In this document: piece after piece, positions 1-37,932 of the stretch | Layout of the letters: each line of letters starts with the position of its first letter | Numbering within the stretch: the first letter of the stretch is position 1 | Made by a program: the position numbers and the translations under genes | Assembly: GCA_018062285.1 (NCBI GenBank) | Contig: JAGOSO010000007.1 | Span: 1 to 37,932 of the forward strand | Length of the DNA stretch: 37,932 nucleotides | Direction of reading: 5' to 3' | Origin: Minisyncoccota bacterium | Lineage (GTDB): Bacteria; Patescibacteriota; Minisyncoccia; 2-02-FULL-40-12; GWA2-44-9 | The notes under the pieces: generated by a model | Database searches by the model: none | The model's input: the letters and a program-made list of their open reading frames with translations, nothing else | Told to the model about the DNA's origin: nothing

Positions 1-75
1 ACCTTAATCCATATTCCATAATCTTACTACTAATCATGATATAATTGAATAACTTCTAATAGAATAAATATCAAA

Positions 76-1737
76 ATGAGCAAACACTTAAAATTAATAG
101 CCAATCTCGTATTCCTTGTTATTTTAGCCCAAATAAGACCGGGTTTGGCTTCGGCTAATGTGCTTGGTGAAAAACACACTTTTTTCGTCAACTCAGCCTA
201 TAATGCTTCGGGACAAACAAGTGTGGCTGCAACGCTTAATTATGTTGGTGAGCGGGCCTATTTCTATGTCGAAGATTCTTATCTAAACGGGCTCGGTGTT
301 AACGAACGACAACAGTTTGACCAGCAGGTAGTTTCTGCCTCCCAAGAATTTGATAATAATATATACCCAAAAGAAATTAATTTTTGGGGATCGGAACCAA
401 ATCCTGGGATAGACAATGATCCCAAGATAACAATTTTGCTGGAAAGATTAACTTCTGGCACTGGTGGTTATTTCGATAGTGTTAATGAGTACCCATCTTC
501 TCAGGTAAAAAATACTAACCAGCGAGAAATTATTAGTGCTAATGTTTTGTCACTTGGGAGTAGTCGCCTAAAGATATTTCTTGCTCATGAATTCCAGCAT
601 CTGATATCTTTTAACCAGAAGGATGTTTTGCGAAATGTTTATGAGGACACTTGGCTCAATGAGCTTCGTTCTCAATATGCAATAACAGTGGCTGGCTACA
701 ATGGCGATTATCCGGTATCGGATCTGTCGCAGAGGGTTCAGTCTTATCTCTATGCTCCTGAAGATAGTTTGACTGAGTGGCCTAATACTAATTTGGATTA
801 TGCTTCCGTGACATTATTTGGGCAATATCTAATTGATCGTTTTGGGCCTACTATTCTACAGGAGAGTTTGCATAGCTCTTTGGTTGGGATAGATTCCATA
901 AATAAATACCTAAGAGACCACAAGAGTTCAGAAAATTTTACAGATTTATTTTCTGATTGGGTTTGGACAAACTATATTAATAATCGCTCAGTCGATAGTC
1001 GTTTTGGTTATTTAAATCAGGACCTTCAGTATTTGCATGTTCTCCCAACGGACAGCAGACAGATTTTTAGTCAAAATACAAATTCTTTTTCTTACTCGTT
1101 AAAACCTTGGGAAGCCGGGTGGTATCAATTCCGTCCAGATTTTAATGCTCCAGCTGAGAGGAATATAAAAATTAGTTGGGTTGGGCCAGAGTTCAATGTT
1201 TATTATGCCGATTTGTCGGGCGTGAAGTATAGATTGAATAGCGGGGATATTATAGAAAAACCAGCTGGAAATTTTCTTTTGATTCCTGTTAATAAATCAA
1301 AAGTAACCAACTTTGGTGGGAAAGAAGATGTGTCTCCGCTGGCTCTATATATAGAATACGTAGACAAACCTGCCATGCCGGCTGTCCCAATTCTTAAGGA
1401 TGGTGATTTGATTGTTCATGCGGGCACACCAGATACGTATGTGATTTGGGGGACCTATAAACGCTATCTTGCCCCAGAAGTCTTAAAATTCTATGGCCTT
1501 GACCCAGTCAATGCTATAACTGTTCCAGAGGCAGTTTTCCAATCCTATATGCCATCAAATTATGTAAGATCAGCAGATGAGAAAAAAGTTTATGCTGTTT
1601 GGCCAGACGAGACAAAGCATTGGTTAAATATTTCTGCTCAACAATTCACAGATTCAAATCGTGATTGGAATTCTATTTTCATCATTAATAATTTAGAATC
1701 TAATTTCTATAAACTCTCTTCTCCAATAACTAAATAA
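76..1737 (+). CDS. Secreted protein with N-terminal signal peptide and an HExxH motif (putative secreted zinc metallopeptidase)
   Basis: N-terminus MSKHLKLIANLVFLVILAQIRPGLASA is a hydrophobic signal peptide. The motif 'LAHEFQHL' (HExxH) is internal. Host-like low GC. Confidence 0.45.
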   Translation: MSKHLKLIANLVFLVILAQIRPGLASANVLGEKHTFFVNSAYNASGQTSVAATLNYVGERAYFYVEDSYLNGLGVNERQQFDQQVVSASQEFDNNIYPKEINFWGSEPNPGIDNDPKITILLERLTSGTGGYFDSVNEYPSSQVKNTNQREIISANVLSLGSSRLKIFLAHEFQHLISFNQKDVLRNVYEDTWLNELRSQYAITVAGYNGDYPVSDLSQRVQSYLYAPEDSLTEWPNTNLDYASVTLFGQYLIDRFGPTILQESLHSSLVGIDSINKYLRDHKSSENFTDLFSDWVWTNYINNRSVDSRFGYLNQDLQYLHVLPTDSRQIFSQNTNSFSYSLKPWEAGWYQFRPDFNAPAERNIKISWVGPEFNVYYADLSGVKYRLNSGDIIEKPAGNFLLIPVNKSKVTNFGGKEDVSPLALYIEYVDKPAMPAVPILKDGDLIVHAGTPDTYVIWGTYKRYLAPEVLKFYGLDPVNAITVPEAVFQSYMPSNYVRSADEKKVYAVWPDETKHWLNISAQQFTDSNRDWNSIFIINNLESNFYKLSSPITK

Positions 1738-1911
1738 TAATTTTTAGAGAATATTAATTCTAGTTATCCACTTTTTTTGTATCAATATTATTTTTTTAGT
1801 TTTAAAATTAGTGTAGTAGAAAAACAGTTGGTCGAGCTGTAAACTAAAAAGTAATATACAAGAAAAAATAATTTTAAAAAATAAAATTGTTTTTTCTGAA
1901 GTAACAAAATA

Positions 1912-2004
1912 ATGGCAAAGAAAAAAATCGCAAAGAAAGCAAAGAAGGCAACCAAGAAAGTTGCAAAGAAGGGCAAGAAGAAAGCCACCAAGAAGAGAAA
2001 GTAA
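1912..2004 (+). CDS. Tiny (30 aa) lysine/alanine-rich basic protein, MAKKKIAKKAKKATKKVAKKGKKKATKKRK
   Basis: Read directly: ATG 1912 to TAA 2002-2004. It is not in the ORF track because it is under 60 aa. A 10-bp-stem intrinsic terminator follows immediately. Confidence 0.5.
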   Translation: MAKKKIAKKAKKATKKVAKKGKKKATKKRK

Positions 2005-2016
2005 TTTTCTAAAGAA

Positions 2017-2052
2017 AAGAGGAGTCCCAAAGACTCCTCTTTTCTTTTTATT
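2017..2052 (+). terminator. Rho-independent terminator (aagaggagtc-ccaaa-gactcctctt, then T-run)
   Basis: Perfect 10-bp inverted repeat followed by tcttttctttttatt. Confidence 0.7.
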
Positions 2053-2079
2053 ATAAGGCGCTATGATAAAAGGAAAACC

Positions 2080-2406
2080 ATGAAAATCAACATAACAACT
2101 AAAAACATCACACTAGATAAACCCTTAAACGTTTTTATTGAACAAAAAATCGGTGGTCTTGAGAAGTTTATTAAAAAGGGTCCTGTCAGTGCTATTGTGG
2201 AAGTGGGTCTTCCTTCTAAGCGCCATAAGACCGGCCCTGTTTTCTATGCCGAAGTTAATTTAAGTGTTGGTGGTAAATTATTGCGCGGAGAAGCAAGTCA
2301 TAAAGATTTGCGCAGCGCGATTGATCAGGCTCGCGATGAGCTCCATGCTCAGATTCTAAAACTGAAAGAGAAGCAAAAAGATTTACTTCGCGTTGCTAAG
2401 AAATAA
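2080..2406 (+). CDS. hpf: Ribosome hibernation promoting factor / ribosome-associated inhibitor (HPF/RaiA family)
   Basis: 108 aa. 'MKINITTKNITLDKPLNVFIEQKIGGLEKFI' with the dispersed basic and acidic pattern typical of the YfiA/HPF family. Confidence 0.7.
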   Translation: MKINITTKNITLDKPLNVFIEQKIGGLEKFIKKGPVSAIVEVGLPSKRHKTGPVFYAEVNLSVGGKLLRGEASHKDLRSAIDQARDELHAQILKLKEKQKDLLRVAKK

Positions 2407-2410
2407 AAAA

Positions 2411-2441
2411 GGGCGGGGACCGAAGTCCCGCGCCCGCGATA
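2411..2441 (-). terminator. GC-rich hairpin (gggcggggac-cgaa-gtcccgcgccc) with T-run on the minus strand; terminator of the minus-strand GC-rich ORF, also placed to stop hpf
   Basis: Inverted repeat with a one-base bulge. The A-run on the + strand before it is a T-run downstream on the - strand. Confidence 0.55.
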
Positions 2442-2654
2442 CTATTCGTCGAGGCTGTTGTTTCTTTCTGCTGCTCGCTCGACCAGACGGTCTATTTCAC
2501 TTTTGCCGTCGTGGTAACCATCTTGCCAAGCTCGTGGATATTTTCTGATCTGCCACCAGGCGAGAGGGTTATCTTCAAAGCCACGTCTGTAGCCCTCTTC
2601 GTACTGCACCTTTTCTTCCTTAGACCATTCCTTGCTCCTGTCCCGTGCGACCAT
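2442..2654 (-). CDS. G+C-rich small charged Trp-rich protein (70 aa) of unknown function; cargo of foreign cassette 1
   Basis: ATG at 2654-2652 with AGGAGG RBS 6 nt upstream on the - strand. GC content is visibly above the flanks. Bracketed by a consensus promoter (2738-2766) and a terminator (2411-2441). Confidence 0.55.
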   Translation of the reverse strand: MVARDRSKEWSKEEKVQYEEGYRRGFEDNPLAWWQIRKYPRAWQDGYHDGKSEIDRLVERAAERNNSLDE

Positions 2655-2737
2655 GGCCGTCCTCCTGTTTTCACAGAAGGAGGCTAGGCCTATTCCTAGT
2701 TGCTGAACCCTTCTGTGAAGTGTAGTATTGTCTTTGA

Positions 2738-2766
2738 ATTATAACAAAATTTACTTGTTTTGTCAA
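2738..2766 (-). promoter_or_regulatory. Consensus sigma70 promoter on the minus strand: TTGACA-N17-TATAAT (ttgacaaaacaagtaaattttgttataat)
   Basis: Reverse complement of 2738-2766. The leader to the ATG at 2654 is about 85 nt. Confidence 0.55.
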
Positions 2767-2804
2767 ATGTAATTTGGGACTAATTGTGCTAAAATAAACG
2801 AACA

Positions 2805-5492
2805 ATGGCATTTTTATCTAATCTCTTTGGGGATGCAAATAAGCGGTATATTAAGTCCCTAGAGCCAATTATCAGTAAGATCAACGAACTCGAGAAAGAT
2901 CTCGTGGGTCTTTCAGATGCTCAATTAAAAGAAAAGACCACTGAATTTAAAAAAAGATTAGCCGAGGGTGAGGCTTTGGATGATTTATTGCCTGAAGCTT
3001 TTGCTACAGTTCGTGAAGCATCTAAGCGCACTCTTGGTCAGCGTCATTACGATTCTCAGTTGATTGGTGGCATTGCTTTGCATCGTGGCACGATTGCCGA
3101 AATGAAAACCGGTGAAGGTAAAACTTTGGTTGCCACTGCACCTGTTTATTTGAATGCCCTTACCGGTAAGGGTGTGCACATGGTTACCGTCAATGATTAC
3201 CTTTCTCGGCGTGACGCCGCTTGGATGGGCCAAATTTATGACGCCCTTGGCTTAACTGTGGCTTGTATTAACCACGAAGCCAGTTACCAATACGATTCAT
3301 CTCACGTAACAAAAGAAGAAGATAAGGAAGAAGACGTCGAAGGTGGATTCAAGATTGTTCATGAGTTACTTCGACCAATTACTCGCAAACAAGCTTATGC
3401 TTGTGATATTACCTATGGCACCAACAATGAATATGGTTTCGATTATCTTCGCGACAACATGGCTTATTCTCAGGATCAGATGTCTCAGCGCTCAGCTGAA
3501 GAAGGTGGCCATAATTTTGCCATTGTCGACGAAGTCGATTCTATTTTAATCGACGAAGCTCGAACCCCGCTTATTATTTCTGCACCAGATGAAGATTCTG
3601 GTGAATTGTATGCCACCTTTTCCAAAATTGCCCCCAAGCTAAAAGAGGAAGAAGACTATATTGTCGATATTAAAGAGAAGGCCGTTTCAATCACCGAAGC
3701 TGGTATCGAAAAAGTTGAACAACTATTGGGTGTTAAAAATATCTATGATGAAGGTGGAACAAAATATGTTCACCACCTTGAACAAGCCCTGAAAGCTCAG
3801 GTTATTTTCCATCGCGACCAGAACTATGTGGTTAAAGATGGAGAAATTATTATTGTAGATGAATTTACTGGCCGCTTAATGCCTGGCCGTCGTTGGTCAG
3901 AAGGTACTCACCAGGCCGTTGAAGCTAAAGAAGGTGTTAAGGTTCAAAAAGAATCCCGCACCTTGGCGACAATTACTTTCCAAAATTATTTCCGTTTGTA
4001 TGAAAAATTGGGTGGAATGACAGGCACAGCCCAAAGCTCAGCTGAAGAGTTCCATAAAGTTTATGAATTGGATTCTATTAGCATTCCAACCAACAAGCCA
4101 AATATCCGTAAGGATATGCCAGATAAGATTTTCAAAAATGAAATTGGAAAATTCCGAGCTATCGTTCAGGAAATCAAAGAACGCACTAAGACCGGTCAGC
4201 CTGTTTTGGTCGGCACAGTTTCAATTGATAAGAACGAGTATCTTTCTTTAATGCTGGAACGTGAGGGTGTTGCCCATACTTTGTTAAATGCTAAGAACCA
4301 CGAAAAAGAAGCTGAGCTTCACGCCCAAGCCGGTCGTTTGGGTTCAGTGACAATAGCCACCAACATTGCTGGTCGTGGCGTCGACATTATTCTTGGCGGT
4401 AACCCACCAGATAAAGAAATGCAGGAAAAGGTTCGTGCTCTCGGTGGATTACATGTTATTGGCACAGAACGTCATGAAGCTCGACGTATTGATGATCAGT
4501 TGCGTGGCCGTGCAGGTCGTCAGGGTGACCCAGGTTCATCACAATTCTTTGTTTCGACTGAGGACGAGTTAGTTCGTCGTTTCGGTGGTGACAGCCTTAA
4601 AAACATTATGGAACGTTTGGGTGTAGGAGAGGATGACGTTATCGAAAATAGATTTGTTTCTAATGCTATTCAACAAGCCCAGACTCGTATTGAGGGTTAC
4701 AATTTTGACGCTCGTAAATATATTCTTGAATACGATGACGTAATGAACAAGCAGCGCGAAACCATTTATGGTTTACGTCGTGAGATCTTGTTCTCAGAAA
4801 GTGCTAAGCCAATCATCGAGGGTTATCTCGAAGATTATATAAAACGCGCTGTTCAATTTCATACCACTGGTCATGAGTGGGATGTAAAAGAATTGGCTAT
4901 TTCATTTGAAGCAGTTGTTGGTAGTGATTCAGAAATTTCAAAAAATATTCAAACTCTTGCTGATTCCAGAGATGTTGAAGGCTTAAGGAGTTACATGCAA
5001 GAATATGTCACTAGTCGTTATTCTAACCGCGAGACGGAATTAGGTCTAGAACAAATGCGAATGCTTGAAAAGTTGGTATTGTTGCGTACTATTGATGAAA
5101 TTTGGGTTGAGCATATTTCGGCTATGGAATATTTGCGTGGCTCGGTACGCTTACGTGCTTATGGCCAGCGTGACCCCCTTGCCGAATACAAGGTTGAAGG
5201 TCAGCGCATGTTCACTGAACTCCTTGATTCTATTAAGGGCCAAGTCGTTGATGCTATTTTTAAAGTCAGTATGATGCAGCAACCTGAAAAGGTTAAGGTG
5301 ATTGAAGGCCGCGCTAATATAGAAGGGGAAACTATCGTTGAAAAAGAATCTCAACGTGCTGACGCGGTTTATAACTCCGAAGAAGATAAAGCTGGTCGTA
5401 ATGATCCTTGCCCCTGTGGTTCTGGTAAGAAATTCAAAAAGTGTGGTCTCTTAAATACTGAAGAGCATCAACGGTTGTCTTCAAGCAAGTAA
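2805..5492 (+). CDS. secA: Preprotein translocase ATPase SecA
   Basis: 895 aa. DEAD-like motor motifs (GEGKT, DEVDSILIDEA) and the C-terminal zinc finger CPCGSGKKFKKCG. Confidence 0.95.
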   Translation: MAFLSNLFGDANKRYIKSLEPIISKINELEKDLVGLSDAQLKEKTTEFKKRLAEGEALDDLLPEAFATVREASKRTLGQRHYDSQLIGGIALHRGTIAEMKTGEGKTLVATAPVYLNALTGKGVHMVTVNDYLSRRDAAWMGQIYDALGLTVACINHEASYQYDSSHVTKEEDKEEDVEGGFKIVHELLRPITRKQAYACDITYGTNNEYGFDYLRDNMAYSQDQMSQRSAEEGGHNFAIVDEVDSILIDEARTPLIISAPDEDSGELYATFSKIAPKLKEEEDYIVDIKEKAVSITEAGIEKVEQLLGVKNIYDEGGTKYVHHLEQALKAQVIFHRDQNYVVKDGEIIIVDEFTGRLMPGRRWSEGTHQAVEAKEGVKVQKESRTLATITFQNYFRLYEKLGGMTGTAQSSAEEFHKVYELDSISIPTNKPNIRKDMPDKIFKNEIGKFRAIVQEIKERTKTGQPVLVGTVSIDKNEYLSLMLEREGVAHTLLNAKNHEKEAELHAQAGRLGSVTIATNIAGRGVDIILGGNPPDKEMQEKVRALGGLHVIGTERHEARRIDDQLRGRAGRQGDPGSSQFFVSTEDELVRRFGGDSLKNIMERLGVGEDDVIENRFVSNAIQQAQTRIEGYNFDARKYILEYDDVMNKQRETIYGLRREILFSESAKPIIEGYLEDYIKRAVQFHTTGHEWDVKELAISFEAVVGSDSEISKNIQTLADSRDVEGLRSYMQEYVTSRYSNRETELGLEQMRMLEKLVLLRTIDEIWVEHISAMEYLRGSVRLRAYGQRDPLAEYKVEGQRMFTELLDSIKGQVVDAIFKVSMMQQPEKVKVIEGRANIEGETIVEKESQRADAVYNSEEDKAGRNDPCPCGSGKKFKKCGLLNTEEHQRLSSSK

Positions 5493-5494
5493 TA

Positions 5495-6223
5495 ATGGCT
5501 CCAAAATTTTCTTCGATAAAGATATCTCGTTCGGGTTTAAAGCTTTTTCAAGAATGCCCAAGATGCTTTTGGTTGGATGTTCACCACAAGATTAAACGTC
5601 CGCCAAGTTTGCCATACACCCTTTCATCGGCGGTGGATTTTTTAGTTAAACAAGAATTTGATAAATATCGTCAACAAGGAATCTTGCCCCCAGTCTTGGC
5701 CCGCCACCTTGCTGGTGATGCTAAATTATATAACGGTCCCGAGTTGCCAATCTGGCGGGAGAATTTTAAAGGTGTTCAATATTTTGATGAAGATTTAAAC
5801 GCTATGCTTTATGGTGCAGTAGATGATGTTTTGCAATTGGCCGATGGTTCTTTGGCAGTGATTGACTACAAATCTTCTGGTTCGCGAGAAATAAAAATCT
5901 ATGAAGATTATCAAAAGCAGATGGATATTTATACATATCTTCTAGATAGAAATGGTTTTAAAACTCATACTGAAGCCTATTTTGTTTTCTATCAAGTTGA
6001 CAAGACTGGTGGGGGATTCCAAAATTCTTTGCCGTTTATAGAATCACTCAAGGCTGTCAAAGCCGACAAGAGTTGGGTCCAGAATGTTTTTGAGCAAGCC
6101 GTTGCTGTGGCTCGCCAAGATACCCCGCCAGAAGTCATTATGCCTTGCCCTCACTGTGTTTATGTTCAACAGGCTGGTAAGCATGCAATGACTGATAGTG
6201 AGCAGATCATAGAGTTGGGATAG
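5495..6223 (+). CDS. Cas4-like PD-(D/E)XK nuclease with Cys cluster (stand-alone, RecB-nuclease-domain family)
   Basis: N-terminal CPRC, the 'VIDYKSS' D-x-K nuclease motif and C-terminal CPHC. Starts 2 nt after the secA stop, so probably one operon. Confidence 0.6.
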   Translation: MAPKFSSIKISRSGLKLFQECPRCFWLDVHHKIKRPPSLPYTLSSAVDFLVKQEFDKYRQQGILPPVLARHLAGDAKLYNGPELPIWRENFKGVQYFDEDLNAMLYGAVDDVLQLADGSLAVIDYKSSGSREIKIYEDYQKQMDIYTYLLDRNGFKTHTEAYFVFYQVDKTGGGFQNSLPFIESLKAVKADKSWVQNVFEQAVAVARQDTPPEVIMPCPHCVYVQQAGKHAMTDSEQIIELG

Positions 6224-6244
6224 ATTTTATTTTTTGATAAAATA

Positions 6245-6273
6245 TTGACAAAAACACCTTAATTTATTATAGT
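6245..6273 (+). promoter_or_regulatory. Consensus sigma70 promoter TTGACA-N17-TATAGT driving cassette 2
   Basis: ttgacaaaaacaccttaatttattatagt. A roughly 100-nt GC-rich leader follows. Confidence 0.55.
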
Positions 6274-6384
6274 ATTACAACTCAGCAATTCTGCTGGGTT
6301 CTCGGACATAAGGCGCATTAGTCGCACTGCTTCCGGGGAGTTCTCTTAACAACCCTAAGATCACCCAACCCAGGAGTGTTCCAG

Positions 6385-7476
6385 ATGGTTAGAAGTTCGT
6401 TTGTTGTGATGGAGTCGGCGGCCTTGGATGAAACCAAGGACAAAGAACTCATTTTGAGAGGCGTTATTAAGCAGGATTGCCTCACTCATCTGATGGTCGA
6501 CGACTATCAGCGTGAGGCGATGCCCCTTACCGCTCTCTCGAGCATCATTCAGGCTCTCGAAAATGGTGACGCATTACCCGATATCGAACTCGGCATGCGA
6601 GGCGGCCGTTTCAAGGACAAGGACGGCAACTTCGTCCTTCAGGACATCCTCTACATCATCGATGGGCTGCAGCGTGTGAACGCTGCCATCCAGATTCTCA
6701 AAACCAAGCCTGACGTCAAAATTCGGCTTGGCGCTACCGTGCACTTCAACACCACCAAGGAATGGGAACGGGAACGTTTCCGTGTCCTGAACACTCTTCG
6801 GAGCAAGGTTTCTCCCAACGTCCTCCTTCGCAACAAGCGGGAAGAAAGCAGCGCAGTGAAGATGCTTTTCGCCCTCAGCAAGGGCGACAGGCAGTTCGCG
6901 CTCTATGAGCGAATTGCCTGGGGTCAGCGTATGATTAAGGGAGACCTTATCGGTGCGCTGACTTTTGCCAAAGTCACTGGCGTGCTGCACTCTCACAAGG
7001 CACCCACCCGAAGGACTTCCGTCAACCAGTTGGTTCCTGCACTCGACAAGGCGCTGGAGGTTGTGGGTATTCAGGCGATGAGGAAGAACGTGAGAGGGTT
7101 TTTCGACCTTATCGACGAATGTTGGGGGATCAAACGTGTTCAGTATCGTGAAGGGGCCGTGTATATGCGCGGTACGTTCCTTCATGTGATGGCCCGCCTG
7201 ATCTCTGATCACACCGATTTCTGGCGAGGTGATGGTCAGGAGGAGCTCTTCGTTGAAGCTTCTCTTCGCAGAAAGATCGCATCGTTCCCTATCCACGACC
7301 CTGCCGTCACGAGTCTCGCCAGTTCTGGTGGCAAGTCGCGTGACATGTTGTACATGCTCATGCGTGACCACATCAACAGTGGGAAGCGCACGAAGCGCCT
7401 CACTTCTCGGACCGGAGACATGGTCTCCTTGGGAACCGACGACGACGATGATGCTGTCGTCGACAACGAGGAATAG
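6385..7476 (+). CDS. G+C-rich DUF262 / ParB-like nuclease-domain protein (DGQQR-type motif 'IIDGLQRVN', 'DDYQRE'); cargo of cassette 2
   Basis: The track ORF starts at GTG 6376. ATG 6385 sits 8 nt downstream of AGGAG. The N-terminal motifs match the DUF262 (GmrSD N-domain / DndB-like ParB fold) signature. The acidic tail is DDDDDAVVDNEE. Confidence 0.5.
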   Translation: MVRSSFVVMESAALDETKDKELILRGVIKQDCLTHLMVDDYQREAMPLTALSSIIQALENGDALPDIELGMRGGRFKDKDGNFVLQDILYIIDGLQRVNAAIQILKTKPDVKIRLGATVHFNTTKEWERERFRVLNTLRSKVSPNVLLRNKREESSAVKMLFALSKGDRQFALYERIAWGQRMIKGDLIGALTFAKVTGVLHSHKAPTRRTSVNQLVPALDKALEVVGIQAMRKNVRGFFDLIDECWGIKRVQYREGAVYMRGTFLHVMARLISDHTDFWRGDGQEELFVEASLRRKIASFPIHDPAVTSLASSGGKSRDMLYMLMRDHINSGKRTKRLTSRTGDMVSLGTDDDDDAVVDNEE

Positions 7477-7497
7477 TTGCTGATCTCGTCGCTTTGT

Positions 7498-7527
7498 AAG
7501 GGGCCCCAAAAGGGCCCCTTTTTTATT
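7498..7527 (+). terminator. Intrinsic terminator ggggcccc-aaaa-gggcccc + TTTTTTATTT
   Basis: Perfect GC hairpin and T-run immediately after the stop at 7476. Confidence 0.75.
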
Positions 7528-7553
7528 TCTCACAAAATAGATATACTAGGCAG

Positions 7554-9029
7554 ATGCCAAGTACCGATAACGCTTCAGCCCATCCATCAGCAGACAAATC
7601 TAAACTCTACGGAGATTATTTTTACAAATTCTTCCAGTGCCCGCATTGGATTTGGTACGATATCTATGGCGATGGCCAACACAAAAGAGAAGTCCCACCA
7701 TTGCTAGATTTGATTTATAAAGGCAAAGCGATTGATAAGGGCGAAGGTTTATCGAACCATAAAAAATTCGAGCAAATCAACCCGGATCTCTTCAAAGATT
7801 TAGACGAAGCATTTTTAGCAACAATTGAATTGATGAAGCAGGGTAAAAATATTTACCACGGTGTTTTGATGTCTGAAGATTGGGTTGGAATGCCAGACCT
7901 ACTCGAAGCTCGACCAGGCAAATCTCAGCTCGGCGATTTTTATTACGTTGTTTATGATGCGCAAAATTCTCTTGAGATGCGCGATGAGTATAAGTTTCAA
8001 TTAATTTTCTACAGCTTAATATTAGAAAGAATTCAGGGTATTCGGCCAGTTGAAGCATATGTGATTGATTCTCAGGGCAATGAAAGAGGATTTGTAATTG
8101 CAGAGTTTATTGACCAGTTTCATCTGACCCGCAAGGAAATTGAGAAGATCCTTAACGGAGAAAAACCAGCCCCATTTTTGAAGGCTGGTTGCAAGCGTAC
8201 TCCTTGGTATTCTTTGTGTGTAGCTGAAACACAAGGATGTAACGATGTCTCGCTTATTTACAGAATTAGCCAAGCCGACCAGCGTCGCTTGTATGATATA
8301 GGCATAAAAACCGTCGATGCACTGGCGGCAATTGACCCAGACGAACTTCAGGAGAAATTAGAAGATTGGACATACGATAAAATCATTCGCTTTTCTAATC
8401 AGGCTCGCGCTTTAACCACTGGTCAACCGACGATAACTCGTAAGCCAAACTTCCCGGACGTTCGGTATGAGGTTTATTTTGATATTGAATCTGACCCCTT
8501 GGCTGACATCGACTATTTATTGGGCTACCTAGTTAAAGATACGCAAACAGGCAAAATCGAGTATTGTTATTGTTTGGCTAAAGACAAAGAGCATGAGCCA
8601 GAGGCATGGCGTAAGTTTTTGGAATATCTGGCCGAGCTCGAAGACTTTGTTATCTACCACTATGCTTTTTACGAAAGGCAAGTCTTCGAACGTTTGGCGC
8701 AAAGATACGGCGCCCCAGACGGTTTGGTCGATAAGTTTAAGGAAAATACGATAGACCTGCATACTAAGTTGGTGGACTCAGCTATTTTGCCAATTTATTT
8801 CTATTCTCTAAAAGATGTGGGTTCTTATTTGAATTATAAATGGGATGATCCTAGGGCGGGCGGAGCAGAATCTATTCTATGGTATAAGGATTGGGTGGCC
8901 ACAGGGGATGAAACTATTATTAAAAAAATTCTTCGCTACAATGAAGACGATGTTCGTGCGACCATGGCCATTAAGGATTGGTTGGTTGGCCAGAAACCCA
9001 GTAAGACTAAGGAATCTTTGGACGAGTAG
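7554..9029 (+). CDS. RecB-family nuclease with N-terminal Cas4-like Cys domain and C-terminal YprB/RNase-H-fold (DEDD-like 'FDIESD') domain (TM0106-type)
   Basis: 'FFQCPHWIWYD' at the N-terminus and 'VYFDIESDPLADIDY' in the C-terminal half. Low GC, host-like. Confidence 0.45.
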   Translation: MPSTDNASAHPSADKSKLYGDYFYKFFQCPHWIWYDIYGDGQHKREVPPLLDLIYKGKAIDKGEGLSNHKKFEQINPDLFKDLDEAFLATIELMKQGKNIYHGVLMSEDWVGMPDLLEARPGKSQLGDFYYVVYDAQNSLEMRDEYKFQLIFYSLILERIQGIRPVEAYVIDSQGNERGFVIAEFIDQFHLTRKEIEKILNGEKPAPFLKAGCKRTPWYSLCVAETQGCNDVSLIYRISQADQRRLYDIGIKTVDALAAIDPDELQEKLEDWTYDKIIRFSNQARALTTGQPTITRKPNFPDVRYEVYFDIESDPLADIDYLLGYLVKDTQTGKIEYCYCLAKDKEHEPEAWRKFLEYLAELEDFVIYHYAFYERQVFERLAQRYGAPDGLVDKFKENTIDLHTKLVDSAILPIYFYSLKDVGSYLNYKWDDPRAGGAESILWYKDWVATGDETIIKKILRYNEDDVRATMAIKDWLVGQKPSKTKESLDE

Positions 9030-9075
9030 TTGACTTCTATAATCCACTATGTTTCAATCTAAGGAACATAACCCC

Positions 9076-10464
9076 ATGAGAAAAAATTTATTTTTAATTG
9101 CAACCATCCTCGGGTCACTTCTCTTGCTAGCTTTTGTCGCCCCTCAAGAATTAAATCTTGTCGCCAAGAAACTCCACATTCCAAAAGTAAATATTTCTGC
9201 CCGCCCATTCCATTTGGGTCTTGATCTCTTGGGCGGTACACACTTAGTCTACCAGGCCGATGTTTCAAAGGTTACAACTTCGGCAAAGGATGCCATGCAA
9301 GGTGTTCGAGATGTCGTAGAGCGCCGCGTTAATTTGTTCGGCGTCTCTGAGCCTGTTGTTCAGATTTCTGGGGGCAATCGCTTGATTGTGGATTTGGCTG
9401 GTATCAGTGATGTTAACCAGGCAATTCAATTAATCGGGAAAACTCCTTTCTTAGAGTTCAAAACCCTTCTTCCGAATGCTCAGGGCGATGCAATTATAAA
9501 ACAAGCTCTCGGTGATAAGGCTCAGGGTTTAACTGCCGCGAATCTTTGTGCCCCAGCGAACATTGAAGCATTGGATCAATTCTTGATAACGTTCAGAGCA
9601 GACCCTTGCTATCAACCATCTGGCTTGAATGGTTCTGGTTTAAAAACGGCCCAAGTTTCTTTTAATAATCAATCCTTGACCCCGCAGGTTAGTTTGCAAC
9701 TTAACGATGAGGGCAAAAAACTATTTGGCCAAATTACCCAAACCAATCTCGGTAAGACAGTGGCAATCTATTTGGATGGTTTACCAATTTCAACTCCAAC
9801 TGTTCAGAGCGCTATCACTGATGGCAACGCTGTAATCAGTGGTAACTTCACTCCAGCAGATGCTAAAACTTTAGTTGAGCGTTTGAACTCTGGTGCCTTG
9901 CCTGTTCCAATTCAATTGGTTAGTCAGCAAACAATCGGAGCCAGTCTTGGTCAAGATTCCTTGACTCGTAGCTTGAGAGCCGGTGTCTTTGGTCTTATTT
10001 TCGTGGCAATCTTCATGATCTTGTTTTATCGTTTGCCAGGTGTCATATCCGTCATTGCTCTCCTGGTTTATATCTTGATAGTTCTATCCATATACAAAGT
10101 TATTCCAGTCACTTTGACTTTGGCTGGTATTGCTGGTTTTATTCTTTCTTTGGGTATGGCTGTGGATGCCAACATTCTTATCTTTGCTCGCATGAAAGAA
10201 GAATTGGCCGCTGGTAAATCTCTGCACACCGCAATGCACGAAGGTTTTTCTAGGGCTTGGTTGTCTGTTCGAGACAGTCATGTGACCACCTTGATTGGTG
10301 CCGTAGTCTTGTATGCTACTACTAGCTCGATTGTTAAGGGTTTCGCTTTGACTCTTGGCGTGGGCGTTTTGACAAGTTTGCTTACGGCTACAGTTGTTAC
10401 TCGCACATTCTTGAATTTGGTGGCTACTCCGTGGTTTGAGAAAAAACAATGGTTATTTAGATAA
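9076..10464 (+). CDS. secD: Protein-export membrane protein SecD
   Basis: 'GLDLLGGTHLVYQAD' and the C-terminal polytopic TM bundle. The track ORF starts at 9049. ATG 9076 has a better RBS (AAGGAA). Confidence 0.85.
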   Translation: MRKNLFLIATILGSLLLLAFVAPQELNLVAKKLHIPKVNISARPFHLGLDLLGGTHLVYQADVSKVTTSAKDAMQGVRDVVERRVNLFGVSEPVVQISGGNRLIVDLAGISDVNQAIQLIGKTPFLEFKTLLPNAQGDAIIKQALGDKAQGLTAANLCAPANIEALDQFLITFRADPCYQPSGLNGSGLKTAQVSFNNQSLTPQVSLQLNDEGKKLFGQITQTNLGKTVAIYLDGLPISTPTVQSAITDGNAVISGNFTPADAKTLVERLNSGALPVPIQLVSQQTIGASLGQDSLTRSLRAGVFGLIFVAIFMILFYRLPGVISVIALLVYILIVLSIYKVIPVTLTLAGIAGFILSLGMAVDANILIFARMKEELAAGKSLHTAMHEGFSRAWLSVRDSHVTTLIGAVVLYATTSSIVKGFALTLGVGVLTSLLTATVVTRTFLNLVATPWFEKKQWLFR

Positions 10465-10471
10465 TATCACT

Positions 10472-11350
10472 ATGCTTCCAAAGATATACAAATTAATGTT
10501 CTGGTTCTCGATTTCACTCTTTGTGTTATCGGTTGTTTCTGTTGGTATGTTTGGTTTAAAGTTGGGCGTCGATTTTAAGGGTGGTAGTGTGTTGGAATTA
10601 AATTTCAACAATCGCCCAGATGTTGCCAAGATCCAGAGTGTTCTAGTTTCTAAGATTGGGGATGTTGAGTTAAATACTGAAGGAACTTCTGGCCTTATTG
10701 TCCGCAGTCATGAATTAACCGAGATTCAGCACCAAGAAGTTCTTGCATCTTTAAATTCGTCTTTTCCTACTGCTGGCCTCCAAGAGAAGCAGTTTAGTTC
10801 TGTCGGGCCGATTATTGGCAACGAATTAAAACAGAGAAGCTTATTCGCTATTGCGCTGGTTTTGATTTGCGTAATTGTCTACATTGCTTTTGTCTTTAGG
10901 AAACTTGGACGCACGACATCGCCATGGTCCATGGGTCTTGCTGCTGTTATTGCCCTTATTCATGATGTCGCAATCCCCGTCGGTGTTTTTGCTGCGCTGG
11001 GCCATTTTTACGGAATTGAAATTACTGGCGTGTTCGTTGCTGCTGCTTTGACGATCTTGGGATTTTCCGTATCTGATACAGTTGTCATTTTTGATCGTGT
11101 GCGTGAGAACGTAATCCGCGGGGGAGGTAAAACTAATTTTGGTGAGCTTGTTCATCGTAGTGTCATGCAAACTCTCACCCGTTCGTTGAATACAGTTTTT
11201 ACTGTACTCCTTTCATTGTTTGCTATTTATTTTTTCGGCGGAGCTAGTATAAAATATTTCTCACTCGCATTGATTATTGGTATTTTCTTGGGGGCATATT
11301 CATCTATTTTCGTGGCCTCGCCTCTGCTGGTTTGGTGGACCAAGAAGTAG
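10472..11350 (+). CDS. secF: Protein-export membrane protein SecF
   Basis: The track ORF starts at TTG 10436, overlapping secD. The first ATG after the secD stop is 10472. Shows the 'GVDFKGG' motif and the SecF TM pattern. Confidence 0.85.
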   Translation: MLPKIYKLMFWFSISLFVLSVVSVGMFGLKLGVDFKGGSVLELNFNNRPDVAKIQSVLVSKIGDVELNTEGTSGLIVRSHELTEIQHQEVLASLNSSFPTAGLQEKQFSSVGPIIGNELKQRSLFAIALVLICVIVYIAFVFRKLGRTTSPWSMGLAAVIALIHDVAIPVGVFAALGHFYGIEITGVFVAAALTILGFSVSDTVVIFDRVRENVIRGGGKTNFGELVHRSVMQTLTRSLNTVFTVLLSLFAIYFFGGASIKYFSLALIIGIFLGAYSSIFVASPLLVWWTKK

Positions 11351-11368
11351 GGGCTGTGGATAGGGGTG

Positions 11369-11397
11369 TTGACGTATTTTTATAAATAGTATATAAT
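11369..11397 (+). promoter_or_regulatory. Host consensus promoter TTGACG-N17-TATAAT
   Basis: ttgacgtatttttataaatagtatataat, upstream of 11446. Confidence 0.5.
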
Positions 11398-11445
11398 TCA
11401 CTAATCGTATCCTAAGGCGCTAAAAGCCTGGGGTTCTAACCACTT

Positions 11446-12510
11446 ATGGCAACCAACACATCAGTAAATATCAAGAAAACAGTCGCTGATTTGCTTAAAA
11501 ACACCTCAGCTCGCAACAAGGACATTATATCCCGACGTTTTGGTTTGAAGACTGGCCAAAAAGAGACTCTTGAGTCTATTGGCGCTTCATATAGTATTAC
11601 CCGAGAACGTGTCCGTCAGATTGAGGAATCAACTCTTTCTCAGCTCCGTCAGGCCGCTGCCGATAATACTGACGTTAAGCGTTATATTGTTTTAGCTCGC
11701 GATATTTTAAATGAACGTGGTGGTGTCATAAAAGAAACCGAACTTTTCAAATCCTTCAGTGGTTCCGAAAGTGATAACACCAATAACAGCTCCTTGGTCT
11801 TCCTTTTAACCTTAAGCAATGAATTGGCTCGTTATCCGGAAAATGATGATTTCAATTCTTTCTGGTCTGTTAATACCGCAACTCTCGCATCTTTCAGTAA
11901 TTCCGCTAATTCTTTAGTTAAAGTTTTGGAAAAAGCTGGCCGAGTTGTTTCAAATTCTGACTTTGCTTTCTTGGCCCAGAAACATAACGTTCCAAGTTTT
12001 TCAACAAGTGGCAAACCACTCTCAGAAGCTGATATAAATTTGGTTATGTCTATTTCCAAGAATCTTGGCTCAAATATTTTCAATGAAGTTGGTTTAGCCT
12101 CTTGGTCCGAAATCAAACCTAAAGGTGTTCGTGATAAAGCTTTCTTGGTCCTCAAAAAATCAACCAAGCCTCAGCATTTCAGTGATATCGCTTCATTGAT
12201 TAATGCTTCTGGTTTCAATAATAAAAAAGCCAACGTCCAGACTGTCCATAACGAACTTATTAAGGATGATCGTTTTATCCTTGTAGGTCGTGGTATGTAC
12301 GCTTTGTCTGAATGGGGATATCGGGCTGGCACTGTTAAAGATGTTCTTGTGGATATCCTAAAGTCGTCCGGCAAACCTCTTACCAAGACTGCCCTTATGG
12401 CTAAGGTCAAAGATGCTCGTATGGTCAAAGAGAATACAATCTTATTAAACCTTCAAGACTCCAAGACTTTCAGCAAGAACGTGGACGGTACATACAATCT
12501 CAAGAAATAA
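11446..12510 (+). CDS. Sigma-70 region-4-like HTH domain protein (N-terminal 'TLESIGASYSITRERVRQIEESTL') with a C-terminal extension
   Basis: Region-4 HTH signature near the N-terminus. The rest is unassigned. Confidence 0.5.
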   Translation: MATNTSVNIKKTVADLLKNTSARNKDIISRRFGLKTGQKETLESIGASYSITRERVRQIEESTLSQLRQAAADNTDVKRYIVLARDILNERGGVIKETELFKSFSGSESDNTNNSSLVFLLTLSNELARYPENDDFNSFWSVNTATLASFSNSANSLVKVLEKAGRVVSNSDFAFLAQKHNVPSFSTSGKPLSEADINLVMSISKNLGSNIFNEVGLASWSEIKPKGVRDKAFLVLKKSTKPQHFSDIASLINASGFNNKKANVQTVHNELIKDDRFILVGRGMYALSEWGYRAGTVKDVLVDILKSSGKPLTKTALMAKVKDARMVKENTILLNLQDSKTFSKNVDGTYNLKK

Positions 12511-12576
12511 CTCCTGCGACAAAAGAGGCTGACAAGGCCTCTTTTGAGTAATGGGAAGAAGTAGTATAATAATAGA

Positions 12577-13857
12577 GTGATAGATTTATTTTTCCTAGCT
12601 ATTAGCGGTATGACAAGTGCGGTTATTTTGGCACTCCAGTTAGTGTTTTACGTTTGGTGGATTTGGGCCCCATTAATTCTGGGGTTTGTTTATTTGGACA
12701 GTGTCAAAAAGTTTAATCAGAAGGTGTATAAGGCGGGTTTAAAATGGACCGTTCTTGAGTTAAAGATTCCGACCGATGTTCACAAGAGCCCAAAAGCGAT
12801 GGAGCAGGTTTTTTCTGCCCTCCATTCTATTTCTGGTTTCGGGGATCCAGCAGAAGGCAGGAAAGATGTATTTAAGGCATGGAAGGAGTCTGTTTTTCAG
12901 GGAAAGGTTCCTGACTGGTTTTCTTTTGAGATTCTCGCTTCTGGTGGAGAAATTCATTACTATATCCGGTGCTTAGAAAAACAACGTTCAATTATTGAGT
13001 CTCAAATATTTGCTCATTTTTCTGAGTCGGAAATTACTCCTGTCCAAGATTATATGACTCAATTACCATCTCATTTGCCCAATGAGCAGTATGACGTTGC
13101 TGGAGCAGATCTCAGTTTAACTAAAGACGATATTTTCCCAATTCGAACTTACCCTGAATTTGAAGAAGATAAAGCAGGGAAGGACGATGTTCGCCGAATT
13201 GATCCGTTGGCCTCCTTGGCCGAAGCGATGGGCGCATTTTTGCTGGGCGAATTTGGCGCGATTGAGTATCTCATTAGCCCAGCGAGTGAAAAATCAACTA
13301 AAGCTTGGATTAAAAAGAGTCAGTCAGCAGTCGATAAATTAATGGGTAAAGAAGAAAAGAAAGGTCCTTCAGCTTCTGACAAGGTTTTTGCCAGTATTGA
13401 AGGCGGAGTTAAATCTGTTACCGGTTTAGTTTTTGAACAAGTTGAAGCCAAAAAAGAAGAAAAGAAAGAGGAGAAAAAGGATTTGGCGCCTGGTGTTGGA
13501 GAAGTCATCCGAGCCATGGAAAAATCTATCGCTAAGTTCCAGTTTCGAGTTGGAATTAAAATATTGTACGCTGCCAAAAAAGAAAAGTTTGTGAAAGAAA
13601 GACTTTCAACTCTTGCCGCCGCTTTCAGGATTTTTTCCGGCCAATCTCTCAATGGATTCAAAGTTGGAGTAACTAAAGATCCAAAAAAGTTTTTTGCACA
13701 ATTTAAGGCACGTGAATTTCCACATAGCCCATTCAGTTTAAATACCGAAGAACTAGCCACCATCTATCACTTCCCAGATGTTGGTGTAAAGACTCCAGCT
13801 TTGCCAAGAATTGAGGCCAAGAAAGGAGAAGCCCCTGCAGGTATTCCAACCGTCTAA
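12577..13857 (+). CDS. Membrane-anchored protein with KE-rich low-complexity segment, unknown function
   Basis: N-terminal TM helix(es). 'KKEEKKEEKKD'. The track start is GTG 12577, right at the -10. ATG 12610 is possible. Confidence 0.4.
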   Translation: MIDLFFLAISGMTSAVILALQLVFYVWWIWAPLILGFVYLDSVKKFNQKVYKAGLKWTVLELKIPTDVHKSPKAMEQVFSALHSISGFGDPAEGRKDVFKAWKESVFQGKVPDWFSFEILASGGEIHYYIRCLEKQRSIIESQIFAHFSESEITPVQDYMTQLPSHLPNEQYDVAGADLSLTKDDIFPIRTYPEFEEDKAGKDDVRRIDPLASLAEAMGAFLLGEFGAIEYLISPASEKSTKAWIKKSQSAVDKLMGKEEKKGPSASDKVFASIEGGVKSVTGLVFEQVEAKKEEKKEEKKDLAPGVGEVIRAMEKSIAKFQFRVGIKILYAAKKEKFVKERLSTLAAAFRIFSGQSLNGFKVGVTKDPKKFFAQFKAREFPHSPFSLNTEELATIYHFPDVGVKTPALPRIEAKKGEAPAGIPTV

Positions 13858-13866
13858 AATATATAC

Positions 13867-15516
13867 ATGGCATTACCAATCGACAAACAAATATTAATTC
13901 TTGGCGAAACTAACTTCCGTAACGAGAAGCAACGGTTTGGTATTAAATCAGATGACCGCCGCCGTCATATGTATGTTGTCGGTTCGACCGGTATGGGTAA
14001 GTCCGAATTTTTGAAGAACATGGCTATCCAAGACATAGAAGAAGGGCGCGGGCTAGCCTTCCTGGATCCTCACGGTGATGGTGCTCAGGCTTTGATTAAC
14101 TTTGTGCCTAAACACCGCATCAAAGATGTCATTTATTTTGATCCTGCCGATCTGGCTTTTCCAATCGCTTTTAATGTTTTGGAAAAAGTAGAATATGAAT
14201 ATCGGCATTTGATTGCTTCTGGTTTGCTGGGTGTATTCAAAAAACTATGGGGCGCGGAAGCTTGGTCCGGAAGAATGGAATATATTTTAAATAATACGAT
14301 CTTGGCTTTGTTGGAGTACCCAGATTCAACCCTATTAGGCATTAACCGCTTGATGTCCTCCAAAGAATATCGCAAAAAAATTGTCGATAATCTTAAAGAT
14401 CCAATCGTTAAGGCTTTTTGGACCGAAGAATTTGCTAAATATTCAGACAAATTTGCCAGTGAAGCAACCGCTGCTATTCAAAACAAAGTTGGTCAGTTTT
14501 CATCTAACAATGTTATTCGTAACATTATTGGTCAGGTTGGGAGTAAACTTGATATACGTAAAATAATGGACGAGGGCAAGATTCTTATCGTTAACTTGTC
14601 CAAAGGTGCTATTGGCGAAGACGCTTCTCGTCTAATCGGTGCTCTTTTAATTACCAAGATTCAGTTAGCGGCCATGTCTCGTGTCGACACACCAGAAGTC
14701 GATCGTCGTGACTTTTATCTATATGTCGACGAGTTCCAGAACTTTGCCACTGAGTCTTTCGCTAATATTTTATCTGAAGCTCGTAAGTACCATTTGAATC
14801 TTGTTGTTGCTCACCAATACATTACTCAGATGGAAGAAGAAGTTCGTGATGCCGTCTTCGGTAACGTTGGCACTCTTGTAACTTTCCGTGTTGGTGCTGA
14901 AGACGCTGAGTTTTTAGAGAAATGGTATTCTCCGGATTTCATGGCCCCAGATATCGTTAACTTGGGTAAACGCGAGATGTATATTAAGTTGATGGTCAAC
15001 GGGATTACCTCCAAAGGCTTTTCAGCTCGCACCAGTGATTCATTAAAAGCTATGGAAGAATCTCATCAAGAAGAAGTTGTTGCTTATTCTAGAGAAAATT
15101 ATGCCACTACTCGCGATGAAGTTGAAAAGAATGTTGCTCAATGGGCCACTCCAATGGAGCCTGTTAATGCTCCCCGAATGGAAGGCGGATATCGAACTTC
15201 AAATCAGGGTCCAGCCCGCCAACCTTACCAAGGTTCTAGGCCAAGAGACAACAACGGCCCTTCTCGACCAAGACCACAATCATTCCAGACGCCTCGTCCT
15301 CCAGCTCCGAATTATGTTCCACAACCTGCCCCAACTAAACCTGTTGTTTCGTTGGATACTCTAAAGGCAGGCGATGCTATTGTGTCTGCTGTCGATTTCC
15401 GTAATCAGAAAAATAAAGTCAGTTTAGGGGATCAAAACGATTCTCGTGAACCTAAGAAGCAAATTGATACCGTCGAACTCAAGAAGATTTTAGAAGAGGC
15501 GCTCCGGTCTAACTAG
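13867..15516 (+). CDS. P-loop ATPase of the TraD/VirD4/HerA-FtsK-like (T4SS coupling-protein-like) family with Pro/Gln-rich C-terminal tail
   Basis: Walker A 'VVGSTGMGKSEFL' and Walker-B-like 'YLYVDEFQNF'. C-terminal disordered PRP-rich region. Confidence 0.5.
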   Translation: MALPIDKQILILGETNFRNEKQRFGIKSDDRRRHMYVVGSTGMGKSEFLKNMAIQDIEEGRGLAFLDPHGDGAQALINFVPKHRIKDVIYFDPADLAFPIAFNVLEKVEYEYRHLIASGLLGVFKKLWGAEAWSGRMEYILNNTILALLEYPDSTLLGINRLMSSKEYRKKIVDNLKDPIVKAFWTEEFAKYSDKFASEATAAIQNKVGQFSSNNVIRNIIGQVGSKLDIRKIMDEGKILIVNLSKGAIGEDASRLIGALLITKIQLAAMSRVDTPEVDRRDFYLYVDEFQNFATESFANILSEARKYHLNLVVAHQYITQMEEEVRDAVFGNVGTLVTFRVGAEDAEFLEKWYSPDFMAPDIVNLGKREMYIKLMVNGITSKGFSARTSDSLKAMEESHQEEVVAYSRENYATTRDEVEKNVAQWATPMEPVNAPRMEGGYRTSNQGPARQPYQGSRPRDNNGPSRPRPQSFQTPRPPAPNYVPQPAPTKPVVSLDTLKAGDAIVSAVDFRNQKNKVSLGDQNDSREPKKQIDTVELKKILEEALRSN

Positions 15517-15720
15517 TTTCTCTCGCTGTTCTCTCCGCCTGTCTCGCAACCTCGAATTCGTCACTGATGCCGAACAAAAAGGCTACCTTGCCGAACTGCT
15601 GTTCGGTTTCCTTTTTGTTACCGGCATAGTTTTCTCATTCTTCGGGCGATAAGACGGCGTCGAGAAGTGCTCAGAAACTAATTAGACCTTCGCTTTTATT
15701 GTTTGTGTTATTAGACAATT
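15517..15720. repeat. Left copy of an approximately 200-bp imperfect inverted repeat (partner 26700-26900); contains a bidirectional terminator hairpin ccgaac-tgct-gttcgg with flanking A/T runs
   Basis: The reverse complement of 26700-26900 aligns. The core 'ccggtaacaaaaaggaaaccgaacagcagttcggcaaggt' matches about 58/59. 'gagacaggc.gagagaacagcgagagaaa' matches 32/33. Flanks differ mostly by transitions. Confidence 0.75.
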
Positions 15721-15730
15721 TGGTCTTCGT

Positions 15731-15958
15731 GTGTTTAAATGTTTGAACATTGGAGGGTTTGTGTCCGAAGAAAAATGTGACGGTATTTGTGACTTGTTGA
15801 GGAAGTTGGGAGAGCAGAGGGGTTGGGATGTGGATACAGCCCATGAGAAAGCTCTGTATACGAAACATGTGCTTGCCCTGCCTTCACTGCGTGACGGTGT
15901 CGAGTATCTGCTGGAGGGCAAGCCTGTCCCGCCGCCGCCCAGCCCCGAAGAGGTCTGA
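15731..15958 (+). CDS. G+C-rich small ORF (75 aa from GTG), unknown; ends 7 nt before terminator 15965-16007
   Basis: No in-frame ATG and a weak RBS. Supported mainly by the downstream terminator and by composition. Overlapping ORFs in other frames exist. Confidence 0.3.
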   Translation: MFKCLNIGGFVSEEKCDGICDLLRKLGEQRGWDVDTAHEKALYTKHVLALPSLRDGVEYLLEGKPVPPPPSPEEV

Positions 15959-15964
15959 ACTTCC

Positions 15965-16007
15965 TGCCCGTGAGCGCACTATCGGTGCCCTCACGGGCAC
16001 TTTTTAT
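15965..16007 (+). terminator. Intrinsic terminator tgcccgtgag-...-ctcacgggca + TTTTT
   Basis: 10-bp stem and T-run. Confidence 0.65.
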
Positions 16008-16029
16008 TACAAAATTAAGACACAAATTG

Positions 16030-16057
16030 CCCCATTTTGTCATCCTTGACAAAATGG
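16030..16057. promoter_or_regulatory. Perfect 12-bp inverted repeat cccattttgtca-tcct-tgacaaaatggg overlapping the -35 of the flotillin promoter; candidate operator
   Basis: Exact palindrome read from the sequence. It overlaps TTGACA at 16046-16051. -10 spacing is ambiguous (TAATAT/TACTCT). Confidence 0.45.
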
Positions 16058-16159
16058 GTATTAATATGCTACTCTATTCACGATTTAGAAATGGATCGCA
16101 CCTGAACAACCTAGGCACCTATGCCACGGGCATTGGCCCAAAAATAGGAGAGAAGACAG

Positions 16160-18457
16160 ATGGAACAAGTGTTGAGTGTGTTGAAGTTGGTCTTGGGCTA
16201 CTGGTGGGTGATTCTCATCATCGCCATGGCTATCGGCTGGAAAGTCAGCATGTATGCATTCGGCATGTTCATCGTGCCGGATGACTCGATCGCTACGTTG
16301 GTCAAGAAGTTCGTACTCCTCGGCGCCAATCGGCAGTTGCCTCCGGGCAAAGTCGTGGCCACCAACGGCGAAGCGGGTATCCAAGCAATCACGCTTGGCC
16401 CCGGTTTCCATTGGGGCTACTGGCCGTGGCAGTACAAGGTCAACATGACCAAGTTCGTGACTGTCGAGCCGGGATTCATCGGTGTCATCGAGTCAATCGA
16501 TGGTGTGCCGTTGCCGGCTGGTCGTGTAATCGGCGTGCCGGTCGAGTGCGACAACTTCCAGGACGCGGTTGCGTTCTTGAAGAACGGCGGTCAGCGTGGA
16601 ACGCAGATGGCCTCCATCCCTCCGGGGAAATGGCGCATCAACAACCTGGTCTTCAAGGTCAGGTCGATTCCCATGACTACCATCGAGCCGGGCCAAATCG
16701 GCATCGTCGAAGCCATCGACGGTGAACCGTTGCCGGCTGGTCGCATCTTGGCTACTCCGGTTGAGTGCGATTCGTTCCAGGACCCGAAGGCCTTCATGGA
16801 CCGCAAGGGCCAGCGTGGTAACCAGATGGCCGTCGTCCCTCCGGGGCAGTGGCGCATCAACACGCAGATGTTCAAGGTCAATCCGTACGCGATGACCATC
16901 ATCGAGTCCAACCAGATCGGCACCGTCGAAGCTCTCGATGGTGACGCGCTGAGCGAGGGTCGCATCATCGGCCGTCAGGTTGAGTGCGATTCGTTCCAGG
17001 ACCCCAAGGCGTTCATGGATGCTGACGGCCAGCGTGGTCCTCAGATGTCCATCATCCCTCCGGGCAAGTACCGGATCAACCCCAAGATCTTCTCTGTCAC
17101 GTCGGTGGACATCATCGACATCCCGCAGGGGAAAGTCGGTATCGTGACGACGAAGGAAGGTACGCCACTCAAGACCGGTGAAATCGCCGGCCCCGAAGTC
17201 GGCGGACATAACTCGTTCCAGGACCCCAAGGCCTTCATCGAAAACGGGGGCAACAAGGGTCTGCAGGAGCAGGTGCTTCTCGCGGGCCGCTACTTCATCA
17301 ATCCTTACTTCGCCAGCGTGGAAGTGAAGGACATGACCGAAGTTCCGATTGCCAACGTCGGCGTCGTCGTTGCCTTCGTCGGCAAAGAAGGCCAGGACGT
17401 TACGGGAGAAGGTTTCCGTCACGGCAATATGGTGCACAAGGGCGAGCGGGGTGTTTGGATCGATGTTCTCGATCCGGGCATGTACCCGATCAACCCCTTC
17501 ACACACAGTGTCAAGTTGGTCCCGACAGCCAACGTCGTTCTGAACTGGGCGACCGGCAAGAACGAATCACACAAGTTGGACGAGAAGCTCTCGACCATCA
17601 CGGTGCGTTCGTCGGACGGATTCACGTTCAACCTGGACGTGAGCCAGATCATCCACATTCCGCGCACTGACGCTCCCAAGGTCATCGCGCGGTTCGGCAG
17701 CATGCAGGCTCTCGTCACGCAGGTTCTGGAACCGACAATCGGGAACTACTTCCGAAACGCGGCTCAGAACTCTGACGCAATCTCGTTCCTCAAAGAACGA
17801 ACTCAGCGTCAGACTGAAGCGAAGACGGCCATCTCGAAGGCTCTTGCCGAGTACAACGTCGGCGCAATCGAGACACTGATCGGCGATATCAATCCGCCGG
17901 AAGCGTTGATGAAGACGCTCACGGATCGGAAGATCGCTGACCAGGAGAAGGTTACCTATCAGACGCAGATGGAAGCTGAGGGTGTTCGTCAGTCGTTGAA
18001 CCAGGCGAGAGCTCTTGCCGATACGCAGAAGGAAGTTGTCGCTGCGGAACGGAAAGTGTCCATTGCCGATTTCGACAAGCAGACCGCCATCAAGAAGGCG
18101 GAAGGCGAAGGCGAAGCTGCGAAGATCAACGCCAGGGCAAATGCCGAGGCGGCTGTTGCGACCGGCGAGGCTCAGGCCAAGGTCACTACGCTCAACGGCG
18201 CGGCCGAAGCAGGAAAGACTCTTGCTGTCGGTAACGCCGAGGCCGAGGTTATCGAAAAGAAGACCAAGGCCATGGATCGTAGCCAGTACGCTGCGGTCGA
18301 AATCGCTCGGGCCTTGGCTGGCTCAGGCAAGCCTTTGGTGCCCGAGATCATGGTCGCTGGTGGTGCCGCCGAAGGCGGTCGAGGAAGTTCTCTCATGGAC
18401 GTCCTCATTGCCCAGATGGTTGCGACGAAGGTCGCTGCCTCAACCGAGAAGAAGTAA
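16160..18457 (+). CDS. G+C-rich flotillin/SPFH (band-7, YqiK-like) membrane protein with four internal ~73-aa tandem repeats and Ala/Glu-rich flotillin C-terminal region
   Basis: N-terminal TM (VLGYWWVILIIAMAIGW). Four repeats contain 'VECD(S/N)FQDPKAF...GQRG.QM...PPG.WRIN' (about 16478-17380). C-terminal EA-rich coiled region 'AEGEGEAAKINARANAEAAVATGEAQAK' is typical of flotillins. Confidence 0.7.
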   Translation: MEQVLSVLKLVLGYWWVILIIAMAIGWKVSMYAFGMFIVPDDSIATLVKKFVLLGANRQLPPGKVVATNGEAGIQAITLGPGFHWGYWPWQYKVNMTKFVTVEPGFIGVIESIDGVPLPAGRVIGVPVECDNFQDAVAFLKNGGQRGTQMASIPPGKWRINNLVFKVRSIPMTTIEPGQIGIVEAIDGEPLPAGRILATPVECDSFQDPKAFMDRKGQRGNQMAVVPPGQWRINTQMFKVNPYAMTIIESNQIGTVEALDGDALSEGRIIGRQVECDSFQDPKAFMDADGQRGPQMSIIPPGKYRINPKIFSVTSVDIIDIPQGKVGIVTTKEGTPLKTGEIAGPEVGGHNSFQDPKAFIENGGNKGLQEQVLLAGRYFINPYFASVEVKDMTEVPIANVGVVVAFVGKEGQDVTGEGFRHGNMVHKGERGVWIDVLDPGMYPINPFTHSVKLVPTANVVLNWATGKNESHKLDEKLSTITVRSSDGFTFNLDVSQIIHIPRTDAPKVIARFGSMQALVTQVLEPTIGNYFRNAAQNSDAISFLKERTQRQTEAKTAISKALAEYNVGAIETLIGDINPPEALMKTLTDRKIADQEKVTYQTQMEAEGVRQSLNQARALADTQKEVVAAERKVSIADFDKQTAIKKAEGEGEAAKINARANAEAAVATGEAQAKVTTLNGAAEAGKTLAVGNAEAEVIEKKTKAMDRSQYAAVEIARALAGSGKPLVPEIMVAGGAAEGGRGSSLMDVLIAQMVATKVAASTEKK

Positions 18458-18477
18458 CATCTCTCTCGGACTACTTA

Positions 18478-18516
18478 CCCGTGGGGTGCGCATGCGCGCT
18501 CCACGGGCTTTTTATT
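18478..18516 (+). terminator. Intrinsic terminator cccgtgg-...-ccacggg + CTTTTTATTT
   Basis: Hairpin and T-run immediately after the stop. Confidence 0.65.
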
Positions 18517-18545
18517 TGACAAAATAGGGTTTAATGATTTATAAT
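18516..18545 (+). promoter_or_regulatory. Consensus promoter TTGACA-N18-TATAAT abutting the preceding terminator
   Basis: ttgacaaaatagggtttaatgatttataat. Confidence 0.5.
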
Positions 18546-18563
18546 ATAAAAGAGGTGACACAC

Positions 18564-19109
18564 ATGGAAGGTCAGTTGGCAGCTATCACAAATCTCGCAG
18601 TAGTTACTCTGTTAATCGCAATCGGGGCGCTTCTCTTGTCTCTGAACAACAGGAGCAGGATCAAGCATCTTGCTACGACTCAGGTTCCTCACCCCCAGGA
18701 GTATCGGGATTATCGCCCGGAACCTCAGGCCCCTGTTTCTCAAACGCTTTCTCAGACTCAGATCAACGATGAGGCACGGCGGCTTATTCGGGAGGCCATC
18801 AGCAGTCTGTTCAGCGGTGTTGACCTGATGAAGTTCCTTCAGGACGGTACGCCGGAACAGCGAAAGGTCATCCTTGATCGGATTCGCGAGAAGCTTCTTG
18901 ATGAGGTCGGCAACACTGTTGATGATGTTTTCGACACTGACAACTCTGACTGGTGCGACGAGTACGAAGCCTTCAGGAAATCTGTCGCTGGCATGATCCC
19001 TGAGATCGTGAAAGAACTCTTCGATGATCCGGAAGGACCTGCCCGAAAGAAAGTTGTCGAGGTTGTCTCCGGGAAGATCACGGAGTATCTCGACGGCGAC
19101 ATGTCGTAG
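18564..19109 (+). CDS. G+C-rich single-pass membrane protein (181 aa), unknown function; downstream neighbour of the flotillin gene
   Basis: The track ORF starts at 18534 inside the -10. ATG 18564 is preceded by AGAGGTGA. TM 'LAAITNLAVVTLLIAIGALLL'. Acidic C-terminus. Confidence 0.5.
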   Translation: MEGQLAAITNLAVVTLLIAIGALLLSLNNRSRIKHLATTQVPHPQEYRDYRPEPQAPVSQTLSQTQINDEARRLIREAISSLFSGVDLMKFLQDGTPEQRKVILDRIREKLLDEVGNTVDDVFDTDNSDWCDEYEAFRKSVAGMIPEIVKELFDDPEGPARKKVVEVVSGKITEYLDGDMS

Positions 19110-19133
19110 TCATCGGTCCCCACCAACACTCGA

Positions 19134-19180
19134 CTGCCTATTGGAAAGAAACATTTCCAGTAGGCAGTTTTTATTTTTTA
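19134..19180 (+). terminator. Long imperfect hairpin (ctgcctattggaaag...atttccagtaggcag) + T-run
   Basis: Read from the sequence. Confidence 0.6.
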
Positions 19181-19318
19181 AACAATATGTTACGTTTTGT
19201 ATGCTAAAAAAGAGTTAAGATTCAATTCGGGACGACCGTCGCAGGCGGGTAGCCGAGGGCAGAGCGGAAAAGTCAGCAGACTTTTAACGCGGGTCGGCGT
19301 GAATTGAACCGAACGAAA

Positions 19319-20578
19319 ATGCCAAGCAAATACTACAAAAAATATATACGCATTCCGCCAGGAGAATCAATCGATCTAAGGCCAATCATGGCGATTATTG
19401 AGCATCCGAGGTTTGAAAGATTAAGGCATGTCTCTCAATTGGGCACGACGTTATTTATATTCCCAGGGGCATCACACAATAGATTTGAGCACGCGTTGGG
19501 TGTTTATAGTAAGGCTAAGCGCTTTTGTGCCAAGATGCTTGAGGAAGGATTCCTGACTAGTTTTGAAGCCAAGAACGTTCCGCTTTTTGGTTTGTTGCAC
19601 GATATTGGTCATGGTCCGTTTTCTCATTTAATTGAAGAGTTAACTCCATTTGACCACGATAAAAATGGGGCAAATATTCTGGAAGAATTAAAAGATGCCA
19701 TCGAAGAATCCGGTGGCGATTTAAAGTTTATTAAATCCTTGTTCGCTCACAAAAATCCACTCTGCAAGATTATCATGGATAAAAATTTGGGGATGGATAA
19801 ACTTGATTATCTTGATCGCGATGTTTATCATACCGGTTTTGGCCATCGTCCTGATTTGGAAAGCGTTTTCAATTACTTACTCTTTATGAAAAAGGGGATG
19901 GTGATTGATAAGAAATCACTTGAATCAGCCAAGCAGATTCAGCGTTTGTATTTGTATATGTATAAAGAAGTGCATTTACATAAATCCTCTTTGATTGCCC
20001 AAAGATTTTTGCAGAAGATGATCATGATTTGGCTCTCAAAGCACGATATTAATCCATTGGAGCTATGGGCGCTAAACGACCAGGAATTAATGGCTAAATT
20101 GTATACTGACCCAGATGAAAGACTAAAGTTTTTGTACACCGCCTATATTCAGAGGAACTTACCAAGTACCGGTTTAGTTTTTCGTATGGATACCAAACAA
20201 TCTAGTGAACGTTTGGCTGGCAAAAAAATTAAAGTCATAGGGGAGAGTCAAGAGTTTTTTGATAAAGTCATTAAACATTCTTCCCCTAAGGGTTTGGAGA
20301 TTTTAGAACAAAAGATAGCTGAATTGATTAAAGTCCCAACTCATATGGTGATTGTTGTGCCAACTATTTCTACGGGTAGATTTGTCCCGCAAGATATTGT
20401 GTATCACGACGAAGGCAAGATCCTGTCTCTAAAAGAAAACCAACCTGAATACTTTAACGGGATGAGTGAAGAGCTTAATGGTTACCTATCTCTAAGAGTT
20501 TCTATTATCGGAGATCGCGATCAGATTTATAAGAACGCTGTTAAAATTCACGAGCTTATCAATAAGCACATCTCCTAG
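19319..20578 (+). CDS. HD-domain phosphohydrolase (dGTPase/SAMHD1-like)
   Basis: 'NRFEHALGV' and 'LLHDIGHGPFSH' HD motifs. The track starts at TTG 19304. The first ATG is 19319. Confidence 0.7.
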   Translation: MPSKYYKKYIRIPPGESIDLRPIMAIIEHPRFERLRHVSQLGTTLFIFPGASHNRFEHALGVYSKAKRFCAKMLEEGFLTSFEAKNVPLFGLLHDIGHGPFSHLIEELTPFDHDKNGANILEELKDAIEESGGDLKFIKSLFAHKNPLCKIIMDKNLGMDKLDYLDRDVYHTGFGHRPDLESVFNYLLFMKKGMVIDKKSLESAKQIQRLYLYMYKEVHLHKSSLIAQRFLQKMIMIWLSKHDINPLELWALNDQELMAKLYTDPDERLKFLYTAYIQRNLPSTGLVFRMDTKQSSERLAGKKIKVIGESQEFFDKVIKHSSPKGLEILEQKIAELIKVPTHMVIVVPTISTGRFVPQDIVYHDEGKILSLKENQPEYFNGMSEELNGYLSLRVSIIGDRDQIYKNAVKIHELINKHIS

Positions 20579-21615
20579 TTTATGTCTGGTCCAATTTCGT
20601 AGCTTTTGAATTCGTAGTCACTAACGATAGATACTTGGTCGGCACTGTATTTTTGGATCAAGTTTGATGCAATTTTGAGTTTCTTTCCGTCGACTATTTT
20701 GTAAACATTTGTATTTCCTTTGTTTGTGATCAGGGTTGTTTCTGGTATAGCAGTAAGTTCTTTTGAAGACATTATTTTTATCTCTGACCACTTATTGCCA
20801 TAAGACAAGAATACGTCTTCGCTTGGGATTAGGTGGCGATACCCGTTATCGTTTATGTAGTAAATATTATTGTTGTCTTTTGCCCTTATGATTCTCGATT
20901 GGTTTTTTAAAGGAGGTGTTGGGGTATCAACTATAGAGGCAAAAGTTTTATCAGATACGGAGTTCTTTTGATTAATAAAGGCAAAAAGATGAAGTCCGGC
21001 ATTGTGGGCTTCTCTTGCTGATGGGGTGCCAATGAAACGGAAGTGCCATGGTTCAAAAATGTAGCCAGTATTTGTTTCTTGGCCCTTGGGGTAACTCATC
21101 ATGAACCCATATTCAAAAGAATGTTCAGCCAACCATTTGCCCTCAGCACTATCAGCAAACTTTTCTTTTAAGTTTACAGATTGTTCACCAGATCCAAAAT
21201 CTATTGTTGTGCCTAGTTGGTGCTCTGAGTGGCCAGCCTCGGCCGAGTAGCTATTTGCGTTTTTGTCTTTACTAAAATATCTGCTGAATAAGTTTTTTTG
21301 GGCTGTGTAACTTCGATAGGCCGAAACTATTTTTAGATCTAGACCTTGTTTTTTTGAGTCACTGAATAGTCTTTTTAGATCTTGGTAGGCAATAGCTCTT
21401 ATGTATTGGCCCTTGAATCCCAAATCAGAAAGCTCCACTAAATCAGAGGGTGCATAATGCTCAACAGTGTTCTGTTTGTTGATGAGGTTCAGGAGATCGT
21501 CTGCGTTTGTTATTAGTATTGCGAAGAGATTTCCGCCTCCAGTGTAGAAAGATGCGCCAATAAATATTCCGGCCAAAATTATGCCAGAAGAAACGAGTAG
21601 AGTTGATTTTTTCAT
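20575..21615 (-). CDS. Membrane-anchored D-alanyl-D-alanine carboxypeptidase, peptidase M15 (VanY-like)
   Basis: 'SAEAGHSEHQLGTTIDF' zinc-ligand motif and an N-terminal TM. Confidence 0.65.
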   Translation of the reverse strand: MKKSTLLVSSGIILAGIFIGASFYTGGGNLFAILITNADDLLNLINKQNTVEHYAPSDLVELSDLGFKGQYIRAIAYQDLKRLFSDSKKQGLDLKIVSAYRSYTAQKNLFSRYFSKDKNANSYSAEAGHSEHQLGTTIDFGSGEQSVNLKEKFADSAEGKWLAEHSFEYGFMMSYPKGQETNTGYIFEPWHFRFIGTPSAREAHNAGLHLFAFINQKNSVSDKTFASIVDTPTPPLKNQSRIIRAKDNNNIYYINDNGYRHLIPSEDVFLSYGNKWSEIKIMSSKELTAIPETTLITNKGNTNVYKIVDGKKLKIASNLIQKYSADQVSIVSDYEFKSYEIGPDIN

Positions 21616-21663
21616 TGCACGAACAAGAGTGTTCCTGTTGATGATGGCGTGACTGAATAGATG

Positions 21664-21736
21664 TGCGCTCGATAGGATTCGAACCTATGACCGTCTCCTT
21701 AAAAGGGAGCTGCTCTACCAACTGAGCTACGAGCGC
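21664..21736 (-). tRNA. tRNA-Lys (anticodon UUU)
   Basis: The reverse complement folds as a cloverleaf: acceptor gcgctcg/cgagcgc, D-arm gctc-agttggtag-gagc, anticodon loop cTTTTaa, T-arm atagg-ttcgaat-cctat. No encoded CCA. Confidence 0.8.
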
Positions 21737-21838
21737 ATGTTACGTCCAAAATCATAACATAAAAAATCTTACTCAGCAACAAGGAATACCCCATAATTAT
21801 CCGCTTGTTTGGTCGGATTTTTGTGTTATTATACGGAT

Positions 21839-23230
21839 ATGAAACGAACTTCTATTGCAGATATTAAAGATTTAGTTGGTGAGACAGTCGACTTGGCTGG
21901 TTGGATTCATATCCGTCGCGACCACGGCAAGCTTATATTTATTGATATCCGTGATCGTAGTGGTGTGGCCCAAGTTGTTTTCACACCAGGCAATAAAGAA
22001 ATTCATGAACTCGCTAGTCAGTTGCGCTCCGAATGGGTTGTTCGCATCAAGGGCAAGGTTAATGCCCGCCCCGAAAAAATGGTTAACCCAGAGATCCCAA
22101 CTGGTAAAGTTGAGATTGAGCCAGTTGAATTAGAAATTTTAAACAAGGCCGAAACCCCTCCATTCCCAATCGACACTGATGGCAAAGAGATCGGCGAAGA
22201 ACACCGCATGAAGTATCGCTATTTGGATTTGCGTCGTTCTCGCATGGCCAAGAACATGTCTGTTCGTCATCGCTTGATTAAGTTTATCCGTGATTACTTA
22301 GATGATAATGGATTCTACGAAATCGAGACTCCTATTTTGACCAAGTCTACTCCAGAGGGTGCTCGTGACTACGTTGTGCCATCTCGTTTATATAATGGTA
22401 AGTTTTTTGCTTTGCCTCAATCTCCTCAGCAATACAAACAATTATTGATGGTCGGTGGTATCGAAAAATATTTCCAGATTGCTCGTTGTTTCCGAGACGA
22501 AGACACTCGCGGTGATCGTCAGCCAGAATTTACTCAGCTCGATTTAGAAATGAGTTTTGTTGAACGTGAAGACGTAATGCAGATCAATGAAGACCTGCTT
22601 ATTAAGTTGGTCCAAAAACTAGCTCCAGAAAAAAAGATCCAAGAGATTCCTTTCCCAAGAATTTCATACAAGGATGCCATGGAAAAATATGGCAATGACC
22701 GCCCTGATTTAAGAACTGACAAAAACGATCCAAACCTTTTGGCTTTTTGCTGGGTCATTGATTTCCCATTCTTCGAAAAGACCGAAGATGGAGGTTGGAC
22801 TTTCACTCATAACCCATTCTCGGCCCCTAAACCAGAATTCATGGCCGACCTTTTGGCCGGACAAAACATTGAATCAATCTTAACTAGTCAGTACGACATT
22901 GCTTTGAATGGTTCAGAGATTGGTGGTGGTAGTATTCGTAACCATACAGCCGAGAGTTTGCGCTCAGTCTTTAAGATTATGGGCTTTGAAGATAAAAGAA
23001 TCGACGAAAACTTTGGCCACATGTTGCAGGCGTTCTCTTTTGGTGCCCCACCACACGGCGGTATCGCTTGGGGTTTGGATCGTTTAATCACCATCCTTAC
23101 GAACGAACCAAATATCCGCGAGGTAATTGCTTTCCCTAAGACTGGGGATGCTCGTGACTTAATGATGGAATCTCCATCCGAGCTTGAGCCAAAACAGTTA
23201 CGGGAACTTCATCTTAAAATAGAAAAATAA
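21839..23230 (+). CDS. aspS: Aspartate--tRNA ligase (short form lacking the GAD insertion)
   Basis: 'FRDEDTRGDRQPEFTQLDLEMSF' motif 2 and 'GGGSIRNH'/'GLDRL' motif 3 region. First ATG after the track start. Confidence 0.85.
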   Translation: MKRTSIADIKDLVGETVDLAGWIHIRRDHGKLIFIDIRDRSGVAQVVFTPGNKEIHELASQLRSEWVVRIKGKVNARPEKMVNPEIPTGKVEIEPVELEILNKAETPPFPIDTDGKEIGEEHRMKYRYLDLRRSRMAKNMSVRHRLIKFIRDYLDDNGFYEIETPILTKSTPEGARDYVVPSRLYNGKFFALPQSPQQYKQLLMVGGIEKYFQIARCFRDEDTRGDRQPEFTQLDLEMSFVEREDVMQINEDLLIKLVQKLAPEKKIQEIPFPRISYKDAMEKYGNDRPDLRTDKNDPNLLAFCWVIDFPFFEKTEDGGWTFTHNPFSAPKPEFMADLLAGQNIESILTSQYDIALNGSEIGGGSIRNHTAESLRSVFKIMGFEDKRIDENFGHMLQAFSFGAPPHGGIAWGLDRLITILTNEPNIREVIAFPKTGDARDLMMESPSELEPKQLRELHLKIEK

Positions 23231-24157
23231 ATGGACCGAAAAATAGAAGGACTGACAATTGTCGTCGCTATTTTGGTGTTGGCAAACGCCTATTTTTTTA
23301 TCACCATTTATCGTAACCCAGAAGACTCTCTGAAAATAATGGGCAAAAATGAACAAGCTTTTATTCTTCCGCCTAACCCAGTCAGCTATCTTCCCATAAG
23401 GGACACATCCGCTCAGGAGGTTAATTTAGACGCCAAGTCGGCAATTTTGTACGATGTTAAATCCGACCGTAATTTATTTGAAAAAAATATTAAAGATAAG
23501 TTACCGATTGCTTCTTTGACCAAGGTTTTAAACGCCGTTGTCGTTTGGGAGAAGTTTAGCCCTAATGATTTGGTTAGGGTTGGAGCCTCGGCTGTTAAGG
23601 TGGACGGAGAGAGAAAGGATCTTTTTGTTAATGAAACAATATCCGTTCATAATTTAATGCAGATGATGTTGATCGAGTCTTCTAATGATGCGGCCTATGC
23701 TTTGAGGGATTTTGCCGCTAGCCGTAGTATTGATTTGGTTGCTGAGATGAACAAGAAGGCATCAGAATTGGGAATGAACAGTACTCATTTTGTAGACCCA
23801 GCGGGGCTTGATGATACTGGGTATTCAACTGTCAGTGACTTGGTGAAAGGTGTGGTGTATGCTTTGCGTTACGATGCTATCTGGAGTTTCTCTAGACAAT
23901 CTAGCGCCACAATTGTTTCTGCTGACGGCAAAATAACTAGAGAAATTAAAAGTACCGACCAGCTTTTAGGTGTTTTGTCAGATATTGTCGGTGGAAAAAC
24001 TGGGTATACAGATAGTGCTCTTGGGTGTATGATTTTAATTGTAGACGCACCCAATCAAAGCGATAGTATTATCGCCATAGTGCTTGGTTCTCATGACAGG
24101 TTTGGAGATATGAAGAACCTTGTTTCGTGGGCCAAGACAGCTTATCGCTGGAACTAG
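23231..24157 (+). CDS. dacA: Serine-type D-Ala-D-Ala carboxypeptidase (peptidase S11, PBP5/6-like)
   Basis: SxxK 'ASLTKVL', SxN 'ESSND' and KTG 'GGKTGYT'. Confidence 0.75.
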   Translation: MDRKIEGLTIVVAILVLANAYFFITIYRNPEDSLKIMGKNEQAFILPPNPVSYLPIRDTSAQEVNLDAKSAILYDVKSDRNLFEKNIKDKLPIASLTKVLNAVVVWEKFSPNDLVRVGASAVKVDGERKDLFVNETISVHNLMQMMLIESSNDAAYALRDFAASRSIDLVAEMNKKASELGMNSTHFVDPAGLDDTGYSTVSDLVKGVVYALRYDAIWSFSRQSSATIVSADGKITREIKSTDQLLGVLSDIVGGKTGYTDSALGCMILIVDAPNQSDSIIAIVLGSHDRFGDMKNLVSWAKTAYRWN

Positions 24158-24181
24158 TATTATAATTAGAATTAAAAATAA

Positions 24182-25249
24182 ATGACTACACCTCCGCTAG
24201 AAGCACTAAATATATTTAATGTTGTTCGTTTGTTTGTCGTTGCTACAACGGCTTTCTTTTTAAACTTAATAATTACACATTTTTGGACTAAGGTTTTATT
24301 TACTCGTTTTAAACCTGGCAAAGCCATCGAAAGACCAGATACGCCAATTTTTAATAGTTTACATCGCAAGAAAGAAGGTACCCCAACTATGGGCGGTTTG
24401 CCAATTTGGTTAACTGTTGCAGTTATTACTCTGGGGTGCTGGTTTATGGCTAATACTTTCGACGGTATCTGGAGTCGTATTAGTTTTTTGTCCCGTGGTC
24501 AGACTCTGTTGCCTTTAGGGTTTTTAATTCTCGCTGGTCTAGTCGGTATGATTGATGACATGGTTGGTGTTTTAAAACGTGGAGGTTTGCGCATGATGAA
24601 ACGCTTGTTGTTTTTCTTAATCGTTGCTGCCATTGGCGCTTGGTGGTTTTATTTCAAATTGGATATTCGCACCATCGTCGTCCCATTCTTTGGTGAATAC
24701 TCAATCGGTTGGTTGTATATTCCGTACTTCATGTTCATCATGACCGCTGTGGCCCACTCTATGAATCTTACCGATGGTCTAGACGGTTTGTCTGGTGGGG
24801 TTTTCTTAACAATCTTTGGGGCTCTTACTGCTATCGCTTTTGATCAGGGCCGCTTGGATCTCGCCATTTTCATGAGTGCAATCATGGGCGCTTTAATTGC
24901 TTTTCTTTGGTTTAATATTTATCCCGCCAAGTTTTTCATGGGGGATACTGGGGTAATGGCTCTCGGGTTCACTGTTGGCGTTGTTGCTTTATTGACTAAC
25001 ACTGAATTGCTTTTGCCGATTATCGCTATCGTGCCGCTGATGGAATCTGGTTCCGTTATTCTTCAAACTATTTCTAAAAAATTCCGCGGCAAAAAGATAT
25101 TTCCTTCCACCCCAATTCACCACACCTTCGAAGCTATGGGTTGGCCCGAAACCCAAATCACCATGCGTTTCTGGGTCATCAACGCCATTGGCGCAATTGT
25201 TGGCCTCGTCTTGTTCTTGATCGACAGTAAGTTGCCTCCGTTCAAATAA
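24182..25249 (+). CDS. mraY: Phospho-N-acetylmuramoyl-pentapeptide transferase MraY
   Basis: 'HRKKEGTPTMGG' and the polytopic profile. Confidence 0.85.
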   Translation: MTTPPLEALNIFNVVRLFVVATTAFFLNLIITHFWTKVLFTRFKPGKAIERPDTPIFNSLHRKKEGTPTMGGLPIWLTVAVITLGCWFMANTFDGIWSRISFLSRGQTLLPLGFLILAGLVGMIDDMVGVLKRGGLRMMKRLLFFLIVAAIGAWWFYFKLDIRTIVVPFFGEYSIGWLYIPYFMFIMTAVAHSMNLTDGLDGLSGGVFLTIFGALTAIAFDQGRLDLAIFMSAIMGALIAFLWFNIYPAKFFMGDTGVMALGFTVGVVALLTNTELLLPIIAIVPLMESGSVILQTISKKFRGKKIFPSTPIHHTFEAMGWPETQITMRFWVINAIGAIVGLVLFLIDSKLPPFK

Positions 25250-25278
25250 TCTATATTTAGAGCATATGTTCTTGAAAA

Positions 25279-25294
25279 TAGGCCCATTAGGGCC
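25279..25294. promoter_or_regulatory. Perfect palindrome aggccc-atta-gggcct immediately upstream of the cassette promoter (mraY terminator and/or operator)
   Basis: Read from the sequence. Confidence 0.4.
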
Positions 25295-25295
25295 T

Positions 25296-25325
25296 ATTGA
25301 CTTTTGGGTATAAAATATGGTATAA
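25296..25325 (+). promoter_or_regulatory. Promoter TTGACT-N18-TGgTATAAT (extended -10)
   Basis: ttgacttttgggtataaaatatggtataat. Paralogous to the promoter at 26036. Confidence 0.55.
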
Positions 25326-25401
25326 TTAAGGTACTCTCGTGAGTATAACTTGCGAGTGTTCGTTCACAACATTCAAAGCCTATAAGGCGGAGGATAGACA
25401 T

Positions 25402-25953
25402 ATGAAATGGAATAAGTTCAAGGCGCTTCTTGATTCGAATTACTGGCTTCAGTTTCATATCGGCCCACCCGCGCTTCAGTCGTTGAGGCTCAACGTGCCG
25501 GCGAAGGAGGCTGAGCGTGGACTCAAGGATTACGTTCGGACACGGCTCGATTACATCGCGTTCCGTCCGTTCGAGCAGCTTGACCTTCAGGTTTGTGACA
25601 CGGACGAGAGTGTTGTCGTGCCAAATCCGAAGTACCGCAACATCAAGTTCACGGAAGGAACATCGACTCAGTACGTGATTCGTTTCCATATCGAGGGCGT
25701 GGAATATCCGTTCCATCGTGTTCGATACGTTTATGATCACGGCTCAATCGCTGCTGCCATCAAACATCTCGTGAAGTGGCACGGCGAAACTTCGTGGGGA
25801 GGTCCGAGAGGGCGCGCGTTGAAAATCGACGCCGTCGTTAAGGTTAGCTCTTACTACCACGAAGTTAGCCAGGTCGGGATGCAGCACATCGAGGCCTACG
25901 AGTTCCCCAAAGATTTCGATCTCAAGAAGTTCGAGGGAGAAGTCGCGGCCTAG
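25402..25953 (+). CDS. G+C-rich protein of unknown function (183 aa)
   Basis: The track starts at GTG 25339. ATG 25402 follows GGCGGAGGA. Ends at the terminator module. Confidence 0.5.
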   Translation: MKWNKFKALLDSNYWLQFHIGPPALQSLRLNVPAKEAERGLKDYVRTRLDYIAFRPFEQLDLQVCDTDESVVVPNPKYRNIKFTEGTSTQYVIRFHIEGVEYPFHRVRYVYDHGSIAAAIKHLVKWHGETSWGGPRGRALKIDAVVKVSSYYHEVSQVGMQHIEAYEFPKDFDLKKFEGEVAA

Positions 25954-25956
25954 CAC

Positions 25957-26012
25957 GCCCGTCACACGAAAGGTCCGCCATGCGCGACCCGTGTGGCGGG
26001 CCTTTTAAATTT
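25957..26012 (+). terminator. Terminator module gcccgtcacacg...cgtgtggcgggc + CTTTTAAATTT (copy 1 of a ~70-bp direct repeat)
   Basis: 25951-26020 is about 93% identical to 26624-26693. Confidence 0.65.
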
Positions 26013-26035
26013 AAAAATGTTCAAAAATATCCTAT

Positions 26036-26063
26036 TGACTTTTAAGTAAAAACATAGTATAAT
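26036..26063 (+). promoter_or_regulatory. Promoter TTGACT-N16-TATAAT (paralogue of 25296-25325; shared 'cctattgactttt')
   Basis: Read from the sequence. Confidence 0.5.
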
Positions 26064-26131
26064 TATAAAACAGAGATTAGATAGGTTTTTAAAAATTCAA
26101 CCGCGCCTAAGGGGCGCAGAAAGTAGGAAGT

Positions 26132-26626
26132 ATGGGATTCCCGGTTTGGAAGACTGTCGTTCTCGGTCTGGTTAAGTCCCAGAAGAACTATCGAATGGCC
26201 CTCCGAAAAGCTGGTTACGAAATTAGCGGTTGGGGCGAGAAGGTTCTCAAGAGGACCACGGTCTCTCCGGTGGAACTCGAATTGGATCTCGTCGCCGTGA
26301 CGGTCGAAGAGCTTGGTCTTGAGATTGGCGCGCATCGGGATGTCGCTTGCGCCAAAGCATTGGAGCTTGGTCTCCAGCTTTGCCCAGCGGAAGTTGGTCC
26401 CGCTCTGAGGCTCCTCTACAGGGATCAGCCGCGTGGCGAACTGCTCCGCATAGGTATGCGAGCGGTCGCTTATTCGGCCGGGCGTAAGCTAACGTTCGGT
26501 CTTAACCACAGTGACTTCCGTGGACAAGAACTAAACGGATTTGGTGGCCAAGCACTCGACGGCTATATTGTTGCCGCTCGAGTAGTCTCTCGTATCTGTT
26601 GGGTCTTTGTTCGTCCTCGTAAGTAG
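26132..26626 (+). CDS. G+C-rich protein of unknown function (164 aa)
   Basis: ATG 26132. Leader hairpin gcgcc-taag-gggcgc. Terminator module copy 2 follows. Confidence 0.45.
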   Translation: MGFPVWKTVVLGLVKSQKNYRMALRKAGYEISGWGEKVLKRTTVSPVELELDLVAVTVEELGLEIGAHRDVACAKALELGLQLCPAEVGPALRLLYRDQPRGELLRIGMRAVAYSAGRKLTFGLNHSDFRGQELNGFGGQALDGYIVAARVVSRICWVFVRPRK

Positions 26627-26629
26627 CAC

Positions 26630-26690
26630 GCCCGTCACACGAAAGGCCGCCACGCGCGACCCGTGTGGCGGGCCTTTTAAATTTAAAAAA
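26630..26690 (+). terminator. Terminator module copy 2
   Basis: See 25957-26012. Confidence 0.65.
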
Positions 26691-26699
26691 TAATTCTTC

Positions 26700-26900
26700 A
26701 TTTAATAAAAACAAAAATAGCGAAGCGCTCACTATTTTCGAGCGTTTCTCGACGCCGTATTCTCGTCCGAAAATTTATGGAATTCTTCCGGTAACAAAAA
26801 GGAAACCGAACAGCAGTTCGGCAAGGTGGCCTTTTTGTTCGGAAGTAATGAATAAATTGAAGTTACGAGACAGGCAGAGAGAACAGCGAGAGAAATAGTG
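26700..26900. repeat. Right copy of the ~200-bp inverted repeat (partner 15517-15720)
   Basis: See the left copy. Confidence 0.75.
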
Positions 26901-26930
26901 AGGGCGCAGCGAACCTGCTATAATAAGGAT

Positions 26931-28004
26931 ATGCGGAAACGGCTTTTTTGGATACTGACAATTTTGATAATCGCGGGGCTGGCCATTTTATCTTCGGCTG
27001 GAATTGTGGATGCGCAGAAGAAATTTGGGTCAGCCTATTATTATTTCTTTCACCAGCTTTTATATGGCATAGCGCCAGGGATTTTGTTGGCGTATATCCT
27101 TTCAAGGATTGATTTTAAAATCTGGCGCAAATTTTCTTTGCCAATTTTGTTGGTGGCCTTAGGTTTGATGACTTTAGTATTTGTTTCTCACTTCGGTTTT
27201 GGGGCTAAGGGGGCGACTCGTTGGTTGAGTATTGGAGGGATTGTTTTCCAGCCAGCTGAAATTTTAAAGCTATCTTTGGTTATATATTTTGCAGCTTGGT
27301 TTGGTGGTCGACATGAACGCACAAGTCATTGGCTCTATGGTGCAGCACCATTCTTTATCGTTTTGGGATTCGCCGGTTTGTTGTTGGCTTTGCAGCCAGA
27401 CATTGGAACTTTGCTGGTTGTTGGGTCCATTGCTTTGATAATGTACTTTGTGGCTGGGGCAAATATGAAACTCCTTGGGTCTATTGTCGTCATTGGTTTG
27501 ATCGGATTGGTTTTGCTGATTAGGTTTGAGCCATATCGCTTTAATCGTATCCGTTCTTTTATTGACCCTAATGCCGACGTTCGAGGAATTTCTTATCAAG
27601 TTAACCAGGCCAAAATTGCCATTGGCTCTGGTGGTGTTTTTGGTGTTGGCTTTGGGCATAGTACTCAAAAATTTGGCTTCTTGCCTGAGCCAGTTGGAGA
27701 CTCTATTTTTGCAATTGTGGTTGAGGAGCTAGGTTTAGTCGGGGGAATGGTTATTGTCGGATTGTTTGTGGCCTTATGCTTTACGTTGATGCAAATTGCG
27801 ATAGCCACGACCGATTCCTTTGGACGCTTATTTGTAAGCGGAATCAATATATGGATAATGGTTCAAGCGTTTATTAACATCGCCGCTATCTCTGGCCTCG
27901 CCCCGCTAACTGGTATCCCGCTACCATTTATTAGTTATGGTGGGACAGCCATCATCGCTCTTCTGGCCGGCTTGGGGATTGTATTTAATGTCGCCAATGA
28001 CTAA
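26931..28004 (+). CDS. ftsW: SEDS-family peptidoglycan glycosyltransferase FtsW/RodA
   Basis: Polytopic. 'ISYGGTAIIA' C-terminal SEDS motif. The track starts at GTG 26898, inside the inverted repeat. First ATG is 26931. Confidence 0.75.
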   Translation: MRKRLFWILTILIIAGLAILSSAGIVDAQKKFGSAYYYFFHQLLYGIAPGILLAYILSRIDFKIWRKFSLPILLVALGLMTLVFVSHFGFGAKGATRWLSIGGIVFQPAEILKLSLVIYFAAWFGGRHERTSHWLYGAAPFFIVLGFAGLLLALQPDIGTLLVVGSIALIMYFVAGANMKLLGSIVVIGLIGLVLLIRFEPYRFNRIRSFIDPNADVRGISYQVNQAKIAIGSGGVFGVGFGHSTQKFGFLPEPVGDSIFAIVVEELGLVGGMVIVGLFVALCFTLMQIAIATTDSFGRLFVSGINIWIMVQAFINIAAISGLAPLTGIPLPFISYGGTAIIALLAGLGIVFNVAND

Positions 28005-28006
28005 CT

Positions 28007-28036
28007 AAAAGACCCGCCATTTGGCGGGTCTTTTAG
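28007..28036. terminator. Bidirectional terminator aaaagacccgcc-attt-ggcgggtctttt between ftsW and rpsT
   Basis: Perfect 12-bp stem flanked by A and T runs. Confidence 0.7.
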
Positions 28037-28046
28037 TTAGTACTGA

Positions 28047-28307
28047 TTACTTCTTAGCGATTGAGAGGATAGCGTGGGACTTGAGGCGGGAAGCTTTGTT
28101 GGCTTTGATAACGCCTGACTTGGTGGCTTTGTCGATTGATTGGTAGACTCGGTCGAGCATGGCTCCGGCTTCTTTGATCTGACCAGCTACGACGAGCTTG
28201 TTGAACTGCTTAACGGCTATTTTGTAGCCATTAATACGCTTCAAATTACCGACGCGTCGGGTTTTGCTTTGTCTGAGGGCCTTTTTGGCTGATTTAGTGA
28301 TTGGCAT
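28047..28307 (-). CDS. rpsT: 30S ribosomal protein S20
   Basis: 'MPITKSAKKALRQSKTRR...' is the classic S20 N-terminus. Confidence 0.9.
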   Translation of the reverse strand: MPITKSAKKALRQSKTRRVGNLKRINGYKIAVKQFNKLVVAGQIKEAGAMLDRVYQSIDKATKSGVIKANKASRLKSHAILSIAKK

Positions 28308-28352
28308 ATTTGTTTCAATATAATAGCACCTTTTTTATTTATGTGCAATACT

Positions 28353-28383
28353 TTGACTTTTTAGTGGGGCAGGTGTTTAATAT
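28353..28383 (+). promoter_or_regulatory. Promoter-like TTGACT-N17/19-(TTTAAT/TAATAT) for cassette 5
   Basis: Read from the sequence. The -10 is ambiguous. Confidence 0.35.
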
Positions 28384-28400
28384 GCGAAAGGAGTTTGCCA

Positions 28401-28697
28401 ATGAAGACAGTTAAGGATCTTACATGGGGAATTGGTTTCCTCACAGGGATAAAGCTTAATGCCCTCCCTGAGTCTGACCGTTCGGAGATTATCGCCGATG
28501 CTCAAAAGCTTGGCGAGCAACTCCTGGAAGACGCAAAGGGTTTGCTCAAAACCAGTTCTTTGCCGGTTGCTCTGTGTGGTCTTCCTGCGGAGATGGTGCT
28601 GAGTTCTGAGGCAGAAAGGCTTTTTGACGCCCTCGTGGCGAAGAAGGAAGAGGTCTTTGCCCGGTGCGCCAATGAACAGCAGACCGGTAATGGCTGA
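28401..28697 (+). CDS. Moderately G+C-rich small protein (98 aa), unknown
   Basis: The track starts at TTG 28395. ATG 28401 is 7 nt after AAAGGAG. Followed by a 12-bp-stem terminator. Confidence 0.45.
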   Translation: MKTVKDLTWGIGFLTGIKLNALPESDRSEIIADAQKLGEQLLEDAKGLLKTSSLPVALCGLPAEMVLSSEAERLFDALVAKKEEVFARCANEQQTGNG

Positions 28698-28707
28698 AGA
28701 TCGTTTT

Positions 28708-28753
28708 GCCCGTCGGCACTTAAAAACAAGGTGCCTACGGGCACTTTGTTTTT
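28708..28753 (+). terminator. Terminator gcccgtcggcac-loop-gtgcctacgggc + TTTGTTTTT
   Basis: Same 'gcccgt..gcac/gtgc..acgggc' stem style as 15965-16007. Confidence 0.6.
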
Positions 28754-28758
28754 AATGG

Positions 28759-30759
28759 TTACAAGCTAGCTCTAAGTTTGCGAATCTGTTCTTTGATTTG
28801 GATGGCTTGCTCGTAGTTGAATTTGCTGATGGCCATATCTAACATGCGCTGGAGTTGTTTGATGGCTTTTTGCTTGGTGCCATTACCGTAATAAATAATT
28901 TGGCTTTCACCTTCTCCGTAGCGTTGTTCTTTCTGTTCTTTGCCGGTCGACATTTCAAATTTACCAGTGGATCGGGCGATACTGGTTGGGGTGATGCCGT
29001 GTTCTTTGTTGTGGGCGATTTGTTTAACGCGACGTCGTTGGGTTTCCCCAATCGACATTTCCATAGACTTGGTTATTTTATCGGCATACATAATGACGTG
29101 GCCGTCTTTGTGGCGAGCGGCACGACCCATGGTTTGAATTAAGGTTGTGGCATTACGTAAGAAGCCTTCTTTGTCTGCATCAAGAATGGCAATCAAAGAC
29201 ACTTCTGGTAAGTCTAAGCCTTCTCGGAGCAAGTTCACGCCGACTATAACATTATGAATACCAGACTGAAGGTCTTTAATTATTTTAACGCGATCGAGAG
29301 TTTTAATTTCTGAGTGGAGATAGTTAACCTTAATGCCATTACGGGCTAAGTGTTCGGACAAATCTTCGGCCATGCGTTTGGTAAGAGTTGTAACAATGAC
29401 CCGCTCGTTCTTGGCTATACGTTCTCGGATACGTCCGATAAGGTGCTCGACTTGTCCAGCAGTTGGAACAATTTCAACGGTAGGATCAAGTAGGCCGGTT
29501 GGGCGGATAAGCTGTTCGGCAATATTCTTTGGGCCAGCTTCATCTAATTCAAACTTGGATGGGGTAGCTGATACATAAACGACTTTTTGGACAAGCTTTT
29601 CAAATTCATCAAATTTTAGAGGTCTGTTATCGATGGCAGAAGGTAAACGGAAACCATAGTTAATCAAAGTTGATTTTCTGGAGTGATCGCCTTTATACAT
29701 ACTGCGCAATTGGGGCAGAGTAATATGGGATTCATCAATAACAGTTAAGAACTCACCTTTAGCTTTAAAGAAGTCTAATAGAGAGAAGGCTGGTTCGCCA
29801 GGTTTGCGAAAATCTAAATGGCGAGAGTAGTTCTCAATGCCGTGGCAGTAACCAGTGGTGCGCATCATCTCGATATCTCGCATGGTCTTTTCTTGTAAGC
29901 GAGAGGCTTCTTGATTCTTGCCGACCTTCTTTAAAAACTTAACATGCTGTTGGAGTTCGCTTTTAATATTTTCTATGGCTAGGCCAATTTTGTTATCAGT
30001 TGTAATCCAGTACTTAGCAGGGAAGATAATGGTGTGCACTATTTTTTCATAATCCAGATCCTTCATTTCTAATTCTTCTGGGTCCTTGAGCATGGCTCGA
30101 TACATACGAACTACGGTATCATTTTTGAAAACAACCTTGGTCACTTCTGTTCCGGTTGGAGAGATTATTTCAACTTCGGTTGGGGTTTTGCGGAAAGCAC
30201 CACGTTTCAATTCGATATCCTGAACGTACTGCAAGCGCATCAAGCTGCGGATAAAATCAGATGGTTTTATTTTCTTGCCCTCAAATATTTCAAGACCTAA
30301 GTTTTTGTATTCGTCTGGGTTGCCCAAGTTGTAGATACAAGAAACTGAAGCGACCACAATAATATCATCATGGCTCATTAAGGCTTGAGTGGTGGCGTGA
30401 CGTAAACGATCAAGCTCTTCGTTTATCTTGGAATCCTTTTCAATATAAGTGTCGCTGTGGGGGATATAAGCTTCTGGTTGATAGTAATCATAATAACTAA
30501 CGAAATAATGGACGGCGTTATTAGGGAAAAAGTCTTTCATCTCTTTGTAGAGCTGGGCGGCGAGAGTTTTGTTATGAGAAACAATCAGGGTTGGTTTTTT
30601 GTATTGTTCAATCACTTTAGCCATAGTGAAGGTCTTACCAGAACCAGTCACACCCAAAAGCACCTGGCGCTTTTTGCCGGTCTTCAAACCTTTGGACAAT
30701 TTTTTGATTGCCTCTGGTTGATCGCCTGTTGGCTCAAATTTTGATGTCAGTTTGAACAT
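28759..30759 (-). CDS. uvrB: Excinuclease ABC subunit B
   Basis: 'QVLLGVTGSGKTFTMA' and helicase motifs. 666 aa. Confidence 0.95.
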   Translation of the reverse strand: MFKLTSKFEPTGDQPEAIKKLSKGLKTGKKRQVLLGVTGSGKTFTMAKVIEQYKKPTLIVSHNKTLAAQLYKEMKDFFPNNAVHYFVSYYDYYQPEAYIPHSDTYIEKDSKINEELDRLRHATTQALMSHDDIIVVASVSCIYNLGNPDEYKNLGLEIFEGKKIKPSDFIRSLMRLQYVQDIELKRGAFRKTPTEVEIISPTGTEVTKVVFKNDTVVRMYRAMLKDPEELEMKDLDYEKIVHTIIFPAKYWITTDNKIGLAIENIKSELQQHVKFLKKVGKNQEASRLQEKTMRDIEMMRTTGYCHGIENYSRHLDFRKPGEPAFSLLDFFKAKGEFLTVIDESHITLPQLRSMYKGDHSRKSTLINYGFRLPSAIDNRPLKFDEFEKLVQKVVYVSATPSKFELDEAGPKNIAEQLIRPTGLLDPTVEIVPTAGQVEHLIGRIRERIAKNERVIVTTLTKRMAEDLSEHLARNGIKVNYLHSEIKTLDRVKIIKDLQSGIHNVIVGVNLLREGLDLPEVSLIAILDADKEGFLRNATTLIQTMGRAARHKDGHVIMYADKITKSMEMSIGETQRRRVKQIAHNKEHGITPTSIARSTGKFEMSTGKEQKEQRYGEGESQIIYYGNGTKQKAIKQLQRMLDMAISKFNYEQAIQIKEQIRKLRASL

Positions 30760-30785
30760 TGCTAGGGAAGTGCTAATATTTACCT

Positions 30786-31364
30786 ATGATTTCTTTTCTC
30801 GAAGGTACAATCGAACATTCTGGCGACAAATATGTCGTTTTGAACACTGGGGGTATAGGGTATAAGGTTATACTATCCCCGAGAGTACTGAATACTATAG
30901 CAAATCGCAAGGATAAAGTAAAGCTCCATATTCACTCTCAAATGAACATGCGCGAGGGTACTTTTGATATGTATGGCTTTGAAAAAAAGAGTGATTTGGA
31001 TCTCTTCCATTTGCTTACAACCGTGTCGGGAATTGGCCCAAAGGGTGCCCAAAATATTTTATCTTCAGTTGAGCCAGCTCATTTGAAGTTAGCGGTGGTA
31101 AACCAAGACGCTGATTATTTAAAAAAAGTTTCTACCTTAAGTTCAAAAGTAATCCAAAGATTGATTTTGGAGTTAAAAGGTAAAGTCGATCACCTTGAAG
31201 GCGAGACTGCTGGTATTGATTTGAGCCAAGATGGTCAAGCCACTGAAGCTCTTCTTGTTTTGGGCTACACTGCTGCTGAAGCCAAAGAAGCTCTCAAAGA
31301 TACTAAGGCTGAAACTCTCAAGGATAGGGTCAGGGAGGCATTGAAGATTTTGGCAAAAAAATAA
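30786..31364 (+). CDS. ruvA: Holliday junction branch-migration complex subunit RuvA
   Basis: N-terminal OB domain, HhH 'VSGIGPKGAQNIL' and C-terminal domain III. Confidence 0.85.
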   Translation: MISFLEGTIEHSGDKYVVLNTGGIGYKVILSPRVLNTIANRKDKVKLHIHSQMNMREGTFDMYGFEKKSDLDLFHLLTTVSGIGPKGAQNILSSVEPAHLKLAVVNQDADYLKKVSTLSSKVIQRLILELKGKVDHLEGETAGIDLSQDGQATEALLVLGYTAAEAKEALKDTKAETLKDRVREALKILAKK

Positions 31365-31375
31365 TATAAAAATAT

Positions 31376-31759
31376 ATGGGAGAACAAAATAATAATTCGG
31401 AGTTCTGGAAGAAGTTGGAGAAAGAGATTGCTGAAGAACAGGAAGCTCGCAAGGAGTATTTGCCAAAACTCGAGCAAGACGTCCAAAAACTAAAGAGTAG
31501 GTATGAAGTATTTTTAGAAGAAAGTCCTGGTGATGCTCTTCGCGCAAAGAGGGATCTGGTGGAAGGAATCGTGGCACTCGAAGAACTCAAAGAAAGAATT
31601 AGGAGATGTGCTGATGACCCTTCAAAAAGACATAATCTTAGCGAACTAGAATTAAAGGAGCTTGAGAGGAGGGTTATGCAAGATCTTGGCTATCCAGAGG
31701 ACGAACTCAAGTTGTTCGATGAATATATCGAATATCTAAAACAAAAAAATCAGCCCTAG
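31376..31759 (+). CDS. Coiled-coil charged protein (127 aa), unknown
   Basis: E/K/R-rich heptad-like sequence. Confidence 0.45.
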   Translation: MGEQNNNSEFWKKLEKEIAEEQEARKEYLPKLEQDVQKLKSRYEVFLEESPGDALRAKRDLVEGIVALEELKERIRRCADDPSKRHNLSELELKELERRVMQDLGYPEDELKLFDEYIEYLKQKNQP

Positions 31760-31811
31760 TTTTTATCGATAAAAGTTCCGACCTTAAGTTAAAAAGTGAT
31801 TCAAGGACTGA

Positions 31812-31875
31812 TTTTGGCCCGCCAAGTAGCGCAATCATGCGTGAACAGCGGGCCTCGTTTTATTATTGACAAAAT
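31812..31875 (+). repeat. Array repeat R1 (64 bp): hairpin ggcccgc-...-gcgggcc + T-run + TTGACAAAAT -35
   Basis: Near-identical copies at 32085-32148 and 32359-32422 (period 273/274 bp). Half-copy at 32917-32943. Confidence 0.8.
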
Positions 31876-31915
31876 ATTTATTTGGTGGTAGTATATTAGA
31901 ACAAGGAGGAGCGAG

Positions 31916-32071
31916 ATGAGAGTGTCGAGGGTTCTAGTTCTGATTGGTGTTGGCGCCGCAGCGGGCGCCATGTTCCACTATTGGGTGTACCCCTCATTCG
32001 TGGATGAGGTAGGGGTGGCAGTGGTGGCCATGCTTGTGGTTCACCTTTATCCTCGTTTGAAGCGTCGGTAG
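31916..32071 (+). CDS. Small hydrophobic peptide A (51 aa) MRVSRVLVLIGVGAAAGAMFHYWVYPSFVDEVGVAVVAMLVVHLYPRLKRR
   Basis: TGgTAGTAT extended -10 and AAGGAGGA RBS 6 nt before the ATG. Under 60 aa, so absent from the track. Paralogous to peptide B. Confidence 0.55.
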   Translation: MRVSRVLVLIGVGAAAGAMFHYWVYPSFVDEVGVAVVAMLVVHLYPRLKRR

Positions 32072-32084
32072 TTGTGTTCCTGTC

Positions 32085-32148
32085 TTTTGGCCCGCTAAGT
32101 AGCGCAATCATGCGTGAACAGCGGGCCTCGTTTTATTATTGACAAAAT
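32085..32148 (+). repeat. Array repeat R2
   Basis: See R1. Confidence 0.8.
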
Positions 32149-32182
32149 ATGGTTTTAATGTTAATGTATAAAAATTGGAGGC

Positions 32183-32350
32183 ATGATGCAGATTCCAGAA
32201 GGGGCGAAGTTACCATGGCTAGTTTTTGTTGGAGTTGCTGTGGGGGTTATTTTTCATAACCTCGTGAACTCTTCAAGGGTTCTTGAGGTTGCGGTGATGG
32301 TTGCGGTGATGGTCCTGTGTCGACGTTACGGTCCGTTGAAACGTGGATGA
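32183..32350 (+). CDS. Small hydrophobic peptide B (55 aa) MMQIPEGAKLPWLVFVGVAVGVIFHNLVNSSRVLEVAVMVAVMVLCRRYGPLKRG
   Basis: TTGGAGG RBS. Shares the G-V-G/A...FH...EV-V-AVM...LKR pattern with peptide A. Confidence 0.55.
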   Translation: MMQIPEGAKLPWLVFVGVAVGVIFHNLVNSSRVLEVAVMVAVMVLCRRYGPLKRG

Positions 32351-32358
32351 CGGTCCCA

Positions 32359-32422
32359 TTTTGGCCCGCTAAGTAGCGCAATCATGCGTGAACAGCGGGC
32401 CTCGTTTTGTTATTGCAAAAAC
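32359..32422 (+). repeat. Array repeat R3 (-35 variant TTGCAA, -10 TATAAT)
   Basis: See R1. Confidence 0.8.
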
Positions 32423-32461
32423 AATTTTCTGTACTATAATGTTGGTGCAAAGGGGTGGATT

Positions 32462-32674
32462 ATGTGGAAGGGAATTAATGCCTGGTTGAATCGTCATGCC
32501 AGGACGGCGAATGCTGTTGCGTTCTTTTTCTCCCTGGCATCTCTCGCCCGGGACGCACAGGCTCACACATTAATGACGATTGATAACAAGCCTTGGACAG
32601 CCATGTCGATCGTTATTGTGATCAGCTGCATTTTGTTCGAGGTCGACAGGGCCTATTTTTCCAAAAGGAGCTAG
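32462..32674 (+). CDS. Small membrane peptide C (70 aa) with hydrophobic core and basic tail
   Basis: ATG 32462 follows AAAGGGG. The track ORF 32384-32674 includes the upstream promoter region. Confidence 0.5.
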   Translation: MWKGINAWLNRHARTANAVAFFFSLASLARDAQAHTLMTIDNKPWTAMSIVIVISCILFEVDRAYFSKRS

Positions 32675-32676
32675 CT

Positions 32677-32886
32677 GTGCCGGTGTACCTTTTGCAGTAT
32701 GCCGTGGAGTTGTCGGGCGATGAGGCCGCTCACGCGTTCGATGAAGCAATTCTTGCAGAGGCCAGGAAGAACAGTGTTATGGTCGAAGAAGTTAGGGTTA
32801 GTCGAGGCGACCATGTCCTTCGTTTTTCTGTGCCCCTTCATTCAGGCTTGAACCTCGCAGATCTTCCCAGAAGTAAAAGAGACTAG
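32677..32886 (+). CDS. Small soluble acidic protein (69 aa, GTG start), translationally coupled to peptide C
   Basis: AAGGAG-N6-GTG at 32665-32679, 3 nt after the peptide C stop. The track lists a longer out-of-context start at 32593. Confidence 0.45.
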   Translation: MPVYLLQYAVELSGDEAAHAFDEAILAEARKNSVMVEEVRVSRGDHVLRFSVPLHSGLNLADLPRSKRD

Positions 32887-32910
32887 GATTTATCAGACAA
32901 CAAAACTTAA

Positions 32911-32943
32911 GGGGCTCGCCACAGCGGGCCTCGTTTTTTTATC
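32911..32943 (+). terminator. Terminal half-repeat/terminator (…cacagcgggcctcGTTTTTTTAT)
   Basis: Matches the 3' half of R1-R3 without a promoter. Confidence 0.55.
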
Positions 32944-32966
32944 TAGAAAGTGGTATTTTGATATAT

Positions 32967-33875
32967 ATGAAGTCGTTTTTGCAGACAAAGGAGTGGTTGA
33001 ATTTCCAAGAGTCAGCTGGACGGAAAGTTTGGCGTTTTGATGATGGAAAAGTAGTAGCTAATATTATCCAGCATGATTTACCGTTTGGAATGAACTATTT
33101 ATATATTCCGCATGGTCCAGAGATTCATTTAGAAAATATTTCCGGTGGTCTTCGTAACGAGTTAGAAAGTTTTATTTCTTATTTAAAAAAAATAGCCAAA
33201 GAAGAGAAATCTATTTTTATAAAAATAGAACCATTGCAGGATAGTGTTATTGAGTTGCTGTATGGTGCTGGTTTTAGAAAATCATCAAAAGAAATTCAGC
33301 CTCATCGGTCGGTGATTATGGATCTAGATAAGTCTGAAGAAGAGATGTTGGCAGCGATGCACCATAAGACACGCTACAACATTAAAGTTGCAGAAAAGAA
33401 TGAATTAAAATTAGTTTTCCGTAAAGACGTAGATACTTTTTGGAATTTGTTAAAACAAACTGCCAAGAGAGATAACTTTTCGACTCATCAAAAAAGTTAT
33501 TACGAAAAACTTTGCTCCACCGAAGGCTTAATGTGTGAGACGGCTTTCATTGAGCATAATGATAAATCAGTAGTGGGTGCCATTTGGTTAGCTTCCGGCG
33601 ACACTGCCTACTATTTGCATGGTGCGATGGATCGCGATCCTGCTTACAGGCCAATGATGGCTCCATACTTAATGCAGTGGGAGTTGATAAAAACAGCTAA
33701 GAAATATGGTATGAAGTATTATGACTTCTGGGGCATTGATGCCAACAGGTACCCCGGCGTCACTAGGTTTAAATTAGGCTGGGGCGGCCGCCAAGTTGAA
33801 TATCCTGGGGCCTTTGATATGTCCATCCGCGGTTTCTGGTTTATGATGTACAAAATTTTAAGAAAAATATTATAA
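32967..33875 (+). CDS. FemAB-family aminoacyl-tRNA-dependent peptidoglycan peptidyltransferase
   Basis: 'MKSFLQTKEWLNFQESAG..' N-terminus and 'WGIDAN...FKLGWGG' C-terminal region typical of FemX/FemAB. The track starts at TTG 32958. Confidence 0.6.
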   Translation: MKSFLQTKEWLNFQESAGRKVWRFDDGKVVANIIQHDLPFGMNYLYIPHGPEIHLENISGGLRNELESFISYLKKIAKEEKSIFIKIEPLQDSVIELLYGAGFRKSSKEIQPHRSVIMDLDKSEEEMLAAMHHKTRYNIKVAEKNELKLVFRKDVDTFWNLLKQTAKRDNFSTHQKSYYEKLCSTEGLMCETAFIEHNDKSVVGAIWLASGDTAYYLHGAMDRDPAYRPMMAPYLMQWELIKTAKKYGMKYYDFWGIDANRYPGVTRFKLGWGGRQVEYPGAFDMSIRGFWFMMYKILRKIL

Positions 33876-34327
33876 TGGAATGTATTTTTTGTAAGATAGT
33901 TAGCGGGGAGCTTCCTTGTCATAAAATATGGGAGGACGAAAAGCACTTAGCTTTTTTGTCGATATTCCCAAATACAGAAGGTTTTTCAGTTGTAATAACC
34001 AAAGAGCATTATTCAAGTTATATTTTTGATTTGCCTGATCCTGTTATGTCCGAGTTGGTTTTTGCTTCAAGAAAAGTGGCAAAGCTACTAGACTCAAAAT
34101 TAGAAGATGTGGGTAGAACCGGCATGATTTTTGAAGGATTTGGTGTTGATCATATCCATGCAAAGTTGTTCCCAATGCACGGGACCAAATTAGGGGCCTG
34201 GAAACCACTAAAATCAAATGTAGATAAGTATTTCGATAAATACGAAGGTTATATTTCCTCGCATGACTACAAGAGAGCAGAAGACGGTGAATTAAAAGTT
34301 TTGGCTGAAAAAATTAGAAATGATTAA
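33875..34327 (+). CDS. HIT-family (histidine triad) hydrolase
   Basis: 'GVDHIHAKLFP' HxHxHxx motif. Confidence 0.75.
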   Translation: MECIFCKIVSGELPCHKIWEDEKHLAFLSIFPNTEGFSVVITKEHYSSYIFDLPDPVMSELVFASRKVAKLLDSKLEDVGRTGMIFEGFGVDHIHAKLFPMHGTKLGAWKPLKSNVDKYFDKYEGYISSHDYKRAEDGELKVLAEKIRND

Positions 34328-35591
34328 AGAATCACCGATAGACAAAATTTTATATCAGATTAAGAAATTTATACCTAAGTCGGTATTTGAATTTTTCCAG
34401 CCGGCGTATCATCGGTTGTTGGCATGGGGCGGAGCGTTGAGATATGGTTTTCCGTCGAATGATATGAAGTTGATTGGCGTGACGGGGACAAAAGGTAAAT
34501 CGACGACGGTTTACATGATTGCTAAGATTCTGGAAGCTTCTGGGGCCAAAGTAGCTGCCATTGGTTCGCTTGGTTTTAAAATCAAAGACAGGGAATGGCC
34601 AAATACTTTAAAGCAGACTATGCCCGGACGTTTTCGGTTGCAAAGATTTTTGTCTGAAGCCAAGAAAGCTGGTTGTGATTATGTTGTTTTGGAAGTTACG
34701 TCAGAAGGTATTAAGCAATATCGTCATCTTGGAATTAAATTCGATACTGCTGTTTTTGTTAATATACACCGCGAGCATTTAGAAAATCACGGTTCATTTG
34801 AAAATTACATTAAAGCTAAGCAAGAATTGTTTAGGGCAGCTAAGAATGTTCATGTCCTTAACGCCGACGAAGTCCATATTTCTGATTTTGATAAATTCCC
34901 AGCTGAAAAGAAGATTACTTTCGGTGTTAATCATGGTGATGTTCGAGCGACTGATATTTTGGCGACAGAAAGTGAGTCAGAATTCAAGGTCGGCGGGCAA
35001 GAGGTCCACATGAAAGTCGGTGGCGTTTTTAATATCTTAAACGCATTGGCGGCCTGGAGTGTGGCCTCGGTTTATGACACCGATCCAGTTGTTATCGCCA
35101 AGGCTCTCTCTGAAATTAATACAATCCCTGGGCGTTTGGAATTTGTACAAAAGAAACCATTCGCAGTGGTAGTTGATTATGCCCATACCCCAGATTCACT
35201 GGAGATAATCTACAAGACTCTAAAACCAGCCAATGGGCGCTTGATTGTTGTTCTTGGTGCTGCCGGTGGTGGTCGCGATAAATGGAAGCGTGCTGAGTTT
35301 GGTACTATCGCTGATGTTTTGGCTGATGAAATTATATTAACGGACGAAGATCCATACGAAGAAGACCCAGAGAAAATTATTGTCGATATTCAACAGGGGA
35401 TTAAGCGCATTGATCATGTTGAGGTAATTATGGATCGTAAGGAAGCCATTGGCCGAGCCATTTCCATTGCCAAAGAGGGTGACGTTGTTGCTATCACTGG
35501 CAAGGGATCTGAGATTTCTATGGCCGTTTCTGGTAATAATAAAATTCCTTGGTCAGACAGAGAGATTGCCAAGGGTTTTCTTACTAATTGA
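34320..35591 (+). CDS. murE: Mur ligase family enzyme, MurE-like (UDP-MurNAc-tripeptide synthetase)
   Basis: 'GVTGTKGKSTT' P-loop, 'NIHREHLENHGSFENYIKAK' and 'DYAHTPDSLE'. Shorter than canonical MurE. Confidence 0.6.
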   Translation: MIKESPIDKILYQIKKFIPKSVFEFFQPAYHRLLAWGGALRYGFPSNDMKLIGVTGTKGKSTTVYMIAKILEASGAKVAAIGSLGFKIKDREWPNTLKQTMPGRFRLQRFLSEAKKAGCDYVVLEVTSEGIKQYRHLGIKFDTAVFVNIHREHLENHGSFENYIKAKQELFRAAKNVHVLNADEVHISDFDKFPAEKKITFGVNHGDVRATDILATESESEFKVGGQEVHMKVGGVFNILNALAAWSVASVYDTDPVVIAKALSEINTIPGRLEFVQKKPFAVVVDYAHTPDSLEIIYKTLKPANGRLIVVLGAAGGGRDKWKRAEFGTIADVLADEIILTDEDPYEEDPEKIIVDIQQGIKRIDHVEVIMDRKEAIGRAISIAKEGDVVAITGKGSEISMAVSGNNKIPWSDREIAKGFLTN

Positions 35592-35629
35592 GCTTGTTGT
35601 TAGTTGATAAATTTTGTTATTATTAAAAA

Positions 35630-36097
35630 ATGTCAGAAGAAGAATTCCAAGTACAATTAGCCAAAAAGGAAGAACGTCCTAAGTTTAGAACGGCTCATGC
35701 TCCCGGCTTATCCTGGCTAGTGGTTATTTTGTTGATGGTTTTATTGGCCTTTTCGGTAATTCATTTTGGGAGTCTTCAGCCAATTCCTAGTCCTATGCCA
35801 ACTTCTGTTGCCGAAAACAGTACTACGCCAACAGCTCAGCCCCGCATATACACAATCTCATACGACTCAGGAGTGTTTAGTCCCACAAATTTGCGAATTC
35901 ATGCAGGAGATACGGTTCGATTTAAAAATGATAGTATTTTCCCAATCAGGATTTCATCAGGGGATTTAGCTGGCTTTGATAGCATCGGAGATGTTCCTCA
36001 AAATAGTTATTTTTCTTTTACTTTTGCTGTACGTGGCACTTTTAGTTACCATAACACTCATAATGTGGATCAGGTTGGAGCAATAATTGTTAGGTAA
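35630..36097 (+). CDS. Membrane-anchored protein with C-terminal beta-sandwich (cupredoxin-like fold without Cys ligand), unknown
   Basis: One TM then 'LRIHAGDTVRFKND'-type strands. No Cu-site Cys. Confidence 0.4.
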   Translation: MSEEEFQVQLAKKEERPKFRTAHAPGLSWLVVILLMVLLAFSVIHFGSLQPIPSPMPTSVAENSTTPTAQPRIYTISYDSGVFSPTNLRIHAGDTVRFKNDSIFPIRISSGDLAGFDSIGDVPQNSYFSFTFAVRGTFSYHNTHNVDQVGAIIVR

Positions 36098-36106
36098 TAA
36101 TGAAAC

Positions 36107-36940
36107 GTGAAGATTCAGCCCAACTTATTTTTTAAAGAAGCCCTGTTGTTCGCCACGACACTGGCATTGGGCTTATTTGTTTCGGTCAGGTATCTTTTTT
36201 TATTGACCGGAATTAATACTGTTAGTCCGACAAGTCTAACAGTTGGCGATCTTGTTGTTTTTGTGATGGGTCTTACCTTGGTGTGGTTTATTAGTCGGGT
36301 ACCAAAAATGGCCTATTGGTTATTTTGGATTTTTATTTCATCTTTAATTTTTTCCGGATCACAAATAGCTGCCGCTAGTATTGTTGGATTTCCTGTAGAC
36401 GTTGTCAGTGGTGTATTGGTTCTTTTGTGTTTTTTGACAGTGCGAAAGGTTTTGGTTCATGATCTTGCTGTGGTTTTGGCTATTGCTGGCCTCGCTGGAA
36501 CTATTGGGATAATTATAGATCCTAAAATTGCGATCTATGGACTGGTCTTGTTTTCTTTTTACGATATTGTTGCTGTTTATAAAACAAAACACATGGTGCA
36601 AATGGCCCAGAGCATGGTTCGCACTGGTGCTATCTTTGGTTTTATAATTCCTAAAAGTTTTAATTTGTTTCTTGCTTCCACAAAAGAAGCGAAGGATAGA
36701 ATTGGTAATGATTTTACCTTGCTGGGTTCTGGGGACGTTGCCCTACCTTTAATTTTTATTTGTTCTTTGGTTCAAGAGTCTTTAGGGCAAGCAATTGTTG
36801 TGGCAGTGTTTTCTTTGTTTGGATTGCTCATAACTCACGTGCTTTTTATTAATCAGGCAGAAAGAAAACCAATGGCTGCTTTACCGCCAATTGCTATGAT
36901 GACCTTAATTGGGTATTTAATTGCGTTATTAATAATTTAA
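36107..36940 (+). CDS. Polytopic membrane protein with presenilin/signal-peptide-peptidase-like YD and GxGD motifs (putative intramembrane aspartyl protease)
   Basis: 'FSFYDIVAVY' and 'LLGSGDVALPLI' in predicted TM helices, and a C-terminal 'AALPPIA' (PAL-like). GTG start in the track. Confidence 0.45.
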   Translation: MKIQPNLFFKEALLFATTLALGLFVSVRYLFLLTGINTVSPTSLTVGDLVVFVMGLTLVWFISRVPKMAYWLFWIFISSLIFSGSQIAAASIVGFPVDVVSGVLVLLCFLTVRKVLVHDLAVVLAIAGLAGTIGIIIDPKIAIYGLVLFSFYDIVAVYKTKHMVQMAQSMVRTGAIFGFIIPKSFNLFLASTKEAKDRIGNDFTLLGSGDVALPLIFICSLVQESLGQAIVVAVFSLFGLLITHVLFINQAERKPMAALPPIAMMTLIGYLIALLII

Positions 36941-36944
36941 AAAA

Positions 36945-37932
36945 ATGGCAAAAATTACATTTTATGGTGGTGCTCAATCGGTAACAGGTTCGAATTATTT
37001 ATTAGAAGTTGGGGGTGTAAAAGTTTTGGTTGATTGCGGGATGTTCCAGGGCTCAAGTGATTCTGAAGAAAAAAATTATGGCCAGTTCCCTTATAAGCCA
37101 GAAGAGCTTTCCGCTGTTTTTATTTCTCACAGCCACGCTGATCATACTGGCAGATTACCAAAGTTGTTTAAAGAGGGTTTCAGGGGTGTTCTGTATGCTA
37201 CCCCACCTACTTTGGATATGACTTTTGTGGCTTTGCCTGACAACTTGGGCTTAATGACTGACGCCGCAAAAAGAACCAATCATCCAGTCTTGTTTACGCA
37301 AGAAGATTTAGATGGTGTTATGGGTTTGGCTAAGGCTGCCAATTATGGTGAAGAAATAAATCTTGGCCCCAACTTTTCAGCTGTGCTTCATGATGCCGGC
37401 CATATTTTAGGTTCTTCAATTATTGAATTTAGGGCAGAAGGCAAGAAGATATATTTTTCAGGAGATTTAGGTAATCCTCCAACACCTCTTTTGCGCCCTT
37501 TTGAATATCCAGTTGGTGCAGACTATATTGTTGTCGAATCGGCTTACGGTGACAGAGTCCACGAAGACCGCTCTACGCGAAAAGAAAAATTGCGGTCCAT
37601 CGTCAAAGAAACAATTTTAAAAGGTGGAACTTTAATGATCCCATCTTTTGCCATGGAAAGAACACAGGAATTATTGTTTGAATTAAATGAAATGAGTAAC
37701 TCGGGCGAAATACCAAAGGTTCCAATGTTTTTGGATTCTCCTTTGGCCATAAAGTTAACTGAGGTCTATCAAAAATACCCAGAGTACTTTAACAAAGATG
37801 CGAAGCACATTATAGAATCTGGGGATGACCTATTTAATTTTCCAGGTTTAACCTATTGTCGCACCAGTCAAGATTCAAAAAAAATCAATGACGTTATTGG
37901 CGCCAAGGTTGTTATTGCTGGCTCCGGCATGT
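36945..37932 (+). CDS. Metallo-beta-lactamase/beta-CASP fold RNA-processing nuclease (RNase J/CPSF-like), 3'-truncated by the window edge
   Basis: Read by eye: MAKITFYGGAQSVTGSNYLLEVGGVKVLVDCGMFQG...FISHSHADHTGRLP (HxHxDH). Runs open to 37932, so it is absent from the ORF track. Confidence 0.6.
   Translation, partial: MAKITFYGGAQSVTGSNYLLEVGGVKVLVDCGMFQGSSDSEEKNYGQFPYKPEELSAVFISHSHADHTGRLPKLFKEGFRGVLYATPPTLDMTFVALPDNLGLMTDAAKRTNHPVLFTQEDLDGVMGLAKAANYGEEINLGPNFSAVLHDAGHILGSSIIEFRAEGKKIYFSGDLGNPPTPLLRPFEYPVGADYIVVESAYGDRVHEDRSTRKEKLRSIVKETILKGGTLMIPSFAMERTQELLFELNEMSNSGEIPKVPMFLDSPLAIKLTEVYQKYPEYFNKDAKHIIESGDDLFNFPGLTYCRTSQDSKKINDVIGAKVVIAGSGM

Follow-up and report, generated by a model that had tools for sequence, protein, structure and literature searches.

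The window analysed here is a complete contig of 37.9 kb from a Yanofskybacteria-like Patescibacteria (CPR) MAG and has a GC content of 43%. It contains six loci at which G+C-rich genes lie in the gaps between core operons, which raises the question of how such genes came to be placed there. An earlier note on this DNA had read the loci as one family of modular expression cassettes with unrelated foreign cargo, acquired repeatedly or engineered. Our analysis led to a partly different answer: the loci probably represent horizontally acquired accessory genes, which were gathered as self-insulated, moron-like units at hotspots in the gaps between conserved core genes. A new class of mobile element is not indicated by our data.

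Composition and integrity of the six loci

The units are very small (0.3-3.7 kb; Table 1). Their neighbours are the housekeeping genes secA, secDF, aspS, mraY, ftsW, uvrB and ruvA, and the housekeeping gene order around the loci is conserved across Paceibacterota. Twelve ORFs across the six loci have a GC content of 0.47-0.58 and a GC3 of 0.46-0.75, while the corresponding values for 24 host ORFs are 0.36-0.44 and 0.30-0.44. When a leave-one-out host codon model was applied, the codon usage of the cassette ORFs deviated from it with z = -1.9 to -4.8 (Mann-Whitney p = 2e-6). In this respect the earlier note was right in describing G+C-rich foreign ORFs. The host had been called a low-GC genome; it is indeed lower in GC than the cassettes, but approximately 40% GC is a moderate value, not a very low one. 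Another listed ORF, the thirteenth (26665-26898), has a host-like composition and is probably no gene.

The GC steps at the loci are sharp and the Logan unitigs are interrupted at 15595, 26798 and 31853, as could be expected from an assembly or binning chimera or from engineered DNA. However, the breaks fall in internal repeats, and in Logan contigs from two unrelated sequencing runs (SRR11088367 and ERR12084920) the window sequence recurs with 99.99-100% identity over the junctions of units 1 (spanned by contig L183), 2 and 5, of unit 6 on the left side and of unit 3 on the right side. Junctions between host and cassette are crossed by contigs of 21.7 kb, 5 kb and 1.4 kb, one of them from the second run, ERR12084920. 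Since most junctions are thus spanned by independent assemblies, and since natural genomes of relatives hold analogous units with other cargo at the same sites, a chimeric or engineered origin, both of which had been considered before, can be discounted almost completely.

Table 1. Features of the six loci. Promoters, SD sites and terminators are predictions.
Feature	Position	Strand	Details
Unit 1	2407..2770	-	promoter TTGACA 2766-2761, 17-nt spacer, TGnTATAAT 2743-2738
Unit 1 leader hairpin	~2672-2717	-	3' arm anti-SD-like
Unit 1 ORF c1_70	2654-2442	-	SD AGGAGG 2666-2661
Unit 1 terminator	2411-2435		GC stem; bidirectional, common to unit 1 and hibernation-factor (HPF) gene
Unit 2	6240..7530	+	promoter 6245-6273 (11/12); conserved structured leader 6278-6345; SD 6372-6376
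Unit 2 ORF c2	6385-7476	+	363 aa, ParB/Srx-like, YQR and DGxQR motifs; GC-stem terminator 7498-7520
Palindromic repeat copy A, ~200 nt	15501..15703	.	abuts/overlaps 3' end of VirD4-like gene
Copy A central hairpin	15590-15607		terminator-like
Unit 3a	15761..16005	+	SD GGAGGG, GTG start, ORF c3_65 15761-15958
Unit 3a terminator hairpin	15966-15998	+	GC stem, then T tract
Unit 3b	16046..18507	+	promoter TTGACAAAAT at 16046, TGnTACTCT 16070-16075, SD AGGAG
Unit 3b ORF c3_765	16160-18457	+	SPFH/Band 7, YqiK-like, three 73-aa N-terminal repeats; GC-stem terminator 18478-18507
Unit 3c	18516..19169	+	promoter 18516-18545 (12/12), SD, GC-stem terminator 19132-19169
Unit 3c ORF c3_181	18564-19109	+	N-terminal transmembrane segment
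Unit 4a	25297..26017	+	promoter 25297-25326 (11/12, with TG), SD, ORF c4_183 25402-25953, terminator module 25951-26017 (GC stem 25957-26003)
Unit 4b	26035..26689	+	promoter 26035-26063 (11/12), SD, ORF c4_164 26132-26626
Unit 4b terminator module, second copy	26624-26689	+	GC stem 26629-26675
Palindromic repeat copy B, ~200 nt	26709..26912	.	83-90% identical to copy A, in inverted orientation; abuts FtsW start
Unit 5	28353..28754	+	promoter TTGACT, 17-nt spacer, TTTAAT (28353-28381); SD AAGGAG; ORF c5_98 28401-28697
Unit 5 terminator hairpin and T tract	28708-28742	+	GC stem; ends conserved in L004
Locus 6	31812..32945	+	70-nt terminator-plus-promoter module, three copies: 31812-31881, 32085-32154, 32359-32428; three GC-stem terminators
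Locus 6 ORFs parted by modules		+	c6_51 31916-32071; c6_55 32183-32350; pair c6_70 32462-32674 and c6_69 32677-32886
Locus 6 final terminator	32911-32932	+	GC stem; also in relatives

Predicted expression signals and the SD-less core

According to the proposed mechanism, each gene or gene pair would be driven as a separate transcription unit by a sigma-70-type promoter, a leader of 20-120 nt with a canonical Shine-Dalgarno (SD) site would recruit ribosomes, and an intrinsic terminator with a GC stem would block read-through into the adjoining core operon. With its own promoter, SD leader and terminator, a gene could thus be added while its neighbours remain undisturbed, which would be the logic of the phage "moron" on a cellular chromosome. 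We infer that the units may be expressed in this manner; their signals are predicted from sequence.

Six sigma-70 matches of at least 11/12 were found in the window, and five of them lie inside the loci, at 2766 on the minus strand and at 6245, 18516, 25297 and 26035, while the remaining one, at 11369, is a host promoter. In general, the proposed order of promoter, RBS, ORF and terminator was recovered at the level of prediction, but c3_65, c3_765 and c5 have promoters that match less well, and c6_69 is without an own promoter, as it follows c6_70 in a unit of two genes. Unit 1 is located on the minus strand, which corrects the earlier description. The regulatory regions of the units are AT-rich, as in the host.

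With respect to translation, the contrast between cassettes and host turned out to be even greater than the difference in RBS strength claimed before. If an SD/anti-SD duplex energy of -7 kcal/mol or stronger is taken as the cut-off, a strong SD is predicted for 11 of 11 scored cassette ORFs and for 0 of 26 host genes (p = 1e-9), where some cassette start codons were picked by eye beside the SD motif and those of c2 and c4_183 are backed by homologue alignments. Many host genes look leaderless and devoid of an SD: a -10 box (at least 5/6 positions) ending 5-10 nt upstream of the start is predicted for 15 of 26 host genes, compared to 3% of random positions. Such a Pribnow-type box without SD is typical for the leaderless genomes of "group C" in GeneMarkS-2 (PMC6028130). 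However, this group was described chiefly for Actinobacteria and Deinococcus-Thermus, while here accessory genes of the same genome are SD-led. The juxtaposition of SD-led accessory genes and an SD-less core is the most interesting additional finding.

Occupancy of the sites and distribution of the cargo

At four of the six sites, empty gaps of 12-150 bp exist in some relatives and unrelated small units in others, and for each of sites 2-6 a gap of this size was found in at least one relative. The gap between the PDDEXK and RNaseH2 genes (site 2) measures 27 bp in four relatives, that between the VirD4 and HD genes approximately 60 bp in L005 (with unrelated units at this place in L004, L006 and L176), and that between MraY and FtsW up to 150 bp in L004, L007, L010 and L013; the S20-UvrB gap is 57 bp in L006 and the RuvA-FemAB gap 12 bp in L005. 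For sites 2-6, synteny supports an intergenic position of the insertions, but site 1 (HPF-SecA) has no empty comparator, its only comparator being L176 with a gap of 236 bp and different content. Cargo at the same site is non-homologous between genomes (z < 3.1). Relatives retain the 3' terminator ends and the host promoters downstream: the last terminators of loci 5 and 6 also belong to unrelated units at the same sites, and the T tract after the terminator of unit 3c is kept together with the promoter of the HD gene.

These data also bear on the possibility that the genes are native and vertically inherited, with an odd composition caused by expression level or protein function. The host-like AT-rich regulatory regions and the conservation of some terminators would fit with this. 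However, the genes are missing at orthologous sites of relatives, and their GC3 and codon usage are far outside the host range. Moreover, the GC excess of c2 recurs in many unrelated low-GC hosts, and the SPFH matches (see below) already suggest a phylogeny incongruent with the species tree. Altogether, vertical inheritance is very improbable.

The c2 family has more than 750 homologues, chiefly in Patescibacteria. The gene is solitary, with no recurrent neighbour over 83 loci, and its homologues are found at varied places, for example beside rpoB in L087. Their GC content is mostly 0.50-0.65 regardless of the host; where the host is below 0.50 GC, this corresponds, in all cases but one, to an excess of +0.07 to +0.21. 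In IMG/VR contigs of 56% GC, c2 matches the composition of the contig. The earlier designation as a DUF262 nuclease held only in part. A ParB/Srx-like N-terminal domain is indicated by the AlphaFold model (pLDDT 89), for which ParB-N domains are the best match (E = 1.6e-3; BrxU and SspE, E = 0.16-0.34), and 41 homologues carry the motifs YQR and DGxQR without variation. However, c2 matched no Pfam family at E <= 0.01, and the C-terminal half, which is helical, gave no Pfam or PADLOC match to a DUF1524/HNH-type nuclease domain and no nuclease structure match. By contrast, the flotillin was correctly named: c3_765 is a Band_7 protein (PF01145, E = 9.5e-28, 97.9 bits vs. a cut-off of 23.6) with homologues called YqiK or SPFH in the source records. 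This SPFH gene shares 63% amino-acid identity with a homologue in a genome of free-living type that has 69% GC. A second contig of 40% GC likewise carries a G+C-rich copy, which is equipped with a TTGACA promoter, an SD and a terminator of its own. As for the other cargo, c4_164 has a homologue with host GC in a related genome, and the family of c4_183 is rare, comprising 36 clusters.

The cargo of the six loci is therefore from different sources, at variance with a single origin. The high G+C content probably stems from donors or gene pools whose G+C exceeds that of the host. Candidates are related Patescibacteria (GC as high as 53%), together with the viruses or mobile elements of this group and, ultimately, high-GC free-living bacteria for the SPFH gene. 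The closest donor found shows only about 65-69% amino-acid identity, which suggests that the transfers are not recent or that the donors are unsampled. Horizontal transfer in Patescibacteria is frequent and mostly occurs within the phylum (PMC12455944). We infer that entry may have proceeded by DNA uptake and recombination in flanking core DNA, or by phage delivery.

A stronger role of phages, in which the units would be remnants or deliveries of phages or mobile elements, i.e. true morons left after prophage decay or brought by transduction, is quite unlikely. In its favour, the c2 and SPFH families are present on IMG/VR viral contigs, the ParB-like fold of c2 is common in mobile elements, and one c2 homologue (L084) adjoins a large serine recombinase. 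However, the window harbours no phage structural, integrase or replication genes and its PHROG matches are weak or generic, no relatives of c4_183, c4_164 and c3_181 turned up in IMG/VR, and there are six separate small insertions between housekeeping genes instead of a single island.

Repeated modules and relation to known systems

Could the loci nevertheless belong to one family of modular mobile expression cassettes, with a common chassis, unrelated cargo and a dedicated undescribed mechanism? Several observations point in this direction. Unrelated ORFs are bordered by near-identical modules of 67-70 nt, of which locus 4 holds two copies and locus 6 three. The sequence TTGACAAAAT, fused to the preceding T tract, occurs four times compared to 0.23 expected, exclusively in loci 3 and 6. 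The c4_183 promoter is identical at 26 of 30 positions to a promoter at another hotspot in L006, where it precedes other cargo. Finally, a palindromic repeat of approximately 200 nt, present in the window in two copies which fold into end-to-end hairpins (z = -4.5 and -6.3), sits at the outer edges of loci 3 and 4. On the other hand, regulatory sequence is repeated only inside locus 4 (two copies) and inside locus 6 (three to four copies), while between loci consensus-level features alone are in common. A fuzzy search with ten cassette promoters in 2.0 Mb of related genomes gave two near matches only, c2 and SPFH homologues elsewhere have different promoters and terminators, and the terminators at the ends of loci 5 and 6, as described above, are shared with relatives. 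No recombinase, integrase or transposase gene exists in the window, in which every ORF of at least 95 aa was accounted for, nor were terminal inverted repeats, target-site duplications or a tRNA-linked attachment site found there. The palindrome core had no exact match in JGI metagenomes, and no target duplication was seen at the palindrome. Thus, neither the single family nor a mobility mechanism found confirmation, and such a family is rather unlikely. The common style of the units probably has two sources, namely functional constraint, as in AT-rich promoters right after a T tract and GCCCG...CGGGC stems, and local duplication or recombination repeating a terminator/promoter module within loci 4 and 6.

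Still, the near-identical modules in loci 4 and 6 and the promoter common to c4_183 and L006 hint at some mobility at the level of modules, or at an exchange guided by frames, which plain random horizontal transfer does not predict. It is tempting to speculate that in Yanofskybacteria-like CPR genomes with an SD-less, in many cases leaderless core, portable, SD-led and insulated units are swapped and stacked at fixed hotspots by integrase-free recombination within conserved terminator/promoter "frames". Although we consider this a tentative possibility of rather low probability, it would explain the near-identical modules around unrelated ORFs, the cross-species conservation of terminators around unrelated cargo and the promoter module common to different hotspots, and such units would be a chromosomal equivalent of morons or integron cassettes that works without an integrase.

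With respect to accessory genes at hotspots, the reading which we prefer, two described systems had been overlooked when the loci were said to match no described class. Phage morons, a concept of Juhala and Hendrix ("The moron comes of age", PMC3594210), are likewise extra genes inserted between genes that are adjacent in relatives, with an own promoter and terminator, expression independent of the surrounding operon and a deviant GC content implying horizontal transfer. However, they live in phage or prophage genomes, whereas the units described here are in a cellular chromosome with no prophage context. Genomic islets at hotspots, known in general from bacterial pangenomes and reported as frequent in Patescibacteria (PMC12455944), likewise occupy a given site with unrelated cargo in part of the genomes and are absent from it in the rest, and competence-type DNA uptake was proposed as their route. 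In comparison to them, our units stand out by their very small size, their uniformly autonomous regulation and their SD sites against an SD-less/leaderless core.

Loci 4 and 6 additionally resemble integron cassette arrays in that tandem unrelated small ORFs are parted by a repeated, hairpin-forming element of approximately 70 nt. But integron arrays have IntI, attI and attC with RYYYAAC/GTTRRRY cores, none of which is present here, where the repeats number just two to three, and their cassettes are mostly promoterless, in contrast to the TTGACA-type promoters predicted in each module. The 200-nt pair and the terminator modules can also be compared with REP/BIME, Correia and MITE-like repeats, which are gene-downstream palindromes able to act as terminators. 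They differ from these by their low copy number in the window (two to three), the lack there of target duplications and of a RAYT/transposase gene, and by the inclusion of a promoter in the modules. Similar palindromic repeats are present in L176 and L006.

Host contig and composition of the six loci

The window is an entire NCBI contig (37,932 bp) belonging to a MAG, and two of its cargo genes are tagged KBC81_03570 and KBC81_03605. The long ORFs represent a set of CPR housekeeping genes, namely those for the hibernation factor (HPF), SecA, a PD-(D/E)XK protein, an RNase H-like protein, SecD, SecF, a sigma-region-4 protein, DUF8128, a VirD4/TraG-like ATPase, an HD protein, tRNA-Lys, AspRS, two D-Ala-D-Ala carboxypeptidase-like proteins, MraY, FtsW, S20, UvrB, RuvA, FemAB, HIT, MurE, a cupredoxin-like protein and a presenilin-type peptidase. 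An AspRS scan with one genome per GTDB species placed the contig among Candidatus Yanofskybacteria, with best matches at 84-85% amino-acid identity and a gene order that is for the most part the same. Exact-protein look-up of the VirD4-like protein returned no record. Upstream of the hibernation-factor gene lies a conserved, tiny lysine-rich ORF of 30 aa (MAKKKIAKKAKK...) with its own terminator. A long palindromic structure is located between promoter and start codon of the HD gene; among the syntenic relatives (L004 to L176 in the table), it is found with a different sequence in L004 and is absent in L006 and L176.

The earlier note had described the ORFs of the six loci as much richer in G+C than the housekeeping genes, and this is borne out by our measurements. 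Twelve ORFs of these loci have a GC content of 0.47-0.58 and a GC3 of 0.46-0.75, as compared to 0.36-0.44 and 0.30-0.44 for host ORFs, and their codon usage departs from that of the host (z = -1.9 to -4.8 against a codon model built leave-one-out from host genes; p = 2e-6). Promoter-like sites in total show no excess over shuffled sequence. Five of the six sigma-70 matches scoring at least 11/12 are inside the loci, TTGACAAAAT was seen four times (0.23 expected), and at the end of every unit a T run comes after a GC-stem hairpin.

The six loci are not an assembly artefact. Logan assemblies match the window at 99.99-100% identity, and their contigs, including one from a second run, cross most of the host-cassette junctions, which speaks against the chimeric assembly considered in the earlier note. 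The contig ends fall on internal repeats. The contig L183 differs from the window by one base; the PD-(D/E)XK gene is called with 175 aa in L183 and with 242 aa in the window.

Intergenic hotspots and their occupancy in relatives

A check suggested in the earlier note was whether the loci are empty in related genomes. They are at four or more of the six sites in some relatives; for site 1 the sole comparator, L176, is filled, with a 236-bp gap containing a different palindromic element. In other relatives the same sites are occupied by different small units with promoter, SD and terminator, and the MraY-FtsW site of L005 harbors an SD-less ABC transporter gene. Cargo at the same site in different genomes has no detectable homology (Smith-Waterman z < 3.1), and the idea that it represents fast-diverged orthologues is thus unsupported. 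What is conserved across genomes is the terminator end at loci 5 and 6 and, behind locus 3, the T tract together with the host promoter. Since non-homologous cargo is combined with conserved ends at one site, the sites are, judged by these sequence comparisons, hotspots with cargo turnover.

Two genes counted as host genes, h127 and a VanY-like gene, have the lowest codon scores of this group and are missing from the corresponding positions in the closest relatives; they may therefore have been acquired earlier, at the same hotspots. In the interval from SecA to the PD-(D/E)XK gene, the 2-bp gap of the window corresponds to a 665-aa M3 peptidase gene in the L006 genome and in L174, which indicates another variable site.

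Table. Coordinates of features in the window and in other sequences
Feature	Sequence	Position	Strand	Remarks
Site 1, HPF-SecA	window	2407-2770		
Site 2, PDDEXK-RNaseH2	window	6240-7530		27-bp gap in four relatives (their PDDEXK protein 90% identical)
Site 3, VirD4-HD	window	15517-19190		about 60 bp in L005
Site 4, MraY-FtsW	window	25255-26900		150 bp or less in L004, L007, L010, L013
Site 5, S20-UvrB	window	28340-28755		57 bp in L006
Site 6, RuvA-FemAB	window	31812-32945		12 bp in L005
Units at filled sites	L004	1-1050, 9060-9450, 12400-12740		
Units at filled sites	L006	6800-7220, 17470-17720, 18630-18880		
Unit at filled site	L176	18900-19640		
Logan contig L183, 21.7 kb	window	1-12654		units 1 and 2, every junction
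Logan contig, 3.7 kb	window	15595-19262		locus 3 and host HD promoter
Logan contig, 5.1 kb	window	26798-31853		unit 5 and left edge of locus 6
Logan contig, 1.4 kb	window			separate run ERR12084920; enters locus 6 across its edge
Lysine-rich ORF	window	1912-2004	+	
Lysine-rich ORF	L176	about 6457-6500		
Unit 1 leader hairpin	window	2672-2717	-	
SecA to PD-(D/E)XK gene	window	5492-5495		
c2 leader	window	6278-6345	+	
c2 gene	window	6385-7476		
TATAAT-like boxes (examples)	window	9036-9048, 12560-12576, 13853-13866, 26918-26930		
200-nt repeat copies (approximate length)	window	15501-15703, 26709-26912		outer edges of loci 3 and 4
SPFH repeats	window	16538-17194		
HD-gene leader palindrome	window	19215-19312		
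HD-gene leader palindrome	L004	about 1080-1210		
VanY-like gene	window	20575-21615		
h127	window	31376-31759		
Palindromic repeats	L176	6170-6270, 6935-7075		
Palindromic repeats	L006	6575-6800		
c2-type leader	L087	5883-5946		
c2-type leader	L094	2324-2390		
c2-type leader	L097	234-296		
c2-type leader	L099	842-908		
c2-type leader	L121	3873-3950		
c2-type leader	L129	3871-3936		
c2-type leader	L142	842-905		
c2-type leader	L156	1851-1918		

Taken together, the loci are probably horizontally acquired accessory units at intergenic hotspots; their entry route and their expression we infer. This fits reports that Patescibacteria have many islands and individually transferred genes, exchanged mostly within the phylum (PMC12455944). 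The anatomy of the units is the defining anatomy of phage morons (PMC3594210), but here the units sit in a cellular chromosome. CPR/Patescibacteria have tiny genomes, and as to their gain of new functions the loci give a base-by-base view of single genes that can be inserted between essential operons without disturbing them, with turnover hitting the same few intergenic sites in related genomes.

Translation signals and regulatory modules

Translation signals are the sharpest contrast between cassette and host genes. An SD/anti-SD duplex of -7 kcal/mol or below was present in all 11 scored cassette ORFs and in none of 26 host genes (p = 1e-9). For 15 of the 26 host genes, a Pribnow-type box has its end 5-10 nt ahead of the start codon; the frequency of this placement is 3% at random positions, and none of the 11 cassette ORFs shows it. 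This leaderless pattern matches what GeneMarkS-2 terms 'group C' (PMC6028130). Many host genes have a TATAAT-like box that ends 5-7 nt before the start, and such near-start boxes suggest leaderless mRNAs. In the relatives, a strong SD was found in one of 37 core genes vs nine of ten accessory units (p = 5e-5), with the caveat on the SD comparison that several accessory start codons were picked by eye; only four of the 37 core genes have a -10 box near the start. As far as can be read from the sequences, core genes in the window genome and its relatives are SD-less and partly leaderless, and acquired genes are SD-led. If general, this split would provide a simple sequence marker of acquired genes in these lineages, and it would suggest that portable expression signals shape which genes can be transferred.

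The unit 1 leader contains a hairpin with an anti-SD-like 3' arm, CCUCCUUCUGUG. This arm could instead base-pair to the AGGAGG that immediately precedes the unit 1 start codon, making translational control possible.

The proposal that the loci belong to one cassette family was not upheld, since identity of regulatory sequences is restricted to single loci and only consensus features recur between them. Locus 4 harbors two copies of a 67-nt terminator module, and locus 6 three copies of a 70-nt terminator-plus-promoter module, the 3' half of which is present a fourth time as the terminator common to this site in relatives. The modules in locus 6 are about 98% identical; the intervening ORFs share 39% and 16% identity. 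This pattern could be due to tandem duplication followed by rapid divergence of the ORFs, to gene conversion, or to unequal recombination that stacked alternative alleles. An integron reading of loci 4 and 6 was rejected because integrase and attC cores are absent. A fuzzy search of 2.0 Mb of related genomes with the ten cassette promoters gave just two near matches, so a widespread shared promoter module was rejected. The promoter of the cargo gene c4_183 is identical at 26 of 30 positions to one at a different hotspot in L006, ahead of unrelated cargo.

A palindromic repeat of about 200 nt occurs twice in the window, in opposite orientations, with 83% complementarity across 161 nt. Each copy forms an end-to-end long hairpin (z = -4.5 and -6.3) abutting a host gene end. 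The repeat appears MITE-like, but just two copies are visible, and its core had zero exact matches in JGI metagenomes. We considered a composite element bounded by the two copies and rejected it: the genes from HD to MraY have the order and orientation of the relatives, and the pair therefore bounds no transposon. Palindromic repeats of their own (about 100-230 nt, with terminal inverted repeats) are found between genes in the relatives L176 and L006, at these hotspots or close to them.

We regard a dedicated mobile element of the cassette type as improbable. The window yielded neither a recombinase gene nor terminal repeats or target duplications. The pattern requires neither a new mobile-element class nor engineering, both of which the earlier note had entertained, and the analysis is of value also as a correction in this respect.

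Cargo genes and the c2 leader

The cargo protein c3_765 is an SPFH/Band 7, YqiK-like protein with 63% identity to a protein from a 69% GC genome, where the gene has neighbors of a kind typical for a free-living bacterium (Kup, a two-component system, LysR). Another contig, of 40% GC, contains a homologue that is likewise G+C-rich and comes with a TTGACA promoter, SD and terminator of its own. The N-terminal part of the SPFH protein contains three tandem 219-nt (73-aa) repeats, the second and third having 70% and 62% DNA identity to the first; in shorter homologues of about 675 aa this region is incomplete. For c4_164, a homologue with host-like GC was found in a related genome, and c4_183 is a member of a rare family (36 clusters in 1.84 billion representatives). 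IMG/VR scans gave no relatives of c4_183, c4_164 and c3_181. PADLOC defence models detected nothing meaningful among the ten cargo proteins, and PHROGs only a generic SPFH match and a weak ParB-like match.

Homologues of the c2 gene number more than 750, and most are from Patescibacteria. The c2 product matches no Pfam family, a profile search against PDB sequences gave no match, and exact-protein look-up of the 366-aa and 356-aa versions returned no record. The YQR and DGxQR motifs are invariant in the family, and the N-domain of the confident predicted model (pLDDT 89) is ParB-N-like. No neighbor recurs among 83 loci; depending on the genome, homologues are next to rpoB, beside a serine recombinase, or beside dnaB/recR or alaS. 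The GC of c2 is mostly 0.50-0.65 across hosts of 0.30 to 0.64, with an excess of +0.07 to +0.21 in hosts below 0.50 and one exception. The family also occurs on 56% GC IMG/VR contigs with a primase-helicase gene, where its composition equals that of the contig.

The closest c2-family genes have in common a conserved structured 5' leader. It matches no Rfam family, and searches with the whole window and this leader returned tRNA-Lys alone. The layout comprises a hairpin of variable sequence, the stem P2 (CUCGG...CCGGG), then ACAUAAGG and, after the short hairpin P3, ACUGC, both of these sequences being conserved. In P2, 44 of 45 pairs are standard, and at each of five positions the pair is changed on both sides. 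The leader is a candidate for a new cis-regulatory RNA.

Follow-up and report, generated by a model that had tools for sequence, protein, structure and literature searches.

The inverted repeat pair and the genes around it

The window is the whole stretch of DNA that was analyzed, 37,932 nt of a Minisyncoccota contig (JAGOSO010000007.1). It contains a gene for a TraD/VirD4-like coupling protein and, farther on, ftsW, with two inverted repeat copies between them (Table 1). The repeats bracket genes for an HD protein, VanY, tRNA-Lys(UUU), a class-II D/K/N aminoacyl-tRNA synthetase (AspRS-like), a PBP/S11 peptidase, and MraY, and an earlier sequence-only reading was correct in placing the synthetase, MraY, and tRNA-Lys in this interval. 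It was also right that G+C-rich stretches lie beside the inner ends of the copies (50–61% at 15501–19000 and 50–55% at 25501–26500, vs. ~40% elsewhere). The cassette-like genes of the window are bounded by other, short terminator hairpins.

Table 1. Positions in the window of the two repeat copies, their parts, and the neighboring genes
Feature	Positions	Strand	Remarks
TraD/VirD4-like coupling-protein gene	13867..15516	+	
Left repeat copy	15501..15700	+	nhmmer E 1.6e-54; "top" strand (TTTCTCTCGCTG...) on +
Terminal helix 5' half (GCTCCG motif) and closing stem GGTCTAACTAGTTTCT, left copy	15501..15521	+	
Most conserved block of the family, TTTCTCTCGCTGTTCTCTCCGCCTGTCTCG, left copy	15517..15546	+	pairs with 15645–15677
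Helix AACAAAAAGG/CCTTTTTGTT, left copy	15573..15619	+	encloses conserved unpaired CTACCTT and apical hairpin
Bracketed core block	19304..25249	+	HD, VanY (−), tRNA-Lys (−), AspRS-like, PBP, MraY
Right repeat copy	26706..26912	−	nhmmer E 1.5e-60; "top" strand on −
Helix and apical hairpin (26822–26805), right copy	26791..26837	−	identical to left copy over 40 nt
Conserved block, right copy	26866..26895	−	as left block except for one C>T change
ftsW	26931..28004	+	probable ATG start; ORF opens at GTG 26898

The inverted repeat is genuine. By blastn, 15517–15710 matches the reverse complement of 26703–26895 (194 nt, 81.4% identity, E 1.2e-49), and a repeat search returns ungapped arms at 15517–15677 and 26735–26895 (161 nt, 83% complementary). 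The identity of 81–83% is lower than the ~85% first reported, and the mismatches, which had been described as mostly transitions, divide into 18 transitions and 18 transversions over 15517–15710. The longest block common to both arms is a 57-nt core with one mismatch. The 40 identical nt, in the region of the helix and apical hairpin, suggest gene conversion or a recent common origin; the arms have probably exchanged sequence by gene conversion, without inversion of the block. Logan contigs of the window organism end inside this 40-nt core, as expected of a repeat. There are two copies in the window and no third, by blastn and, in agreement, by nhmmer with the family profile.

The left arm was said to begin directly after the TraD-like stop codon, and indeed the stop occupies 15514–15516 and the blastn arm starts at 15517. 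However, comparison across the family places the true start of the element ~16 nt earlier, at ~15501 inside the TraD ORF, so that the final codons of that gene and its stop codon lie within the first ~16 nt of the element. The hairpin extends to 15693 and is followed by a T-run at 15694–15697. The segment 15501–15521, which includes TraD codons R-S-N and the stop codon, pairs with 15673–15693 (AGAAACTAATTAGACC plus TTCGC). The TraD-like C terminus (...EEALRSN*) is element-derived, whereas element-free relatives end in ...EEALKK*, and between copies the 3' partner of the closing stem follows the TraD C-terminal codons (GGTTCTAAATAG/CTATTTAGAACC, CGGTCTAACTAG/CTAATTAGACC, GGCAGGAAGTAG/CCACTTCTAGCC). 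Farther up the rod, the helix AACAAAAAGG/CCTTTTTGTT covaries in relatives as AACAAATAGG/CCTATTTGTT, and the apical hairpin (GCCGAAC-TGCT-GTTCGGT at 15590–15607) is swapped for other hairpins.

In the right copy, the hairpin spans 26720–26912 and its minus-strand T-run lies at 26717–26706. The 5' end of its top strand adjoins the extended −10 box of ftsW (TGCTATAAT, 26916–26924), directly beyond the copy, and the ATG. This end (~26912) had been placed within the annotated upstream region of ftsW; it does fall inside the ORF opened by the GTG, but it stops 19 nt short of the likelier ATG start.

A dispersed family of hairpin elements

Both arms belong to a dispersed family of ~205–250-nt imperfect palindromes. 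Although the window holds only its two copies, more than 20 occur at ~12 different gene boundaries in related metagenomic genomes. A 23-mer of the element matched 19 metagenome loci, including three on one 371-kb contig and two on one 157-kb contig, and no long autonomous version is present among these 19 matches. It should be noted that most members were recovered through this exact 23-mer, which inflates the apparent sequence conservation; copies in L033 and L036 diverge far more. Further divergent copies were located through neighboring genes in L012, L033 (two), L035 (two), and L036 (three). The density observed is two to three copies per 20–370 kb of contig. The distribution of the family is confined to one clade of Paceibacteria (Yanofskybacteria-like Patescibacteria). 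Because the element is multicopy, the bracketing is coincidental, as one suggestion of the sequence-only reading (a MITE- or terminator-like dispersed element) had implied, with the qualification that the same inverted pair of sites recurs in a second species (L035).

Orthologous copies occupy the TraD site in L012, L020, L024, L033, and L035 and the ftsW site in L019/L035 and L036. Copies at the ftsW site are 85% identical, compared to ~74% for the flanking genes, and thus conservation of the element exceeds that of neighboring coding DNA. The body of the element is noncoding (reading frames are disrupted by indels), and internal hairpin insertions and mini-derivatives occur. No Rfam 15 model matched the two window copies (E ≤ 10) or five further copies (E ≤ 1), and we found neither viral matches for the family nor literature on it.

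Position at gene ends, gain, and loss

At eight of the 11 sites of known context, the gene immediately upstream has the top strand as its coding strand, and the element starts at the stop codon of that gene and ends with a T-run. The stop codons that abut or overlap the start belong to genes for TraD-like, UvrB, RF-1/2, Lon, KhpB/R3H, Wzy_C-TPR, and RNase_H_2-like proteins and to one unknown gene. The other three sites (ftsW, VTT/subtilase, and beside tRNA-Lys in L036) have the reverse orientation. TAA or TAG lies directly 5' of the element at at least six sites, and in the TraD-like and RNase_H_2-like genes the closing stem supplies the last three to six codons plus the stop codon.

Elements are gained, lost, and decaying at given sites. 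TraD alleles with and without the element interleave on the tree, empty TraD sites carry an ordinary terminator in its place, and decayed remnants are present in L021, L034, and L036. At the UvrB site, the element is lodged between the stop codon and the original terminator, and comparison of filled and empty sites fits insertion into the TA of the stop codon. No clear target duplication, conserved terminal inverted repeat, or cognate transposase was found for the family.

Fold, covariation, and strand asymmetry

The family folds as a rod of ~55 conserved pairs that comprises, from the base outward, a terminal helix (GCTCGG/CCTCGC), a closing stem that varies between copies yet is always complementary, conserved inner helices, and a replaceable apical hairpin. 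RNAalifold gives 45–56 pairs, 20–23 of them with compensatory changes. In a pair count over 14 copies, 96.1% of cells are paired, vs. 86.9% in shuffles and ~45% with slid partners, 23 pairs carry compensatory changes, and none of 500 shuffles reaches the observed value on any of five measures. The divergent L033 and L036 copies show compensation also in helices that do not vary in the main set. The element is under strong selection for one long rod-like hairpin.

The two strands are not equivalent. In single-sequence folds of all 16 copies, the complementary (bottom) strand is 8–28 kcal/mol more stable than the co-transcribed one, and the advantage is equal whatever the local gene direction. 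The consensus fold gives −50.0 kcal/mol and 56 pairs for the bottom strand, vs. −37.5 kcal/mol and 45 pairs. The bottom strand has invariant U.G pairs along with alternations of C-G and U.G: U58.G271 never varies, and position 45–283 is U.G in 11 copies and C-G in three. Overall, G.U outnumbers A.C by ~50:7, or by 27:12 once two fixed wobble positions are removed. The bottom strand also has a tandem G.A in the conserved terminal helix (GCGAGG/CCGAGC) and GAA/GA internal loops repeated one helical turn apart. On the co-transcribed strand, the terminal helix instead carries a tandem U.C mismatch just ahead of the T-run, which is poor terminator geometry.

Alternative explanations

Two of the earlier suggestions concern the block as a unit. 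Terminal inverted repeats of a composite transposon or genomic island carrying the interior, including the G+C-rich cassettes, would account for inverted repeats around a block with both edges compositionally foreign. We reject this reading, and its probability is negligible, because the interior is core genome with the same synteny where the repeat is absent (L010, L011, L034) and where it is present (L033, L035, L036), and no transposase or recombinase domain was found among the 20 window ORFs scanned. Variable genes fill the TraD–HD and MraY–FtsW gaps in repeat-free genomes as well (L010, L011), and the repeat is found alone at many unrelated sites. The 11.4 kb between the copies are ordinary ancestral chromosome, outside the element. 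It is very improbable, too, that the pair flips this block, whether as a programmed switch or by recurrent RecA-mediated inversion. An inverted pair with a 40-nt identical core would permit it, and the second species also has an inverted pair at these two insertion sites (L035 = L019/L020). The order TraD-like, HD, AspRS, PBP, MraY, FtsW is, however, found in a single orientation in all seven related Paceibacteria/Yanofskybacteria-like lineages examined, no invertase or integrase gene lies nearby, the arms are only 81% identical overall, and inversion would set the essential AspRS-like and MraY genes against the replication-aligned strand bias. The sole hint comes from elsewhere: in the short contig L029, the left flank of one copy is fused to the right flank of an inverted copy located 34 kb from it (100%/99.6% identity), as expected of inversion between inverted copies. 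Either a 34-kb inversion or a chimeric assembly could explain this contig; given that two independent long assemblies of that organism (Ga0082335_1000049, L035) have the standard junction, L029 may be a chimera at a 165-nt repeat.

Other explanations concern the element itself. A purely selfish, nonautonomous element that moves via single-stranded DNA (IS200/IS605-PATE-like or similar) or via cDNA, with the strand-specific hairpin as transposition substrate and incidental effects on host transcripts, would fit the dispersed copies with their gains, losses, and decay, the orientation-biased insertion beside stop codons (including the UvrB comparison), and a fold preference indifferent to transcription direction. 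We nevertheless consider it improbable. Neither the window nor the annotated flanks of L010–L013 and L033–L036 showed an HUH, DDE, or other transposase, and none of the pattern matches is a long autonomous version. Terminal stems vary between copies, although transposase-bound ends are normally conserved, and the cross-species orthologs, compensatory evolution, and conservation above coding DNA point to host-level selection. Judging from GC skew, the better-folding strand would be on the leading-strand template at most sites, which is opposite to the behavior of IS608-type elements. Less easily set aside, but still unlikely, is that the copies are paralogous genes for a stand-alone, rod-shaped ~210-nt small RNA from the bottom strand (convergently with TraD from the minus strand at the left copy, and from the plus strand at the right copy, a short way upstream of ftsW), which could serve as a protein-binding scaffold or sponge. 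The stop codon would then adjoin the 3' end of the RNA through genome compactness only, and the T-run would serve the convergent gene. The energies, wobble pairs, G.A mismatches, and GAA/GA loops described above all favor that strand, an asymmetry independent of host gene direction, and conservation above coding DNA also speaks for such an RNA. Against this, the bottom strand lacks a promoter at any fixed upstream distance and has just an A-run without the −7 T, unlike nearby protein genes with textbook TTGACA-17-TATAAT promoters; L020 leaves just 12 nt between the element and the −35 box of the next, divergent gene; and no U-run follows the bottom-strand hairpin. Moreover, ~12 different sites with presence/absence and decay in close relatives suggest a dispersed repeat rather than stable RNA loci. 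Internal hairpin insertions and mini-derivatives occur, and no Rfam family matches.

Relation to known repeats and structured RNAs

Published lists of bacterial repeats include ERIC/IRU (enterobacterial repetitive intergenic consensus, ~127-bp imperfect palindromes classed as MITEs), RPEs (Rickettsia palindromic elements, ~105–146 bp), and SPRITEs, which resemble Rho-independent terminators (PMC3184786). As in SPRITEs and intrinsic terminators, a hairpin and then a T-run come right after the stop codon here, in place of the ordinary terminator, but the hairpin is ~90 bp with conserved internal loops, far above terminator size, on the transcribed strand the solid stem is set apart from the T-run by a tandem mismatch plus 6 nt, and three sites are reverse-oriented. 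The likeness to ERIC is broader: 100–250-bp imperfect palindromes, intergenic and co-transcribed, often at gene 3' ends and in either orientation, with high cross-species conservation, variable internal insertions, and an RNA hairpin able to affect the upstream mRNA. These ERIC properties come from PMC3184786 and from general background (Hulton 1991; Wilson & Sharp 2006). The element here is nevertheless longer, unrelated in sequence, and from another phylum; its terminal stems vary but stay complementary, without demonstrated TA...TA flanks or conserved TIRs; its fold is stronger on the strand opposite the usual transcript; and its copy number is apparently low (a few per genome fragment). 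RPEs are also palindromic repeats of a reduced-genome bacterium that can overlap coding sequence. They typically sit in frame inside genes and are translated, whereas here only the extreme 3' end of a gene is involved and the body of the element is noncoding.

Correia/NEMIS, RUP, and classical MITEs are likewise short, nonautonomous fold-back repeats at gene boundaries with polymorphic presence. Unlike the present family, for which none of these was demonstrated, classical MITEs show conserved TIRs, duplication of the target site (TA for Correia and ERIC), and a recognizable parent IS. The rod-like RNAs of Rfam (6S, SRP RNA) share the ~200-nt length, extended hairpin, and purine-rich internal loops, but the element loci are dispersed and polymorphic, with no 6S central bubble and neither the conserved GNRA apex nor the domain-IV motif of SRP RNA. 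Integron attC sites are imperfect palindromes with strand-specific folding and adjoin variable "cassette" genes, as here. However, attC sites conserve structure rather than sequence, measure 57–141 nt, bound every cassette, and need the IntI integrase, whereas this element conserves sequence, occurs as single copies beside housekeeping genes, and has no integrase in the scanned ORFs.

A possible role at transcript ends

We think it probable that the arms are oppositely oriented, paralogous copies of a dispersed hairpin repeat that acts as single-stranded nucleic acid, most likely RNA, and that their bracketing of essential genes is incidental, a by-product of two independent insertion sites. 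The prevailing top-strand orientation, the start at a stop codon, and the T-run suggest that the element would replace the ordinary terminator of the upstream gene and be transcribed as the 3' tail of that mRNA. The hairpin would there end or protect the transcript, as with ERIC, SPRITE, and RPE-type repeats. We give this role at transcript ends a little below an even chance. Against it stand the stabler fold of the complementary strand in every copy, the U.C mismatch ahead of the T-run, and the three sites that face the other way. Because the complementary strand folds systematically better, selection may really act on what is made from it, be it an antisense RNA, a stand-alone RNA, or a single-stranded DNA intermediate for spread. 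The ~210-base hairpin repeat was previously undescribed, and we regard it as a new ERIC/RPE-like interspersed repeat of these Paceibacteria.

The inverted pair and its surroundings

The inverted repeat reported in the window is real: a repeat search returned ungapped arms of 161 nt that are 83% complementary, and blastn gave a longer match of 194 nt (81.4% identity, E 1.2e-49) with no third copy found within the window. The sequence-only reading had put the identity of the arms at ~85% and had described their mismatches as dominated by C-T and G-A transitions; the measured identity is 81-83%, and we counted 18 transitions and 18 transversions. When aligned with MAFFT, the arms have a 57-nt central block with one mismatch, and the flanks are more variable. 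The left arm begins directly past the stop codon of a TraD/VirD4-like gene (549 aa; DUF87, TrwB_AAD_bind, and TraG-D_C domains), the right arm terminates adjoining ftsW, and the sequence flanking the inner end of each arm is G+C-rich, reaching 50-61% on the left (15.5-19.0 kb) and 50-55% on the right (25.5-26.5 kb) against ~40% for the genome. Both arms are non-coding. They have in common an apical hairpin that is lacking from their positional orthologues, as would be expected if the arms had undergone gene conversion or had arisen recently from one another in the window genome.

A dispersed family of copies

The search for further copies that had been recommended revealed a multicopy family, with >20 copies in related metagenomic sequences at ~12 different gene boundaries. 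A 23-mer from the best-conserved block, CGCTGTTCTCTCYGCCTGTCTCG, occurs at 19 metagenome loci (a 371-kb contig has three of them and a 157-kb contig has two), and no long autonomous version was found among these 19 matches. More divergent copies were reached through neighbouring genes in contigs and loci fetched from related genomes, which are labeled here with L numbers (L012/L013; L033 and L035, with two each; and L036, with three); L036 holds 3 copies within 6 kb. Family searches used an nhmmer profile. Viral contigs contain no match for either conserved block. A 21-mer from the core, CCGAACTGCTGTTCGGTTTCC, gave 5 matches in GTDB species genomes, from which the source species is apparently absent; they fall in unrelated phyla, are limited to 21-22 nt, and were dismissed as chance. 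An 84-aa spurious ORF that spans the repeat was also rejected as a means of counting copies, with just 2 protein-database matches. Logan (short-read) contigs of the window organism end inside a 40-nt stretch common to both arms, as expected because the arms are a repeat.

Sites occupied by the repeat
Site	Copies	Remarks
3' end of TraD-like gene	window left, L012, L020/L035, L024, L033	decayed in L021, L034, L036
MraY-FtsW gap, adjoining ftsW start	window right, L019/L035, L036	inverted relative to TraD copy
Gene 3' ends		UvrB, release factor, Lon, KhpB/R3H, Wzy_C-TPR, RNase_H_2-like, unknown 205-aa protein
VTT/DedA-like to subtilase interval		one repeat site
tRNA-Lys neighbourhood	L036	one repeat site; divergent copy directly adjoins tRNA-Lys(UUU)

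A second species (L035) has the same inverted pair of TraD-site and ftsW-site copies, 7 kb apart, and each of these two sites is also found filled singly. Fragments resembling the first ~12 nt of the repeat (GGTCGCTCGAC; AGCGAGGCCAT, inverted) sit 10-20 nt past full copies in L022 and L023, which suggests nested or abortive insertions. In the MraY-FtsW gap of the lineage represented by L035 and the 371-kb contig (Ga0082335_1000049), an unrelated palindrome of ~130 nt (CACTTGGGGTATACTCTTA ... TAAGAGTATACCCCCAAGTG) lies beside the repeat, and this lineage seems to harbour several intergenic palindrome families.

The bracketed block is ancestral chromosome

Two of the earlier proposals took the arms to be the functional ends of the 11.4-kb block between them, either as terminal inverted repeats of a composite element or as sites for its recombinational inversion. 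We compared gene order in contigs encoding close TraD-like homologues (74-86% identity). In these relatives, a single strand carries genes for SecD, SecF, sigma-70, DUF8128, and the TraD-like protein, then a variable gap, HD (in some cases accompanied by VanY and tRNA-Lys), AspRS-like, PBP, and MraY, then a second variable gap, FtsW, S20, and UvrB. The order and orientation from TraD-like to FtsW are kept in L010, L011, L033, L034, L035, and L036. The repeat was not found by nhmmer in L010, L011, and L034, yet order and orientation are unchanged there, and they are likewise kept in the repeat-bearing L033, L035, and L036. A Pfam scan of 20 window ORFs found no transposase, integrase, recombinase, or invertase domain. 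The interior is thus syntenic without the repeat, and no transposase domain was found in the scanned ORFs; a composite element bounded by the arms is not supported. The block is ancestral chromosome, and the essential genes between the arms do not belong to a unit that moves or inverts.

Inversion is likewise not supported: short-read assemblies of seven lineages show the block in a single orientation, and the 20 scanned window ORFs include no site-specific recombinase gene recognised by Pfam. A junction of the kind that inversion would produce does occur elsewhere in the family. In L029, the left flank of the VTT/subtilase-site copy is followed by the repeat and then by HD...MraY, with 100% identity to the left flank of that copy in L031; on the other side, the match is to sequence of the same organism that lies to the right of its inverted TraD-site copy (L020, on to L019; 99.6-100% identity). 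Such a junction is predicted if the 34 kb between the inverted copies flipped. L029 is either such an inversion or an assembly chimera; it may be the latter, because the standard junction is present in two independent long assemblies of the organism (the 371-kb contig and L035) and the repeat they share is ~165 nt. Nothing like this junction was seen for the 11.4-kb block of the window.

A conserved rod with compensatory changes

In the family alignment, the unit is ~205-250 nt. Its top strand (the forward strand for the left window copy and the reverse strand for the right) reads (T)CGCTCGG, a closing stem of 12-17 nt, TTTCTCTCGCTGTTCTCTCCGCCTGTCTCG, ATTGCTTCCGAACAAAWAGGCCACCT, and a variable apical hairpin, and continues on the 3' side with TCCTWTTTGTTACCGGAAGAAT, TTCGGACGAGAAGACGGCGTCG, GCTCRGAAA, the closing-stem complement, CC(T)TCGCT, and a T-run. 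The whole folds as one long rod, for which RNAalifold gives 45 pairs when the top strand is folded and 56 when the bottom strand is, with compensatory double changes in 20-23 of them. In an explicit count over 14 distinct copies, 96.1% of 769 cells were paired, double changes affected 23 of 55 pairs, and the covariation score was 0.319. Shuffling of columns gave 86.9% paired and a score of 0.137 (0 of 500 shuffles matched the observed values on any measure), and sliding the 3' side by 1-3 columns gave ~45% paired and scores of 0.04-0.07. The repeat has a conserved structure, with compensatory substitutions beyond the shuffle controls.

The closing stem differs at each site (e.g., GGCCATTGTATTCTT, GGTTCTAAATAGTTTCT, AGCCTATTATATTTCT), complementarity alone being kept, and conserved end sequence is limited to a short GCTCGG/CCTCGC terminal motif. 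At the TraD site, the 5' half of the stem consists of the last codons of the gene plus its stop, and the 3' half tracks the coding changes (GGTTCTAAATAG / CTATTTAGAACC in alleles ending GSK-stop, CGGTCTAACTAG / CTAATTAGACC in those ending RSN-stop, and GGCAGGAAGTAG / CCACTTCTAGCC in those ending GRK-stop). The apical hairpin is replaced by unrelated hairpins among copies, and L019 and L026 carry extra hairpins, inserted at two points of the interior. The divergent L033 and L036 copies are altered on both sides of helices that are invariant in the main set; examples are a change of CCGCC/GGCG to CCACC/GGTG and, in L036, a 15-bp helix, CATGCCGAGATTTTG/CAAAATCTCGGCATG. A top-strand peptide (MPN..CCSVSFLLP) and a bottom-strand peptide (MFGSNE..RQAERTARE, with AAGGTGG upstream) looked conserved, and coding was considered and rejected; a stop codon interrupts these small ORFs in the right window copy, and frameshifts or insertions disrupt them in L020, L031, and L019.

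Transcription and strand asymmetry

The top strand is the coding strand of the directly upstream gene at 8 of the 11 sites with known context, and at those 8 sites the repeat starts at or over the stop codon of that gene. Given this position, the mRNA of the upstream gene would carry the top strand as its tail. In ~11 of 15 copies, the hairpin is followed by four or more T; on the top strand, the 6 nt directly ahead of this T-run belong to a helix that contains a tandem U.C mismatch. Where the TraD site is filled, no other terminator was found ahead of the next promoter. The simplest role for the hairpin in an mRNA 3' tail would be that of a terminator or 3' stabiliser, a transcript-end role that is known for ERIC, SPRITE, and similar repeats (PMC3184786).

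The bottom strand folds more stably, by 8-28 kcal/mol in 16 of 16 copies, and this advantage is equal in copies co-oriented with and opposed to their neighbour genes. It has one invariant U.G pair and one pair that alternates between U.G and C-G, and its G.U and A.C cells stand at 50:7 (27:12 without the two fixed positions). The conserved terminal helix GCGAGG/CCGAGC contains a tandem G.A, the counterpart of the destabilising tandem U.C of the top strand, and two GAA/GA loops lie one helical turn apart. No consistent sigma-70-like promoter and no U-run or terminator was recognised on the bottom strand. The bottom-strand fold set against these absent signals is a paradox, for which the possibilities include a stand-alone or antisense RNA, an ssDNA or cDNA intermediate, or dual use of the strands. 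We think it unlikely, on present indications, that the repeat is an unrecognised structured ncRNA of Patescibacteria with a defined cellular role, a ~210-nt rod made from the strand opposite the neighbour gene and kept as a few paralogous, partly mobile copies per genome, not a passive repeat. Such a rod would be characterized by the invariant G.U pairs, the tandem-G.A terminal helix, and the periodically spaced GAA/GA loops, and its role might be, for example, that of a protein-sequestering or defence-related RNA.

Gain, loss, and decay

Copies are gained, lost, and decaying at their sites. The ancestral TraD C-terminus is ...EEALKK-stop, and repeat-bearing alleles end GSK-stop, RSN-stop, or GRK-stop; in a neighbour-joining tree, repeat-bearing and repeat-free alleles interleave in one clade. 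The empty TraD site of L010 has an ordinary terminator directly 3' of the stop codon, and what is left at the TraD sites of L034 and L021 is 5' remnants or a copy with an internal deletion. We considered whether the repeat had entered the loop of an existing terminator; this is not supported, as the TraD terminators of L010 and L034 bear no relation to the closing stem. The UvrB site retains its original bidirectional terminator, with the repeat placed between this and the stop codon, and filled and empty versions have junctions compatible with insertion at the TA of the stop, in which case the insert has ~45 extra nt. The same comparison at the TraD site gave no clean target duplication. Orthologous ftsW-site copies are 85% identical, versus ~74% nucleotide identity in the flanking coding DNA.

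Past the GSK-stop of TraD in L036 there is a mini-hairpin with the family terminal motif (ACGCTCGG...CCTCGCTTAG), a 17-bp closing stem, and no interior; the locus also has a scaffold gap with duplicated flanks. The mini-hairpin is either a deletion derivative or a clue to the origin of the family.

What class of element

The third earlier proposal, a MITE-like terminator, came closest. The repeat is multicopy and dispersed, and like a MITE it is short, non-coding, and interspersed (its small bottom-strand ORF is not kept in frame), but its closing stems are not conserved between copies as terminal inverted repeats. By form, with no sequence homology claimed, it resembles ERIC-type repeats in being an imperfect palindrome of transcribed intergenic DNA that occurs in either orientation and across species; these are defined as 100-250-bp imperfect palindromes, transcribed, intergenic, in either orientation, and conserved across species (PMC3184786). 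It may also act as an intrinsic terminator or SPRITE-like element: the T-run and the co-orientation with upstream genes would fit such a role, but the tandem U.C mismatch just ahead of the T-run would not. Integron attC sites differ in that copies of the repeat are single and beside housekeeping genes, whereas the cassettes of the window are bounded by other short hairpins; no integrase was found in the 20 scanned window ORFs (Pfam). A DGR variable/template pair was rejected, the body being non-coding, the transitions and transversions being even (18 each) with no adenine bias noted, and no RT having been found among the 20 scanned window ORFs. Analogies to retrons, DGRs, bridge RNAs, omega-RNAs, and attC sites were set aside as there is no linked RT, recombinase, or nuclease gene.

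In Rfam 15, tRNA-Lys alone reached the gathering score in the window, models (6S, SRP, tmRNA, RNase P, HEARO, and others) did not overlap either window copy at E<=10, and five other copies had no overlap at E<=1. We found no Rfam description of the repeat and no relevant literature on MITEs, palindromic repeats, or structured RNAs of Patescibacteria/CPR. The repeat is a new, lineage-specific bacterial interspersed hairpin repeat, and the conservation of its structure is unusually strong.

Other features of the window

Three G+C-rich islands were noted. In the second lie a 191-aa ORF and the gene for a 765-aa SPFH/Band_7 protein, whose coding sequence includes 219-nt tandem repeats; the ORFs of the first and third have no Pfam match. 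A Band_7 gene likewise occupies the TraD-HD gap of L010; the small genes of this gap and of the MraY-FtsW gap differ from relative to relative, whether or not the repeat is present. Between HD and AspRS, the strand of the tRNA-Lys(UUU) gene varies among relatives. Two cassette-like units share both ends, a promoter-like CCTATTGACT...TATAAT at the start and a 67-nt sequence at the finish that comprises a stop codon, a G+C-rich hairpin, and TTTT, and a Logan contig (L003) breaks at the first cassette hairpin. Further on is an array of four repeats of ~60-97 nt, each with a GGCCCGC...GCGGGCC hairpin, a T-run, and then TTGACA; they are spaced by 273, 274, and 529 nt and resemble mini-cassettes made up of a terminator, a promoter, and a small ORF. 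Only ~6 nt ahead of the ftsW ATG lies a conserved extended -10 box (TGCTATAAT or TGCTACAAT), a sequence arrangement that suggests a leaderless or near-leaderless mRNA, and the annotated GTG start is probably too early. A reverse-strand ORF of ~70 aa lies between secA and the ribosome hibernation factor gene, where the sequence is locally G+C-rich. A supposed mini-derivative, from a poorly designed pattern scan that missed known copies, is a small reverse-strand ORF, not the repeat.

Coordinates of features in the window and in related contigs
Feature	Sequence	Positions	Remarks
Ungapped arms	window	15517-15677 / 26735-26895
Longer arm match	window	15517-15710 / 26895-26703
TraD-like stop codon	window	15514-15516
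Contig with alternative junction	L029	1-12691
G+C-rich islands	window	6376-7533; 15731-19109; 25339-26626	50-61% G+C; genome ~40%
Tandem coding repeats	window	16538-17194	second island
tRNA-Lys(UUU)	window	21663-21736 (-)
tRNA-Lys(UUU)	L034	12979-13052 (-)
tRNA-Lys(UUU)	L033	10380-10453 (+)
67-nt cassette ends	window	25951-26017; 26624-26689
Promoter-like cassette starts	window	25293-25326; 26031-26063
Array of four repeats	window	31788-32969
ftsW extended -10 region	window	26916-26933
ftsW extended -10 region	L033	15885-15908
ftsW extended -10 region	L034	16853-16874
Annotated ftsW GTG start	window	26898
~70-aa ORF	window	2440-2660 (-)
Rejected mini-derivative	window	2472
Repeat-like fragment	L022	2310-2355
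Repeat-like fragment	L023	5365-5400
Unrelated palindrome	L019	720-870
Mini-hairpin past TraD	L036	9199-9420

Implications

The original inverted-repeat hypothesis had an ordinary outcome, and it is the repeat itself that deserves attention. In practical terms, it breaks short-read assemblies, can give rise to chimeric or truly rearranged contigs (as in L029), and is easily mistaken for transposon ends, as in the sequence-only reading. Patescibacteria have tiny, tightly packed genomes; to our knowledge, almost nothing is known about their non-coding elements, and we know of very few classical mobile elements in these genomes. The repeat supplies stop codons to housekeeping genes, and it is unlikely to be junk because it is conserved better than the neighbouring protein genes. 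As a structured RNA of Patescibacteria that has yet to be described it is a credible candidate, and it is also a candidate for a lineage-specific RNA-level function or a new mode of genome spread.

Follow-up and report, generated by a model that had tools for sequence, protein, structure and literature searches.

Two unrelated protein-coding genes, each with its own predicted promoter and terminator, lie head to tail between the core cell-wall genes mraY and ftsW in the genome of a Minisyncoccota bacterium. We consider it fairly probable that they are autonomous, monocistronic accessory units at a strain-variable hotspot, that they resemble the "morons" of phages, and that the second promoter and the terminator were copied locally. 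The locus is thus described as a gene-insertion hotspot and not as a new cassette machine. The analysed stretch of DNA, hereafter called the window, comprises 37,932 nt (contig JAGOSO010000007.1 of assembly GCA_018062285.1, forward strand), and its host belongs to Candidatus Pacebacteria (CPR). The features of the locus are listed in Table 1.

Table 1. Features of the mraY-ftsW locus in the window (positions refer to the whole window)
Feature	Position	Strand	Remarks
Window-specific insertion	25306..26914	+	between mraY (24182-25249) and ftsW (start ATG 26931)
Small hairpin AGGCCCATTAGGGCCT	25281..25296	+	directly upstream of the -35 box of P1; read from the sequence
Promoter P1 (predicted)	25293..25328	+	TTGACT-N18-TATAAT with TG (25297-25326); -35 at 25297-25302, -10 at 25321-25326, TG-extended
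5′-UTR of ORF1	25327..25401	+	contains two hairpins; ribosome-binding site GGAGG
ORF1	25402..25953	+	183 aa, uncharacterised alpha/beta family; motifs MKWxKF, YIAFRPF, FHIEG, DAVVK
Terminator module T1 (predicted)	25951..26017	+	12-bp GC-rich outer stem and U-tract; starts at the TAG stop codon of ORF1
Promoter P2 (predicted)	26031..26065	+	TTGACT-N17-TATAAT (26035-26063); -35 at 26035-26040, -10 at 26058-26063
ORF2	26132..26626	+	164 aa, C-type-lectin fold, CPR family of DGR variable proteins
Terminator module T2 (predicted)	26624..26689	+	97% identical to T1; starts at the TAG stop codon of ORF2
~220-nt repeat	26703..26924	-	ftsW edge of the island; contains hairpin GCCGAACTGCTGTTCGG

For a comparison of gene order, four relatives (L064 to L067) were aligned with the window, and blastn left a 1.6-kb segment of the window uncovered. 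Because this segment is window-specific in the synteny with all four relatives, and because mraY is directly followed by ftsW in L065 and L067 (gaps of 19 nt and 63 nt, respectively, i.e. empty sites), it is read as a GC-rich insertion between the two genes. Further flanking genes encode a D-Ala-D-Ala carboxypeptidase and a class II aminoacyl-tRNA synthetase (Asp/Lys/Asn-type). The same junction harbors an ORF of 64 aa in L066 and an ABC ATPase of 617 aa in the genome of P0136. In L064 (GCA_034680565.1, contig JAXOUH010018551.1), the MraY of which is 91% identical to that of the window, the cargo is an unrelated ORF with a length of 99 aa or more. In L064 this ORF lies behind a hairpin and a promoter of the P1 type (GGCCCAnnnGGGCCTATTGACTTTT..TATAAT). 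A chimeric assembly of the window was considered and is unlikely, because the independent assembly L064 has the hairpin and the promoter at the identical site.

The GC contents of ORF1 and ORF2 are 53-55%, compared with 41-43% for the backbone. For the genes of the ORF1 and ORF2 families together with the cargo of L064 and L066, the values range from 55% to 64%, and eight of the nine hosts have values of 40-53%, the exception being L061 with 59%. Pfam scans, which with three exceptions covered every plausible ORF of 120 aa or more in the window, revealed no integrase, recombinase, transposase, or reverse transcriptase, in agreement with the initial annotation, which had noted the lack of an integrase. 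Related genomes differ in accessory content at one junction, with no mobility genes, and from synteny the mraY-ftsW junction appears to be a strain-variable hotspot of gene insertion that is free of mobile-element genes. At least four core-gene junctions with variable inserts are found within 20 kb.

Both ORFs are real genes. The structure models have pLDDT values of 94 for ORF1 and 90.5 for ORF2; 79 clusters are related to ORF1, and ORF2 has about 40 homologues. The possibility that the GC-rich segments represent large RNAs was rejected on the basis of the conserved protein families and the confident models, which identify them as coding; the sole Rfam match in the whole window was a tRNA, and the island had no credible one. 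Neither ORF had a match in Pfam, PHROGs, PADLOC, or NCBIfam, a search of PDB sequences with the ORF2 profile had no match, and tblastn against phage records found no homologue of either ORF. For ORF1, no fold match was obtained, its family has no localised hypervariable block, and the family alignment was too divergent to design a pattern for IMG/VR. That the two proteins share no similarity, as had been noticed initially, was borne out: BLASTP gave an E value of 3.8, HHalign a probability of 0.15%, and the predicted folds differ. Outside of the promoter and terminator modules, tblastx and blastn detected no likeness between the two units. On all three levels, i.e. sequence, profile, and predicted fold, ORF1 and ORF2 are therefore unrelated.

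The 5′-UTR of ORF1 is 77% identical to that of a homologue at locus L001, compared with 59% for the coding sequences. Two base pairs of its hairpins are retained by changes on both sides in an alignment of three sequences. ORF1 has a conserved, structured 5′-UTR of its own.

ORF2 has the predicted C-type-lectin fold, including the part equivalent to the variable region, which is encoded at about 26480-26626. In the family alignment the core LCPAEVGP..LRL does not vary, in contrast to the final ~40 residues, which close with WVFVRPRK. For the homologue L004 a true VR/TR pair is present, in which 20 of 20 mismatches fall on adenines of the TR. Like the DGR variable proteins of CPR (clade 2, PMC8144416), ORF2 is small, its sole known domain is a C-terminal C-type-lectin fold, its family has a hypervariable C-terminus, and one homologue has a VR/TR pair. 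Unlike them, it resides on a contig from which template repeat, reverse transcriptase, and accessory gene are all missing; in particular, no second copy of 26440-26626 was found in the window at an identity of at least 55%. The VR-equivalent part of ORF2 contains a 6-residue insertion and is modelled with low confidence, and because of these two features ORF2 may be an inactive or a remote DGR target. We would regard it as an orphan variable protein, the template repeat and reverse transcriptase of which, if any, would be located elsewhere in the genome.

The predicted promoters P1 and P2 each match the sigma-70 consensus at 11 of 12 positions, and they rank highest among the sites between 23 and 29 kb; promoter activity is predicted from this agreement. 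The window contains exactly two copies of CCTATTGACTTTT, one at 25293 and the other at 26031, and the similarity of the two promoters that had been reported initially extends over 36 nt with 86% identity (5 differences). A weak likeness continues for about 20 nt further upstream (ATGTTC..AAAATA). P1 is orthologous to the promoter that follows mraY in L064 and drives a different ORF there. As read from the alignment, P2 agrees with P1 at 11 of 15 spacer positions, compared with 5 of 15 for the orthologous promoter of L064. P2 thus has the features of a local paralogue of P1. The promoter 16-mer has seven matches in IMG/VR, all of which are unrelated and due to chance. The promoters of other islands in the contig have -35 regions of the type TTGACAAAAT, so that the similarity of P1 and P2 is partly generic. 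The small hairpin upstream of P1 is retained in L064 (GGCCCAACCGGGCC) and missing in L065. It is probably a terminator of mraY or an insulator, and its distribution is consistent with an assignment to the island and not to the ancestral flank of mraY.

The similarity of the two terminator modules is higher. The initial estimate of ~93% over 70 nt from the stop codon was confirmed, and over 67 alignment columns the modules have one mismatch and one 1-nt indel, i.e. 97% identity, a match that was reached in none of 100 shuffles. In the RNA, the 12-bp outer stem GCCCGUCACACG/CGUGUGGCGGGC is followed by CUUUU. The calculated folding energies are −33.1 kcal/mol for T1 (z −5.5) and −29.3 kcal/mol for T2 (z −4.1), on which the prediction of transcription termination is based. 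Over the 60 nt downstream of the stop codons, the identity of the two units to each other is 95%, compared with 34% to the ORF1 homologue at L001.

The terminator module had been proposed as part of a conserved shell, and we looked for it in other genomes and metagenomes. A search for both arms with any loop in the GTDB representative genomes, a set that does not include the window contig, gave three matches, all of them by chance in high-GC genomes. The 18-mer of the 3′ arm plus T-tract had 52 matches in the JGI metagenomes and IMG/VR, in which the likeness to the module did not reach meaningfully past the 18-mer (at most 19-25 nt). Because of its absence from these three collections, the 67-nt module does not appear to be a widespread shell; the only two copies in the 38 kb of this genome that were analysed are those at the mraY-ftsW locus, and further copies may lie elsewhere in the genome. 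The identity of 97% between T1 and T2, the spacer agreement of P1 with P2 versus L064, and the absence of the terminator from the three collections together suggest that the promoter and terminator pairs are local paralogues that were copied within the locus. The degree of divergence differs between the pairs, with 5 differences in 36 nt for the promoters versus 2 in 67 for the terminators (Fisher p = 0.049). Therefore, a single duplication would be compatible with the data only with additional gene conversion or differing constraint.

On the basis of these predictions, each unit would be transcribed from a near-consensus sigma-70 promoter and ended by a strong intrinsic terminator at the stop codon. 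Genes with their own promoter and terminator could be expressed independently and would be insulated from the essential genes that flank them. P1 presumably belongs to the site, because L064 uses a promoter of this type for a different gene, and P2 and one of the two terminators would be local copies, probably made when the second cargo was added. The duplication route is inferred, and three variants can be envisaged: alternative alleles of the hotspot may have recombined, a circular copy may have been integrated in the Campbell manner via the terminator, or a unit may have been duplicated and its cargo then replaced via the short promoter and terminator homologies. For all three, housekeeping homologous recombination would be enough, and a dedicated recombinase would be unnecessary. 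Against the reading as insulated accessory units, plain homologous recombination makes no specific prediction of a sharp boundary exactly at each of the two stop codons, and the ~220-nt repeat at the edge of both large islands is left unexplained.

The sharp boundaries speak for a dedicated exchange of cassettes, in which a 5′-UTR and its ORF would be moved precisely between a resident promoter and terminator by site- or structure-specific recombination, with the modules in place of attI and attC. The left boundary lies in the -10/start region and the right one exactly at the TAG, L064 has a different cargo behind its P1-type promoter, and at L002 three copies of a 67-nt module surround a homologue of ORF1 and an ORF of 118 aa that is unrelated. 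An array of repeated intergenic modules at 31788-32969 of the window, and the ~220-nt repeat that bounds both large islands with the same end inward, point in the same direction. However, none of the scanned ORFs encodes a recombinase, a transposase, or a reverse transcriptase, the two units have separate promoters, T1 and T2 have no counterpart in the three collections, and the module sequences are completely different between loci. Homologues of ORF1 and ORF2 elsewhere have unrelated promoters and terminators, which at 50-55% protein identity is uninformative about boundaries. We therefore regard a dedicated exchange as quite unlikely. The initial annotation had envisaged a regulatory shell with swapped cargo, loosely analogous to integron cassettes. 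Its descriptive part is supported, i.e. the cargo genes are unrelated, promoters and terminators have the features of local paralogues, the content of the site varies, and in L064 the P1-type promoter precedes another ORF; a dedicated, integron-like mechanism is not supported. The alternative that had been raised against it, a simple tandem duplication of a gene with the copies diverged beyond recognition, is extremely improbable and is refuted by the comparisons of the two ORFs. The units resemble each other in size (spacings of 738 and 672 nt) and at their ends, and an array at 31.8-32.4 kb resembles such an event, but each ORF has a separate family elsewhere, a C-type lectin is paired with an unmatched alpha/beta fold, and non-coding ends with 97% identity are incompatible with divergence of the coding sequences to randomness.

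The hairpin might also have arrived at the locus by its own means. As a dispersed palindrome similar to REP or MITE sequences, or as the target of a terminator-seeking element, it could have landed twice, and the promoter likeness would mostly reflect the consensus. The module indeed forms a long and stable hairpin, the contig contains other repeated hairpin modules, and the -35 regions of other islands make part of the promoter similarity generic. Such an origin is nevertheless rather improbable, as both copies in the 38 kb are at one locus and start at the same base of the TAG, none was found in the GTDB representatives, the JGI metagenomes, or IMG/VR, and P1 and P2 share spacer bases that are not part of the consensus. 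An involvement in retargeting is very unlikely. In phage BPP-1, an IMH and a GC-rich hairpin located 4-34 bp downstream of the VR are enough to target a heterologous gene (PMC3240598). ORF2 is of the DGR type, and its hairpin begins right at the end of the VR-equivalent part, so that T2 could be a DGR hairpin/cruciform downstream of a variable region, and ORF1, behind which its copy lies, could be a second target or a newly recruited one. Yet the described hairpins have stems of 7-10 bp and a 4-nt GRNA loop, and here a 12-bp stem surrounds an inner structure of ~21 nt. Furthermore, the two ORFs share nothing upstream of the stop codon, so that ORF1 has no IMH or VR, ORF1 does not have a C-type-lectin fold, its family has no localised hypervariable block, and the contig contains neither template repeat nor reverse transcriptase.

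For the favoured reading, i.e. insulated accessory units at an insertion hotspot, three known systems offer comparisons. Morons of the phages HK97 and HK022 are additions between genes that are adjacent in relatives, with their own promoter and terminator and an odd GC content (PMC3594210). The units described here share the position between genes adjacent in relatives, a predicted promoter and terminator for each unit, and a GC content that departs from that of the neighbours. In contrast to morons, they reside in a cellular chromosome between dcw genes and not in a phage or prophage, with no phage genes nearby, and a copied terminator and promoter common to two units is outside the definition of a moron. 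Hotspots of horizontal gene transfer between core genes that lack mobile-element genes have been described by Oliveira et al. 2017 (PMC5635113). The mraY-ftsW site agrees with them in having differing accessory content at the same core junction with no integrase or transposase, and double homologous recombination at the flanks would be a sufficient mechanism; the scale is very small here (0-2 genes), in a streamlined CPR genome. As in integrons, tandem unrelated ORFs, each with a conserved structured 3′ element, occupy one chromosomal site. Unlike integron cassettes, there is no IntI, each unit has its own promoter instead of a common Pc promoter, and the 3′ elements are 97% identical and unique to the locus. 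In an attC site, the palindrome is imperfect and has extrahelical bases as well as R/L boxes; the 3′ element here is a near-perfect 12-bp GC stem with a U-tract.

The arrangement suggests how a tiny, streamlined CPR genome may gain genes without disturbing essential operons, namely as self-contained, insulated units in a few intergenic junctions. A DGR-type lectin-fold family and a family of unmatched fold would be among the fast-turnover genes of these episymbionts, making both candidates for roles in the interaction with other cells or viruses. If the shells were reusable as recombination points, they would constitute a simple, recombinase-free cassette exchange, which the evidence does not require. 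A broader generalisation, which we consider unlikely, is that genomes of CPR (Paceibacteria-type) keep small "expression sockets" at core-gene junctions, each with a resident promoter and a terminator hairpin. GC-rich cargo consisting of a 5′-UTR and an ORF, including those of the DGR-type lectin fold, would be plugged in, swapped, and stacked via short promoter/terminator or flanking repeats without an integrase, and would originate from a GC-rich mobile gene pool of CPR cells, perhaps from mobile elements of their hosts.

Further repeats are present in the contig. The ~220-nt repeat at the ftsW edge recurs in inverted orientation at 15487-15710, where it borders the other large GC-rich island. 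The two copies have a 161-nt core with 83% identity (79% over 224 nt) and the same end inward, and no match was found in Rfam. The design of the two units is also met elsewhere in the contig, with terminator-promoter junctions between GC-rich ORFs at 18478-18545 and, three to four times, at 31788-32969, in line with the favoured reading; in the array at 31.8-32.4 kb, ORFs of 51 aa and 55 aa look paralogous by eye. The elements whose copy numbers bear on the different readings are the 67-nt module, GGGCCTATTGACTTTT, and the ~220-nt repeat. Downstream of the island, the -10 box of ftsW is located 6 nt upstream of its ATG, which suggests that the ftsW transcript is leaderless.

Two adjacent units, each composed of a predicted promoter, an ORF and a terminator module, lie between mraY and ftsW (see the table). 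The promoters P1 and P2 are the top two sigma-70 sites between 23 and 29 kb of the window. They align with 86% identity over 36 nt and share the exact 13-mer CCTATTGACTTTT, which has no third occurrence in the window, in agreement with the common promoter motif of the initial annotation. The near-identical terminators reported there were also recovered: T1 and T2 are 97% identical over 67 columns, with one substitution and one 1-nt indel, and both begin at the TAG stop codon. No match of this type was obtained in a shuffle control. In folding predictions, both RNAs form a GC-rich outer stem of 12 bp with CUUUU after it, with energies of −33.1 kcal/mol for T1 (z = −5.5) and −29.3 kcal/mol for T2 (z = −4.1), and thus the prediction of intrinsic terminators is credible. 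The 60 nt downstream of the stop codons are 95% identical between the two units but only 34% identical to the same place at the ORF1 homologue of locus L001. The promoter spacers of P2 and P1 agree at 11 of 15 positions, versus 5 of 15 for P1 and the orthologous promoter of the relative L064 (alignment A6), which argues that P2 is a recent local paralogue of P1.

Features of the two units, of further inserts and repeats, and of homologous loci (positions in the window unless a locus is named)
Feature	Position	Strand	Details
mraY	24182-25249	+	left flank, Pfam
P1, predicted promoter	25297-25326	+	TTGACT-N18-TATAAT, near-consensus sigma-70, 11/12 positions
ORF1 5′-UTR	25327-25401; L001 3936-4000; L002 788-847		two hairpins
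ORF1	25402-25953	+	183 aa, 53% GC
T1, terminator module	25951-26017	+	begins at TAG stop codon of ORF1
P2, predicted promoter	26035-26063	+	TTGACT-N17-TATAAT, near-consensus sigma-70, 11/12 positions
ORF2	26132-26626	+	164 aa, 55% GC
T2, terminator module	26624-26689	+	begins at TAG stop codon of ORF2
ftsW −10 box	26919-26933; L065 7078-7098; L066 ~7420-7436		6 nt 5′ of ATG
ftsW	ATG at 26931	+	right flank, Pfam; start set by comparison with relatives
Segment with ORF1 and ORF2	25306-26914		window-specific
Larger GC-rich insertion	15532-19318		window-specific, 54.5% GC; between TraG/VirD4-like ATPase and HD-domain genes
Small ORF in this insertion	~15761-15959		
Three 219-nt repeats	16538-17194		within the 765-aa SPFH/Band-7 protein
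Terminator-promoter junction	18478-18545		compact
GC-rich stretch	28349-28737		window-specific, variable S20/uvrB junction
100-aa GC-rich ORF	28395-28697		within this stretch
Segment with module array	31365-32967		window-specific
Terminator-promoter module array	31788-32969		hairpin GGCCCGCY..AGCGGGCC, then TCGTTTT, then TTGACAAAATAT promoter
ORFs in the array	31916-32071; 32183-32350		51 aa; 55 aa
GC-rich stretch	6245-7520		predicted promoter 6245-6273, terminator 7498-7520
ORF without Pfam match	6376-7476		366 aa
Predicted TG-extended promoter	2766-2738	−	12/12; faces GC-rich stretch 2400-2766, terminator-like hairpin 2429-2416
~220-nt inverted repeat	15487-15710 (+); 26703-26924 (−)		outer edge of each large GC-rich island
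67-nt intergenic module	L002 641-707, 1436-1502, ~2600-2660		three copies
DGR	L004 5480-6464		VR/TR pair of 129 nt

ORF1 and ORF2 are real genes belonging to separate families. Their lack of mutual similarity, noted initially, held in BLASTP (E = 3.8), tblastx (nothing found) and profile-profile comparison (probability 0.15%), and tandem paralogy is refuted by BLASTP, profile-profile comparison and the predicted folds. ORF1 has two close homologues, and an exhaustive profile search retrieved 79 related clusters. The N-terminal MKWNKF is conserved among the homologues; therefore, the reading of 183 aa is correct, whereas the public NCBI annotation of 111 aa (P0001, KBC81_03645) is too short and appears to be N-terminally truncated. 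The ORF1 5′-UTR is 77% identical between the window and L001, compared to 59% for the coding sequence, and its hairpins show some compensatory changes. As the UTR is conserved with the homologues, it travels with the cargo, and it may represent a cis-regulatory RNA.

ORF2 (model pLDDT 90.5) has ~40 homologues, which, where named, belong only to Parcubacteria or Pacebacteria. The core LCPAEVGP..LRL is invariant in the family, and the final ~40 residues, ending in WVFVRPRK, are hypervariable. Downstream of the ORF2 homologue P0008 at locus L004, the 3′-end of this gene occurs a second time, and a short RVT_1 ORF is also present. The variable region and template repeat (VR/TR) differ at 20 of 129 aligned bases, in every case at an adenine of the downstream copy (TR), the signature of a diversity-generating retroelement (DGR), which makes this a DGR target family as judged from sequence. 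The adjacent RVT_1 ORF has only 136 aa, so that the reverse transcriptase looks truncated. A closely similar DGR locus, L063, is interrupted by the contig end. The family agrees with published surveys, in which CPR DGR targets lack recognizable domains except for a lectin-type fold (PMC8144416). Within the window, neither a template repeat for ORF2 nor, in the scanned ORFs, a reverse transcriptase was found, and the other homologues are mostly solitary too, among housekeeping genes. The VR-equivalent part of ORF2 contains a 6-residue insertion and is modelled with low local confidence; ORF2 is therefore an orphan DGR target, possibly remote or decayed. An ORF2 relative with 33% identity is present on a contig of ~60% GC that is classified as viral (L068 4992-5468; IMG/VR UViG_3300014208_001442), with no template repeat nearby. 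This contig encodes an FtsK/SpoIIIE-type ATPase and thus possibly represents an integrative or conjugative element instead of a phage.

The window comprises one contig of a Candidatus Pacebacteria MAG in its full length of 37.9 kb. We compared the mraY neighbourhoods of relatives with 80-91% identical MraY proteins. The mraY-ftsW gap is empty in L065 (19 nt) and L067 (63 nt); it holds a 64-aa membrane ORF in L066, where a separate promoter and terminator serve this ORF, a 617-aa ABC ATPase in the genome of P0136, and ORF1 plus ORF2 in the window. In L064 (MraY 91% identical), mraY is followed by an unrelated ORF that extends over at least 99 aa and is cut by the end of the contig. The L064 sequence 3′ of mraY, aataGGCCCAaccGGGCCTATTGACTTTTT..TATAAT, corresponds to the small hairpin and P1 of the window, and this promoter precedes the unrelated GC-rich ORF (MTNKLPVFTEEQ...). 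P1 therefore belongs to the site, as it is common to L064 and missing from the empty sites. Blastn against the same relatives revealed a conserved core backbone (41% GC) that is interrupted at several junctions by small variable inserts; one of these is the ORF1/ORF2 segment, an insertion at a hotspot by sequence comparison. For the shell, the informative comparisons are window versus L064 and unit 1 versus unit 2; at 50-55% protein identity, missing promoter or terminator similarity says little about exchange boundaries.

In L065 and the genome of P0136, the two genes flanking the larger GC-rich insertion lie side by side. The insertion carries a small ORF, a 765-aa SPFH/Band-7 protein and a 191-aa ORF, each with its own predicted promoter and terminator. 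Outside ORF1 and ORF2, the contig has ~43% GC. Both cargo families and the other hotspot cargo genes have GC contents of 55-64% (L001, L002, L004, L060-L064, L066 and the window ORFs), with GC3 values of 66-82% in the other loci and 55-65% in the window ORFs. The CPR hosts mostly have 40-49% GC (L002 ~53%; L061, with 59%, is an exception), and this consistent excess argues for either a mobile pool of GC-rich genes or unusual selection.

Additional repeats were observed. The ~220-nt inverted repeat has a 161-nt core with 83% identity, includes the hairpin GCCGAACTGCTGTTCGG, and turns the same end towards the island at both sites; it matches no Rfam family and did not appear at the relatives' loci. 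The module array, missing from L065 and L066, comprises three complete copies, with spacings of 273 and 274 nt, and a partial one around small ORFs, two of which, encoding membrane proteins, look by eye like only distantly similar paralogues. The module core of copy 1 is ~98% identical to that of copy 2, and copy 3 shows ~86% identity. Independently, unrelated cargo is also flanked by repeated modules at locus L002: successive copies lie before the ORF1 homologue, before an unrelated ORF of 118 aa and before the region that follows a glyoxalase gene, and the first two copies are 91% identical.

The initial description of a conserved shell with swapped cargo is fair and was strengthened by synteny; an integron-like mechanism is not supported. 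Scanned window ORFs encode no integrase, transposase or reverse transcriptase, and the attempt to trace the module in other genomes and metagenomes (GTDB representatives, JGI metagenomes, IMG/VR) yielded only generic short hairpins and chance matches. For both reasons, we read the structure as moron-like units, which are autonomous as in phage morons. P2 and the second terminator were probably copied as the second cargo was stacked, possibly by unequal or Campbell-type recombination via the terminator, or alternatively by unit duplication followed by cargo replacement. The locus, with its local duplication of regulatory ends, adds a new case to categories already known, namely gene-insertion hotspots (here a small one), moron-like units and orphan DGR-type proteins of CPR bacteria.

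Recombinase-free cassettes have a low probability. Five odd features would fit them: the exact coincidence of the T repeat start with the stop codon in both units, the higher divergence of P1/P2 (5/36 differences) than of T1/T2 (2/67; p = 0.049), the ~220-nt repeat at both large islands, the repeated modules around differing cargo in the array and L002, and the GC-rich cargo in every host examined; however, none of the five requires cassettes. A dispersed REP/MITE-like element is another reading of the T module with a low probability. A role as DGR target hairpin was rejected, as its 12-bp stem with ~21-nt inner structure differs from the described 7-10-bp stems with a 4-nt GRNA loop (PMC3240598), and ORF1 and ORF2 share no sequence 5′ of the stop codon.

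With a hairpin after mraY, a strong predicted terminator after each ORF and a −10 box retained by ftsW, the shell would provide independent, insulated expression. The GTG at 26898, proposed as the ftsW start by the ORF finder, is probably wrong. The ftsW −10 box reads TATAAT or TACAAT across three genomes, and its distance of only 6 nt to the ATG suggests that the ftsW mRNA of this lineage is leaderless.

Follow-up and report, generated by a model that had tools for sequence, protein, structure and literature searches.

Organisation of the ruvA-femAB interval

The interval between ruvA and femAB was analysed in a 37,932-nt contig of a Minisyncoccota bacterium (JAGOSO010000007.1), the whole of which is referred to here as the window. 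A near-identical block of 64-77 nt is found in this interval in three copies, which start at 31812, 32085 and 32359 (273 and 274 nt from start to start), and each copy is followed by one or two genes for small proteins. The features are as follows:

31765 to 31817, forward strand: ruvA pseudogene fragment (codons ~111-128), which abuts repeat copy 1 and ends in TTTTGG
31812 to 31875, forward strand: repeat copy 1, with hairpin 31816-31854, U-run 31855-31865 and -35 TTGACA 31866-31871
31886 to 32071, forward strand: unit A, with extended -10 TGG TAGTAT 31886-31894, Shine-Dalgarno (SD) sequence AAGGAGG 31903-31909 and gene A 31916-32071
32085 to 32148, forward strand: repeat copy 2, with hairpin 32089-32127, a U-run and -35 TTGACA 32139-32144 (covariance model R1, 83.9 bits)
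32162 to 32350, forward strand: unit B, with candidate -10 TGT TAATGT 32159-32167, SD GGAGG 32177-32181 and gene B ending at 32350
32359 to 32422, forward strand: repeat copy 3, with hairpin 32363-32401, U-run (UUUUGUUAUU) and -35 TTGCAA 32413-32418 (R1, 83.2 bits)
32435 to 32886, forward strand: unit C-D, with -10 TATAAT 32435-32440, gene C 32462-32674 and gene D 32677-32886, which starts at GTG
32911 to 32966, forward strand: short-loop terminator with extended -10; stem 32911-32932, U-run to 32942 and TGG TATTTT 32951-32959

The three direct repeats had been proposed in an earlier, sequence-only reading and proved to be real. The 39-nt hairpin core recurs with at most one mismatch at 31816-31854, 32089-32127 and 32363-32401 (0 expected, from 100 shuffles), the 17-mer ACAGCGGGCCTCGTTTT has four exact occurrences against 0.12 expected, and over 77 nt of the block copies 1 and 2 differ at a single base. 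All repeat copies begin with TTTTGG, a 5′ extension of the conserved block. The same reading had allowed that the repeats could be an assembly artefact, which was discarded, since the breaks in two independent Logan assemblies of this organism (100% identical) fall precisely within copies 1 and 3, as a true repeat predicts; the unit interiors are unique. The anatomy that it assigned to each unit, namely a terminator hairpin, a U-run, a -35, a -10, a ribosome-binding site and a small ORF, was read correctly. What it took for a half-copy at 32917 is, by contrast, a complete short-loop terminator (32911-32942) with the same 3′ arm and U-run, in which only the 21-nt inner module is missing, and which is the ortholog of the terminator that relatives carry ahead of femAB or of a 48-aa peptide gene.

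At the left border of the array, 47 nt of the ruvA fragment are 85% identical to positions 31124-31170 within ruvA (E = 6e-9), and the fragment is nearest to the ruvA of its own genome (40/47 positions, against at most 35/47 in relatives). A ruvA origin was also considered for the bodies of genes A, B and C and rejected, given that their Smith-Waterman scores were at shuffle level; such an origin is limited to the border fragment. At the opposite end, the extended -10 lies 7 nt 5′ of the femAB ATG (32967). The motif CTCGTTTTTTTAT..GGAAAGTGGTATTTTG..ATG is kept in nine relatives, in which the stems differ, and the slot ends in the same terminator-promoter motif in every case. The terminator-promoter at 32911-32966 is the conserved right-hand border of the variable slot.

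The array occupies a hypervariable slot because, in close relatives, ruvA either abuts femAB or is separated from it by a gap with unrelated small ORFs. The two genes lie 4-10 nt apart in L029-34, L038, L039, L041, L046 and L048, whereas in L035, L036, L037, L040, L043, L049, L053, L054 and L059 unrelated small ORFs fill a gap of 440-1070 nt. The slot content turns over among close relatives.

A second island was observed in the same contig, in which one terminator, a 66-nt hairpin unrelated to that of the array, again stands behind unrelated genes. This hairpin follows two ORFs of the window and one of L036, all three unrelated, and starts at the stop codon each time. The GC content of both islands is 0.49, against 0.43 for the contig.

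Fold and conservation of the repeat block

In the fold of each repeat copy, an internal loop separates an outer stem of 8 bp from an inner stem of 5 bp, which is capped by a tetraloop, and the U-run comes next; the free energies are -23 to -27 kcal/mol and the z values -2.5 to -3.4, and the R1 score of copy 1 is 82 bits. The -35 (TTGACA or TTGCAA) stands immediately 3′ of the U-run, and the -10-like boxes are found another 16-17 nt on. The position of the block 3′ of a co-directional gene, together with a GC-rich outer stem followed by UCGUUUU(A/G)UUAUU, predicts an intrinsic terminator. The copy at 32911 passed the terminator scan, while the other three, with loops of 23 nt, exceeded the loop limit of the scan. 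The U-runs of these long-loop copies are short (UUUU and then A or G), as opposed to the seven U of the final short-loop terminator, and their termination may therefore be partial. Copy 1 would end the ruvA-ORF127 transcript and give gene A its promoter. The promoter context TTGACAAAATA..GGTTT.AATG is also present 3′ of another terminator, at 18478-18545, so that the -35 part of the block may be held by promoter constraints. Among Rfam models, only tRNA-Lys (21664-21736) reached the gathering threshold in the whole window, and between 31700 and 33000 the best matches had E values of at least 1.2, with no family assigned at E up to 10.

The proposal in the sequence-only reading that the repeat itself is functional was borne out by comparison with other lineages, in which hairpin copies are 82-88% identical where RuvA is just 68-72% identical. 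A search for similar repeats next to small ORFs in other genomes, suggested in that reading, located the hairpin 3′ of an 86-aa ORF with two transmembrane (TM) segments, between uvrB and ruvA, in L054-57 and L062-69; in L054-57 it is placed directly 5′ of the ruvA promoter. Between L054 and L055, 2/40 hairpin positions differ, and their 86-aa proteins are 76% identical. AGUA and GAAC are invariant, and the changes lie in the tetraloop and the closing pairs. At the sequence level, the sarcin-ricin or loop E (bulged-G) pattern, A/U-AGUA opposite GAA-C, was found in 5/5 distinct copies, and AGUA-GAA is one of four sequences derived for the sarcin-ricin motif by a graph-grammar model (PMC1865062). 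The maintenance of this loop sequence across ~30% RuvA divergence, behind unrelated genes, suggests a specific binding partner for the hairpin. Covariation among the five distinct sequences amounted to one compensatory pair, which is not above shuffles.

The distribution of the long-loop hairpin is patchy: it is carried by three lineages only and is missing in the closest relatives (L029-L045), while the distant L054-57 have it. In L036, the outer stem and the tail are shared at the orthologous site, and the inner hairpin is missing. The window holds three copies in 38 kb, all within the array, and L062 and L063 have one copy per 20 kb, which led to the rejection, at the local scale, of a REP-like dispersed repeat. 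A gapped stem-plus-tail pattern returned 24 single matches among 185,579 species genomes, all in unrelated GC-rich taxa and taken as chance terminators; an exact 23-mer of the repeat had no match in JGI metagenomes or viral contigs, nor did a degenerate core pattern in viral contigs.

Since the hairpin is kept across lineages behind a different gene, selection on the hairpin can explain why a conserved repeat lies beside diverged genes. Purifying selection on each base of a 64-nt block is nevertheless a strong demand. The tetraloop, which differs between lineages, is identical in 3/3 window copies, and this fits recent gene conversion at least as well as purifying selection on every base.

The encoded proteins

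Gene A, annotated at NCBI as the hypothetical protein KBC81_03685, encodes a predicted two-helix membrane peptide of 51 aa with the basic tail RLKRR. Gene B (ORF 32183-32350) may start at ATG 32183 (55 aa) or at ATG 32186 (54 aa). The second start is more likely because the GGAGG box is placed just 1 nt ahead of the first ATG, and the 54-aa form corresponds to representative P0130; the length of 55 aa given in the sequence-only reading is accordingly the less likely one. The paralogy of A and B claimed in that reading was upheld. They are 45% identical over 42 residues, with 20 invariant columns, and their identity at the first, second and third codon positions is 69, 62 and 45%. A pS of 0.60 (dS about 1.2) and a pN of 0.35 (dN about 0.46) give a dN/dS of about 0.38-0.4. 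Genes A and B are true paralogues, namely old duplicates with coding-type substitution under purifying selection.

Both peptides have a GRAVY value of 0.87-0.88, two hydrophobic stretches, a net charge of +4 and basic termini, the tail of B being PLKRG. AlphaFold2 modelled A as helix-break-helix, with helices at residues 2-24 and 26-50 (pLDDT 75). The earlier description of A and B as TM peptides with a basic C-terminus agrees with these predictions, which give two hydrophobic helices in each, and both are predicted to be membrane hairpins of two helices whose basic ends would be cytoplasmic. Apart from each other, A and B are orphans: a word-index search of 5.8 billion clusters returned only A itself, and an exhaustive HMMER profile search of 1.84 billion representative proteins returned only A and B. 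Neither had a match in Pfam, NCBIfam or PADLOC at E up to 0.01-1, the only PHROGs matches were weak (E 0.05-0.15) and to families without a known function, and in exact look-ups A, B (with both starts) and C were not on record. The predicted leaders are at most 15 nt long, with an exposed consensus SD sequence, like those of other genes of this genome. At a best guess, A and B would be small membrane proteins that are abundant and associated with the envelope, rather than toxins.

The third unit has the same 5′ block as the other two and unrelated cargo. Gene C encodes 70 aa with at least one strong TM segment, and gene D a soluble protein of 69 aa with a net charge of -3. The SD sequence of D (AAAGGAG) lies inside the 3′ end of C, and C is coupled to D, as had been read earlier along with the two lengths; the start of D had been misplaced by one base and is the GTG at 32677, not 32678. 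An independent Logan assembly calls gene D and a 5′-extended frame that contains gene C. No family match was obtained for C or D. The single-sequence AlphaFold2 model of D is of low confidence (pLDDT 62), D had no match among PDB sequences, and its comparison with the small soluble slot ORFs of L036, L037, L043 and L053 was not significant (E >= 0.25).

Origin and role of the array

The array is explained, with slightly better than even confidence, as the outcome of an old, local duplication in tandem of a transcription unit for an orphan small membrane protein, with a conserved structured terminator between the copies, in a hypervariable ruvA-femAB slot of a Pacebacteria (CPR) genome. Each unit would be self-contained, with a sigma-70-type promoter whose -35 is fused to the U-run of the previous terminator, followed by a leader of at most 15 nt with a strong SD sequence, a small ORF and the next terminator copy. 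The first two units would encode paralogous orphan peptides of about 51-55 aa predicted to insert into the membrane as two helices, and the third, behind the same 5′ block, a putative membrane protein of 70 aa, whose gene is coupled to that of a soluble protein of 69 aa. The promoters and terminators of the units are probably in use. The hairpin would be a long-loop intrinsic terminator with AGUA/GAA, the canonical sarcin-ricin sequence, in its internal loop, and strong purifying selection on the hairpin itself would account for a spacer that stays near-identical while the genes diverge. It probably does more than terminate, through 3′-end protection or through factor binding by the internal loop, and the identity of the U-run and the -35 part may be partly due to gene conversion.

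If duplication and divergence hold, an ordinary gene duplication in a streamlined CPR genome produced the locus, whose value is descriptive: the array would add an orphan family of two-helix membrane peptides, the ruvA-femAB, uvrB-ruvA and mraY-ftsW junctions would be turnover hotspots for small genes in this lineage, and conserved spacers beside diverged genes could stem from selection on a terminator hairpin and not from an antisense regulator. To our knowledge, almost no regulatory RNAs, small proteins or toxin-antitoxin systems have been characterised in CPR bacteria, and nothing useful was found in the literature on CPR small-protein hotspots or promoter architecture.

Simple duplication and divergence does not easily fit the unrelated cargo of the third unit and the second island. 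Together, this cargo and the placement of one terminator behind unrelated genes in that island hint at a cassette-like exchange. An unlikely explanation is that the long-loop hairpin and the 66-nt hairpin form an undescribed class of conserved, portable 3′ modules that mark the fixed borders of variable slots in Paceibacteria, with a dedicated factor recognising the sarcin-ricin-type loop. Such modules could anchor an integrase-less, cassette-like swapping of small genes or provide a shared post-transcriptional control of fast-evolving small membrane proteins. For CPR, proof of a protein-bound 3′ module, of a cassette border or of a type I locus would in each case be unprecedented.

It is quite unlikely that the array is a cassette array, in which the hairpin would serve as a recombination or capture site, either attC-like or as a homology anchor for uptake, placing unrelated small genes in fixed slots. 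The hairpin does stand behind four different sequences (the ruvA fragment after ORF127, A, B and the 86-aa ORF of L054-57) and ahead of four different genes (A, B, C and ruvA). Its patchy distribution, the turnover of slot content between close relatives, the 66-nt hairpin that starts at the stop codon of three unrelated ORFs and the raised GC of both islands are also in line with cassettes, as is the junction of the ruvA fragment at a GG microhomology, which would record a past illegitimate recombination exactly at the hairpin base. As in integron cassette arrays and CALINs, such as those with Vibrio VCRs, there are structured repeats (about 60-120 nt) with a higher mutual similarity than the ORFs between them, and these repeats alternate with unrelated, mostly orphan small ORFs at a fixed chromosomal place. 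However, a scan of 30 ORFs of the 38-kb contig detected no integrase, recombinase, transposase or reverse transcriptase, and by inspection the repeat ends have no attC-type core sites (RYYYAAC/GTTRRRY, the R″/R′ sites of integrons). A separate promoter serves each unit, in contrast to typical cassettes; the repeat, with only three or four copies, is a terminator with a U-run; and two of the ORFs are paralogous, which duplication explains directly. In addition, the single copy per 20 kb in L062 and L063 does not describe a dispersed repeat, and the outer stem and tail without the inner hairpin at the orthologous site of L036 fit vertical descent with decay. An integron proper and a diversity-generating retroelement were rejected, the contig being without integrase or reverse transcriptase.

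The sequence-only reading had favoured a type I toxin-antitoxin locus resembling Ldr or Ibs. According to this proposal, A, B and perhaps C would damage membranes, an antisense RNA over the block or the mRNA ends would repress their translation, and the repeat would encode or pair with that RNA; this was not sustained and is now considered decidedly unlikely. In characterised type I toxin mRNAs, a strong promoter is not known to be combined with a consensus SD sequence on a leader of at most 15 nt, and most type I toxins have one helix. Here, strong promoters and consensus SD sequences on such short leaders are the norm of the genome, and A and B have two helices.

The locus nonetheless agrees with the criteria used by Fozo et al. 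2010 in searching for type I loci, namely tandem short ORFs, a TM segment and a charged C-terminus (PMC2887945), although these are screening heuristics and not proof. A and B are hydrophobic peptides under the 60-70 aa limit, with predicted TM segments and polar or charged C-termini. The tandem loci ldr-rdl, ibs-sib and zorO-orzO of E. coli likewise have several short-ORF copies in one intergenic region, with ORFs of <70 aa that are hydrophobic and end in a polar or charged C-terminus, a similarity that reaches past the coding region, and an absence from close relatives, where the intergenic region is much shorter (PMC2887945). It was also observed that the minimum free energy fold of the predicted A mRNA pairs the SD sequence with the 3′ UTR just ahead of the terminator, lowering the mean unpaired probability of the SD-AUG region to 0.22, against 0.39 for the whole mRNA, in a manner that resembles, by analogy, the 5′-3′ locking of hok-type mRNAs. 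This sequestration is not repeated in B or C (0.35 against whole-mRNA values of 0.32-0.34).

A single antisense promoter-like site, in unit 2 and running from 32164 to 32135 (10/12), would direct transcription into hairpin copy 2. However, the equivalent place in units 1 and 3 lacks such a site, and promoter-like sites in the region occur at chance frequency (8 found against 8.2 expected from shuffles). No terminator-like site is predicted on the minus strand between 31800 and 32950, and thus no antisense or trans-acting small RNA with its own promoter and terminator was found by prediction. The G.U pairs of the hairpin (G17.U30 in the window copies and U11.G35 in L054) mean that the fold is conserved on the sense strand only, and its location behind the 86-aa protein and directly ahead of the ruvA promoter in L054-57 is the context of a sense-strand terminator, not of an antitoxin. 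In contrast to the E. coli loci, the non-coding part is far better conserved than the ORFs, the SD sequences are open on very short leaders, and the peptides have no sequence relation to toxins: no known family (Hok, Ldr/Fst, Ibs, TisB, ShoB, TxpA/BsrG, Zor etc.) was matched in Pfam, NCBIfam, PADLOC, PHROGs or the 1.84 billion representatives, and no known defence family was matched at the locus.

A conditional terminator is very unlikely. In this scheme, a protein or RNA that recognises AGUA/GAA would set the read-through from unit to unit and, at the end of the array, into femAB and the Mur ligase gene. Sarcin-ricin modules are typical docking sites for protein or RNA, and variation is seen in the tetraloop and closing pairs but not in the internal loop. 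The weak U-runs of the three long-loop copies, compared with the last terminator, and the position of the element directly ahead of ruvA in L054-57 also agree with such a cis-regulatory RNA. On the other hand, the predicted mRNA folds show no evident alternative pairing for an antiterminator, no Rfam family was recovered, and covariation is not demonstrable with so few sequences; because the downstream genes each have their own promoter, read-through control is not needed. Leader-peptide attenuation, with a Val-rich ORF followed by a terminator, was rejected in view of the promoter of each unit and the folds, which offer no antiterminator alternative.

The least probable reading is decaying debris, in which the small ORFs would be non-functional and the array a remnant of local terminator-promoter duplications with no selected role: the orphan state of A and B, the ruvA pseudogene fragment at the array border and the dispensability of slot contents in relatives would agree with it, but the third codon positions are the most diverged and dN/dS is about 0.38, the frames are intact with well-placed SD sites in all units, A and B share a two-helix architecture despite a dS of about 1.2, and the hairpin is kept across lineages.

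Comparable known elements are intrinsic (Rho-independent) terminators and REP/BIME-type extragenic palindromes, which likewise have a GC-rich stem followed by a U-run at gene 3′ ends, are repeated between genes that are convergent or co-directional and could share with the array hairpin a role in mRNA 3′-end protection. Unlike REPs, the hairpin is not dispersed. In ordinary terminators, such as the femAB-proximal ones of the relatives, the structure is kept and the loop sequence is not, whereas the 21-nt AGUA/GAA loop module is conserved in sequence across distant lineages.

A 48-aa peptide, smp (MKKRLLMGAFVGLGIIIGAQWPEFF...RAKD), is encoded in L037, L040, L049 and L059 and represented by P0122-P0129. 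Its gene is found in the same place, behind the conserved terminator and before femAB, and the peptide is of the same size as A and B. The architecture is also alike, with a basic N-terminus, a G-x-G-x-x-x-G helix, a short aromatic loop, a second helix and a basic C-terminus, and by eye the shared G.G...G motif makes homology convincing. Homology was rejected, given that an HMM built from 11 smp sequences scored 1.2 bits for A and -0.8 for B, values reached by 392/2000 and 1581/2000 shuffles, respectively. The smp gene has no SD sequence and seems to lack a leader and to share a transcript with femAB, while A and B are monocistronic and have SD sequences.

Layout of the array and its small genes

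The tandem array of repeats and small genes was confirmed in the contig, whose 37,932 bp make up the entire window and which belongs to a MAG labelled Candidatus Pacebacteria bacterium at NCBI. In order, uvrB (minus strand), ruvA and an unannotated 127-aa ORF (ORF127) lie before the array, and a femAB-family transferase gene, HIT and Mur ligase lie after it. The array is somewhat likely to be an old tandem duplication: one orphan transcription unit for a small membrane protein would have been duplicated long ago inside a hypervariable intergenic slot, giving units that are set apart by a structured, conserved terminator-promoter element present in several copies. This interpretation retains the anatomy and the functional repeat of the sequence-only reading and abandons its type I toxin identity. 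The array comprised the following features:

31816, 32089 and 32363: 39-nt hairpin core of copies 1-3, at most one mismatch (0 in 100 shuffles)
31916-32071: ORF A, SD site upstream (hypothetical protein KBC81_03685 in the NCBI annotation)
32183 or 32186 to 32350: ORF B, SD site upstream
32462-32674: ORF C, SD site upstream
32677-32886: ORF D, GTG start, SD site upstream
32911-32942: short-loop terminator

The conserved block extends from TTTTGG through the hairpin and a U-run into the -35 box, at a spacing of 273/274 nt. In the predicted fold of each copy, a 5x4-nt internal loop separates the 8-bp outer stem from a 5-bp inner stem that ends in a tetraloop, and UCGUUUU(A/G)UUAUU comes after the hairpin. 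A -35-like TTGACA or TTGCAA is found directly 3′ of the U-run, and -10-like boxes lie 16-17 nt past it; the box of unit 1 is of the extended TGn type, and that of unit 3 reads TATAAT. Coordinates, folds and shuffles agree with the layout first noted, in which three copies of hairpin, U-run and -35 are followed by SD sites and ORFs, except that the supposed half-copy is instead a complete short-loop terminator, which has the 3′ arm and U-run in common with the repeat copies and lacks only the 21-nt inner module. Two Logan assemblies (same organism, other runs) end inside copies 1 and 3, which is how a real repeat behaves in short-read assembly and argues against an artefact.

The proposed paralogy of A and B was upheld by an ungapped alignment of 42 residues with 45% identity. 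Their aligned codons presented 59% DNA identity (69, 62 and 45% at codon positions 1, 2 and 3), with pS of 0.60 (dS about 1.2) and pN of 0.35 (dN about 0.46), indicating old duplicates evolving as coding sequence. TM prediction, the check proposed for these peptides, gave two hydrophobic segments in each, with net charge +4 and basic ends, and an AlphaFold2 model from a two-sequence alignment placed a helix at 2-24, a break at Pro26 and a helix at 26-50 (mean pLDDT 75). At least one strong TM segment was predicted for C; D is a mildly acidic, soluble protein. In Pfam, NCBIfam, PADLOC and PHROGs, no model's curated cut-off was reached by A-D or by ORF127; A, B and ORF127 gave weak PHROGs matches (E 0.05 or higher), mostly of unknown function. 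Among 5.8 billion protein clusters, a word-index search returned A itself only, and an exhaustive HMMER search with an A/B profile against 1.84 billion representatives returned A and B only; the A/B family is an orphan pair.

Variable slots and their borders

The surroundings of 40-odd loci, chosen via relatives of RuvA, of which many are close, were compared (L029-L070 denote such loci). It was observed that ruvA and femAB are conserved neighbours, separated by 4-10 nt in many genomes; in others, the gap spans 440-1070 nt and is occupied by small ORFs with no relation to A-D and mostly none to each other. Whatever its contents, the right end of this slot is constant (variable stem, CTCGTTTTTTTAT..GGAAAGTGGTATTTTG, 5-7 nt, ATG), and this motif combines a terminator with an extended -10 that comes after it, very near the ATG. 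The gene past it, femAB or smp (a 48-aa femAB-linked peptide gene of relatives), would be nearly leaderless. The short-loop terminator at 32911 is this slot-end element, and across 38 nt it is 97% identical to L036. An extended -10 (GTGGTATTTT or GTGCTAATAT) was also seen for femAB and ruvA (window 32951-32969 and 30770-30788), as in the relatives' smp; in the three genes it ends 5-7 nt ahead of the ATG, without an SD, and their mRNAs may be leaderless, in contrast to A-D with their strong SD sites.

ORF127 (31376-31759, between ruvA and the array) encodes a charged, probably coiled-coil protein that was found in none of the relatives examined; its best NCBIfam match had an E of 8.4e-4 (19 bits vs a 140-bit cut-off), and identical copies occur in two Logan assemblies. 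Copy 1 adjoins, through a GG microhomology, a 47-nt ruvA fragment that comes from this genome's own gene, which it matches at 40/47 positions (at most 35/47 for relatives' ruvA). ORF127 and the ruvA fragment behind it suggest a separate insertion or duplication event. The 24 nt ahead of copy 3, at the 3′ end of gene B, match the fragment at 14/24 (manual count).

Other insertions were seen in relatives. In L059 (~690-870), smp is split right past its start codon by a MITE-like insert of ~150 nt whose ends are 18-nt inverted repeats (CCCGCACATAACAAGCAC ... GTGCTTGTTATGTGCGGG). L035 (6060-6455) harbors a GIY-YIG endonuclease ORF (88 aa) inserted at the femAB 5′ end, with a duplicated truncated femAB start, and a similar duplicated start lies beside a conserved hairpin (AATCGAGGATCCTCGATT) at L059 ~1350-1480.

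A third variable slot, which behaves like the ruvA-femAB slot, is the divergent junction between uvrB and ruvA. It is empty in the window (30760-30785, 26 nt), L029, L053 and L070, and in L035, L036, L045 and L054-57 it is filled by a promoter, a gene for a small membrane protein and a terminator. This slot and the island between mraY and ftsW are located as follows:

L035 4656-5000: uvrB-ruvA slot
L036 4757-5000: uvrB-ruvA slot
L054 2750-3155: uvrB-ruvA slot
L055 3113-3500: uvrB-ruvA slot
Window 25250-26897: second island, between mraY and ftsW (adjacent in L035)
Window 25952-26017 and 26625-26689: island hairpins, 12-bp outer stem plus inner stem, -29 to -33 kcal/mol, z -4 to -5

In several relatives the uvrB-ruvA slot promoter begins precisely at the uvrB start codon (CAT directly followed by TTGACTTTT), and the membrane-protein genes (50-86 aa) have no mutual relation. 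In L062 (6146-9721), uvrB encodes 1191 aa, with Pfam matches to intein-splicing, LAGLIDADG and HTH domains as well as to those of UvrB.

The island's two orphan ORFs, of 204 aa and 164 aa, are unrelated, and each has a 66-nt hairpin terminator starting at the stop codon; the two hairpins are 94% identical, and the same hairpin is found in L036 (151-216), behind a third unrelated ORF. On their right-hand side, variable slots thus have a fixed border made by conserved terminators. This pattern could simply mark sites that tolerate insertions, or it could stem from cassette-like exchange with the hairpins as anchors, to which both unit 3 (a 5′ block common with units 1 and 2, unrelated cargo) and the near-identical island hairpins behind unrelated ORFs lend weight, although the 30 ORFs scanned in the contig include no recombinase gene.

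Upstream of ftsW, a non-coding stretch of ~185 nt (window 26715-26897) presents 72-77% nucleotide identity in relatives (L036 240-427; L059 433-618, reverse; L064 5152-5195, reverse), and in L059 it lies inverted within the ruvA-femAB slot. Two terminator-like hairpins (26822-26805 and 26740-26712) were seen on its minus strand. It had no Rfam match and is probably an unannotated ncRNA gene.

Conservation of the hairpin

The hairpin is the single feature deserving wider attention. BLASTN of the slot against relatives revealed the long-loop hairpin in L054-57 at 82-88% identity, and R1, its covariance model, scored these at 75-80 bits and found further copies in L062-69. In both groups it stands behind an 86-aa two-TM ORF between uvrB and ruvA, directly 5′ of the ruvA promoter, in genomes whose RuvA is only 68-72% identical to that of the window. 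The proposal that the repeat itself is functional gains support from its retention across these lineages behind a different gene.

Between L054 and L055, the hairpin differs at 2/40 positions and the 86-aa proteins are 76% identical. Variation falls in the tetraloop (AUCA, UUCG, UUCU), the outer-stem closing pair (U-A, C-G, U.G, one C.A mismatch) and the first inner-stem pair (G.U or A-U). No variation was seen among the copies compared in the internal loop (N-AGUA opposite GAA-C), and AGUA/GAA is the canonical sarcin-ricin sequence (PMC1865062). The hairpin matched no Rfam family, and its five distinct sequences are too few for covariation to inform. At the orthologous L036 site, the outer stem and tail are as in L054 but the loop has 6 nt, indicating an old element of this group whose inner module can be lost.

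Copies 1 and 2 differ by 1 base over the 77-nt block; since synonymous sites nearby are near saturation, an unconstrained block would be expected to differ at many positions. Cross-lineage data show strong purifying selection on most hairpin positions, which would explain most of the spacer identity. An unrelated terminator at 18478-18545 is also followed by the -35 context (TTGACAAAATA..GGTTT.AATG), and the conservation of the -35 part can therefore come from promoter constraints. The tetraloop is the same in 3/3 window copies, yet variable between lineages, suggesting that gene conversion adds to copy identity alongside selection, two causes not separable here.

A type I toxin locus, as first proposed, is improbable: the array agrees with the type I screening criteria of Fozo et al. 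2010 and the predicted fold of the A mRNA pairs the SD with the 3′ UTR, but this pairing does not recur in the predicted folds of B or C-D; the antisense-promoter check within the units gave one promoter-like site, in unit 2 only, with regional sites no commoner than in shuffles; the minus strand has no terminator within the array; the conserved fold is sense-specific, its G.U pairs being valid on that strand only; and the same hairpin elsewhere is a plain terminator ahead of ruvA. No antitoxin RNA was predicted, and this defining component of type I loci finds no support.

The hairpin at 18478-18545 is a strong terminator (13 bp, -26.5 kcal/mol) joined to a 12/12 consensus promoter (TTGACA-18-TATAAT), whose -35 context has 80% identity over 45 nt to that of array unit 2; this genome uses terminator-promoter fusion as a general design. 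Three tandem 219-nt coding repeats, 62-70% identical, were also found at 16538-17194, inside an SPFH/Band-7 protein gene (16160-18457, 765 aa).
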